Made by a program: the position numbers and the translations under genes
Notes under the pieces: generated by a model
Seen by the model: the letters and a program-made list of their open reading frames with translations, nothing else
Databases searched by the model: none
What the model was told of the DNA's origin: nothing
Shown: positions 1 through 64,000 of the stretch, one piece after another
Layout: each line of letters begins with the position of its first letter
Position numbering within the stretch: the stretch's first letter is position 1
DNA from: Basidiobolus meristosporus CBS 931.73
Lineage: Eukaryota; Fungi; Basidiobolomycota
Direction of reading: 5' to 3'
Assembly: GCA_002104905.1 (NCBI GenBank)
Contig: MCFE01000106.1
Span: 1-64,000 of the forward strand
DNA: 64,000 bases

Positions 1-1014
1 GAATGGCTTCAAAGTGCGGAATTAGAATGGTCAGCTTCTCCACCGAGTCAAAGTGATTATTCAATAGATACAGTAGAGACATTCTAGGCAGTACAAAGAA
101 GATTGTTGGATCGCACTCTCGAACAAGTTCGCTGCTAATGAGATTCTCCTTTATGATCTGTCCCAAAGTGCTCCACATCAAGCCTACCCACAAGCTCCAT
201 TCATTTCGACTCTCCTTTTCCCTTAGACGTGTACGTCTCCCGTTGATGTTAAAGTAGGTATAGCAGACAAGCCTTTCAAACTCTACCCAAGCTTGGTCAA
301 AGTCCATTAGAACTGGGAACAAGCTTACTAGGGAAACACTGTAAGGGTGCTGGACTGCTCTAAATTGAAATACATGGCGTAAAGCCTCGAAGGTTGCACA
401 TAGTTTCTGTGCTGGTTCACGTAGCTCCTCAGAGCAGTGTTCTATACCTCTAATTTGAAAACCTCGAGAAAGAGCCTGAGCAGCAAACAGGATGGTTTCC
501 GAGAAGCCCTGATCCAGCTCCTCTCTATCCTCGCTTGGTAAATGTCTCCGGTATCCTCGCGAGCACTTTAGCACTGAATCCATCTCACAGTAGACAAGAT
601 AGATGATATTTAATAGCTCTGTTTGATGCTGATGTACTCGGTCAGTATATCTTCTAAACCTTGTGGAGTTAACATCTTGAACACTCTCAAGTAACTTGAT
701 CGAGGATGATAGTTGTTGCTCTAGAATAATGCAAGAATGGTAAGAGACGGCTAGTTTAGCAAGGTGATGATGCCACCAGCTAGAGAGGAGCTGCCAGTAC
801 CTGTGTCATAAAATAAATATAGAGGGTGGCTTCGACGAATTTTACTTTGCAAGGAGTATTTAGGGAGTTTCCATTTCTGAAATTGAAAGATTTGCGCAAG
901 AACCGTGGAATTCTGATGATCGGAAGAGGCTCTCGCGTGGTCAGGGTTTCCTGGGACACTCGTCGTAGTCGCTATTCCATAAGATTGCGAAGAATTTGGC
1001 ATAACACTGGTCAT
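1..1014 (-). CDS. LST2/ZFYVE28 N-terminal-domain-like protein, multi-exon, runs off the left edge of the window
   Basis: Manually spliced exons give ...QFQKWKLPKYSLQSKIRRSHPLYLFYD / EQQLSSSIKLLESVQD / EMDSVLKCSRGYRRHLPSEDREELDQGFSETILFAAQALSRG...FDQAWVEFE...ENLISSELVRECDPTIFFVLPRMSLL. The blocks are collinear with my recollection of the animal LST2 N-terminus (FRKWLYKPKRSDP..FYYAD; QLWFGAECLAAG; FDVLFAEFE; DDYEPALMFSIPRLAIV). The last exon is open to base 1. Confidence 0.6.
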
Positions 1015-2135
1015 CTATAGTTAAGTTCTATGGAGTTATATGTGGCCAGTTTTATAGAAGAAATGGCGCAGTCTAGAGCAAAGCTTTTGGATTTCTTTGT
1101 TACCTACGGCTTGCAGGAAAGGAGATGATTTATATATTCTTTAGATTCGACAATGTCTGGGATTGAGAGAGCCAGAACAGTGAAACTCCAGCATCATGCC
1201 AGTATCCGTACCCCAAGGAGATAGATGCGCTTAGATTAGGAGGGCAGATAAACTCCGTCGTTGATTAGACGATCCATCCGAGAACTTCGTTCTGGATAAT
1301 ATCCTAATCATCAATATTGTTGAAGATAATTGCAGCAGCCTAGCAGCTAACCCGGAATTATCCCTCCCTTAGCTCCTCAAAATAGGGGAGATCAGTGGAT
1401 GTCGGAAATTTAGATTGGTTTTCTAGCCGGCAAATTACTGCACTGTTGGGCTCGGATCACTACGCTGTTGGAGCTTTGTAACAAAGTTCATTCTTCAATC
1501 GATCCATAAGTTTATGCGATCAGGCAAATCACGTCAGTGACGGATCAAAGGAATCCATTATCGCATCCATATGTGACCTCAACATTATATGGTAATCAGT
1601 TCTCCACATTCTGTAACAGTGGCCTTTTTCATTTCCGTTACCAAAAAGGATTTTCGTCATTGTGTCGATGTGTTCAACTTTTAGGCACGAAAACAACGGG
1701 CATAGCAATTGACTGCCTCGCCTTTACAATACCAGAAAGTTACTTGTCCTGAAACATGATCGGAAACCAAATTGAAACGTCACATTCGTGCGCACATGCT
1801 GGTAGAGTTGATTGGCGAGCTCATTAATACTGCTATATGTCATTGAGCATGGAATGTTTGAAAGTAATTAAAGTATTCATTTCTAGTTGCTGGTTCCTGC
1901 TAAATCACACCGTACCAATAATACTCACAATGCATGGTATGCCTTGTAATAGTACCGGATGCCACGCCTCAAGCAATTGTACAGTGCCTACAATCTATTC
2001 CGTACAGCACAGTGCTGCTTCGCCAGATATCCGTTATATTACGCTCATTGTGAGCGTACTTCAGCCATGAGTGCGTATTGATTGACGTGAATTCTTTATT
2101 GTTCCCAAATTTCGTGCACGATGCAATTCTATATT

Positions 2136-5059
2136 TTACAACATTTGTACGTAATTTGCGGGAAATTGGCCACGCTGCCCATGTAGTATGCCTGAAACCA
2201 TCACTAGTTAGAACATATGTTGAATTCATATAACTAAAAGGGCTCTACCTTCCCACCAGCCGTCATTGCCATCTTTATCTGTGACTTGGATGACATCACC
2301 GGCGCGAATTGTCAGCTCTTGGGCTGTTCTAGCATCATAATCATAAAGCGCTGAAACAAAAATAAGTAAACTAGAGCAATGATACGTCAACCGTTAATGA
2401 ATTAATTTGAACTCTACCTTGAACTTGGAGATACTCGTTCGTGGGTGTATCATTGGGCAGAACCGGGGAATCGACTGCAGAGATAGTGGCGGCGGGTTGC
2501 TCGGTGTATTGCACATACGCAGCAGGAACATGGCCTACTTGACCATTACACTCGGCCTTTACCCAGCCAGAGCCGTCGTCACCTTCAAGTATGGTAATCG
2601 AGTTTCCAGCATATACGGTAACTTGAGAACCATCAGTTGCTTCATAGTCATATAAAGCAACGGCATTTCCAGTGTTGCTGCTGGTGCTACTAGCTGCATC
2701 TCCGGCAATCATACTTTCTACGTATGGATTCACTGCAGGCTGTACGGAACTGGTCTCTGTAGGCTCTTCTGAAACTATGGTGGGGGACTTGAAGGATTGC
2801 GGGAGTGGCTTACGAGAATTAGACCGGCGAATGCCCGCAATAGCTAGAGGCTAACGGTTGGTTTTGATGGACCAATCAATACAAAGAATTTATATCCTTA
2901 CATGAAACACTCCCAGAAAAGAAGGAACGAGAAGTTTTGGTGGAATCCTGAGAGCAGTTAGGGGGCACTTTAAGCTCGCATTTGGCATGGCAGTTAAACC
3001 CACATTCTACACATACAAATTCGGCTTAATGACAACTCAATAATCGCATCATTCAGTATCATTACACAATACCTTTGCAAGTGAATCCTTGTTTTGCAAG
3101 ACCCCAAATAGTGGTTTGGCAATAGTCACATGTTGTTGGGATGGTGAATGACGCTGTCTTGAAATTGTGTCTTTGGCCATCCATGGAATTCTCTACAACG
3201 AGGAATTAGGCACTTCCTTCTGATGACGTAGGTCACCATTTCAAGAATACGCCTGCTTACCTCCAATGCTCGATACAATCACCTGCTGCTCCGTTTCTAA
3301 TGCTAATTTCATGGAATTAAGGATGCTCATGTGCTGTAGAGTTTCGTTGATTTTCTGCTCAAAATGATGAGTGAAAGCTGCTTCAAAGACATAGCTGTAA
3401 AGGTAGGGATTACCTCTTGAACATCATCAGGGTCGCCTAGGGTGCGGTTGTTGGTATATGCATCTTGCAAATTGTGGAGACCTTCCAGCTCTTTGCTTTT
3501 TGTATTCAACTCAGCATTTAACTCGTTAAGTTTAGTCTTATTCTTTATGAGCTTGTTATTCAAGAATACAACACTAGCATCGTCAGTGACCAGCTCAACC
3601 TATTTGGGAGAAAATGGTTTAGTAGTGCGTCGTTGGAAGATTTATATGAAGAACTGTGGGCATTTACCCCTCCCGTATCAAGGGCACATGGTTCGAAGAC
3701 AAAGGGAGTAGGCTCTTTTCTGTCAGCCGCATTTTGCTTGATGAATATTTGAGTATCGATCTTTTCATCTAAAACCTCAACTTCTTCCGAAATAACATCC
3801 AAGTGGGACTGCGTTTCCGAGAGTAACGTCGATTCCAATTCTACGTACTCTTTCCAAATCTCTCTTAGTGCAGCGATACGGCTTTCGTTGACCCATTGCA
3901 TATTCTAGGGAGTAATTTTGGTAAGTTTACCAAGTCACAAAAGGCTTCCTTGTTGTTGAAAGGGCATTCACATTTAAAAGAGCAGGGAAGTCTTCCTGAT
4001 AGTATTTGTTTCTTTCTGCATTAGCGACATTGATGGCGATAATATACAAGTTCTAATTACAAAATATTCATTGTCAATGCGTTTCCAAGAATATATTCTG
4101 AGATACACATACCTTGTTATTATTCTGGTCTGTGATGTCTTGGTTATATTGTCTGCTCAGCTTTGGCTCTAATATTAGAAGGATCTCCCGGTATTGGTCA
4201 AACTGGTTAGCCTACCTTCTCAACGCTCTTTTCATCTTGAGCACGCTCTTGCTTCACTCTGGTAGATTCCACCTCCGAGAACATTTCATTGTAGTTCTCT
4301 TTGGCCTTTGTATAAAAGGTTACAAATTGTACTGTTGAGCACCCTAAATATGCATGATAATTGATACCTTGTCTTTTTCGTGGCAGAAACGATCGCGTTC
4401 AGACATAAGGCGTTGCGAAAATTGCATTTGCTGAGATATTTTGTAAGTTCTTATGTAAACAAACACGTGTAAACGAAGCAAGTGTTTACTTTTCTCCTAG
4501 ACTCCTCCTTTTTTTGAGCCAAAGTCCGTAGTGGGTCTGCCACTGAAGACATCAGAGAGTCGGCGAATTCTTGGCGCTGCTTTGCAATATTCTCTGTCTC
4601 GGCCAATAGTACGGTTAATGCTTTATATACGGCACTAAAATCCCCAATGACGAACAGTCAGTGACTTCACCAAGATAATACTAAGTCCCCTTGTGACTAA
4701 CCTTGTATCACTACCTCCAGCGGGTGTTTCACCGTTGATGGTCTCTGCTACCATGGAGTAAGCTCTTTTATCAAACTTTCCTTGATATTTGCGGGTCAGG
4801 GATTCAAGTTTAGATGCATGATCCCGTTCTATCTGAGCCCGATCTTTGATGAACTCTCGAAATTCAGTTAGAAATTGAACACCATTTTGAAGGAACTGGT
4901 TTACTGTTCCCAGTTGTGTCCCCTACAATTCAAAATATGCAGAAATTAGAATGAGCTGTATAGACGTCTGGGTGTGCGAACAAGTGTCGTGAGAACTATG
5001 TTGAAGCTATCTTTAGTTCAGGGACGATACTTTACTCTTAACGAGCTACCAAAATCCAT
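2136..5059 (-). CDS. BZZ1: Bzz1-like F-BAR / C1 / 2xSH3 actin-endocytosis adaptor, intron-rich
   Basis: N-terminal F-BAR start MDFGSSLR/GTQLGTVNQFLQNGVQFLTEFREFIKDRAQIERDHASKL; C1 domain HNFKTASFTIPTTCDYCQTTIWGLAKQGFTCK/ECGFNCHAKCELKVPPNC; SH3-1 ALYDYEATDGSQVTVYAG..GWVKAECNGQVGHVPAAYV; SH3-2 ALYDYDARTAQELTIRAGD..GWWEGILHGQRGQFPANYVQML*. Canonical splice sites. Confidence 0.9.
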
Positions 5060-8000
5060 GCTATGACTATACGGATGAAGTATGGACTGTAGAGGATATA
5101 CTTGTCTTGGAAATCAAATAAGTTTTTGACGTACTGGAATGGTACTCATTTTCACCGTCGTCAGCAAATTACCAAATAAATGAGCTGGAAAATCGGGGCA
5201 ACATTGTGGTAATTTGAATGGATGTTGATAATTAAACATTCAATTCCATCATGTTTGTTCCATGTGGTTCGGATATTCATGATAATCTGCGGGGAACAGA
5301 GAAATTGGTTGATGTAATGATGATATCCACATAGTAGGAAGGCACGCATGCTAACATAGGCGAAGTCTACCTCTTGCTAAGGAGCCTTCAATTTGGTGTA
5401 TACGCATTTTGGTGATTTTCTGCCGGAATATGGACCGACATTGTCGAGCTTGCTGGATTAGCCAAGAGTACTATTTGTTTGTGTCAGCAAACCACCCCCA
5501 ATGATTCAGGAATACAACCAGATGAAGACCTTGTGCACAATTGGCCATGGCAACGCTATTCTCCGTGAGTTGTCGGCCATGGATCTGTTGTTGTGGCCAA
5601 TTAATAGAGTACTTGCATGTATGTACTCGGTCTGAGACTGGTATTCACACTTCGTACAGTGCTATTGAGGGTTGGCTACTCCAGATAATAGGTGGAATCT
5701 TTCATGAGTGTTAGAATTGCACCAATCATCGGAGTGTCTGGGTGGCTAAGATCCTAATTTAGCTCCTGTATAGTGAGAGACCACGGCTTGGTGTGCAAGA
5801 ACCATAAGGTATATCACGTGTGAATAACATTTGGATTGGAAAATGACCGAAAAGAAATCTGCCTGGAAGTGGAATTGCGAAGTCTCTCCCCATCATTTGT
5901 ATATATATCCTATTAGAACAGGATGGTCACTTGTGTAAGAAAGGTGTGACCGCCTTCCGAGTTTCTGTTACCGTTTTTCTCCCACAAGCTTCGTCGGTAA
6001 ATTTTTAGTTTGAGATAAATAAACCCTACAAGTCCACATTCCTTTCGTTTCACTATTTATTCTTGGTTGGTAGTACGCTACAAGCCTTATCCTTGTATAC
6101 TGATTTGAATTGGATAACAACCAACCTACGCATTGCTCCTCATTTGAAGGGCAGTCTTATTTGTTGTGTTCAAGTACTGAGTATACATTCCACCTTTACT
6201 TATTGTAAGTAATTAGGAAAGCAGCCAAACGTGTATCAGGTAGAAGCTTAGCGAACACCGCTTTTGGGCATGTCCTTAATTAAGCAAATCCTAGAGATGG
6301 TTAAATCTTTCCGTAACCGGACAACAAACTTCAGCAGTCCCAGTGGGCCAGCTGGGCATGGGGTTGCCTTATGGATAGGTGCAAGACGTCGAGATGGAAC
6401 TCAGCGATTTTACCTGCTACAGTCGAGGTAAGAGCCTATTAGAATGTGCGTCAACGAATGGACCATTTTCATTCCATTTGCCTTAATCTCTACAGAAAAC
6501 GTCGATCTTTCGAAAAGCTGTAGTCCAGTTTCTTCGTGTATCTCAATCTCATCTCTTGCCAAGGAAAAATATTCATTATAGCGCTTACGCTGTTATATCT
6601 TTCCCTCGATATAAATTCTCTAACGGGAGGATATCTAACAATATTTTGGCTATATTACACGTCATTCTGTCCTCTGTAGGTCGATCAACCTACATTACCC
6701 ACCATTTTCTCAGATCTGATGGATTATTGGAGTCTTCACGTTCACATATACATGCACACAGACATCAAATATATACCAATTCAATCGCAACTTTTTCATT
6801 CCACTAATAGCCGTAGACGATTATATAATTTAATCTAACCTGTATGGTGGACTCTGGTGGTAATCAACTTGGGCCTCCAAGTAGGTTGGTATTAAATACG
6901 TTGCCCAGGAAGGGCAGGATGGTATTGTGGGTATTGCATACACTTGGCTCGTTGATAAATTGCGTCATAGCAAATAACCGTAAGGTGCTATTTACAAGTG
7001 CGAATGAGGCCATCTCCATGCAAAGACTATTTACCCGTTGGCAAACAAGATTCTGAGGCACTCCTGCCTGAATTGTGGCTCATTGAAAAGCGCAATCGAA
7101 ATTATGTTTGTCTCGGGCGTTTGAAATCACGATGCAAGTTTGACTGAGATGTGCAACAGAAAATTCCTTCAGTAGCACCAACGTCAACAGTGGCTTAGGT
7201 GATTTGACATTGTACAGAAAACCCTACATTGACGCCAACATGGCAGCAATCTGAAGTTGGGATCAAGGCAACAGGCATTTACCATCTTCGTGTTGTATAT
7301 GAGCATTCAGAATTCGGCGGTGTTGATTGGAAGGCGAATGTGAATGTGATTGATCGGTTGAAGGTAAACACCAATAGATGTAGCCCAAGCCAAACAGCAA
7401 TCCCCAACAGTCTTAGACACAAGGCCATTAGTGTTGAAAGAGTCTGATTGTGGAAAAGTGATGAATCCGCAAGAGTCTGTGTACAACAGACTGCTGCATA
7501 GCCTTTGATCAGGAAAGCTAAGCCTCACTGCCCATAATTGGCTGAGGGGTGGAGCGTATTGTTTCATCTAGTTCAAATGGTGTGAGCAACTCTACTAAAT
7601 ACTCCAGCAAATATTGTGTCGAATCCGCCTTATTTAGCATTAATCCTCTGGTGCTGAAATCAGTACCAATCTCCAGTATATTCACGTAGCCTAACCAGTG
7701 CAGGTTACCACCGGAATATATGTAGAACTACATCAACAATCAATGCAGTTTCAATAGAATATACAAACGGTATACACTGAGTCATGAGCTCCTTTAATTG
7801 GGGAAATTCACCTTCATTTGAGTGTGACTCACCTCATCGACTGTCCAAAACACACTTCCAGACAGCAATGTCTGTATCAGTAGCACTGTTGTACGCTCAG
7901 GATCGGCTTACGAGAGCAGTCTGGCCAGGCTTAAAGAGCCAAGCCACGCCATCAAGATACTAGACATCGAGAAACAGGGCTCCATAAAACTAATAAGGGG

Positions 8001-9548
8001 CATCAAACACTTGCTGCTATCGTAATTAATGAAAAATGAATAGATTGAAGGCACGTTTCTAAGCCAAGAACAATAATAAGCCTCATATATGGATTGGAGC
8101 GGAAATGGAATCTACGGTGCTACCTGGATGGAGTAATGTGCCGCTGCAGGCGAATCGTTGTTCAAACTGGCTCGGCCTGCTCCTTTCCAAAGGTAAATCA
8201 AACCGCATACATACACCAGCCCCTATATCGCCCTAAATATCCTCTTGATCCTTCATCATTGGAACCAGCCTGCTCAAATCCACAGGCTGCATTGCCGATA
8301 GTGTATAGAACCGGGTTTCATGGAAGCCTTCAGGTCTGTTGCTGCCATAAACCAGCATAGCGTTTGCGCCTTCCTTAATGCCAATAATGCTAATTGTAGC
8401 AGTGGCTTATGTAGTCTCTTGGGGTCAATGGACGTATATTCAAAAGCAACCCAATTCCATACAACGATAGATTGCAAATTCAGTGGCCCTATAATAAATG
8501 TCACGTCCAGTGCTCTTGGCTCGATCAGATCTATAGGATACCTCTTCATTCCTCTGCTACAGGGGTGCTCTGTCTGATGATTCAGAGCAAGTGATCGCCC
8601 ACATAACCAAAATAGTCCCTTCTCTAAGCTTGCTGTCAACTGCCGCATCTTTATAGCAAAGACAATACCCGGCCCTCAGATTTCTCATTGGCCAGCCCTG
8701 TGCTGCCTACGGTAGTATACCTTAGTGTACTAGACAGACAGCACTCTACTCCTAGGAATCTGTGTTATTTTTGATTCTCGAACAGGCTATTTGAGTGAGA
8801 ATACATCAAAAACCAATGAAACAGCTGGATATCGTACATCATTTGTTCCCCAACATATGCCATCACATCAAAATCAAATGATTAGGCTGAAGAGATAATA
8901 GCGCTCTCGAATACGTCCGCTGTTTGATGCGCCATGTAGTCAAGTTCCTGAGCTCAGCTTCACTGACTATGGAGACACACATGCTATTAAACAATGTTGT
9001 TGCAAGATTTAAACTTCCTCTCATTATAGCCATTATTTTAAGATGTGATTCAGTGCATGAAATTGAAATAAGCTATGGTGGAGGAGGGGATTGAGCAGGA
9101 TCCGGTTGTTTTAGAAATGTAAAACTTGCCCGTTCCCGATGCAAACAGTCTATAGAGTTTAATGTGCTAGATGTTTAGAATTCTTTTTCCAACTGAATCA
9201 AAAAGTGTACATATACAGACAGGATAATGTTCACTAATCAAATCTTGTTCGAGAGCGAGATTCATCAGCATCTCGTGCATTATCCAATCAAGTGCTACCG
9301 TTGGATTGGACGGTCAGGTCATTAAAAGGTGCGGCTTCTCTAATCCCACTCATGCCTTTCACCTGCTTTCTAGTTATTCAGAAATAGTGACTAGCTTTTC
9401 CTGAACGCCTCCGTCCAATTTTGCCCACCCGCCATCCCATCCCTGGCTTTAGCGCAATATCCATCCTATTTCGTTACCATGCCATTGTACGGAAAAGACA
9501 ATTGTACCTTTCCTTTCACGAACCTTTACCAGGCCATCAGACACAACC

Positions 9549-11319
9549 ATGGTATTTTTGGATTTCCATTGAATTTTATCCACAGCCATTAATCAGGCAT
9601 CACCTCCTAGGGCATAGTTACACTGCGTTGAATGATACAAATGGAGTATGCAACAGCTCCAATGATTCTTCTGATCTGGAGCGCCGCTATGAGGCACCAG
9701 TGGTCACACAAAAGGAGCTACGGGGCTGGTATGGATATGGCTTTGCGGTTAGTGGCTTCGAAATCAAGACATATATTCTTCATTGTGAGTAATCCGAAAT
9801 ATTCTTCTAGTGCGAGCCATTTTCTGTATCTGCACTTGGTGTCTTCATACCCATAATATTGGAATCCTTAGCTGCAGAAGCAGGCTATGAATTGGATGAC
9901 TACAACACACCGTGTGACACTTCAGTAGCCAGATATAGCTGTGTAATCAAAGTTGGTGACATTTATGTCGGCACCAGTAGCTTCTCTCTATATGTTCGCG
10001 CAATATCCGTTGCCTTCCAAGCGCTCGTTTTTATTGGCTGCGGTGCCATTGCCGACCACGGAAGTAAGAATGGGTTCCTTGGTGTTAAATGTTGATTATG
10101 CTAAGAGGTTCTGTTGTATTCATTAGGATGGCGTAAAACATTCCTTCTACTTTTTGCGTTGATGGGATCTATCTCCGGATTGTTGTTTCCTGTTGCTTAC
10201 AAGCCTTCCCTATGGTGGCTCGCTGCGACTCTAAGTATAATTACATGTGTTTGCTTTGGGGCTTCATTTGTATTCTATACGTCGTATATACCTACTCTTA
10301 CTCGCTATCACCCTGACGTCCTCGAAGTCTACTCTCAAGGAGACGAAGAAGAAGTTTCTCGCGTTACAGAAAAGGTTGCAAACTCGATATCAGGCAAAGG
10401 AATGGCTTGGGGGTACTTTGCTGGGGTGATAGTATTGGTTATCTCCGCAATTATCGTTTATGTGCTAGGTCAAACCAACTACAGGTGAGCACAGATCAGA
10501 GATATTCAAGGTTAAACCCCCAACTAATCCGTTTTTTGCTATAGTATGCAAATCGCATGTGCCTTCACCTGCTTGTGGTGGCTGATCTTCACCTACGCAC
10601 CTTACAAGTGGTTGAAGTCGAGGCCAGGACCACCACTTCCAGAAGGAGAATCTTACCTGCTATATTCTTGGAAGAAAGTGTTTAATACCATATCACACAT
10701 ATCGCAATTAACGCAGACATTTCGCTTTTTGTTTGCTTGGTTTTTCATCTCGGACGCCATTTCGACCACTACATCGATATCTATACTCTTCTGTAAAACA
10801 GTCCTCGGCATGGGCCATGCTGAGCTCTTGATTGCTGGTATTATTGTTCCATTAGCTGCGGGAACTGGGAACTTCATGTGGCTACATATCCAAAGTAGAT
10901 ACAAACTCTCCACCAAATCCATGATCTCCATGCTGGTCTCCATGTATGCAGTCCTACCCCTGTATGGTCTGCTTGGATTTATACTCCCTTTTGGAATACG
11001 GTATCGAGCTGAAGCTTGGGGGATCTGTATTTACATCGGCCTTCTTCTCGGAGCTATACAATCCTTCTGTCGTGTAATGTACTCTGAGCTGCTTCCACCT
11101 GGCAAAGAGAGTGAATTCTTCAGCCTATATCAGATAACTGACAAAGGGTCCGCATGGATTGGTCCACTGATATGTGGAGCTGTGGCTGACATAACACAGG
11201 ATTTGAGATATGCCTTTTGGCCTATCGTACTGATGCTACTGATTCCCGCGATGGTTATTCGTAGCGTAGATGTCAGTGAGGGGAAGTTACAAGCTCGGAG
11301 ATACCAAATGAAGAACTGA
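9549..11319 (+). CDS. ATG22: Atg22-like vacuolar amino-acid efflux MFS transporter, multi-exon
   Basis: Motifs KELRGWYGYGFA, SFSLYVRAISVAFQALVFIGCGAIADHG, FLFAWFFISDAISTT and ELLPPGKESEFFSLYQITDKGSAWIGP; about 12 hydrophobic segments. The start is uncertain: I used ATG 9549 followed directly by a short intron. Confidence 0.87.
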
Positions 11320-11960
11320 GCATATTGCGCGTACGAGACCCCCCCCCATATTAAATGCAAGGGAAGAGGTTATGCATCGCTCTCCCTTCATTGTATACAT
11401 ACTCTCCGCACTTCATCCTATTGTATTTTAATCTTCTAAAAGGACCGAAAAACTGGTAAATACACTATAAACTGAGAATTGTGCTGCAACCAAGAATTGG
11501 CATTTTCCTTGAACTCAAAGATGCAACCTGTGCATTGTTCTATTGATGCCACACCCATGGCCGACGGCATGTAGCATTTGTACTTGGCACTCGAAACATT
11601 CTGTATCAACCCGAGTATTCCTCGACGCTGATGGAGCTCTTCAAACCAATACCATGATATTAAAGAAATATCCACACCATTTTTTTCTCCCAGCCCAATC
11701 TGCATCCCCTGTTCATCGTGTCCATCTGAGATTCAATATATGTCGGGAGCGCGATATCGTGGGATTCCTATGCGTTGCAAGTGTGCTGCGGCATATCAGC
11801 CTAACTTGGCCGCGGAAAAGATGGAAACTTTGAGATTGAAGTATGCATATAGAATTTTATATGTGAGTGGAATGAGTGCATTGGCAAGCCAGTATGAAAG
11901 CGAGTCAAGCCGACCAGATCAAAAGATGTTAATGAATGAGTGTCAGTAGACAGAGTTGAC

Positions 11961-12518
11961 CTATTTGAGCAATGAGTGAACCTTTTGCTCGATAGCCCAT
12001 ACATGGGTTTTAAGTTCGAGATGCTCAATATTGGCGACGTCCTATTAACAAGCCAGAAAATGAGGGTTAGCTCTAATCCATGAAAAATGAAAGCTCTGAA
12101 ATCTCTGTTTACATAAAGTTTACGCAACTCGCGACGGGCTTTTTCTACTTTCTCCTTGCTAGCCACGCTAGTCTTAAGCTCAGCCAATTCGCTATCAACC
12201 TCTTCAATCTTTTTGGCATACTCCCTAACCTGTTGAAAGCAAAGGTAAGTATCAAGCTAGCCTAGAGATAGACAAAAACTTTACCTGGTCAGTAGAGGTT
12301 TGAAGTTGATCCACTGCACTCAAAAGTCTAGTGGACGCGTTTTGGTATTCCTCAAGCAAATAGTAATAGCTTAAAGCACCTGCAGCCGAGCCCCCAATAA
12401 TGAAGCCTAGAATTCTATAATATTTTGGTTAGTTCACGCATTTGACTGGCTGCCGAGACTCATCGCCCAACAGGCATTACGACGTAACATTATCTTACCC
12501 TCCGCCAATGCTACCCAT
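11961..12518 (-). CDS. Small conserved fungal single-TM coiled-coil protein (probably mitochondrial), 4 exons
   Basis: Splicing at canonical GT-AG sites gives a clean ORF: MGSIGGG/ILGFIIGGSAAGALSYYYLLEEYQNASTRLLSAVDQLQTSTDQ/VREYAKKIEEVDSELAELKTSVASKEKVEKARRELRKLY/DVANIEHLELKTHVWAIEQKVHSLLK*. It has a Gly-rich TM, then YYYLLEEY, then a coiled coil. Confidence 0.7.
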
Positions 12519-15060
12519 CTTTTTGGACACCCTCACATTTTGGGAACTTCCAACAGAGCCAGAAGCTCCGAATCTTCTAGCAGTCGTGGAGAAGCTACGA
12601 CGAATTAATCCGGAATACAAAGTGCGCATCATGTTCGAATATGCTCAGTTCTTATATGAAACGGAAGGCTCTATGACTATAAAGCACACAAAAAGGTTAT
12701 TCCTCAGAAGACTCTGGACAATCCCATCCGCAAGGATGGCTGCATGTGCACTTACCAAATATCCACGAGAATGCCTGGAGATACGTCCGGTAAATATTTG
12801 TGAAGAGAGGTACTGACGAAACGAAGACAGGCCGGTTCTCCGCAATCAAAAATTCAGTAGGGAATTACTGGCAAGTACTTTTTTATTACAGGAATCTACC
12901 GAAATATATCATGAATGATCCCAAAACTCCATGACCATTTCTGAATGGATGATTATTTGATTTGCCGATTTTGGGATACAGCACGATGAGCCGACAGGGA
13001 AAACCCTCCCACCTGCACCCTTACTCATTGGTTGTAAGAAAATATTGGGGAATAGGTGGGGAATCAGTGCACACTCTTGTGCCATTGATCCCCAACTCAC
13101 TCCCGCCTGTTGAGTAAAATTTTCATCCCAACCGATTCCTCACTATATATACCAAAAGCTGTCTAACTGGCCCATAGGGCGATGATTACCAGAGCGCTTC
13201 GTTCACCGAGTGCAACCGCGTCCAAGTGATGCAAATGGCAAGTGTGTCAAGAACTACTGTAGGCCGGCTATAGACAGCAGCAACATTGGCGGAGACTCAC
13301 AAATCTCGCTTGCCCAAGATTCATGCAGTGATGAGATGCACTTGGCATCGAGCATTTTCACGTGACAAGGATGGTGTGAGGCACCGAACAAATGGAACCA
13401 GCAATGCATTCTAATGTTGATTGAGCAACACTGAAACAACCATAGAGGGACTGTCATAAATCATTTGGATCATGGATATCAAAACAGCAGCAAGTTGACT
13501 ATCGGCGTATACTCAGCTAGTCTCAGAACGGGCACACTTATAGGTTGACAGCAAAACACAAGCTCTTTTACCAGTCATACACCGTCCCGTCTGGAACCAG
13601 CATAATGCACTATTCTGTGTGCAGGATAAGCTTGAGATGAGTATGTTGCCTATGATGCCAATGGTGCCTGTTTCAACAGGGCAATAAAAATAGGACCTTT
13701 AGGCTGAAAAGCGATTATCGTGGAGCCATACATGCCATGGAAAGTATGGTCATCTCGATTACTATAGTAGGAATGCGGCAGCTTTTGGTTGTACATTCAT
13801 GAATAATTTATCCTTGATTTGTATCCACCACTTGCAACGAAAGGGCGCTGCTAATCTTCTATTAGGCGTCCCATCGCAGTCGCCATTCCCAGTTGGCACC
13901 TTAGCTGAATACGCTGTATCCCACCAAAGAATGCTTCAGGAATACCCGGGTATGCGCTGAGCGGTTGAACGTACTAAGCTTGCGCAGCATTCGCCTTGGC
14001 TAAGGCAATTGGTGGAAGTTGGGCGTGGCTGCTGAGTCAATTCTGGCTGATCATGGCAACACCCTCATCGCTATGGTTACTTACTACACATGGAAATCCA
14101 TTTGGATCAATCAGACTTGGGAGCCACTGCAATCTTGGGATTGCTCCACTGGCAGCAAAGTGCTTTGTCACTAACCATTCGAGGGATGGATACGACTAGA
14201 TTCTCATACGCTCCGTAATGACGCTGGCTGGGCATTGCAATCCCTTGATAAGCAGTTACCCGAGGAGATGAAGACACCAATGATGAGTTGGCACCACCTT
14301 GATGTAGATGGGACATGATAGGGCATTCAGAAGTGATTGTGAATGTGTAATCGTGCCAGAGTTCTGTTTGGGTGAGATATCCTGATTCCAAGGATTCGAC
14401 TGATGCCGAGCCACTGAGTGGCCAAACTCGAGCCACTTCGATCGCTGATAAACTTCCCCGCCGCTGCAGTTGGTTGATTCCCAGGACTGGTAATATATAT
14501 AGGACTTGTAACAGGGGTCCTGTCTATCGTTCCTATTCGGAGATGGGTGATTGGCCACCTATTGTCTGCTTTGAAAGAGGATGGCACTAGCTGAAGAGCG
14601 CAACGGATTCCTGCATTGACTCATTCAAGATCTGTGTAACCAACAGAGCCATGAGTCTCCTAGCACTCAGTGGTCATCGAGCCTAGTGGTGCCCTCACCA
14701 GTGCTTTTCATCCTGATCCTGAATATTCAGTCATGGCAACGTATTCTAGCTGGTTCCTTTTTTTATGAACACCCAGTGACATCCATGATCTGTGGAACAA
14801 AGTGTGTTATCGACGGATGGTTGGCCATACAGCTTCGAGCGAGACTGCGATTGAACATTTATAATGATCTTCATTAGCCTGCCATCTTGATCAGCGGGGA
14901 AATGAACCCTTGATCAGCACTGTTACCGATTAATAGATTACAACTTCGCGGTGGAAATCTCGGCCATTGGATATGATGATCATTTGGCATACCACCGAAT
15001 GGCTTTGATTCAGTTCCAAGTTGACGAATTCCCGGAGCCGGCTCGGTTTTTTTAGTCATG

Positions 15061-15072
15061 CCTTATATAAGG
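15061..15072 (+). promoter_or_regulatory. TATA-like palindrome CCTTATATAAGG upstream of the forkhead gene
   Basis: Perfect 12-bp palindrome containing TATATAA, about 75 bp upstream of ATG 15148. Function is inferred only. Confidence 0.3.
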
Positions 15073-15147
15073 GCGCCGTCTGCCTGACGATTTATCATTC
15101 AGTTTCGATCCACTCCTCAGCCTCTATAGCTACTGAAACAGTTCAGC

Positions 15148-16191
15148 ATGGTTTCTCCTGTCCATCTTCAAATGAACCCCAATTCAGAGGATTACTCCGA
15201 CCCTTCTGACTCTTCCGCCTGCCCTTCACCCACCACCTCTTACTCCGAATACGGTTCTGAGATCACCGAGGAAGAGTACCCTCAAAACACCGTTGAAGAC
15301 AAGAGTCCCAACGAGCCCAAACTAACGTATGCGACGCTGATTGCCCAGGCAATCATGTCCACAGCTGAGCAAAAGACGCTGCTACAAGACATCTACTCGT
15401 ACATCACAACCAACTACGAATACTATCGAACATGTAACAAACAGTGGCAGGTAAGGCAAAGTCCACGCTAATCTCGTTCTCAGCTACATGCTCAATTTCG
15501 ATTCTAGAATTCTATTCGCCACAATCTCTCCCTTCACAAAGCCTTTTGCAAACTCCCACGGCAAAAGGGGACTCCCGGAAAAGGGAACTTCTGGACCTTG
15601 ACCGACGAGTATAGAAAGTTCTTCATCGACGGAGAGCTGCATATTCCCAAGGGCTACGAGCTAGACAAAGAAGGAGCCAAAGCCAAAAACAAGGGCAAAA
15701 TCACCAAGGCGATTGTGCGTAGCCAGGCTGCCCCATACTACAAGCCCTCTGAGCAGAGCGTTTTCTCCTCGTCGCTTACTCGCACAAATGACTCCAGCCA
15801 TCGTACGATACCATCCACCAATCCGAATCCCTACTCCGACTTACCACCTACACCAGACTCTGCCCCAGATATGCTCAGCTACAGGCCTGAAGATCCGCTC
15901 CATTCTGCTTGTTTAAAAACCTCGGGGCTGACGGGATATGTGGAGATTGGGGCAATCAGTCAACCCGTATTCCCAGAGCTAAACCTCAACAACATGGACA
16001 TCTACCAGCTGCTTTACAGCAACTCATTGGCGTCTCTGCCATACCAGGGGACCCTCTACAGTAGCTATCCCGAGCTAAAAAGCCACTTGTCAGACATGAC
16101 GGTTGCCCCTGAACTTCTTATGGGACCCAACACCGGCTACGCACAGCCCACAGAATTGTTCGAGGTGGAGAGCTTTTTGAATTTCGAGTAA
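15148..16191 (+). CDS. Forkhead (winged-helix) transcription factor, 2 exons (intron about 15451-15507)
   Basis: [45 protein letters not shown]|[31 protein letters not shown] is a complete forkhead domain split by a GTAAGG...TAG intron. Confidence 0.93.
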
Positions 16192-18591
16192 GCGTTTCTG
16201 GTGAAGTCCATAGGATGGCATTACACTGTACATAAGCCTCTCTAATGACATCCACATGTCTCCTTAACCATGCATGTAATCATAATCAATGCCCCTGATC
16301 TATTATGAACAATAAATAATAGAAATGTACAAAACAGCCGAGCAGCACCTTGGCATGCACCCTGCCACACAGTGGCGTGGCAGCCGTTGCTTCCAACCGA
16401 CAAGCAGAGCGACTACCGTCGCCGCAGCGGGAATGTTAGGAAGTGATGGCGAATCAGGCATAAAGCCGAAACCAAGATGGTCGAGCAAGATCACCCAAGT
16501 AGGTCCCAAAACGGCCGTAGCCATGTTTCCTCTGGGAAAAAAATGAAACCTATTGGCAACCTAATCCCAATCCCAAAATGTGGCTGATTTGACGATCGGT
16601 AAATTTCTCAATCGGGACGTTTTTCCATGGCCAAATCCGTGTGCGTCTGACGAAAGTGAGTTCCCATGCTACATACTAGGGTCGCGTTGGAGAGCCGATG
16701 GAATCATCGAGGGTCCTGCTCCAGTTCCAAGAGACGCCCGTCCCGCAAGGCCGATGAACGAGTTGCTTAATTGAATAAATTGCATCTTGTTACATTTCAT
16801 AAATCCCTGCCGGTTTGTCTGATGCTGGGCGATGCAATTGGCAGATGGTTTAGATCCAATACCCAGTGGATTCGATTGAGACTTGATTACTCGGGCGATC
16901 GGCTACGCAATTACCATAAACAAAGCGCAAATATAAAGGCCGATATTCCCATTCGTAGCTTCATTGGATGCCAATGCTGGCCAGTAAAACATCTCGATTG
17001 GATGAGCAAATCGAATCGCGTGTGAGCAGGCGTGAACATGAGGGTTCTGGCGAGGGAAGGCGCAGAGGACTGCACGTCGAATCTGTATTCCATTGTTTGA
17101 CAATCTCTGCTCGACATCCCCAATGAGACTTGCCAATTTGGGCAGCCCTCTCCAGCACTAGACTCCACCCCTCTTAGCCGAAACGTGCCAAATCCAACAT
17201 GGACCCGTCAGATCCATGATTCTAGATTATGGCCTGTTCGATGCATGGGGTAAATACGGAGCGAAGCAACAATCCTATCCTGAAGGGCCATATAGGGACC
17301 CATGCCACTTTGTGCACTGTACGGCATTCGTTTCCGAAGAGTGACCTAGTACAGCAAACTTGTAACTGCCCATCTCTTCCGCAAACCGAATGCCATCATC
17401 GACGGACAAACAAGCAAATGAAGCAGCGTGCATCTCTGCAGCAAGATTGAGGTGGCAATTCCATCACTTGTGGCCCGCGAAGCCTTGCTCCATTGGTTAG
17501 AGGGCTGGTGTAGGGATCGGGCGGGCTGGCCTAAATCTAGGTCCCTTGAAGCTCGTGCTCCATGCTGCACCTGGAATTGGTCATCATCGACATTGGAATC
17601 TACGGGCCCGATAATCTAAACGGGGTTGTGGATTGATGAAGTATTTTTAGATTTCGGTCTCAGATAAATGGATCTGCTTTTTTTGGCCATCTTACGAAAC
17701 CAACTTTAATCTAGAATAGACTACCAATGAGCTTCTCGGATACTTGGGTGACCCGCTCGAAATAGAACGCCACCAGCACACGCTGCGAGAGGCACTGCAT
17801 GCCTGTGTCTGCAAGTGGAGTCCATCTGAATAGCTTGTCATGATGGTGCAGCGGGTCTTGATGGCATGATTGGATCCATATGGCAGAGATAACGAAGGCG
17901 ATGGCCTATCAATTTCCAATCGGGGTTAACGTTGTGAATGGAGGGCCCTCTAGGGTGTCCTGCTGGCACAGAGCGACCAAGATGGTAAAAGGTTGAGTGT
18001 TGCCGCCCCCATGGAGTTGCATCCAATGTCCAGGATGTCCAGCCGCCCCACACAACACTGGTAAATTAAGCGACGTACCACTGTTTGATCTACGATCCCA
18101 GTAATCAATCTGGTCAGAGGCACCCACTTGATCCGGGAAATCACTTTGGGAAACCCGGCCATGGCCTAACTCATATTTGGAAATTCGGCCAGCTGGCACA
18201 CCTTCACCTTCATGGTTGGCGAGCTTGGCCAAGACCAACAGGTATCGAGTGATAAGGGAAGCCACGAGGGCGATTGGGTTGCTGGTGAAATTACAAGTTT
18301 AATCGTCTCATGTAGAGAACACCGGTGATCCATCCAACCGAGCTATACATGTTGGAGGCACGGGAGAGAGTCAACAACTGACAGGGCCAGTATCCGAACT
18401 GGACTCCGGTCGGAAGACTGTGTGCGGGATATGGATATAGATACGGTTTTATCAAAGGGAGATCTGAAAATATTGCACAACCAAGATTGCCGACATGTAG
18501 CAACCATGACATAAGAGTAGATAACAGGGGGATACAAAGAATCGATTGGGGGAAGATTCGTCGCAAGCGTATCGACAGTCAAACTGTGCTT

Positions 18592-18885
18592 TCATAGGCC
18601 AGCTTGTCGACCGTGAAGGTAGAACCGCAATCTCGAATCCACATTCGGTTTCTCTTTGGCCACACGAGCCCGTTGAATGTACATTGTGGCATCCTGCAAG
18701 AATTGTCTGGCCGGAATGGTGGTGGTGATGGAGGGACTGCTTTCTACCGAGGAGGCCAGGGACGAGAGGGAAAGGGCCCTGGAAAGTCTTGGGCTGGGTG
18801 GAGCTTGATGGGATTCCCGTCGTGAAGCCAAGAGATCATAGAACGCCTCCACATCCTGCAGAAAGCTAGCGGAGACAACTGGCAT
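18592..18885 (-). CDS. Hypothetical Ser/Pro-rich ORF, possibly the first exon of an unresolved gene
   Basis: 97-aa ATG-started ORF in GC-rich, coding-like sequence. No family recognised and downstream exons not resolved. Confidence 0.3.
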   Translation of the reverse strand: MPVVSASFLQDVEAFYDLLASRRESHQAPPSPRLSRALSLSSLASSVESSPSITTTIPARQFLQDATMYIQRARVAKEKPNVDSRLRFYLHGRQAGL

Positions 18886-19602
18886 GTTGGTGCTTCGTTA
18901 AAATCAAAAACAAATTGGGTTGTTGGGTTAATTCACGGGGTTTGCTTCGCTAAGGCACTAAGCCGTTAATGGATTGGGAAATACTTGGGCTTCGAGTCTC
19001 TTGAGAAACGGATCAGGTCGGCTAGGTTTTACAAAGTGGGCCGCGAGTAGGTCTCCACATTTATATGCCACCGGTTTTCTCGAAGGGAAGACCATGCAAT
19101 AACACCAACATCGTTGACGGCGAAGGTGGCTATAGAGTGTTTGGTACGAAGCAGGCCTACATTGCCCAGCTGCGGGTTTGGTTATCAAGCGGAGGGGCCG
19201 AGTTAGATATGCAGTGCTCACTAATCCATCAAACAACCAGCGAGATTACGGAGATCCTGGGTATATATTCCCAATGGAATCATGTTTCATTTGTTATTGT
19301 GCTTGGGTCGCAACGATTCCTTATCCTCAGGCTGTTGGACTCCTCCATTGTCTGTTTCCTACTCAAACTCGGTGCCTATTAACCCACCTTTGATGAGACA
19401 GAAAGCATGCATTCATCGGATTTATTGAGGTTGATGTGAAATGGAGAGGATCACATGATCATAGGGGATGGGGTTGCTATGGTGCTGGGAACAGGAAAGC
19501 GCTTAAACAATAATGATAGGGAAGAGTTCATCATGGAACAGTGTGGATTTCATCTATCCGTTAGTTAGTCTCCTGCAAAGCTAGGCTTCGTGTATCATCA
19601 CG

Positions 19603-22600
19603 TTAAACACCTTGAACAACAAATACTCCTTGAGCGCCCATTGTACCCTCTGCGGAGAGAGGTGGCTCGTAGAAGAACGAAACGATAAACACTAAATAGC
19701 TAAGGCAAAGAATGGATCCCTTGAAGTAGTTGCTCTTTCCCTCGGAGTAAGTATACGTCAGAAGGAAGACGGAGAAGAGCACCGTGATCACATCCCAACG
19801 TGGGAAGATTAGCGTGAAGGTGTTGTGAATTCCCTCGACGAGACCCTGGCTATGCCAAGCCGAAAACGCCACCAATGCAGGGATTTGCAACAAACTGACT
19901 TGTACAGCGTATGCGGAACCAATCTCTAAACTCAAGGCGATGTTTCCGTACATCGCAAATGAGATGGCATTCATGAACTCGGTCACATTGGGGACCAGTG
20001 CAAACAAGGTGATCCCCAGGAACTTCTCTTCTATACTCATTCCGTCGATCACGAAATCCACTGAGTCCACCAACAGCTCGGCGATGGCGGCAAAGAGGAC
20101 TGTCGAGGATAGAAGCACAATGGTGGACTTCTTGTTTCCCCACTCGGGCGCATCGTGACCTCCGTGTTCCTCGTCATCTTCGTCGTCTTCAAATAGATTC
20201 GCATCCCCGAGATTCTCGAGCATATTTGCCGGCAATGGACTGCTTTGGGGGGTTCCATGCTCCTCGGCAGTAGGTAGAGGCTCAGGTGCGAATAGGTTTT
20301 GCAGAGTGTTTTCACCTCCTCCATTTCCATTGAGATGCTGCTGCTCTATAGCATGTACCGTGGCATAGTGGTGCTGGGGGATGATCTGCTGCAACAGTCT
20401 CTGATACAATGATACCCTGCTCTTGTCAACATCGGCGTTTGCGTGGTGATAGATATGCTTGACATGGGTTCTCAACGTAAACCACAAACCAATGAAATAC
20501 GCCAAGGGGAGGATGGCAGCGCAGATGTACATTAAAGGTTTCGTGTTGTTGAGGTAGAAGGGATCCCGAGTAGGGTGGATCTGGTTGTATGAGCATTGTC
20601 TGCAGCCCCAGCTACTCTCATTCCCAATGTTACTGGGACACTCCGAGCACTTCAGCTCGAATGTGCCATAGATTTGGTAGAAGAGCGTGGGGGTGAATGC
20701 GCCAATAAGCGACATGATAAGGAATGTAGTTGTGACACCTATGAGTAGCGCAATTCGGTTAGTTCGGGCACAAGCACTTCAACAAATATTCTGATTCTAG
20801 TTACCAGCACTCTTGGCATTAAACTTCTGGATTTTCTTTTTCAAACCGCCACTAAGCATACTGACACCGGGCATGAGCAGAAGACCGGCGAGGAAACTGC
20901 CAATGATACTGCCTTCAACAAGAACGCCTTTACCATCTGCTATGGCCATGCCATAGAGAATGATTTCGACTATACTGCCGAAGGTGGCATTGATGACTGC
21001 ACCCATTCCAAGCGAACTCTGGGCGCTGATCGATGAAACAGCCATACCGATGAAATAGGCAAGAGGGATGACCGAAAACAAGCAGAGAGTGAAGATAACG
21101 CCTGGCTGGGCGATTGCCGCCTCGTGATTGGTCCAGGGGCCGATAACGTGAGCATCAAACAGCACGAAGAGAACGACGGGCATCAAGTTGATAAACAAAA
21201 TGTTGATTCCGTCATACGTGTATTTGTAGTATTGGAGCCCGATTGCTTTATAGGTACAGAGCAGAATCTGGGAATTGGGTGCGCGTGGCCCACAAAGGGC
21301 AGATCCGTTCTTGAAGTGCAACTTAAGGGGGGTCCGTCTCAAATGCTTGTTGAGAACAAACGTAAGCTTGGCCATGGGTACGGAGATTACGAAGAACCAA
21401 CAGAGGGCAGCAACAAACATCAAAAGAGGCGCTATACAGCCAGTAAATATCAACTCAAAGGTACTACGCATTGTTATTTCACTTACTGATTACAAAAGTC
21501 AGCCAGAAATAGTAGACGAACCCTGCAAAGGTTAACTTGGACCAAGGGGTAACCTTCGCCTTGCACTTCGCACGAGCTTGTTGAGGGTCCCGCTCTTGGG
21601 CCTCGTCGTCTGAGCAAACTTGAGTGGGATGAATAACCGTGGAACGTGGCCGGGTGTAAACCCCTCCGCTTTCAATAGAATTGGTCCATGCTAAATCGAG
21701 GAAGTGACTATCCAGATGTTGACGAGTAATACCAGCGGGCATATCTTCAATTCCCTCAACATAACGGCCGAAAGGCCAGAACAAATACCAGGCCAAGCCG
21801 CGAAGAACACGAGCATATTCCTTGCCCCCGGATGGTGTAAAAGTGAGAAAGACTGATACCACCAAGCATATCAAAGCAATCCACCATCCAAACAGAAGTG
21901 TCCAGAGGATATTTCCAGGGTATAAAAAGAGCTCCCCTGTGGGAGAAGGGATGGAGTGTAAAGCGAAATAGGCACTTCGAGTAACGCTACGGGATTTCTT
22001 ATAAAGGGCTGGTTTCCAAAGTGGTAAGCCAAATGGATGGCTGGTATTGATCGCCTACAAGAGAAACCCAGTAAGCCAAAGTTATTTCCTACCCATGAAA
22101 TAGAATGTTACCTCTTGTCTATCCTTGAGGGTCATCTCTCTATCACTGCCGTCTTCATCGTCGTCCTCGTCGTCCTCGTTATCATCTGATCTAACTTCAT
22201 ATCGGCCATCGCCTTCTTCATCGGAAGAGCTATACCGATACTTGGATTTGTGGTTTCTTCTTCGAGAGCTTTGCCTACTATGGCGCTTGTAATGGCCGGA
22301 ATCTCGACTACTTGCGCTTGATGAATACGAGTTTCTTCTAGAGTTTGCTCTTGAGCGGCTCTTACGGTGATGTAGAGAGCTCTTCGAGTGCTGATGACGA
22401 AGCGGGGCTCTTTTCGGCGTAGTTGGGCTAGAGGTGTGGGGAGACTGTGTACCGGGGATGTTGATGACCGTATTTGTGGAGATTTTGCGAACCAGAGCGG
22501 GGTCTGGAATCTGGTTTGATGCTGGTTGGGAGGAGCTTGAGCCTTGTTGTTCAATTGCAACCGGCTCTTGAGTAGGTGAGGCCGTTCTGACGTTATCGTC

Positions 22601-22867
22601 CGTGGTTGATTGTGAAGTATTGGCGTGTCCCTCAAGTGCTGAAGTCTGCTCCTCAGGTATACCTGATTTATTGTTTTGACCGCTAGCTGGATCCATCTGA
22701 GAGAGGTTTTGCAGCTGTGGCGTTATTCCAGTAGGAGAGGTAGAATAAGAGGCAGCTGCTGGAGATAAGGAGGTGCGAGCTGTGTAAAATGTGCGTACGG
22801 AAGACGAAGTAAATGTTGAATCCAAGGTGTGGTGGTTGTTCTTAGAGCGAGAGGGTGTCTTACTCAT
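19603..22867 (-). CDS. VNX1: Vnx1-like vacuolar cation/H+ exchanger (CAX family, YccF-like segment plus Na_Ca_ex repeats), multi-exon
   Basis: Long acidic/Ser-rich N-terminus ending MTLKDRQE; NILWTLLFGWWIALICL segment; alpha-1 repeat GAVINATFGSIVEIILY..GSFLAGLLLMPG; alpha-2 repeat GITLFALVPNVTEFMNAISFAMYGNIALSLEIGSAYAVQV; C-terminal EGKSNYFKGSIL. Confidence 0.9.
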
Positions 22868-24731
22868 TTAAAGGGGATGAATCAAAATAGTTTCCCGATG
22901 ATACTTGATCAAGCCCCACCTGACGCATCTAACAGTTAGAGGAGTTCAGGGATATATATATCCATATATACTATATAATACGCTGGGGAGTACTGGATAT
23001 GATCAAGCAATGTATGCATGAGTAATTTTGGATCGTAGGGCACAATCTATTGATCTTCTACTTTCCAGAATGAGAAGTTTGAAAAATCGTTCACTGTCAC
23101 GGATGGAGTAGACCCGGCAAACAATGGACGCTCTTTGTCTTGCGCGTCTTGTGGTGGAGAATTGATGGCTGTCAGGACTGTACGGCGTCCTTGGGTTAAG
23201 GTGCTGGTCTTTGTTCGCCCGAACTCTGTGCTGAATCTACATACCCCATACAAATGATGGCCTGGTGGCACAGCACTAGGCTGTATTTCCGGATTTACAC
23301 CAGATAAATCACATCATTTTCGCAAACACCATATAGGATTACTGAAGCACAAACTCGTGGGATGAGTGGGCCATTGGTTAGTTCGAATTGTTTCGAACAA
23401 AGAACCCTCTTGGTGGCACACTACAGATATTGATGTTGCTCCATTGCGGGGTCTAGTTGGCCCGGCATTATCTTTATGACTGCTCTAAGCTCGACTGATA
23501 TGACTTGCCTCAGTTCATCATGACCAATTATTCGATGTATTCATTGACTTTGCCAGGTTGAGCGGTGTTGATTGGCCAGCTGCGGGGAATTCATCAATTA
23601 AGATCGATGCAGTGCTCTATTTGGGCCACGCCGAAAACGGAAGTCCAGCATGGTTGATCCTCGTGGAGCCCGGATCACTGGCTTCCATGTGTGCCATTGC
23701 AGTCCGAATTAACCGTTAGACAGCTTTCATATAACATACTCAATCACTGCTTCGCAGAGAAAACACCCCCGGCTCCTGCACACATCACTTGTACAAGGTG
23801 ATATTCGAACACGACAAATAAGTCAAAAACATCTTGGCCATAAATTACTGGATCAGGAATAGACGCAGAGGAGATGGTTTCGGGTAGCACTGCGCAGCTG
23901 GTCGCATTCTCCTGTTTGGTTTTCGGGACAAAGTCTCGCTTGGCTGTTGGTGCCTACTCAACACAGAGAGATGTCAAATAAGCACCTTGCATGTATCCCC
24001 AATAAAGGACATCGGCTGCTCCTCCGAGGCGACCAAGCCAGCGTCTTCGTATCATGGGTATCTGGACGTAGCTAGGGTTGCAGTGGGCACTATCAACGCT
24101 ACTCACTGTAGCGACCCTTGATGTTACAGCCTCTGGGCATGCACCGCTGCGTTGATTAACTATCGCAACAGTCTGGGGAACGGTTTGCGCTAATTAAGTT
24201 CTATATTTGATAATTGATCTTATGCTAGCAGTCAACCATCTTGGCATCCATCTTATTGTTTGTACATTACATGCAGCATGATTGAAGGCTCATATAGAAT
24301 CGCGCGATGTCATTGCATGCATGAGATTCAGTTCTTTGCAGCAACCGTGTATTATAGGGTCCGCTTGCTGTCAAAGCCGGTTTCGAACTAATTTGGTTGA
24401 ATGGATAATCAGTAGAGGCGATGGGGATGCCTGGCTAAACAAGCAATCTGAACTTAACTTGACGATTAAATTACTCACGGATTTCAGCATCGTTTCCAGG
24501 CATGGGACATGTGAGTACTTCTAATGGTCCCGATTTGTTTTTGATTTCATCCACCATTGAAGCGCTATTACTTCCTAACTCTTTCTCTCCACACCTGCGA
24601 AACTCCAGTCCTTACTCTTTTTCAGGGTGATATTGCAGCCGAGGAATATTTCTTTCTTGAAAAACTGGTTATTTATTTTCTGCCTTGCCACATTGTAACA
24701 TTGATTGCCATCACTACCCAGTCGTCGAAGG

Positions 24732-26574
24732 ATGGATTTCAGAGTAGGAAATAAATACAAACTAGGGAGAAAGATTGGCTCTGGTTCTTTTGGAGAAATC
24801 TATCTTGGTAAGTGTTTTCAGTGTCTCAATCAAGCCCATCTGCAGTATACTTGGTGGGATAAAGTGCTAATAACTGGAAGCACTTGTCTCTCTTCTTCGG
24901 TCAATGAACCAAATATTCCTTCGCAATTCAACTGTAACGCGCACACTACTACAGTTTTGCGCATGTGCTCGTTGTTGAAGTTCGCTGCTTTAATGCTTTC
25001 TGTTGTAGGCACTAACATTATAAGTGGCGAAGATGTTGCCGTCAAACTGGAGTCTGTTAAAGCACGCCATCCTCAACTTGAATACGAAGCCAAGGTCTAC
25101 AGATCCCTCGCTGGAGGTGTTGGCATTCCATTTGTGCGTTATTTCGGAGTAGAGATGGACTACAATTGCATGGTTATCGATCTACTTGGCCCTTCATTAG
25201 AAGATTTGTTTAATTTCCGCAATCGCAAATTCACCTTGAAGACTGTTCTTCTTCTTGCTGACCAACTGGTAATCTTATTCTCAGCTCACGCCATACTTGG
25301 GATTAACACCAACCTTGACTTGCGTAGATCTCCCGCATTGAATACATCCACTCAAAAAATTTCATTCATCGAGATATCAAGCCGGACAATTTCCTCATGG
25401 GGATTGGGAAGTGGGCAAACCACGTCAATGTGATCGATTTCGGACTTGCGAAGAAATATCGTGATCCTAGAACCCATCTTCACATCCCCTACAGAGAAAA
25501 CAAAAACCTAACGGGAACCGCGCGCTATGCCAGCATTAACACACACCTCGGGATCGGTACGTCTGATGCTAAACTTTCCTACGCCTCAGCATTTTCCCTA
25601 ACGCGATGGATGTTGTGTACAGAGCAATCCAGACGTGATGATTTGGAGTCACTCGGTTACGTCTTGATGTATTTCTTAAGAGGCTCCTTACCATGGCAGG
25701 GGCTAAAGGCTGCTACAAAGAAGCAGAAATACGATCGAATCATGGAGAAGAAGATGACCACCCCCACTGAGCTTCTCTGCCAAAGTTTCCCGAACGAGTT
25801 CTCAATTTATTTGAATTACACTCGAAGCCTTCGATTCGACGACAAACCAGACTACAGCTACCTGAGGAAGCTCTTTCGGGATTTGTTCATCCGCGAAGAG
25901 TTTCAGTACGACTATATATTCGATTGGACGGTTTCCGAGAAGGTACTCCTTAAATAAGCATTCCCAACTGCGCTAGTAGTAACAGCATGCGTCAGGAAAA
26001 GAAGCCTGGCAACGAGAATCAAGAGAATGTAAATTCCAACAATGCCAGAGAAGAGTATAGAGGCCATGGAGAGCACGTTAGTGACAGTTAACTCACCCCA
26101 CCGCTTATGAGTATTTCTTGCTAAATTGCACATCTTTTGTAGAAGGCTATCGGTAGAGAGAGAGCGGCCAATCGCAGAGGTCAGGCATCTAGTACCAATG
26201 CCGAACCTGGTTTTCGCCGTGCAGTTCGTGCTCCACAGCCTCCTGTTGCAGCAGGTGTTCCTGGTACACGTACATCGACTGTTCCTACACCATCTGGAAC
26301 TGTTGGCCGCACTGGTATGCGTCGGAAGGTTATCAATGGAGAAGAGGGAGTGGAAACAAGAACCAGGGCATCGATGGTTGGGTCGAGTGATCGCATGTAA
26401 CTTTGTTTAGGTTCCTGACAAGATTATTGACTGCGTTTCTAACCCATTCTCATGTAAATCGTTAGTCTGCGTAGTACCACCAAGGCAGCCGGGATCAACG
26501 TAATCAATCCTCCAAAATACAAGATCTCAGGCGATCCTGGGTTGCCACCCAACAGCTATGGCCATCGTGGGTAA
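24732..26574 (+). CDS. HRR25: Casein kinase I (Hrr25/Hhp1, CK1 delta/epsilon class), multi-exon
   Basis: [26 protein letters not shown]; [11 protein letters not shown]; [13 protein letters not shown]; [11 protein letters not shown]; [12 protein letters not shown]; [13 protein letters not shown]; [20 protein letters not shown]. The exon structure of the C-terminal tail is less certain. Confidence 0.95.
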
Positions 26575-27452
26575 ACCTACCAACAACTGGCTCAACCGTG
26601 CATCCTCAAGAACCACCAGACATTTGGCCCACTCCACTACTCGCTAGCTTCTTTCATTTCTTTCCCACGGAATTGACCTTTTCTATCATTATCAAAACTA
26701 TTCAGTGTCTTTGTATTTCTTATGCTCATCTCTTAGTACCGGTATGAATACTGTGAAGCATACGCCTCTCTGAATCCACTTTTCTGCTTACAACTGACTT
26801 GATGAGAAGGGAATATGATCGATAGTCTCGCTTAGAATGTATCTATTGATCGTAAATCAACAAAACATCAATAATTTTAGCGAGAAACGAATCTCGCTTC
26901 TCGAATATGGGCCATAGCATCACTTCCTATACATGTATTGTCAACATGCACAGCCTTATATGTGTCATGCAATTACTTGCCAACTCTCCTGCTCTCACCT
27001 CGTGTACATTTTGTGAAGTTGCTTGAATGAATCAATCCAAAAACTATCTGTCATCTGTCACGATCATTCTTGGTAGCCCTTGTGTTATGAAAGCGAGGAT
27101 GGAGTATGCTGTCGAGCCATGTGTCGATTGCTCTAGCGTAGCCAAGCTAGTTGGTGGGCATGATTGACACGTGAGGCTCATGCCACCTGGTTGAGCCCAA
27201 GGGTCACCATAACCAAGGCAACTTGCTCGATTCAGGTTTGAATGATACCATGTTTTACTTGAACACAATGCGCTGACATACATATCAACCACACCACAGC
27301 ATACCGAAATTAGAAAGAAGTGACAGGGCTCAAATTTCTTACGCCAAAAGTAGTCTTCAAGCAGAGTTTAATTAATGGTATGGGCTTGGAGGTCGGTGAA
27401 ATTATGCTCAGAACGAGAACCTTGTCATCTTTTGTGCAACAGATAACGAAGT

Positions 27453-28367
27453 TTAACGGCGTGAAGAGGGGACCCAGGAACCAGGCTCAAACGTATCACC
27501 CTGGCCTGCTGGTTCAGGGGATATGACGATTGCTATAGAGGATGAACAGCACATTAATCGACTTGTAGGAGTAGAAAAACACCGGCTATACTAACGCTTC
27601 TTCGTCACTTGTTTCTTGGGTTTCTCAATCGGCTCGGCGCTAGCACTGGAGGCAGCCGACGTTTCTGTGGGATACTAGGATAAATAGGTTTGAATAGCAG
27701 GTAACATGCTAAATAGTAGTTACCTTGCGGCACGTCCCCTCCTGCTCCAATCGACTTCTGTGCTTCTTGCTCGATTTGCAACTTGCGCTGAATTCCCAAG
27801 TTAATACAGGTTTGGTGATGTTTGAAAAGGGGCCATTCCAACCTGCTGCCATTTTTGATCAAGAATATGAGCACGTTGTACGGTTTGGGCGATCTTCTTT
27901 TCAGCTAGCAAGATTTCCTAGTTGTTGTTAATGATACAAAGGTTGTCAAACTATGCCTGGAGTCGAGAGGTTCAGCAATTCGTAAAAAACCTCCACAGTA
28001 GGTGGGTCTACACGGGTGTATCGAAGCCAAGAGTGCCATTGAACTATATATTTTGGAGAAATGATGAATACTCTGGTCTGAAACAGCTCCAAAAGATGCA
28101 GGCAATTTCACCTGGAATTTTGCTGGTGTTGTATGATAGGACGTCCTCAGCTATAGGCTCGACCTTTCTTCTGCAATACCCCTTTTCTGATATGGAAGAG
28201 TATTTGTTGTTAGACAAGTCCAGTTGACTGGTCTACATGTCAACAGTACCTGGATCTGGCTTGGTGGTTTCATAGTACTGGTTCCCGTATTGGTCAACAC
28301 CCACCAAGATTCTTCTTCTCCAAGGGAATCTGATTGTTTTCCAACGAAGCATAAGATTGCTACTCAT
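27453..28367 (-). CDS. NDUFA12-family complex I subunit or assembly factor (NDUFAF2/mimitin-like), multi-exon
   Basis: RWKTIRFPWRRRILVGVDQYGNQYYE / IPVQWHSWLRYTRVDPPTVEEILLAE / C-terminal GQGDTFEPGSW are typical of the NDUFA12 family. Confidence 0.8.
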
Positions 28368-29130
28368 GATATCAAGTACACCGGCTATCGTTAACCTTGA
28401 GCTGTAACAGTAAAGGGTAATAAAATTTTCCGCAAGTAATATGTACAGGCGGGCCCAATTGCTCTCCCTCCCCACATGAATTGCTGATCAAATCGAACCC
28501 CACATTAAATCGAGCCCGATATTCACCGAAAAATCCAAGTCACGCCCGCACGTAAATTCATCACTGCCCAAAGTTACACAGGCCTTGATATCGCAGTGGT
28601 AGTTCTCGTCTTCCAGCAGTCAGGGTTTACTTCTCTCGTTCTTGGATCCCCGGAAGAAACCATTCCAAGCAGAAGTGGTGGTTGTTGGCCCTCTTCTTGG
28701 CCAATAAATGCGGACGGCATATAGAGAGGCTTCAACCGATGAGGATTGGGTGAAAAGTCAGGAACCGATCATATCTTGATTTGGCTGCGACTGTGGAGTT
28801 TTAGAATCGGTGGAAATGATGCTCTAGCTATATCATATGCATCATGTTCAATACAATGCTGGGAAAAACCCAATGCTCGATAAAGGCGAAGGTCGTAACA
28901 TTCTCATGCACTGTGTGCCGATTACTACCACCAGGCTCAGTCCAATCTCAGGTGAGTTTAAAACCCTTCCGTTTGGCTCGTTTCCAATTGCCTGGCAAAC
29001 TTTATTTCTATACCAATCCAAGTTTCACTACTGAATGCTACCGATCATCCATCCATGATCAAACAGATGTGGTGTAGTGGGGCCAACATTTAAATAACTC
29101 GCCGGGTGGTCAATCCTCTGTCAAGTCAAC

Positions 29131-31146
29131 ATGCTACGGAGATACGGGCTTTTCCTGTGCAGCGCCTCAATCGCCCTGGGTACAACCAAAGCAAGCTCCG
29201 TAAAGCCAACCGATAATTTTTACCTTCATGCGAATGAGGAATGGTTGAACAAAACCACGATTCCGTCCGATTATACTAGTTGGACTTCCTATAGCGAGCT
29301 AAGTCGTCAAAACATGTTGACCCTGAAAGAGATACTAGATGGTTACCTTGACAAGCCAGCTGGTGATCTGCTTGGGGATTTCTACGGGTCAGGAATTCAA
29401 CCGAAAGCATTATTGGACCCGTTGGAGCCTTTGAGAGGCCAACTAAAAACCATCGACAGCATTGGCAACAAAGACGATGTTGTCAAAGCTTTGGCAGCTC
29501 TTCACCGTGAACAACATGCTATCCGTAGTGCCCGTCCTTTGTTTAAGCTGGACGTAGAGGCCGATAGTAAGAATTCAAACGTTACCCTGGCCTCCATCAA
29601 TCAAAGCGGACTTGGGTTACCAGGGAAGAAATATTACTCGGACACAAAGGCTAGCATTCATAAACCATACCAGAAGCACATTCAAAACATGTTCCAAATT
29701 GCAGGCTTCCTGGAGCCAGAGAAACAAGCGAATATGGTTTTTGAGGTCGAGATGCATATTTCAAAAGGCTGGGTCCCCAAAGAAGTCATGCGTGATGTTC
29801 AACTAACGTACAACAAGATCTCGCTGGAAAAACTGAAAGCCACCTTTCCTGGCTTTCCGTGGCAGCACTACTGTGATGGATTAGGTTTACGTGAATGGAA
29901 GTGCTTTGGCGGCGGCGACGTACTTTATGATAACCCCTCAATATTGAAGCTCATCTCGGATACTCTTCAGAAGTTCAGTGTAGAGCATTGGAAATCATAC
30001 CTGAGATGGTTTTTGATCAGCTCCAATTCGCGGCATCTTGGCAAGCAGTTCAGCGACGAAAACTTCCAATTCTTTGGGAAATATCTGAGAGGGCAACAGT
30101 CGCCTAAGCCTTATTGGAAGTTGGTTATAAGTGAGATATCGCGGTATCTTCCCGATCTTCTAGGCCAGCTATACGTCAAAAGATCATTCTCCCCTGCTGC
30201 AAAGATCCAGATCCATGAGTTGGTTGACGACCTTCTGCTTGCCATAACCAACCGTATCAAAAAGCTCAACTGGATGAGCACTAACACAAAACTGTTGGCG
30301 TTGGAGAAGATCAACATGCTCAATGTGAAGGTTGGCTACCCAGATGTCTGGATTGATTATAAGGCCGAAGGGCTCTCGTTTGATCGAGGTGTACACTTTA
30401 TTAGGAATCTAAGGAAAGCAGCAACTGCAGACTTTTATCGAGACCTTCGCCGAATGAACACCTCTACTGACAAGCGTCGGTGGGAAATGCCCGCCTTTGC
30501 GGTGAACGCCTATTACTCACCAAACCACAACGAAATCGTATTTCCAGCCGGCATCCTTCAACCGCCATTTTATTCCAGCCCTACGGATAAAGCCCCGTTT
30601 GGGGATCCGGCGGCAAACTTTGGCGGGATCGGGACCATAATCGGGCATGAAATAACACACGCCTTTGATGATCAAGGTAGAAAGTATGGGCCTGAGGGGA
30701 ATCTGGAGGATTGGTGGACGAAGAGAGATGCGGAAATGTTCACAGCGAGCGCCAAGGATATCGTGGATCAGTTCAACCAATACAAGCTGAAGGGAATCCG
30801 TTTGAATGGTAATCTGACTCAGGGAGAGAATATTGCTGACCTAGGTGGGGTCAAGTTGTCGTTCGTTGCTTTCAAAGAATGGCTAAAGCGCCACCCAAAT
30901 GTATACAGTAAAGAGACAAGAGGGGCAACTCCAGAACAGCAGTTCTTCTATGCTTACGCAAGAATTTGGAGAAACCTATTACGAGATAAAGAAGCCTCTT
31001 TGCGCATCTCTACAAATGTTCACTCTCCAGGGTTGTGGCGGGTCAACGGGCCCTTATCCAATTTGCCGGAATTCTACTCTGCCTTCAACGTCAAACCGGG
31101 TGACAAGATGTGGAGGTCTGAGGAAGATCGAGTCGAAATATGGTGA
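29131..31146 (+). CDS. Peptidase family M13 zinc metallo-endopeptidase (neprilysin/PepO-like), intronless, 671 aa, probable signal peptide
   Basis: Single ORF with VNAYYSPNHNEIVFPAGILQPPF, HEITH (HExxH), GENIADLGG, HSPGLWRVNG and C-terminal RVEIW. Confidence 0.97.
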   Translation: MLRRYGLFLCSASIALGTTKASSVKPTDNFYLHANEEWLNKTTIPSDYTSWTSYSELSRQNMLTLKEILDGYLDKPAGDLLGDFYGSGIQPKALLDPLEPLRGQLKTIDSIGNKDDVVKALAALHREQHAIRSARPLFKLDVEADSKNSNVTLASINQSGLGLPGKKYYSDTKASIHKPYQKHIQNMFQIAGFLEPEKQANMVFEVEMHISKGWVPKEVMRDVQLTYNKISLEKLKATFPGFPWQHYCDGLGLREWKCFGGGDVLYDNPSILKLISDTLQKFSVEHWKSYLRWFLISSNSRHLGKQFSDENFQFFGKYLRGQQSPKPYWKLVISEISRYLPDLLGQLYVKRSFSPAAKIQIHELVDDLLLAITNRIKKLNWMSTNTKLLALEKINMLNVKVGYPDVWIDYKAEGLSFDRGVHFIRNLRKAATADFYRDLRRMNTSTDKRRWEMPAFAVNAYYSPNHNEIVFPAGILQPPFYSSPTDKAPFGDPAANFGGIGTIIGHEITHAFDDQGRKYGPEGNLEDWWTKRDAEMFTASAKDIVDQFNQYKLKGIRLNGNLTQGENIADLGGVKLSFVAFKEWLKRHPNVYSKETRGATPEQQFFYAYARIWRNLLRDKEASLRISTNVHSPGLWRVNGPLSNLPEFYSAFNVKPGDKMWRSEEDRVEIW

Positions 31147-31412
31147 TTTCTTGATCAATTGAATGAGACTCAGTCACTGTCGGAGGAAGACACTATATTA
31201 TGTTGAGTGTTCACCTAGGAGATAGAGACAACCCACCAAATCCAATAACAATAGAAAATGAGCAAAAATCTAGGTTGTGATCATCTTTGTGGATATATTT
31301 CGTACACGTTGGTTCAAGAGGATAATTCCGTATAATAATAAGGCCTGTAAAATAAGTTCTAGCTAGAGAAAGTGCCTCCAGCTATAACTGTAATGGTTTA
31401 ACCTGCGGACAA

Positions 31413-34400
31413 TTACCTATCATCGACAGGATATTGATAACTGATCTGATAGAAAATGGCAGATTGGATCCGTGGATTAGTGATGGGAAGTAGTTGACAT
31501 ACATCGTGCTGGACAGGCAATAACCACCAAGATGTAATTGGGTTCAGTCCAGCATCACCTTCTATCTTCTCCACTTTCATTGGAGTTCCACCTAGGTGAG
31601 ACTCAACATAGATTACGAAATCATGATAGAAGGCTCTCATCATCACTGCTCAACAAGGTTGAGACATATTTCATGAGATCATGATGATAGCCATGTCATG
31701 CAACTAAGTAGCTGCTAAGAAGTCTGCAAATCTGAAGTGTATCTAATGGAGCAGCCATGCACCGAAATGGAAATTGTGCGGATTTCGGCGAACACAAGAG
31801 TTTGATGCAGCACAGCCTGGAAAGCACTAGAGTGGGGGGGGGAATGATTATCTCCAAACTGAATCATGGCTATACAGAACGAATGGCCTTGAAGCAGCCA
31901 TGACCAGCTCATCATCGCCTTTCCGATCCGAAATCTGCATCCGCAACATGCCCCCTGTGCTGTCTAACATAATGGTACCAAAATAGTCACAGCAGCGCCC
32001 GAGGTCAGTTTGTCAAGTATGATCTCAATGGTCTCATTTGATCCAGGGCAGAATATGCTCATAAGCGATTCGGGAGTTGCCGCTCCAGGATCTCTTCCAG
32101 GGCGTTCCTGGGGTCAGACACTGCAGCGGTAATAATAAATTTCTATACAAGCGTACCAGCAGAAACCATACCAATTGGCAATTCCGTGATTCCCAATATA
32201 TCTGACGGATTCGGATAACCACTGATGACATTCACGTCATCTAGTCAAGGAAGGCAATCAAACCAAGGCTCGAGGAAATCACGGCCACCAATGGCCGCCA
32301 CTGCACCACTCGCTGGATAGTCCAAGATCATTGGCCATCTACCCATGTAGCCATACATTGCTCTGAGTCGCACCCACCGAAGACATATGATGCAGCACCT
32401 CTGATCATTCAGAACATATGAATGGTTTAGGAAACATTTGGTGGCTGAAGGGATTTTGCCATGTCTCTTCGTATTGCAAAGCGTATATTGGCCTAGCTTC
32501 ACAAGTGGTATCTGCCGTTTCAAACCAAAATAGCGTGAGCTGAAATACATCTCAAGTTCCCTATGACAAAAGAGAAAGATATGGGCGCTATTTGGCTAGG
32601 CCGACGGCAATTGAGCGACTGTTCCAAACGAAAATGCTCTATTGGTGATCTCATAGTTATGCAGCGTTTTGGGCTATCAAGAGGAGCACCCCTGGAACTC
32701 CAAGTCTGAGCAGAGCGGCCGCAATACCTAAGCGTGTTCTAGAAACTGTAGTTGCCTCGAACTTGTACTGATCTGTGTTGCGCCATAAGCGTCAATACCT
32801 GTTGCAACACAATATCGCCAATATCTTGGTGTCATGAAATGGGTGAATATTGGGGTAAGCCACGGCCAATACAGGCTCAGTCGCCTAATAAACACCCGCA
32901 CATGATACACTCAACCACACATGTTAAGATGTTCTAGATGTGGGGACTAATAGTCCAGTTTTGGAACGAATCAATATGCCCTCAGTCAACAGGATTTACA
33001 GACTCAACCAGCTTGCACAAATAGCCGTTGATGCTGGATATTCCAGGTAGCTCTTCCATATCCATATCCAGATCACAGAAACAGCTATCTGTCTGGCCTA
33101 GTGCCGAACAGAAGTAGGAAAAATGGGAGTAGCTTGGGCTTATCCCTTAAACATTAAAGCTCTCGAGTTTCACCGCAGCCGTCGTAGTTAGCGCATGCAG
33201 TCGTGCCAGATCGTACACCGCTATGCTTCATTATATTAGCAACTGGAATCTGCGGATGGACTATGCAGCTAAAGCTGACTGGCTGAGCACGCATATCACA
33301 CCAGCACCATGAAGTTGAAGTCACTCCCGTTTGACACATGGTGTAACAGGTGAATAATTGACCGAATACCATAGCTTACATCTTCATGGACTGACATGCG
33401 CTGGAGGTCGATAGCCCATTTCGGTAACAATATACTGCAGCCTACAGGCAGAATCCCTTTGCATGGCCAAGTTACTTGGCTCTTGAAATCACCCACGTTG
33501 AAATCCTTTGCACTCATTGTTTCTGCATGGCCCCCTAATTATCGGGGGGAGGTCCGAAACGATCGGAAATGGGGATATCTTGTAACTGGCCCCAGTCAGC
33601 CTTAGTGAGGAAGCCTGATCTGTACGTCTTTGCTTTGGGAAATGGAAAAGCCAGCAGGCTTGTGAGGTTTATCAGGACATCAGAGTATCAAGTGATTGGC
33701 CAGTGGCGATAATCTTGGTGAACGATGATGTTGATGTCGATGGCAGTCAAGCTCATCATTGTCTTGAGCGTGGAGCTCAGCATGTGCAGCTCATGGGCTA
33801 CACCTCAACCTCATTCAAAACCACCATGTTACACGGATTAGGATGTGTGCTCACACCTAATATTTTCACTTCACTATCTACCACCAGCATCCAATCGAAG
33901 GCGGGATGACGTTGCTCAGGAATGAAAATAGAATACGTTGACCTGTGAGCCAACTTTGGATATGCATGAGGATAGTCACTAATCTTGAAAGCCACCATAC
34001 TCCTCTTATGGAGGGAGGGGTTTCTCTTGATTACACAGATTAGCGGATTTCTTGAAACAGGATCCAGTGTTATACGCGGTGCGGGCTAACCTCCTGCCAT
34101 CGATCTTGACTCGATACCGTTTCATGCAATATAGAATTGAATTGGGCCAGTGCAAGAGTATGCTACCTACTGGCATTCCCAATATCATGTCCCGATTGAG
34201 TGAGCAAAACCGGGTTTGATCAGGTGTCTCATGAGACACCCAGTGAGGAATGCCTGTTTCAAGTCCTTCGACACATTCGAAAACGTGAAGAGGGCCGCGG
34301 GAAACTAGATGTTTATTTCCAAGGGTTTTGGGATCATTTGCTGCACACCGCTGGCATAATCTGTCCATCCTTGCGCACGCAAGGACACAAAGCAGATCAT

Positions 34401-34413
34401 TTGGCATATCCAC
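31413..34413 (-). CDS. Probable unidentified multi-exon gene
   Basis: Several minus-strand exon-like frames bounded by strong donors (GTATGT, GTAAGC, GTATGG) and pyrimidine-AG acceptors, e.g. MRAFYHDFVIYVESHLGGTPMKVEKIEG..QHD|ISYQYPVDDR*. I could not build a full model or recognise the family. Confidence 0.3.
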
Positions 34414-34771
34414 TCATGGAACTTATCCCTATTTTCACCAAAGGCATTAATTTGCAATGAGCTACTGCACCTTCGTACATGGATTGAAATGCACGCACTC
34501 AAGGCTCTGTACTCATGTAATTTCTTATTTTGCGAATCGTACCACAAACATGCACTATGGGGGGCTCTGATCCATTTTGGGTCCATTCTAGCCCTAGATT
34601 TTCGATGCTCCTGCGATGCATGTAACAAATCCCAAAGCCAATCAAGTTCGCTCAACTTCCCTATAAATACTAGGCATCCCCGCGGTTCCTAGTTTCCACG
34701 ATTAACGGATCATCCAATTTTCGCCTTATATCATCGCCATTGTAACATTTAAACTCACTTTGTAGATATTC

Positions 34772-35464
34772 GTGATGCTTTCTAAAGTTTGTGCCCAATC
34801 GCCATTACCTCAGCCCTCCCGTTTCTGCCCCGCCCGCCCCATTCCCTCGAAACCTACTCGCCCGTCTCCCTTGATTAGCGTTCCCGATGATTATCAGGAA
34901 TCTCAAATCCTCGCTCCTTCCCCGAAGAAGATGATCTACCGCGGAGGTAGCTTCTCTTCTGACAATGATGAGTACCTCCCGTGGAGCCTTCCTCTTCTGG
35001 ACGAGGACAGCGACGAGGATAGTTTCGACGGAGACTCGTTGTCGGACCAGCATGAGAGTGATGATTCTGGCGAAGCCTTTGCCGAACTTTTCAACATCAT
35101 CCACAAGTCTTCTGCGCCATCGTCCCCTCTCTTTGGAGACTACAGCAAGCTTTCGGAGCACTCGTCTACTTTGAATCATTTATCGACAGAGCAGGGAATT
35201 ACCGAATACCTGGGACGCTCTCCCATATTCCGTACCCAAAACCCACTTCCTTTGGATACGATGTTTTCAAAGAGCGGAGCTGAAACTGCTCACGATAGGC
35301 TCTACAGACCCGCGGCTGTTGCTCCTTTTGATGTCAATCTCCTCAGAACCCCGCCACTGACGGAGAAGAGTCCGTCACTTCACTTGACCTTCGAGAAGCT
35401 GCCTCCTAGGCCTAGATCTTATAGCGCTGGTGCTCGTCCTGATCAAAGTGGGATCACGTTTTAA
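34772..35464 (+). CDS. Intronless 230-aa Ser/Pro/acidic low-complexity protein of unknown function
   Basis: Long stop-free ORF with coding-like composition, an acidic tract (DEDSDEDSFDGDS) and multiple SP/TP sites. Confidence 0.6.
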   Translation: MMLSKVCAQSPLPQPSRFCPARPIPSKPTRPSPLISVPDDYQESQILAPSPKKMIYRGGSFSSDNDEYLPWSLPLLDEDSDEDSFDGDSLSDQHESDDSGEAFAELFNIIHKSSAPSSPLFGDYSKLSEHSSTLNHLSTEQGITEYLGRSPIFRTQNPLPLDTMFSKSGAETAHDRLYRPAAVAPFDVNLLRTPPLTEKSPSLHLTFEKLPPRPRSYSAGARPDQSGITF

Positions 35465-36089
35465 ATATTTTGTAAACCTTCAAGAAGGGGGGCCTGTCAA
35501 TAGGATTGACCAGACTTCTTCCTCCTGTATATATGTTTTGGTATCTCACGTTGTTACTCTGTTCAAAATCGCATTTACATTCTCTACTTCTGCTTCGCTT
35601 CCTCGTCCGCCCGGACTCTCTTGGGGATGTGTGGAATATCTACATTAGATAGAATACTTGTCCATATCTTACTGCGTAAATTAATTTACCTTTGTTGATA
35701 GCTTCCTACTCTGGTCACCACCCTCCACTGGATGTGATACAGAGATACCATATGCATGGTCTGGAACCCATATTAAAAATCTATTAAATATCGATGGTTA
35801 TACTCGAATAAAATCCACTTCGTCCCACTTGTTCGTGTCGGTCAAGACCAGAGCCATGACGTAATGCACGAAGTCAGTGCTATGGAGCGGGGAATGGAGG
35901 AGGTTGGCGAGGGTGCACCTGTGTCAATGGGCAAGCTCATGCTCAAGAGCTGGACAATGGGTAGGCATATTGTCTTTTTGGGAAACCCCAATCGTTTATT
36001 AGTAATACTTGGGTAGGATGCGCTTCATGTATCAACACAAATCGTACCAATTGCCATTTATCTTTACACTGCTGAAAGTTGGTTTCTTT

Positions 36090-36807
36090 TTACATTTCCT
36101 CCCCGTTTGACCGCGGTGCAGGTGGCTGCTGGCCAGAGGGTGGCTGCTGGTGTGGTGCCTGGAAGTGACCGGGGGGTCCAGGAGGGAAGGGGGGCATGCC
36201 AGGTCCACCTGGAGGTCTCATGAATGGTGGTGGTCCACCTTGTACCGGAGGAGCCATAGGACGACCCATGTGCATTGGGGGAGCTGTCCAAGAGTGATGT
36301 TGGTTAGGTGTACAAAACAACAGCAACCAGTAAGAAAGAACTCAAACCTCCAAACGGAACACCTGGACCTGGGAAACCGCTGTACACTAAAAAATATGGA
36401 AAGGTCCCATCAGCGTCGGAAACCGTCTAGATAAGTGCTGGATGAAAGGTACCTGGCGGTGGCATACCACCTGTCAATTCATAGGCTTTCGTGATCTCAT
36501 CAATGACCGATTGGGCGGAATCTTGTCCTAATGCTAGAAAACCCAGGTTTTCCGGGAGGGTTCACGTGTTCAGCCACGGTGAGGGTACATATAGAAGAAA
36601 TGAGCGAACTGTGCGTACCAGCGTAATAGTTTCTAACTTGCATCAGATGCTTCCAGCCGGTGTTGTGGGCTTTTCTCACTGAGGCTGAATCATGGGTGAG
36701 AAAAATATCACAGTAATCTACAGATCAAAGGCAAGATGGGGGAGTTTAGGTTACTGGCGTCCACCACGGGATCTTTGACGGTACGTACCACAATAGTATT
36801 TGGGCAT
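36090..36807 (-). CDS. SNRPC: U1 snRNP protein C (U1-C), multi-exon
   Basis: Spliced MPKYYC|[33 protein letters not shown]|[18 protein letters not shown] is the U1-C zinc finger, followed by a Pro/Met/Gly-rich tail. Confidence 0.93.
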
Positions 36808-37236
36808 TGGCTTGGGTACAGGTTTTTGTCCAAGAAATCTCTCAAAATCTGAGCAAAAACGATAAAGTCACAACAGCAACCGTTCGTGGGTCCATTTTTT
36901 TTATCTCTTCTCGATGGATGCAATCTAGTAGGGGTCCAATTTTTATCCACACTGCATGTTCGTATGGATCGATCAGATGGTGTTGGTGCTCGTTTAAATT
37001 TCCCAGTAAATTAGTCAATTTGTTGGATTTCTGGGTTGCCCGTACCCAAGCGCTCTCCTCGTTACGATCGATCTCTTGAACGTGACATTCAATTGGACAT
37101 GTGTTTTTACGAACTATGATTTATTTCAATTGATCCCCTCGTCCGACCAATGCTGTGTTGAGCCTGAACAACCGTGTGGAATGGGTGTCCTGCTCTTCTA
37201 TCGTGGCTTCTGAGAAAGGGGGCTCGATTTCGAAGA

Positions 37237-39041
37237 CTACTTCTGTCGCTTGTTGGTTTTCTTCCGGGATGAGAGATCAACGGAGCTTAGGAATAAGCTT
37301 GACAGAAGGACTATATGGCAAACCTGTAGCAGAAGGGAGCTGTAGAAGGTAGCAGGGAATACATTCCAGCAATACTCGATTGCACCGATCATCAAAAATC
37401 TATCACAAATAGGTTAAGGCTTTGTCGTTGAAGGGCGCTGAGGTGGCAGTGGGTACCTGTTGATGAGAGAGAGTCGCGACTTCCAGAGCAGATAGGGCAG
37501 CGTGTGATAGTACCAGGAGTAAAATTGGTAATGCAGTGTTCTGGAAAACACGATCCCTATGAAGTTAGAAACAAACAGCAGCTCGCAGATATCTAATGAT
37601 GAGTTAGTGATAATAGCGTGGGGCTCTGCATGTCAGTCAGCGTGCGCATGGTGAAAAGGATACGGTCTGGGCTCAATACTGTCATCTTCTTGGTCATGGT
37701 ATTCCACCGTAAGCCTTGTGCTAGCATTCGAAAAAGCCCTTGCTCTTCCCTGTTATTTCCACGGTTTACTATATCCGTCGTCAGTGAGAGATGGCATGCT
37801 ACCCACTTACCGAGTCCACTTGACCACGAGGAAAAGGAGAAGGGTTACCAGGTGGGCAACCAAGAGCGTAGTGGCAAACTCCTTGCCCAGGAAAACGTCC
37901 TCCGGAACGAACTTCCAGTTTACGGTCCAAATGTAGGTGAACACGCGGCTGAACTCAAATGCTCGTGAAACGTAGCTTAGAGCGTTGTGCTGAAGGAACG
38001 GAAAGCCTAGAACCAACTGCAAGACACCAGAATTAGCGGTCAACTCGTAGGAATGTAAGAAGGAGCTATACCTGGAAAACCACACACAACAACAGATGGA
38101 TCACCGCTCGGTATGCACCCATGACCTTGAACAGAACCAAAGCAAGCCCGGGAAGAAACAGCAGGACGTTCATCTTGATGGAAACGGCAAAGCTTTAAAA
38201 CCAATGGGCTGTTACTATGGAGGAGGTGGATTGACCGAGGGGATACGTGGAGTACCTATACAGAATACACGCAAGCTTCCATCTTCTCTCAATCAAGAGT
38301 AGGACAGCAAGATATAAGAAAACCATGGCGACTGGGTCGTTGAAGAGTCGGAGCGTGTAGATGGAGTGCAATCTACGCGAGCAGCATAACAGTATAACGA
38401 CATATGGTGGCATCTAGTCAAGGCAATGAATAAGAAGCGCTTATGGAGCCCAACCAAAAAAATGCACCTTTTCGATTTTGTAATAGATTCGCAGGACTAT
38501 CAGTAGCGTAGACATGTACAGACCGGCAAAGCACATCTGTGCAAGCAATATGTTTTGGCCATGTCCAGTCAAGTAATATAAGCCGGAATAGATGTAAACG
38601 AAGCCAGCAGGATAGCTAAAGAGCGGGGAGAAGGGATTCAATGCGTTGCGCTGGTTTTCCCCACGAAGTCCACAACTTACACTAAAGGCCCGGTATCCCC
38701 GCGAAGTTTCACATAATCAAGCTCTCCCCCCAGAAAACCTTGCACTTCCTGCATATACGCAATCCAGTCGATTTCGGTATCTTTCGCGCAAAGGAAGAAA
38801 GTCAGTATAAAGGTATGTCCAAAAAGTAGGCTGTCCCACTCTACTCACAGGCGACTTTTTTTATAATCAGCACGTTTAAGAGCAGTTCACCCAAGACCAG
38901 ACCCAAGGCAAGCCAAGGAAAATATCTTCTGTCAAGAAGCAAATTCCTGACCAGGGAACAGCATTTACTCATGATTCCGGGGGAAGGATTCCGTTTCTCT
39001 CGCATTCTTTGAACAGACGGAAGAGACTCGAGCCATTCCAT
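37237..39041 (-). CDS. ALG3: Dol-P-Man alpha-1,3-mannosyltransferase Alg3, multi-exon
   Basis: [93 protein letters not shown]. Start codon uncertain (39041, 39005 or nearby). Confidence 0.93.
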
Positions 39042-39610
39042 AATCAAGCACCATCGAGAAATCCTCACCATCGATTTTGACGTAAGTTATTGATTAGCCT
39101 AATTCGCAATCTGTTCTCCGTTGCATGGATTTCCTAACAAGCTGATCTTCCGCTAAAATAGTGGCAAACCCATATACATTGCCACTACTATTTTTGCTAC
39201 TCATATTATTATGTTGATCTGATTTTCATCACAGTGCAAGTCTTGTTACCGCATGCTGCACTATACCAATTCAGCCTATTCAAGCCCCCAAATTTCCTCG
39301 CAATCACCAGTCTTCAGTTTGTAATTGGCTTGATTTCTGAATAGCTCCTAGGCGGCTTCTAGTAAACCTTATCCCTGTAAATTCCCAGTACTGCTCAGGC
39401 TTGTCTTTTGATTTACCAATACTCAAAGATATTATTGCCACTATTGCTAGTTGGGTTGAGGTGCAAATAAACTTGTGGATCATTGTAACTTGGAACTTCA
39501 TGTTTGTCATTTACCAATCAAGAAAATAGTCACAAATATATCCGACTAACCAGTTGCCACAGAAGAAAGTGGACTTGTTCTGTTACCATTGCAAATATTC
39601 AGCTTGCATC

Positions 39611-40003
39611 TGTTGTAAATTTCGTATTGACACCTAAATATTCACCTAACCTAGTCACTTGGATCACTACCTACAAATCTTGGAGAATCCTGACGAAATT
39701 CCTTGCCAGGATTTACTTTCAATATGGAATATCAAATTTTGTTAAGTTATCCAAACACCCCCAAGATTTGCACACATGTTCTTTGCACCTTCCTTAACAT
39801 ACTCTGTGTTTTTGTCTTGCCAAGACCATGTAAAAGTATAAATATCACTTTTACATTCAATTATTCATTAAGTGAAAACAGTTGTAAGAGTTTTGGAGTG
39901 ATTGGAAGTGACTAGGAGAACAAGTTGACTATGTGGCATTCACTTGATGGCTTACTGAGTGTAAAAGAAGTACTTATATCTTTACATGGTCTTGGCAAAA
40001 CAA
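39611..40003. repeat. Two truncated copia LTR fragments in opposite orientation (39611-39880 +, 39880-40003 -)
   Basis: Homologous to the 348-bp LTR at 42161 (TGTTGTAAA..CACCTAAATATTCACCTAA..CCAAGACCATGTAAAAGTATA). Confidence 0.8.
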
Positions 40004-40543
40004 ACATTTAAATATGTTGTAAGAGCTTTGGAGTGATTGGAAGTGATTGGGAGAACAAGTAGATTGTGTGGTTCCACTTGATGATTTATTGAATGTAAAG
40101 TAGTATTTCTACTTTTACATGATCTTGACAAAACAGACCTGTAGAATATGTTCAGGAAGGCTCCAAGAACATGTGTGCAAAGTTTAGTGCTGTTTGGACA
40201 GCTTTGAGAGTTTTCATGCTTTGGGAATCTGATGCTGTGGTGAAAATATTCAAAGTGAATCACAACAAAGAATTTGGTCAGTATTTTCTAAAATTTGTAG
40301 GGAAAGATGCAAGCAACTAAGCTAAGTGAATGCCTGGGTGGAATCACAAATTTTTGCAACATACCCACTGAACTAAATAAGCATATTAACTAATCTTAAA
40401 TGTGATCTAAGACATTCAAATTTGTCTCAGCTAATGGCTTGGTAAATATGTCTGTAATCATTTCATCTATAGGTCAGTAAACTAAGCCAAGTTATTCTCT
40501 GTAGTTTCACATATTTAATGATGTCTAATTCTCATGTGCTTAG

Positions 40544-40900
40544 TGTTGCAAGAGTCTTGGAGATAATGGAAGTGACTGGGGGAACAAGTAGATTATGTGG
40601 TTTTCACTTAATGACTCATTGAATGCATTGAATGTAGAAGCAGTATTTACACTTTTACATGGTCTTGGCATGACAATCACATAGAACAGGTTGACAAAGG
40701 TCCCAAGAACGTGTGTGCAAAGTTTGGGGCTGTTTGAACAGCTTTGAGATTTTTCATGTATTGGGTTCCTGATACTTTAGTGAGAATATTCTAAGTAAAT
40801 CCCACAAGGATTTTGGCCAGTATTCTCTAGAATTTGAAGGTAATGATCTAACTGACTAAGTTAGGTGAGTATTTAGGTGAAATTACAAGCTTTTACAACA
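40544..40900 (-). repeat. Copia solo LTR inserted in the RNase H region of the older copy
   Basis: TG...CA-bounded copy of the family LTR. TSD not cleanly recoverable. Confidence 0.8.
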
Positions 40901-41264
40901 TCTGTTCTAGCAAGAAAAGAAGGATTTCTGCTCAATAGTATATATCCTTAATTATCTTCAAATATTGTAGTAGGGGCTTTTGACATAAGCCTTAGTCTTT
41001 AAAAAGCTTTCTTAGCCACATTGATTTTTTTTAGCCTCAAAGGCTGCCATATATTCAGTCTTGGTGGTGGGGAGTGCCATAATTGGGTGCTTTTTGAAGT
41101 TTCATGAAATTACCTATTTATTGTAAAGAAAGTTGTATCCAGTAGTGGACCTTCTGTCATATAAATCTTGTTTTCAGCCAGCATTCAAGTATCCCAAAAG
41201 ATCCAGCTCTGAGTCCTTACAGGTGTACTTTAAGCAAATACCAGCAGTGCCTTTTAGTATCTGT

Positions 41265-41614
41265 TGTTGTAAGAGTCTTAGAGATATTGGAAGGGATTGG
41301 GAGAGCAAGTATACTATGTGGTTTTCACTTGATGATTTATTGAATGTAAAAGTAGTATATCCACTTTTACATGATCTTGGCTTAAAAATCACATAGAATA
41401 GGTTGAGTAAGGTCCCAAGAATATGTGTGCAAAGTTTGGGGCTTTCTTGGACAACTTTGAGAATTTTCATGTTCTGGGTGCCAGATATTTTGGTGAAAAT
41501 ACTCAAAGTAAATCCCAACAAGTATTTTGGTCAGTATCTTCTAGAGTCTCAAGATAATGATCTAAGTGACTAAGTTAGTTGAATATTTAGGTGGAATTAT
41601 AAATCTTCACAACA
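41265..41614 (-). repeat. Copia solo LTR inserted at the RT/RNase H junction of the older copy
   Basis: TG...CA-bounded LTR copy. Flanks TCTGT/ACTAT match at 3 of 5 positions, a possibly decayed TSD. Confidence 0.8.
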
Positions 41615-41711
41615 ACTATAAGTCCACTTAACTGCTGCAATATTAACAGATCTGTAGTTCTAATTAAGCTGGCTAAAACCATCACCAAATATTAATATCT
41701 GGACAAGTTTC

Positions 41712-42059
41712 TGTTGTAAGAGTCCCAGAGCTATTTGAAGTGACTTGGAGAACTAGTGGATTATGTGGCTCTCACTTGATGATTTATTGAATGTGAAAGT
41801 AGTATTTATACTTTTACATGGTCTTGGCATAATAAGCACATCAAATAGGTTGAGGAAGGTCCCAGGAGTATGTGTGCAAAGGCTGGGGCTGTTTGGACGA
41901 CTTGGATAATTTTCATCTACCAGGCACCTAATGTTTTGGTCAAGATATTCCAGGTAAATCCAACAGGGGATTTGGGCAGTATTTTCTAATATTTGTAAGT
42001 AAAGGTGTAAGTGACTAAGTTAGGTGAATATTCAGGTGGAATTGCAAACTTTTACATCA
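41712..42059 (-). repeat. Copia solo LTR with perfect 5-bp TSD GTTTC
   Basis: GTTTC at 41707-41711 and 42060-42064 flanks a TG...CA LTR. Confidence 0.9.
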
Positions 42060-42160
42060 GTTTCAAGCATGGTATATATCAGACTACCAACCATAGACTG
42101 GTAAGGAAAGTCTAGTATTTTAGATGGCATCAAGAGCTCTTGATTTGGTAGAGTTCTGAC

Positions 42161-45100
42161 TGCTGTAAAAGCTTGTAATTCCACCTAAATATTCACCTAA
42201 CTTAATCACTTAGATCATTACCTTCAAACCCTAGAGAATACTGACCAAATCACTTGTTGGGATCTACTTGGAATTTTTCACCAAAATACCAGGTACCTGG
42301 AATCTGAAAATTCTCAAAGTTGTCCAAACCACCCCAGCCTTTGCACACATACTCCTGGGACCTTCCTCAACCTATTTGCTGTGCCTATTATGCCAAGACC
42401 ATGTAAAAGTATATATACTACTTTCACATTCAATAAATCATTAAGTGAAAACCATGTAATCTACTTGTCCTCCCAATCACTGCCCATATCTCCAAGACTC
42501 TAACAACAGGTTATGAGCCCCAAGCTGTCACTCTCTGCAATGTCTACTACTGCTGTTACCAAAATATTTCCCTCTGCTGAAAAGTTTGATGGATTTAACT
42601 ACCAAGTGTGGAAGGTGAAGATGAACATGCTGCTACAAGAAAGAGGCCCTTGGGGTATTGTCATGGGAGAAGAATGCTCTCCTAAAAGCATGGGAGAGGA
42701 AGCCTTAAAGTACCAGAAGAAAGAACACAGTGCCTTTAACTGCATTTGCAATAATGTTAAAGACAAATTGCTAATTCAATGCTCAAAAGCAAAAACAGCA
42801 AAGAATGCCTGGAAGGCATTAGAAGACACCTACCAGTCATGTTCAGCTGCTAAGAAAATGTATCTGGGACAAAAATTCTTTACTACCAATATGCTGCCAG
42901 GAGAAGAAATGAAAAATCTAATTAGCAGAATTACCCTGCTGGTAGATGAAATGGAATCTGTGGATTTACAAACTACTGATGAGGATGTGATAGTTGCCAT
43001 CCTAAATAGCCTGACAGACATGTTTCAGGGCCTTGTATCAGCTCTAGAGTCCAGAACTGAAGATATGACCCTAAATCACATATGTGGAAGGCTCCTGGAT
43101 GAAGAATTAAGAAAATCAAGTGCCAATAAGAAGGAAGAAGAAAATGCTTTAATAAGCAATGATAACTAACAAAGGAGGTACCCAAGACCCTACAAAGGCA
43201 ACAGCAACCTGTTTTGCAACTACTGCAAAAGGAAAGGACACACATCAGACTGGTGCCTCAAAAACAGAGATAATCAGCAAAAGAAGCCTGAATATGGAAA
43301 GCTGCAACAACTGAAGATACACTATTCATATCTGCACTAAATATGACCACAAACAAGGACTCTCTGATGTGGTATATTGACTCTGGAGCATCTCAACACT
43401 TTACACACCAACAAGAACTTTTTACTCAATATAAAGAAATTTCAATCAAGAAGGTTTTCATGGGTGACAATGGAATACTTCATGCAGTGGGAGAAGGAAC
43501 TATCCAAGTAAACCTTAGAAGCAGTTAAGGAAGCCATACACTGACCTTTAAAGAAGTTCTCTATGTACCAGAAATAGCCAAGAACCTGCTATCTGTAAGC
43601 AAGACCACTGCAGAAGGACTTAATTTCAGCTTTGACAATTCTGGATGCAAGATCACTGATCAAAATGGTGCCCACATTGCCTTGGGTATCAGAGATCAGA
43701 ATATATACAAGTTAACTTATACTTCATCATATTCAGAAGCCAATAAAGGTAACTTAAATGAACAAACATCAATGCTTTGGCACAGGAGATTTGGACACAT
43801 CAATTTTGATTATTTGCACAAAATGATCAAGATCAGCTAATTTCCGCAGTAAAAACTGATCCCCCAGCTGATTTGGAGCAATGTGAAGCCTGCATATATG
43901 GGAAGCAAGCCAGACAGCTGCTCAAGAGCTCTGGGTTGATCAAAACTAAGAAAAAATCTGATCTAATTCACTCAAATCTGTGTGGACCTATGCAGAATTT
44001 ATCCTTAGGTGAGATGAAGTATTTAATCACTTTTATTGATGATTATATAAGATACACATGGGTTTACTTTATGATGAGAAAGGAAGAAGCTCTGTCTAAG
44101 TTTAGGAAGTTTAAAGCCATGGTAGACCAAGAAACTGGTGAAAAAATCAAGAAAATATGCTCTGACAATGGTGGAGAACATACCTCAAACCTCTTCATCC
44201 ACTGCTGCAAAATTCATGAGATAAAGCAAGAGGCTACTGTACCATACTCCCCACAGCAACATAGAGTAGCAGAATGTGCAAACAGATCAGGAAATGATTT
44301 GGCAAGATCTATGATCCATGATCAAAATTATCCTATGATTTTTGGGCAGAATCAGTTGCCACCGCTGTGTACCTTAAAAAAAGGGGTTATAACAGAATAC
44401 TTTGTGATTCTACTCCACTTGAAGCATGGTACGGGTACAGACCAGGTGCAGAATATCTAAGAATATTTGGGTGTACAGCATATGCCAACAAACTGCCAGG
44501 AACTCATTTCAAATCTGAGCCAAAAAGTGCAAAATGCATATTTTTTGGCTACTGCAATGAGAGTAAAGCATTCAGACTCTACAATACCAAAGCAAAGAAG
44601 CTAATCCAGTCCAGGGATGTGTTGCTTGATGAAAATTCAAAATTTTCACAAAAAATGGCATCAGATGATTACAAACATCTGATCTCAAGTCCACAAATTG
44701 TCAGGATTGAATCAGAGCAAAACAATGAGGATTTTCTCACTCCAGAGGACCCTACAACCATGGTTCTAGCTGAATCAGTGCCCAGAAATATCCCAGAAGT
44801 GATCATTCCAGTATCAAATGCTGGGAGATCCAATTGGACAAGAAATGGCCCAAATTACTGTATCATTGAGGGTACAAACTTAGCCTATGCCTATTCAGTC
44901 CATACTGATGAGCCCCAGACTGTAAAAGAGACCCAAATAGCCCTCAGACAAAGTTTTGGAGATCTGCAATGACTGAGGAATATCAGGCTCTGATGGAAAA
45001 TATAACTTGGGACTTGGTCAATTACCAATCAACCAAAAATCAATTTGATGCAGATGGGTCTTCAAGACAAAAAACAAGGCTGATGGTACAATTGAAAGAT

Positions 45101-47042
45101 ACAAAGCAAGACTTGTGGCCAAAGGATACTCTCAAACAAAAGGACTTGACTTTCCTGAGACCTTTGCAGTGGTAGCCAAGTTTAATTCCATCATATTATT
45201 ATTGGCTATTGCAGCCAAATGTAAGTTTTTTATTCATTAAATGGATGTAAAAGCTGCACTTTGGAATGGAGAGCTTGATGAGGACATGTACATGGACAAG
45301 CCTGATGGATTTGTTGACCAAGATAACCCCCATTTGGTCTGAAAGCTCAAAAAGTCTCTATATGGCCTCAAACAATCACCAAGAGCCTGGAATTGCAAGA
45401 TAGATTTGTATTTGGAATCTCTGATTTTCTAAAGGAGTAATGCTGACTATAGTATATACTCTAAGCCAGATAGAGCTAGCCTAGTTCTAGTAGCTCTATA
45501 AATGGATGATCATATTATAGCCACCAATAATCTAGCAACACTGGAAGAGACTAAATCCAGCCTATCTGAGGAGTTCAAGATGTCCAATCTAGGAGAACTC
45601 AGTTACTACTTGGGATTATGTTCTCCATAGACAGAGGTATCCAGACTATCACCCTAAGCCAGTCCAAGTATATTCATGTTATACTTAAGAAGTACCAAAT
45701 GGAAGACTGCAAACCTGCAGATACCCCAATGGAGACAAACCTTAACTTGATCAAAACTCAACCAAATCAAAAGAGCTTGGTGCCATCTGAAAGCCCCGAC
45801 TTTCCTTATCAATCTATGGTTGGCAGTTGATGTATTTTATGCTAGGACCACATCCAGATAACTCATTTTCAGCACAAGTTGTCTGCCAGCATAATTAGAA
45901 CTGTGGATTGGATCATATTGTAGCAGCTAAGCAGATAATTAGACACCTAAAAGGAACTGATTATATCTGCTTAAGATACACTTATAAGGACTTAGAACAG
46001 GATCTTGTGGGATACTCTGATGCTGATTGGGGACCAAATCTAGTATATCATGCTTGGAACATGTCCAGATATCTCCTATTCAGTAGGAGTTGTCAGCCAA
46101 TATAATCAGAACTATAGATCTGATCATATTGCAGCAGTTAAGCAAATTTTTAGATACCTAAAAGGGAACTGCTGATATCTGCTTAAGATACAATTATAGG
46201 GATTCAGAACAGAATCCTGTGGGATACTCTGATACTGATTGGGTTCAAAATTTGGAAGACAGAAGATCCACCACAGGATACACCTTTCTTTAATGTAAAG
46301 GAGAAGTTTCATGGAATTCAAGAAAGCAACCAACTATAGCACTTTCTACCACAGAGGCAGAGTATATGGCAACCTGTGAGGCTACAAAAGAAGCAATGTG
46401 GTTAAGAAAACTTTTTACAGATTTAGGCCTATGTCAAAAAATGTCTATTACTTTATATCAAGATAATCAAGGATGTATACAATAAGGTAGAAATCCAACT
46501 TTTCATGCTAGAACTAAGCACATAGATATTAGACATCATTTCATACATGAAACTACAGAGAAATACTTTGCTTAGTTTAATGTCCTTCAGAGGAAATGAT
46601 TGCAGACATATTAGCCAAACCTTTAGCTAAAGACAAGTTAATATCTTAGGTCAAAATTAGGACTAGTCAGTATGAACATTTAGCTGAGTGGGAGTGTTGT
46701 AGGATTTGTAATTCCACCTAAATATTCACCTAGCTTAGTCACTTAAATCATTACATTCAAATCCTAGAGAATACTGACTAAATTACCTGTTGGGATTTAC
46801 TTAGAATATTTTCACCAAAATATCAGGTACCTGCAACATGAAAATTCTCAAAGTTGTCCAAACAGCCCCAAACTTTGCGTACATGCTCTTGGGACCTTCC
46901 TTAACCTATTCTATGTGCTTGTTATGCCCAGATCATGTAAAAGTATAAATCCTACTTTTACACTCAATGAATCATCAAGTGAAAACCACATAATCTACTT
47001 GTCCTCCCAATCACTTCCAATATCTCCAAGACTCTTACAACA
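42161..47042 (+). mobile_element. Full-length, degenerate Ty1/copia (Ty5-like PBS) LTR retrotransposon, 4.9 kb
   Basis: LTRs 42161-42508 and 46695-47042; TSD CTGAC (42156-42160 and 47043-47047); PBS GGTTATGAGCCC 42509-42520; gag (KFDGFNYQVWK, UBN2-like, CCHC remnant); protease (WYIDSGASQH); GAG-pre-integrase (WHRRFGH); integrase (IHSNLCGP, FIDD, SDNGGE, ECANR); RT ([20 protein letters not shown]); RNase H (YSDADW, RTKHIDIRHHF); PPT GAGTGGGAG 46686-46694. Many stops and frameshifts. Confidence 0.95.
42513..43169 (+). pseudogene. copia gag (N-terminal part still open)
   Basis: ORF AEKFDGFNYQVWKVKMNMLLQERGPWGIV...AKTAKNAWKALEDTY; the ATG lies inside the PBS. Confidence 0.85.
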
Positions 47043-47270
47043 CTGACAAAGTCAAGGTTTGTCTCCACCTGGGTAGCTATTGGCCTACAGTCTACCATTT
47101 GAAGCATCTTATGGACATCTTGAATATCATTAGACTGGCCCAAGGGATGGTCTTGGTACCTCAGTTTATATTCCTATAAATATAATTTGGTCCTGCAGGT
47201 GGATCCAATCTGGATCAGCCATCAAGATCCTGTCAGGAGACTGCTATAATACCAGCAGCTTGGAATTAAT

Positions 47271-48555
47271 AGACTTGTTCTGTTGGATAGTGCCACATAG
47301 TGCCAGCCTGTTTATGTTGCTGGCACTATCTGGCACTATAATTTTACCATAATACCAGTGGTAGGATATAGTTACTGATAATTATACTCAATCTTACTTA
47401 TGTTGCTCAGAGTAGTGCTTTCCTTGCTTTATTTACTCTTCATAATGCTCCAGACACATTTCTCTTAGTGGATGTCTTCTTGTATGAATATACTGTGCAT
47501 TGATAAGTACCTTAACTATTTTACCTATTCTGCTGTTTTCTCCTATATATGACTTTCCTCTGTATTTACCTGTCAATATGCTAAATCTCTTCAGATATCC
47601 AAATGTATGCTCCACCCTCACTCTGAAATGATGAAATATCTCATTGTAGAGCTTCTGCTTCCTGCTAGCACATCATTCCTTGGCTTCCTATAAGCTGTAA
47701 TACATCCTAATCTCTGACAATCCTCTCCTATATAAGCTAAGTTGGCCATACATTTCTCCCTGCTACTGAATTCCGGATGATTCTCTACCCAGAGTGCTTT
47801 ATCATGCCTTCTTCCAGCAAATGGCCTACTAAACCAGATGATGTTACCCTTAATGTCAGACAGTGCTTGAAACTTCACAGAGTGTGCCTTGTACCTGCCA
47901 GAATAAAAGCACCTCTGCCCTCTAGAAGGTCTGTTAATCCTGACTGGGAAGGTATCCAAAATACTCCTTATATGGAACCTGTTGCGGAACACTCTGGGAT
48001 ATGGAAGTCTATTGGAGCTTCTGAACCTAGTACTCCAAGCTTGCTCTAAGTCATTCATACCCTCTGCAAGGTAGTTCTCCATTGCTGTCAGCTGGGAATG
48101 AAAGCTTCTAGGACTTTTGTTGCCATGGATGGTGATATGAAACCTTGTAGGGAAATAGTTCTTGTAGTAGCAGAGAAGCTTAACAAGGGATCTCCTTGAG
48201 TATATTGGGGTATATGGACCACAGTACTTGGTATAGATCTCCTCTAATGTGTCAAAAGGAAATTCAGTGGTAGTGGTGGGATTGATGAGAAATGACCATT
48301 CAGATGAGTAAGTCATATTAGAATTGGTAAGGATTGGGCTGAGATGATTTGATTTGATTTGGCACAATCAGCTTTATTTATCTTATTTTCCATGCATTAT
48401 AACTAAATCTCCATCAATTGCTATGTATCCCATCATTATGTTGCAAAAATCATGCTCAAACAATGACTGGGTATTTTTATTGATGTTTTACTCACAAGTC
48501 TATAAACAAATAGGAAATCTGCAAATGATGTGATCTGATCTGTGTCAATGCAATC
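47271..48555 (-). mobile_element. PHIS-superfamily (IS5/PIF-Harbinger-related, DDE_Tnp_4) DNA transposon copy 1, truncated at the right
   Basis: Terminus AGACTTGTTC at 47271 preceded by AAT; transposase remnant ILDTFPVRINRP..FYSGRYKAHSVKFQALSD..FAGRRHDK..TAYRKPR..RVEHTFGYLKRF with a frameshift near 47620. Confidence 0.85.
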
Positions 48556-49039
48556 CAAGATGCATTATGCATAATGTATGGAAAATTCAACAATCACATT
48601 AGTTTTCATATATATTTCATATAAGACCAGGTTGATGCCAATACACCACTGCATAAGCATTCAATTCCATCACTATGGTCCCTATACCAAGTCTCAACTC
48701 ATCTTTAGTTCAACCCAGACAAAACTCATCCCCCAGCTCACAAGCGCAGTCCAGACCAGAAAAGAAAATGTCTGATCCATTTGAGTTCTTACCAAATGCT
48801 TTCAGTAGGGCCTAAGTGTCTATGATGAGCCTTCATACAGATATTTGGGCACTACTCATTAATCTAGCAGGACTAGATACCTCAGAGAGCCAACAGAGAT
48901 GAAGGAACCTGAGTAGAAAGCTGTGGCATGAGTTCTACATCAAGATGCCAGCAGATGTATGAACAAAGATATATAACAGGACAAGTATTGAAATCAAGGA
49001 TGAGCTGAGAGTGAGAGGATTTGAAGAGGAAGCCACATA

Positions 49040-51543
49040 ATCAGAAATTATCCTATGATTTTTGGGCAGAATCAGTTGCCAAAGCTGTATACCTTAAAAT
49101 AGGAGTTATAACAGGTTACTTCAAGATTCTACTCCATTTGAAGCATGGTATGGGTACATACCAAGTGCAGAACATCTAAGAATATTTGGGTGTGTAGCAT
49201 AGGCCAAGAAACTGCCGGGAAATCAGCCAAAACTTGAGCCAAAAGGTGTAAAATGCATATTTTTGGGCTACTGCATTGAGAGTAAAGCATTCATACTCTA
49301 AAATATCAAGGCAAAGAAGCTAATCAAGTTCAGGAATGTGTTATTTGATGATGATTCAAAATTTCTACAAAAAAAGATATCAGATGTTAACAAAATCTGA
49401 TCTCAAGTCCACCAACTGTCAGGATTGAATCAGAGCAAAACAGTGAAGTTTCTTCTCACTCCATAGGACTCTAGAATCATGGTTCAGCCTGAAGAAGTGC
49501 CCAGAGATATTCCGGAAGTGACCATTCTAGTATCAAATGCCCAGAAATCCAACCAGACCAAATTTTAATATTTATGAGGGTGCAAACTTAGCCTATGCCT
49601 ATTCAGTCCATACTGATGAGCTCCAGACTGTAAAAGAGGCCCTAAATAGCCCTCAGACAAAGTTTGGAGACCTACAACAGCTAAGGAATATCAGGTCTTA
49701 ATGGAAAATCAAACTTGGGACTTAGTCAAGTTACCAATCAACAAAAAATCAATTGGATGCTTGCGGTCTTTAGAGCAAAATACAAAGTTAATAGTACAAT
49801 TGAAAGATGCAAAGCTAGACTTGTGGCCAAAGGATACTCTCAAACAAAAGGACTTGACTATATGGGGACCTTTGTACCACTAGCCAAGTTTAATTCTGTC
49901 AGATTAATATTGGCCATTGCATCCAAGCATAAGTTTTTATACATCAAACAGATGTAAAAACTGCATTTTTGAATGGAGAACTTGATAAGCATGTGTATAT
50001 TAACCAGCCAGATGGGTTTTTTGATCAAGATAATTCTCATTTAGTCTGCAAGCTTAGAAAGTCTCTATATGGACTCAAATAATCACTAAGAGCCTGGAAT
50101 TGCAAATTAGATTCTTGTTTGGAATCTTTGAGTTTCCAAAGGAGTAATGCTGACTATAGTATATACTATAAGCCAGATAGAGCCAAACCCAGTTCTAATA
50201 GCTCTGTATGTGGATCATCATATTATGGCAGCCAATAATCTTAAAACACTGAAAGAGACTAAATCCAGCCTATCTGAGGAGTTCAAGATGTCCAATCTAT
50301 GAGAACTCAGTTACTACTTAGGAATAGAGCTCTTCATAGACAGAAGTACCTAGACTATCACCCTAAGTCAATCCAAGTATATTCAAGATATACTAAAGTA
50401 CCAAGTGGAAGACTGTAAACTGGCAGCTACCCCAATGGAGACAAACCTTAACTTGGTCAAAACTCAACCAGGTCAAGAGAGCTTGGTGCCATCTGAAAGC
50501 CCTGACCTTCCTTATCAGTCTATAGCTGATTGTCCGTTGTATATCATGCTTGGACTATGTCCAGATAACTTGTATTCAGAGCAAGGTGTCAGCCAGCATT
50601 ATTAAAACTATGGATTGGATCATATTGTGGCAGCTAAGCAGATAATTGACACCTCAAAGGAACTGCTTATATCTGCTTAAGATACACTTATAAGGATTTG
50701 GAACAGGATCTTGTGGGATACTCTGATGCTGATTGGCGCCCAAATTTGGAACACAGAAGATCCACCACAGGATACACCTTCCTTTATTGTAAAGAAGCAA
50801 TCTCACAGAATTCAAGAAAGAACCCAACCATAGCACTTTCTACCACTGAAGAAGATTATATGGCAGCCTGTGAGGCTAAAAAAGAAGCAAAGTGGTTAAG
50901 GAAACTTTTTTGAGATTTAGGCTTATGTCAAAAAGCACCAATTACTTTATTGCAAGATAATCAAGGATGTATACCATTAGGTAGATATCCAACTTTTCAT
51001 GCTAGAATTAAGCACATAGATATTAGACTCCATTTCATATATGAAGCTATAGAGAATTACTTGGTTTATTTAGCTTAGTGTCCTATAGATGAGAGGATTG
51101 CAGACATATTAACTAAACCATTAGCTAGAGACAAGTTGGAATTTCTTAGGTCAAAATTATGACTAGTCAGTACAAGCATTTAGTTGCGTGGGAGTGTTGT
51201 AAAAACTCATAATTCCACCTAAATATTCATCTAGCTTAGTGATATAGATCATTATCTTCAGATTCTAGAAAATGCTGACCAAAATCCTTGTCAGGGCTTA
51301 CTTAGAATATATTTGCCAAAATATCAGGCACCCAGAAAATGAAAATTCTCAGAGTTGTCTAAACAGCCCCAAACTTTGCACACATATTCTTGGGGCCTAC
51401 CAAAGCCTATTCAATGTGTTTGTTATGCCAAGACCATGTAAAAGTATAAGTACTACTTTTACATTCAGTAAATCATTAAGAAAAAACCGCATAATATACT
51501 TGTTCTCCCAATCACTTCCTATATCTCCAAGACATTTACAGCA
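49040..51543 (+). mobile_element. 5'-truncated copia copy (integrase C-term, RT, RNase H, PPT, 3' LTR 51195-51543)
   Basis: Collinear with 44322-47042; [37 protein letters not shown]; multiple nonsense codons. Confidence 0.9.
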
Positions 51544-53251
51544 GCTTCCACTACTGCCATGTATACCTCCTGAACATTTGCAAAGAACCTTTTGGTATTG
51601 GGCCAATATGTTCCTTCTCCCTAATGGCTTCTAGTCCCCCTTACAGGTGCAGTCTGGCTCTTGTTTGTGTGAATTCCATATTGAACAGTGTAGAAATGGG
51701 CTTGTGACCAAGAGAAATCTGGCTTACCTTGGTTGAGCTTTGAGTTGCTCTGTTCAATAGTCACACAGAGTACCAGCCTGTTTATAGTGCCAAATTGATC
51801 TGGCACTCTATGGCACTATCTGGCACTATAATTTCTATCAGAATGCCAGTGGTAGGATAAAATTACTGGGGATTTTATTTAATCCTACTTTTGTTACTCA
51901 GAATAGAGCTTTCCTTGCCTTATTTACTCTTCATAATGCTCCAGACACATTTCTCCCAGTGGATGTCTTCTTGTATGAATATACTTTGCATTAATAAGTA
52001 TCTTAGCTATTTTACCTATTCTGCTGTTTTCTCTTGTTACAAGTCTTGGTATAAGAGTTGTAGAGGAATAGGGAGTTTAGCTAGTATTGTATTCACTAAA
52101 ACTTGAACTGATTTTTATTGAGGTTCCAGCAGCTCCTTATATACATTTTGCCAGATCATTTGCTGACTAATTGTATTTCCTAATGTAGGCTATGGCTGAT
52201 GACTCATTTGATTGCATCATCATCACCCAATTAGATCCTACTTGATACAACTATTTCTGTCTGATAAGGATCTGCTAATTCATCTGCTGACTAATACTAC
52301 TGATTTGATAGATAACAATGATGTACTGATAGGCTAAACATAAAACTAATTGATGTAACTAAAAACTGATCTAACTTAAACATTCAGGCGGTAGATCATA
52401 ACATTCTCCCCCACTAAAGTTGAGAGGGTTCTCCTGAATATCTTTTCTTGTGATACTAATACCTTGATGGTTCAGTATTGTCAGCAAGTCTTGCAAGCTT
52501 GAGTCTGTCTCTATGAACTAAATCTTCCCAGATATTCCCTTGTTTATCCACTAGTTGGTAAGTTGCAAATGGACATTCTCTGATAATCTTGAATGGTCCT
52601 CTCCATTGTGGCTCACACTTCTTCGAAGTGTTGTTTCTTAGCAATACAAAGTTCCCAACTATCAATGCTTCTGGTGCTATAGTCTTATCAAATCTCTGCT
52701 TCATCTTTTCTGCACTTTGAGATACTTTGGCCTGTGCCTCTTGTTGTCTTTGTTCCAATTGCTGGTGTCTACTGGGCTGACTAAGTTCATATTCTAAGGC
52801 ATCTGTAAGCTTGGGTTGTGTGAAATCTCCTGGAATCTTTAGTTCACATCCATACACTAAGTAAAATGGTGATTGTTGAGTAGTGTTGTGTACTCTAACT
52901 CTGCAGGTAAAAAGTGCTTGATCTATATACTCATCCCATCTACTGACAGCTCCATTTGCATACTTGGCCAGCATTTCTCCAAATAATCCATCAAAGCGTT
53001 CAGTGACTCCATTAGTTCTGGGGTGATATGCCAAGGTTTTCAAGTGTTTAATCTGCTGCATTTCCAGGTAAGCCTCTAATGTCTTTGCCATAAAGTTTGC
53101 TCCTCTATCAGATAAGATCTCCACAGGGCATCCAAACTTCATCAGGATCTCATAATAAATGAAACTTGCAACTTCTTGTTCACTGGTTATTGGTAAAGGT
53201 TTAGCAACTGGCCATTTAGTGGCATGGTCAATTGCTACTAGGATCCGGTGG

Positions 53252-54322
53252 TGTGGTGGTGTATAGGTCCAAGGGAGAGATACGTCCAATACTTCTCAAG
53301 TGTTTTGTGTGTGGGGTGTTCACTGGGTGCAATAACCTCTGGCAAAAGCTTGCTAGGAATACTTGGGTTCTGTCTCTAATCTAATGTGAAGGGGAATAAA
53401 GCCACAAGCTTGTCAAGGGAAAGCTATTGATCTACAATCCCCAACTTAGTTGGCGTCTTAACAAAAGTATGTGCCGGGTTCAGCGTCCTTTGAGATGACA
53501 ATGTACTAAAGCTTCCAAAGTCAAAACAACTGTAAACTCCACCAGCAGGGACTTGATAAGAATGCAGCTGTGGTCAATAGTTACAAAGACAGAAAAGGAT
53601 CTTTGCCTGTACAAGAACAAACTTGGGAAAGAATCAAATATAATAAAAGATACCTACTCTGAGTATTCCTTACAAGTAGTGCCTCCAAGGTCAGTTGGCT
53701 GTCAGCGGGGTTTCCTGGGAGTGTCCTGTGGTCTGGGGTTGGAAGTTCAGGTAGCAGCAGGTAGCAGTGATCACACTAATCAACAAGTCGGTATATTGAT
53801 AAAAGGGATGATGATTTATTGTTGAGGGATAGCCTCCCTTATATACTATTCTTACTGGCTAAGTGATTACTAATCATGGTGTTCCAGAAGGTTCTGGATA
53901 TCAATAGAAATCTTAATGACATCAGAATGACCTAAGAATGTTCTAAGTAGGTGCCGGAAGGCTCTAGGAGGCACAGCACATCCAACTAAGCAGGAATCAG
54001 TATTCTGAAACCTGTGTAACATGGGGATACCATATATGGTATGGAAATGGTAGGGATGGTGACATGGGTTGATCATGTGTCATGGGTACTGGCGCGGGTA
54101 CTGGCCTAATATAGAAGTACTTATAGCTAGTAATCTTACATAAAGTGAGGGGTAACTTATGCAATAAGGTAAGCAGGTGTGATAGTCAACTGGCTTATGG
54201 GATAGTACTGATTGGGTAAAACAAATGGGATAAAACTAAAATAAGTGTAGTAGAGATATAGGGAAGTAGAAAATAAGGGAATGAGCACATCTGTCAGTGG
54301 GTGTCACTGTCACCCCACTACA
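53252..54322. repeat. 1071-bp solo LTR of an unrelated LTR element inserted in the gypsy integrase
   Basis: Splits LPTTRKCNR|ILVAIDHATKW; termini TGTGGTGG...CCACTACA (TG..CA with short inverted repeat); 4-bp flanks GTGG/GCGG differ by one CpG transition. Confidence 0.75.
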
Positions 54323-56148
54323 GCGGTTGCATTTCCTGGTGGTTGGGAGTCTTCCAATAAAGTCAACTCCCCATCTCTCAAATGGTCTTCCAGGCTCCAA
54401 AGGGAAGAGGTCAGCAATTCTTTGTGGCTGGCCTTGATTGATTTGGCAGTTTGGGCATGTTTTCATTAACTTCTCAATATCCTGTTTCATTCTGGGCCAC
54501 CATGCTCTGGCTTTCACAAGGCTATAGGTTCCTTCAATCCCAAGATGTCCATATCCATTGTGTAGCTTATGTATTAAATCCAGGCAAGCAACATAAGGAC
54601 AATAGGCAATAGGGCTTCCATCAACAATTTGGTAGAGTGTTTCATCCTGTATAACAAATTTGCTGGCTTCATCCTGGATTATCTTCTTGATATCTTCATC
54701 CACCTCATTAGGAATGGCTTGGTCCTTCAAGTACTTTGGTAATAGGCTAGGCCAATCTGATTCATGCACCAAGTTGAGTTGTGCAACTTAATCTAATCTT
54801 GATAAGGCATCGGCAACTGTGTTGTTTTTTCCAGGGCAGTAGACAATCTCCAAGTCTAATTGCTGAATGTATTCACTTCATCTTGTCACTCTTCTAGAGA
54901 GTACCTTCTGAGTAAATCTATACTTGAGGGAGGCATGATCAGTCTTCACAGTGCGTTTGACTCCTTCAATATAGCATCTCCATGTCTTCAAACAGTGTAT
55001 TACAGCAAGCATCTCCTTGTCATGGACTGGATAGTTTTGTTCTGCTGAGTTCAGTTTCTTGGATTCAAAGGCAACAGGGTAGTCCTTTCCCTTATGTTCT
55101 TGGCTCAGCACTCCACCAATTGCATAATCTGAACCATCTGTGCACAGAGTGAACTCTTTTCTGAAGTCTGGTATTCTTAAGCTTGGCAGCTTAGCAAGTT
55201 CATTCTTGAGCGTCTGGAAGGCAGTCTAATAAGCTATGTCCCACTTGTTGGTATTGTCTTTCTTGAGGCTATCAGTTAAAGGGGCAGCAATACTTGCAAA
55301 CAACTTGACAAATCTCCAATGATAGGAAACCATTTCAAGGAATGATCTGAGCTCTGATATGCTATGGGGCTGCTTCAGATTCTTGATTACTTCCACCTTC
55401 TTAGGGTCTGAGGTTACTCCTGTGCTAGTCACTATGTGTCCCAAATATTCAATGTGTTCCTTGAAGAATTCACAATTGGGTAGCTTGCCATAAAGCTTGT
55501 TCTCTCTTAGCTCTTCAAGACCTTTTCAATGTGCACCAAGTGATCCTCTTCTGTCTTGCTGTATATCAGTGTATCATCTAGGTAGATTATGACAAACTTG
55601 TCTAAGTACTACTGGAAGACAGTCTGCATCAGGGTCATGAAAGTTGCAGGGGCTTTGGTGAGGCCAAAACTCATGACTAAGAACTTGTAATGTCCAAATC
55701 TGGTCCTGAATGCTATCTTAGGGATGTCTTCTGGCTTCACCCTAATCTGGTTGTATCCTGACATGAGGTCAATCTTGCTGAAAATAGTGGCTCCAATGAG
55801 TTAAGCCAAGAGCTCAACAATCTAAGGTATGGGGTACTTATACTTCATGGTAACTGAGTTGAGGGCTCTGTAGTCAATGCACATCCTAAGTGTTCCATCC
55901 TTCTTCTTCACAAAAAGTACTGGTGCTCCCCAAGGTGACTTGCTGGGTCTGATATATCCTTGCTCCAGTAACTGATCTATTTGTCTCTTCATCTCTTCCA
56001 ACTCCAATGGACTCATTCTGTAAGGTGTCTTACTCACTGGAGGGCTATCTCCTGTTTCAATGGCATGATCCACATCTCTGACTGGTGGTAGGCTTACAAG
56101 CTCTTCTGGAAATAAGTCTGAATACTCCTTCAAAAGAGTCTGGACCTT

Positions 56149-57528
56149 CTAGGGTACTGGAGTCAAGGAATCCTCCTGTAATACTGCCATGAGGAACATC
56201 TGGGTGCCTTTTCTTAGTGCTCTACAGAACTGTGTCTTGCTAAGCTCACTTGTCTCACACACACTGGAATTAACCAAGCTGAAATCCAGTCTGGCAGGTA
56301 ATAGCTCATAGGTCTTGTTGTCCTTCTGGATATGAGTAGCATGGGTTCTCCAGTTGATTGATGGATTACAACAAAATAGCCAGGTTTTCCCAAGTACAAG
56401 GTCAAACTTGCAGTTCCTAAATATATAGGCCTGTAGATCTTCTTCATAGTCATTGATCTTCATCCTTACTGGCTGAGTAATATGGTTTATTATGTGAGAG
56501 TTCCCATCAGCTGCTGAGACTGAAGTAGGTTTGGTAGGTTCTGAGTTGATTCCAGCTTTCAGAGCAACTTGCTCTGACATGTACTCATGCAATGCTCCTG
56601 AGTCAATCATGAACTTGGCAGGTACTCCATTAATTACACCATTCAAGTATAATAGCTTTCCTGAGCTTGAGGCCATCTGGGATAGGTATTCTTCTGTCAT
56701 GTGGAAGGTGAGTTCTGAGTCTTCTTCAAGTTCATTCTCCATATTACTATGCTCCATGGCCTCAATACGGTTAAAGGTTCTTGATGGCTGGTGTCCATTT
56801 CTTCTCTTAGGGCAGTACCTTGCAATATGTCCTTGCTGGTGGCAATTGAAGCAAAGTCCTTTCTTCTTACATTCTTCTGAGGTAGGATTCTTCTGCATAG
56901 CGTCTATTTCCATTGGCACTGCTTCTGATTGTCTTCTTTCATAGTGATTGTAGCCTCTATGATTAGTCATTGTTGGCTTCCCAACTCCAAACATAGCTGA
57001 GTCATAGTCAATGGCAATCTTGATGGCTTCTTTGATAGTCTGAGGTCTTTGATAATTCACTTCCTTACAAGTTCTTTCTTTCAACCCATCAATAAAGTAT
57101 TCTACTTGATCCAGAGGGTCCATTCTTTCAATTTGCCCAAGTAGACATCTACATTCAAAGATGTATTCTTGGACCATTCCTTTTTGTCTGAGTATCTTCA
57201 ACTTTCTTCTTAGTAGTGTCTGTTGGTGTGGGGGCTCAAAGGCATCCTGAATTTCCAACACAAACTCAACCCAGGTAGAGATTGTAGAGCATCCCATCAT
57301 AGTGGCTGACCCGCTCTTGTTGTGGTACCACTGCAAAGCTGCATCTGCCAGGTAAGAGGCTGCATAATGTAACTTGCTTTCTGGAGCAACTCCTTTAGCC
57401 TTGAAAGCTTCTTCAATCTGGAAGAGCCAAGTTCCCAGGTTTTCATTGACTCTATCATGGTACCGGTTGACCTTCACGCTAAAGTTGCTCTTGACAGGGT
57501 TTTGTTGGCTTTGAGCCATGGTAGTCAT
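56149..57528 (-). pseudogene. gypsy gag-protease, 459 codons open, in frame with RT across a single TAG
   Basis: Retrotransposon-gag domain, PMEID motif, CCHC knuckle, aspartic protease. Confidence 0.9.
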
Positions 57529-59512
57529 TCCTTGTTACTGCTGGTCCAGGACTTGTTGCATAGCATTCTTCCATTCTTGAGCTTGCAACATCTTGAGGGA
57601 GGCTTCTTCTTTCTTCAGGAGGGATGTTTCTGGTTATTGCTGCTACCAATTTTACAAGTATTGGTATAAGAGTTGTAGAGGAATAGGGAGTTTAGCTAGT
57701 ATTGTATTCACTAAAACTTGAACTGATTTTTATTGAGGTTCCAGCAGCTCCTTATATACATTTTGCCAGATTATTTGCTGACTAATTGTATTTCCTAATG
57801 TAGGCTGTGGCTGATGACTCATTTGATTGCATCATCATCACCCAATTAGATCCTACTTGATATAACTATTTCTGTCTGATAAGGATCTGCTAATTCATCT
57901 GCTGACTAATACTACTGATTTGATAGATAGAACTGATGTACTGATAGGCTAAGCATAAAACTAATTGATTTAACTAAAAACTGATCTAACTTAAACATTC
58001 AAGCGGTAGATCATAACACTCTTATATCTGACTTTCCTCTGTATTTACCTGCCAATATGATGTATCTCTTCAGATATCCAAATGTATACTCTATCCTCAC
58101 TCTGAAATGAATAAACATCTCATTGTAGAGCTTTTACTTTCTGCTAAGAACACCATTCCTTGGCCTCCTATAAGCAGTAATACATCATAATCTCTGACAA
58201 TCCTCTGCTGTAAAAGCTAAGTCTGCCATGCATTTCTTCCCTGAACTGAATTCTGGATGATTCTCTACCTAGAGTGCTTTGTCATGCCTACTTCCTGCAA
58301 ATGGCACACTAAACCAGACAAAGTCACCCTCAATATCAGACAGTGCTTGAAACTTTACACAGTATGCCTTGTACTTGCTAGAATAGAAGTACCTCTGCCC
58401 TCTAGAAAGTCTATAAATCCTGACTGGTAAGGTATCCAAAATACTCCTTATATGGAACCTGTTGCTGAGCACTTGGGGATATGGAAGTCTATTAGAGCTT
58501 CTGAACATAGTATTCCAAGCTTGCTCTAAGGCATTCATACCCTCTGCAAGGTGGTTCTCCATTGCTGTCAGCTGGAAATGAAAGCTTCTAGGACTTTTGT
58601 AGCCATGGATGGTGGGATGAAACCTTATAGGGCAATAGTTCTTGTAGTAGCTGAAAGGTTAAAAAGGGACCTCCTTGAGTAGACTGGGGCAGATGGTCCA
58701 CAGTACTTGATATAGATCTCCTCTAATGTGTCAAAAGGAAATTCAGTGATAGTGATGGGATTGATGGGAAAACACCATTCCAATGAGTAGGTCAAATTAT
58801 AACTGGTAGGTGATTGGTCTGAGGCAATTTGAATTGATTTGGTGCAATCAACTTTAGTTATCTGATCTTCCATGCATTATGACTAAATCTCCATCAATTG
58901 CCATATATCCCATCAATATGTTGCAAAAATCATGCTCAAACAATGACCTAGTAATTTTATCAATGCTTTACGCAGAAGTCAATAATCAAATAGGAAATCT
59001 GCAATTGATGTGATCTGCTCTGTGTCAATGCAATTTGCACAGTACAGGCCAGATGCATCTGTTTTTGCTTCAACTTTGGGAATCAAACAGACTTTGAATG
59101 AGTTTTTGCCACAAATGACTAACAAGCTACACAATATATTAGGAGAGCTAAGTGGCTTCCAAGAGCAACATACACAAGACTCAGCCAGACAACAGTTCCA
59201 AAGTATTAGACAGAGGGTAAGTCAATACCTTGAGAAATCCAGATTGCACCAGCATGCCTGGCTGGATTCCTTACTATCCTTTGCCACTTCAGCATGCCAG
59301 TGCATGTCAGTCTAAGCTACAACAACACCCTTCACAAGAGCACCCTGCATTAAGTCAGTGGGTGTTGGGTCAATGTGCATGCTTTAGAGCAAAACCACCA
59401 GAACTTGCCAACCTGCTCATCTGGACACAAGTCCATTGAAGTGGGCCAAGTCACATCCACAAGCAGCATCACTTCAACCCCAGCCAGGGGTTATGCCAAC
59501 ACATCAAGTTGC

Positions 59513-59646
59513 ACCTGCATATGCTGTTACTCCTGATCATTAGCAAGTTACCTCTGCTGAACTAACTGATGATGACCTGCATATGCTGTTACTCCTGAGC
59601 ATCAGCAAATTACTTCTGGTGAACTGTCTGATAATGACCTGCATGA
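59513..59646 (+). repeat. About 2.2 copies of a 62-bp tandem repeat inside the putative ORF2 region of PHIS copy 2
   Basis: ACCTGCAT recurs at 59513, 59575 and 59637; the units ACCTGCATATGCTGTTACTCCTGA.CAT.AGCAA.TTAC.TCTG.TGAACT are highly similar. Confidence 0.8.
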
Positions 59647-60382
59647 AGTGCCTCCACAACCAGAGCCTTTGGCAAGTAAAAGAACATGTCAGCATGTAGC
59701 ACTGCAGGCTGGTTCAGTAGCATCATCCAGAGCAGTTAAGTGTGGCCAAGCTGCAGCATTGCACTCATCAACTAGGAGGCAAAATACTGACAACAAATAC
59801 ACAATTAGCCAAGATGATAGTCAGCAAGGAAGTAGTTTGGGTGTGCAAAGTGAATCACTACAAAACACTTCAGTAGTAATACCTATGAGAAAAAAGCTAG
59901 GAGAAGATGATGCAATTACATCAAATTGCTATTATTCATCATCATCCAAACAACACATTTTTTTTGCAATCCAAATTGAGCCGTTGTAAATCAGTGATCA
60001 CTAAAATTTGATATAAGTAATACCATGGTTGTCTTATATTTGAGACAGAACCCCTATAAATAAGCACCCTGCATATATCATCTGTAACACCAGTGCAGCC
60101 ATTTGATCTGTATTGCACCTACCCAATTGGGTGTGTGCTAGCTATGACACCTTGTCCAATCATTGAGATCAGGGATTTACTTGCTCAATGAGAAAAATGG
60201 GATATTTGATGGCAAATCAGGTAGCTTGTGTATTGGTCAAAGAGCCAATTGGGGGCAGAAAGCTTCAAGATATTTTTGGACCAATTAACCATTGAGATAC
60301 CAGCCAATTGGAGTGATGGTAGCCAAAATGGTAAGTATCAGTGTACTTTATAGTGTGATATGCATTTACTTCAATTTATATT

Positions 60383-63030
60383 AGACTTGTTCCATTACAA
60401 TGTGCCAGAGTGCATGGCACAATCCGCAGTATTAAGAACAATTGGGTGCAATATTATAGCTACCAGTAGGCAGGATTGTTCTTGGACAATTTTGCACAAT
60501 GTGGGACAATCTTGCATGCTATGGGACAATCTGACACAATGAGGTTGGCATGGATGAATGTGCCAACTTGTAATGTTTGCATCATGTGCGCAATTGGATA
60601 CTGCCATTATGGTGGGTAAAATCCATTATTTGGATATGATTCTTTGATGTAAATGGAAATGAATGCATATCACACTATAGACTACACTAATGCCTACCAT
60701 TTTGGTGACCATCACTCCAATTGGATGGTATCTCAATGGTTAATTGGTCCAAAAGTATTCTGAAGCTGTCAGCCCCCAATTGGCTCTTTGACCAATACAC
60801 AAGCTACCTGATTTGTCATCAAATATCCCATTTTGCCCATTGGGCAAGTAAATCCCTGATCCTAGTAATTGGCAAGGTGTCATAGCTTGAATGCAACCAA
60901 TTGAATAGGTGCAAATCAGACCAAATGGTTGCACTTGTGTAACTGATGATGTATATATATGCAGGGTGGTAATATATAGCGGTTCTGTCTCATATGTGAG
61001 ACAACCTTGATATTACTTTTATCAAATTTTAGTGATCACTGATTTATAATGGCTCAATTTGGATTGCAAAAAAAATGTGTTGTTGGATAATGATGTATAG
61101 TAGCAATTCAATGTGATTGCATCATCTTCTGATAGGTTTTTTTCTTACAGGGATTACTACTGAAGCATTTGGTAGTGATTCACTTTTCACACCTAAACTA
61201 CTTCCTTGTTGACTATCCTTCTGACTACTTGTGTTATTGTAGTTAGTATTTTGCCCCCTAGTGATGCTGCTTGTTAACGTAACTTGGCCCACTCCAATGG
61301 ACTTGTGTCTAAATGAGCAGTTTGGCATGTTCTGGTAGTTTTGCTCTGACACACTCAAGTTAACCTGATACACAATGACTCGATGTAGGATGCTCTTGTG
61401 AAGGGTGCTGGTGTAGTTTGCACTGATGTGCGTTAGTGCACTGAAGTGGCAAGGGATGGTAAGGAAATCAGTGGTGCATGCTGGCACAATCTAGACACTG
61501 TTGCTTCTGGTATGTATTCTTCCTCTTGAAGCTCACCATCAGATTCCTCAAGGCATCAACTTACCCTATGTCTGATTCTTTGTAACTGATGCCTGGATGA
61601 GTTCTATGTATATTGCTCTTGGAAGCCACTTAGCTCTACTAATATATCACATAATACATTAGGCATTTGAGTCAAAAACTCATGCAAAATCTCTTGGATT
61701 CCCAAAGTTAAGGCACAAAAAGACACATCTGGCCTGTACTGTGCAGATTGTGCTGACACAGAGCAGATCACATCAATTCCAGATTTCCTATTTGATTATA
61801 GACTTGTGTGTAAAGCATTGATTAAAACACAAGTCATTGTTTAAGAATGATTTTTACAACATAATGATGGGATACATGGCAATTGATGGAGATTTAATCA
61901 TACTGCATGGAAAATCAGATAACTAAAGTTGATTGCACCAAACCAATTCAAATTGCCTCAGACCAATCACCTACCAATTTTAATTTGACCAACTCATTGG
62001 AATGGTCTTTTATCATCAATCCTATCACTACCACTGGATTTCCTTTTGACACACTAGAGGAGATCTATTCTAAGTACTGTGGACCATATACCCCACTCTA
62101 CTCAAGGAGATCCCCTGTTAAGCTTCTCTACAACTATATGAACCATTACCCTATAAGGTTTCATCGCACTATCCATGGCAGCAAAAGTCCTCAAAGCTTT
62201 TATTCCCAGCTGACAGCAATGGAGAACCACCTTGCAGAGGGTATGAATGCCTCAGAGCAAGCTTGGAATACTAGGTTCAGAAGCTTCAATAGACTTCCAT
62301 ATCCCAGAGTGTTCAGCCACAGGTTCCATATAAGTAGTATTTGTACACCTTCCCAGTCAGGATTAACAGACCTTCTAGAGGGCAAAGGCACCTTTATTCT
62401 GGCAAGTAAAAGGCACACTGTGTAGAGTTTCAAGCACTGTCTGACACTGAGGGTAATATCATCTGGTTTAGCAGGTCATTTGCAGGAAGTAGGCATGACA
62501 AAGCACTCTAGGTAGAGAATCATCCAGAATTCAGCTCAGGGGAGAAATGCATGGCAGACTTAGCTTTTACAGCAGAGGATTGTCAGAGATTAGGATGTAT
62601 TACTGCTTATAGGAAGCCAAGGAATGTTGTGCTTAGCAGGAAGCACAAGCTCTACAATGAGATATTTATTCATTTCAGAGTGAGGGTAGAGCATACATTT
62701 GGATATTGGAAGAGATTTGCCTATTGGCTGGTAAATACAGAGGAAAGTCAGATATAAGAGAAAACAGCAGAATAGGTATAATAGTTAAGATACTTATCAA
62801 TGCACAGTATATTCATGCATGAAGACATCTACTCAGAGAAATGTGTCTGGAGCATTATGAAGAGTATATATATCAAAAAAAGCACTATTCTGAGCAACAT
62901 AAGTAAGATTAAATAATATTATCAGTAAAAATATCCTACCACTGGCATTATGGTAGAAAATATAGTGCCAGATTATTCTGGCACTATAAACAGGCTGGCA
63001 CTAGGGAGCACTATCCAACAGAACAAGTCT
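60383..63030 (+). mobile_element. PHIS transposon copy 3, both ends intact (2648 bp), coding regions degenerate
   Basis: 10-bp TIRs AGACTTGTTC / GAACAAGTCT; TSD ATT at 60380-60382 and 63031-63033; transposase remnant 61907-62830 on +; divergent ORF2-like region on -; subterminal GTGCC/GGCAC motif arrays. Confidence 0.9.
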
Positions 63031-63466
63031 ATTATAGAAAGATATTCAAACACCCATTTTTATCTGCCATAATAGCGGTATCTAGACCTGCACATGATGC
63101 AAACATTACAAGTTGGCGCAAACATCTGTGCCAACCTCATTGTGTCAGATTGTGCCATAGTGAGCAAGATTGTCCCATATAGTGCAAAATTGTCCAAGAG
63201 CAACCCTGCCTACTGGTATCTAAGATATCACACTTAATTGTTGTTGATAACCATGGACTGTGCCACATGCCCTGGCATGGCATGATTGAACAAGTCTTTT
63301 TCCTAACAACAACTAGTTGCTGGTTACACCCAACCCAACTTTGCATTACTTAGCTGATTACTCATGTATTGGAGCTGCTTAGCTTCTTAATGCCATAGGC
63401 ATAGATGTCTCCATGTGCACATTTGTCCTCAGTATTTTTCAACTCTTCCTGGCTGTACCTCATATG

Positions 63467-64000
63467 TCAACTCATTACATCCATGACAGACTTGAAGGCA
63501 ATATTCTTGATGAGATTGGGATATGGTAGTACCTGTAGCTTGATACGTCTTGCTATCTCCCTACACATATGCCCCATAGGAAACTCCCAACAGGTGAAGC
63601 AAGAACCAATATTCTTAACACACCAAGCAAGTAGCAAATAGATACAATAGCAGCAGAGATCTAAACATTGAGCTTTATGTTTGAAGTATAGCAGCTCAAA
63701 TTCTGTCACAAACTCGTTGCAAAAAAGCTGCATATGTATCAAGTTGTCATTGGTAATCCACTTCTGGATAACTATTCCTACAATGCCCACATATTACTCC
63801 CAATGCTTCCAATGTACTCTTGGCAGCAATGACTACAAAACACCACTTGAATAAATACATATCTACTTCATCCAGTCTTGGCATTTGTATTCTTGCATAA
63901 GCATATGAGTGTTGATTGAAGCCTGTAAGAAGTAATTAAGGTAGCAGATACTCTCTAATATCTTGCCAATTATTTCAAGTTTCTCCAGTATCTCAAAGGG
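63467..64000 (-). mobile_element. CACTA/EnSpm (Tnp2-type) transposase remnant
   Basis: EFELLYFKHKAQCLDLC...VKNIGSCFTCWEFPMGHMCREIARRIKLQVLPYPNL resembles the fungal EnSpm block FERLYYQ..IHALLH..GPVWAYWAFPMERYCG.L...IKSRR.PYANL. CpG-depleted and degenerate. Confidence 0.65.

Follow-up and report, generated by a model that had tools for sequence, protein, structure and literature searches.

The window analysed here comprised 64,000 nucleotides of Basidiobolus meristosporus CBS 931.73 (contig MCFE01000106.1, positions 1-64000), with a genic part at 1-39300 and a repeat nest at 39700-64000. Basidiobolus lies outside Dikarya, the case in which the initial annotation of this DNA had called its inference notable. 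The features between 37 and 64 kb were as follows, with the evidence and CpG content of each in brackets.

37237-38972, minus strand: ALG3-family host gene, the last one ahead of the nest (gene call; 72 CpGs, observed/expected ratio (o/e) 0.75)
38973-39601, no strand: unique spacer from the gene to the first repeat (CpG count; o/e 0.61)
39602-39879, plus strand: first repeat, a fragment of the copia LTR family (self-BLAST, CpG list)
40015-42059, minus strand: four copia LTR copies (40015-40361, 40544-40900, 41265-41614, 41712-42059) and an internal fragment (40905-41257) (self-BLAST; 2 CpGs, o/e 0.03)
42161-47042, plus strand: copia element 1, LTRs 42161-42508 and 46695-47042 (87.5% identical), with gag 42513-43169, integrase 43873-44460 and SH3 44367-44972 (Pfam, self-BLAST; 5 CpGs, o/e 0.028)
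47267-48555, minus strand: PIF/Harbinger copy A, degenerate DDE_Tnp_4 ORF 47618-48367 (Pfam; 2 CpGs, o/e 0.04)
49036-51543, plus strand: copia element 2, 5′-truncated, 3′ LTR 51195-51543 (self-BLAST; 7 CpGs, o/e 0.08)
52037-58022, minus strand: young gypsy/Ty3 element, LTRs 52037-52407 and 57652-58022, gag-protease ORF 56149-57528, integrase 52456-53289 (Pfam, LTR comparison; 23 CpGs, o/e 0.09)
58023-59473, minus strand: PIF/Harbinger copy B, DDE_Tnp_4 ORF fragment 58269-58562 (self-BLAST, Pfam; 1 CpG, o/e 0.017)
59766-61266, no strand: unclassified inverted repeat pair, 59766-60381 and 60647-61266, 86% identical (self-BLAST; low CpG)
61260-63034, plus strand: PIF/Harbinger copy C, inverted relative to A and B (self-BLAST; 4 CpGs, o/e 0.057)
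63035-64000, no strand: further repeat DNA up to the window end (self-BLAST; 4 CpGs, o/e 0.11)

The two copia elements were 84% identical to each other. The gypsy/Ty3 element was found to be inserted in a PIF copy, separating copy B from its far end at 51742-52035. Near the right edge, 63058-63297 repeated 60383-60621, and the nest continued past the end of the window. The initial annotation had described copia, gypsy, PHIS and CACTA elements as all affected by CpG loss; Pfam bore out the copia, gypsy/Ty3 and PIF/Harbinger identities, while the CACTA element found no Pfam match and was dropped.

We found 53 CpGs in the nest where about 920 were expected (o/e 0.057), so that about 94% were gone, compared with 1504 CpGs in the genic part (o/e 0.738). 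GC content was 0.39 in the nest and 0.455 in the genic part, and TpG/CpA stood at 1.33 in the nest against 1.18 in genes. Because GpC was normal on both sides (o/e 1.08 and 1.05), base composition does not account for the loss, and for every dinucleotide other than CpG the shift between nest and genes was 20% or less. All CpG contexts in the nest were reduced, by 70-98%, TCG not alone. Two stretches carried no CpG at all, 41898-43845 and 44432-45797, whereas the largest interval without CpG in the genic part was 173 bp. The drop started at position 39602 with the first repeat, whose CpGs at 39623 and 39694 were followed by a CpG-free interval of 1016 bp; the spacer just upstream kept its o/e of 0.61, indicating that the depletion does not extend into unique DNA. 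These data support a loss that is CpG-specific and confined to repeats. They agree with the initial annotation, which had counted about 52 CpGs, had pointed to CpG-free stretches of more than 1 kb, and had proposed that CpG was erased by a process targeting repeats.

The surviving CpGs were not a random sample of contexts. S-CG-S accounted for 26 of the 53 survivors and TCG or CGA for 8, close to the earlier counts of about 26 and 7 in 52. The expected share of TCG/CGA was 0.52-0.54 under three baselines (the gene NCGN spectrum, base composition and the local NTGN+NCAN pool), giving binomial p = 1e-8 to 4e-8, for 53 sites in one window and a pattern that had been chosen after looking at the sequence; the 53 sites limit the power of these context statistics. 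The bias was seen only at the −1 base (p=2.6e-7), with p=0.46-0.95 at −2 to −4. A T-specific term was required beyond the A/T term (p=0.0005), and the fitted decay rates among the nest survivors were kT ~16 and kA ~2.8 relative to kS=1, with a kT/kA of 5.8 (95% bootstrap interval 2.1-16). The rates were replicated in two disjoint subsets, the gypsy element alone and the remaining elements. In genes the flank rule was absent, with kT 0.77 and kA 0.89 and no significant difference. The flanking-base preference of CpG loss suggested by the initial annotation is thus real, in the order T >> A > C and G, and acts at the −1 base only.

Three other sources of this pattern were considered and rejected. 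Regional GC or duplex stability would not explain the S-flanked survivors, since only the −1 position was biased. Target-site duplications left by LTR elements that target CpG were discarded as a source of S-CG-S survivors, the nearest survivors lying 18 bp inside the gypsy LTRs in a by-eye comparison. General deamination of TC by an APOBEC-like activity was discarded as well, TCA, TCC and TCT being undepleted (ratios 1.07-1.16). The idea that CpGs are few simply because the nest is AT-rich, and that the survivor contexts are sampling noise, draws on the lower GC content and on the small number of survivors, but o/e already corrects for composition, GpC is normal, and the context bias reached p ~1e-8 against three baselines with replication in two subsets. 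Chance or base composition is therefore already refuted.

We also looked for related elements elsewhere. An exact match to the gypsy gag-protease ORF was not on record, the gypsy and PIF proteins found no Basidiobolus proteins in word-index searches, and the PIF ORF, searched exhaustively against representatives, yielded only short metagenome or Logan contigs. The TE genes are evidently without annotation in public assemblies, and the context test was therefore confined to this one window.

Comparison of homologous copies within the nest revealed the transitions directly. The pair cited in the initial annotation is real, GAACGTGTG at 40710 against GAACATGTG, the latter located at 40167 and not 40170. 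Across aligned copies, TG in one copy against CA in the other was the most frequent double transition, with 104 cases compared with 7-48 for each other type, indicating that CpG was lost partly in place, after the copies split. TG and CA outcomes were mixed along the copies and strand runs were absent (z −1.5 to +1.4). A rough estimate from the aligned copies gave the CpG dyad a decay rate ~35-60 times that of the non-CpG mean, which is of the order known for methylated CpG in mammals. Furthermore, a survivor was present at 11/21 ancestral S-CG-S sites compared with 7/49 sites in other contexts (p=0.002). T-type (4/25) and A-type (3/24) sites with a survivor were not separated in these alignments, and the difference between T-type and non-T sites was not significant (p=0.25).

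The same comparisons bear on whether the elements were CpG-poor from the beginning. By rough estimate, the copia and PIF copies had an ancestral CpG o/e of only ~0.25-0.5 when they split. The two gypsy LTRs were 97% identical, with 11 differences of which none fell at a CpG, although the element o/e was 0.09, suggesting that this young element was already CpG-poor at insertion and that part of the depletion was inherited along the TE lineage. Elements could thus be intrinsically poor in CpG, through selection to escape silencing or through CpG-poor masters, and no host process would be ongoing at the locus. However, non-coding LTRs and dead fragments were depleted as much as coding parts, the independent TG and CA outcomes record decay after the copies split, and four unrelated superfamilies had reached the same level with the same −1 base rule. 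As a sole cause intrinsic CpG poverty fails, and we regard it as very unlikely; it fits as a contributor within the methylation-based explanation given below.

Five further gene-bearing loci from B. meristosporus and B. ranarum (~93 kb), which had been obtained via M13 peptidase paralogues and orthologues, served as controls only. None showed deep CpG depletion, 1-kb bins ranging from 0.35 to 1.08. One of them, on another contig, held duplicated host genes: four tandem M13 peptidase genes of 2028 bp, all intact and 87.5-95.5% identical, which kept a CpG o/e of 0.64-0.65, with 53-72 common CpGs per pair and 0-4 TG/CA sites. TCG/CGA were their least variable CpGs (34% compared with 58-68%, p=0.012). 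The check proposed earlier, whether duplicated host genes are also hit, thus came out negative, and duplication alone is not the trigger.

This result weighs on a true RIP-like process, in which homology-sensing premeiotic hypermutation would actively deaminate (T)CpG wherever DNA is duplicated, as has been proposed for Pucciniomycotina. Several observations would suit it. The ~16-fold context dependence seems to exceed that of spontaneous 5mC decay in mammals. The target trinucleotide agrees with the TpCpG preference described by Horns et al. 2012 (PMC3318451), who also argued that no dependence on the 5′ base is known for ordinary methylation, and the strain is listed with two Dim2-like methyltransferases from the DNMT1 superfamily (PMC10538959). 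Against it stand the spared tandem genes, the young gypsy element with 23 CpGs retained and LTRs free of CpG change, and the interspersed TG and CA outcomes. In addition, classical RIP is marked by TpA/ApT above ~0.89 and (CpA+TpG)/(ApC+GpT) below ~1.03, and the nest gave the reverse, 0.83 and 1.53. We therefore consider a true RIP-like process unlikely, and the label 'RIP-like' used in the initial annotation is not supported.

The repeat-restricted, CpG-specific loss, the decay in place and the −1 base rule observed here are probably explained by CpG methylation directed at TEs and a subsequent decay of 5mC to T that strongly prefers TCG. We infer 5mC as the cause from this footprint and from the published gene inventory. 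For CBS 931.73, the source data of fig. 1 in Funabiki et al. 2023 (PMC10538959) include DNMT1 (ORX99839), UHRF1 (ORX90637), the Dim2-like genes ORX98566 and ORX84408, two HELLS and one CDCA7F; neither DNMT3 nor DNMT5 was detected there, and the table's 5mC entry for this species is empty. Early-diverging fungi are usually described as having much 6mA and almost no 5mC (PMC13297926), and our literature search found no paper that reports bisulfite data for Basidiobolus or connects this fungus to loss of CpG in TEs.

Under methylation-driven decay, the nest would be densely CpG-methylated, now or for a long time in the past, by a sharply bounded system directed at TEs. Methylated cytosines would turn into thymine at a far higher rate than that of changes at other bases, and the elements would now be near mutation equilibrium, at ~6% of expected CpG. 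Active TE lineages may be CpG-poor on arrival, with resident copies continuing to decay in place. The decay rate of a cytosine would depend strongly on the single 5′ base, T acting ~16-fold and A ~3-fold relative to C or G, and this would leave mostly SCGS and some ACG sites. Candidate sources of the T rule are a flank preference of the methyltransferase, enzyme-assisted deamination, or context-dependent T:G repair. Mouse DNMT1 favours CCG and disfavours GCG (PMC7381644), which mismatches the nest pattern and so lends the methyltransferase-preference route no direct support. More tentatively, and with clearly minor weight, Basidiobolus could possess an enzymatic mutator of methylated TE DNA that works via a methyltransferase-catalysed or dedicated deaminase step and has T-C-G as its target, a rule it would then share with rust and smut fungi.

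The contrast between a nest at 6% of expected CpG and adjacent genes at 74% argues for long-standing, strong TE-targeted cytosine methylation in Basidiobolus. If the T-C-G mutator were true, TpCpG genome defence would either predate Dikarya by far or have evolved on two occasions and, in contrast to RIP, would not require sequence duplication. B. meristosporus is culturable and has a long-read assembly and a small listed DNMT set (DNMT1 and two Dim2-like, no DNMT5), which could ease testing between methylation preference, deamination and repair. For annotation, CpG decay will make TE ages estimated from divergence too high, and the remaining CpGs mark a particular sequence context.

Compared with classical RIP, the RID-dependent process of Neurospora and other Ascomycota, the nest shares C-to-T change in repeats and AT enrichment. 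It differs in that the target is CpG and not CpA, the indices are negative and strand-clustered runs are absent. Classical RIP mutates any duplicated segment of at least ~400 bp and at least ~80% identity, whereas the four linked M13 peptidase copies kept their CpGs. With methylation-driven TE decay, as in vertebrates, plants and many DNMT1/DNMT5 fungi, the nest shares a CpG-only loss accompanied by a TpG/CpA excess, confinement to what would be methylation targets and a rate tens of times background, and the DNMT1/UHRF1/HELLS toolkit is listed for this genome. The nearest-neighbour rule is much steeper in the nest (T ~16 times S), with 5mC here read from the footprint. In the mammalian 5mC signature TCG is the least mutated CpG context, and the T rule of the nest would thus be opposite in direction.

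To our knowledge, the T-CG footprint has so far been described only in rust and smut fungi, and we know of no enzyme identified behind the Pucciniomycotina signature since 2005-2012. A CpG signature in fungal TEs was described by Amselem et al. 2015 (PMC4352252), and TpCpG-biased 'RIP-like' repeat hypermutation in Microbotryum, Puccinia, Melampsora and Rhodotorula by Horns et al. 2012 (PMC3318451). Unlike in that system, Basidiobolus lies outside Dikarya, all CpG contexts are depleted and not TCG only, and duplicated host genes are spared, leaving homology dependence unsupported; the evidence here consists of survivor contexts and not of per-site rates on large family alignments. In both systems C-to-T loss in repeats occurs mainly at CpG with an additional preference for a 5′ T, single-copy genes are spared, and the single-base T-CG rule in Basidiobolus matches the Pucciniomycotina signature.

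CpG content was compared between the genic part of the window (1–39300) and the repeat nest (39700–64000). In 2-kb bins, the observed/expected ratio (o/e) of CpG was 0.62–0.89 in all bins up to 40 kb and 0.01–0.14 in all bins beyond, with overall values of 0.738 (1504 CpGs) in the genic part versus 0.057 (53 CpGs) in the nest, confirming the CpG erasure that the initial annotation had reported there. GpC o/e was steady (1.05 and 1.08, respectively), TpG/CpA rose from 1.18 to 1.33, and the longest CpG-free gap was 1947 bp in the nest versus 173 bp in the genic part. The ALG3 gene (37237–38972) had a CpG o/e of 0.75, the unique spacer ending at 39601 had 0.61 and the repeats begin at 39602, indicating that CpG content drops abruptly, right at the boundary of the repeats. 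CpG o/e was 0.02–0.11 across all components of the nest, which are:

a copia LTR cluster
two copia elements that share ~84% identity
three PIF/Harbinger copies, 83–88% identical
52037–58022, one young gypsy/Ty3 element with 97% identical LTRs, inserted in a PIF/Harbinger copy whose halves (51742–52035 and 58023–59473) lie on either side
further repeats, unclassified

The nest has grown by insertion of younger elements into older ones. A CACTA element named in the initial annotation found no confirmation in the nest, and the transposable elements (TEs) of this genome are absent among its annotated proteins.

When copies were aligned, CA/TG was the commonest adjacent double transition (n=104, against 7–48 for each of seven other types), indicating that the same ancestral CpGs were lost independently, on either strand, after the copies split. 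The CG/decayed:TG/CA site ratio gave an estimated per-lineage CpG survival of ~0.04–0.11 at 11–13% non-CpG divergence, and the common ancestors of the copies were estimated at a CpG o/e of ~0.25–0.5. CpG decay in old copies was ~35–60 times the mean non-CpG rate. None of the 11 differences between the LTRs of the young gypsy element fell at a CpG, and the sole LTR CpG was present in both, indicating that the depletion is partly inherited along active TE lineages.

The initial annotation had also proposed a flanking-base preference, and this was borne out. Only 8/53 surviving CpGs were T-type (TCG on either strand) and 26/53 had C or G on both flanks (S-CG-S). The expected T-type share was 0.52–0.54 whether taken from the NCGN spectrum of genes nearby, from base composition or from the local NTGN+NCAN pool (binomial p=1e-8 to 4e-8), and a T-specific term outperformed a plain A/T-flank term (p=0.001–0.01); these context statistics concern 53 sites in one window and a pattern picked after the data had been seen. 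Given the 35–60-fold decay and the TG/CA pool of 3845 sites, the 53 CpGs are, as a rough inference, near mutation-decay equilibrium, and an additive equilibrium model was therefore fitted as well. Relative to C and G, the decay rate was ~16 after T (kT; bootstrap interval 6.6–42) and ~2.8 after A (kA; 1.4–6.2), with kT/kA=5.8 (2.1–16) and p=0.0005 for the T-specific term. Separate fits to the gypsy element alone (kT 18.7, kA 2.5) and to the remaining nest (14.0 and 3.0) reproduced these values, and the same fit in genes gave 0.77 and 0.89. Among inferred ancestral CpG sites, a survivor was found at 11/21 S-CG-S sites versus 7/49 in other contexts (p=0.002). This small sample did not distinguish sites of T-type (4/25) from those of A-type (3/24).

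The bias was limited to the base immediately 5′ of the cytosine (p=2.6e-7), and positions −2, −3 and −4 of survivors agreed with the pool (p=0.46–0.95). With the −1 base alone biased, regional GC content or duplex stability is an unlikely cause. An (A/G)GCGGT hexamer recurred at 5/9 plus-strand GCGG survivors (52389, 54324, 58004, 60980 and 63076) in unrelated elements, probably by chance, since the −2 and +2 positions were not significant overall.

Since the window is 1–64000 of the 169,885-bp contig MCFE01000106.1 of B. meristosporus CBS 931.73 (GCA_002104905.1), the host is an early-diverging fungus outside Dikarya. The best named relatives of the intronless M13 peptidase at 29131–31146 are from B. 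ranarum (71%) and B. meristosporus; non-Basidiobolus relatives among the matches listed were mostly bacterial or metagenomic, with one chytrid, and this bacterial-type family is expanded in Basidiobolus. Gene order across 19600–31146 (YccF/Na-Ca exchanger, protein kinase, NDUFA12, M13 peptidase) is common to B. meristosporus and B. ranarum, whose contig (JASJQH010000337.1) stops directly past the M13 peptidase, short of the nest-equivalent position.

The most telling control on the RIP question was a chance find at another B. meristosporus locus, L005 (MCFE01000308.1), where 6754–20299 holds four tandem, intronless M13 peptidase genes of 675 aa, all intact. At 87.5–95.5% DNA identity, a divergence range equal to that of the TE copies, these duplicates retained a CpG o/e of 0.64–0.65, with 53–72 CpGs common to each pair and 0–4 TG/CA sites, indicating that duplication by itself does not trigger the loss. 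TCG/CGA were their least variable CpGs (34% versus 58–68%; 16/47 versus 28/45, p=0.012), indicating that the T rule is specific to repeats. The T-flank trend in these genes runs opposite to that in repeats, and codon constraints may contribute to it. In the nest, TpA/ApT (0.83) and (CpA+TpG)/(ApC+GpT) (1.53) point the opposite way from Neurospora-type RIP, TCA, TCC and TCT were not depleted, and TG and CA outcomes were intermixed along copies. Hence, the earlier interpretation held in that the process targets repeats, is specific to CpG, has a flanking preference and lies outside Dikarya, but not for homology-dependent RIP. AT-rich intergenic stretches at L005 (4001–6000 and 12001–13000) and at another Basidiobolus locus, L002 (7001–10000), had CpG o/e of 0.35–0.5, between genic and nest levels; such stretches may derive from repeats of great age or be just AT-rich spacers.

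The footprint is the product expected if long-term CpG methylation were aimed at TEs and 5mC deamination then removed the methylated CpGs. For this strain, Funabiki et al. 2023 list DNMT1 (ORX99839), two Dim2-like proteins, two DNMT2, UHRF1, two HELLS and CDCA7F, with DNMT3 and DNMT5 undetected (PMC10538959). The unusual feature is the steepness of the nearest-neighbour rule. Mouse DNMT1 has flank preferences that do not fit this rule (PMC7381644). The rule is similar to the TpCpG rule of Pucciniomycotina, for which the authors left two options, a RIP-like process or some property of methylation (PMC3318451). The nest pattern is best labelled a TpCpG-biased form of methylation-linked CpG decay, in a new lineage.
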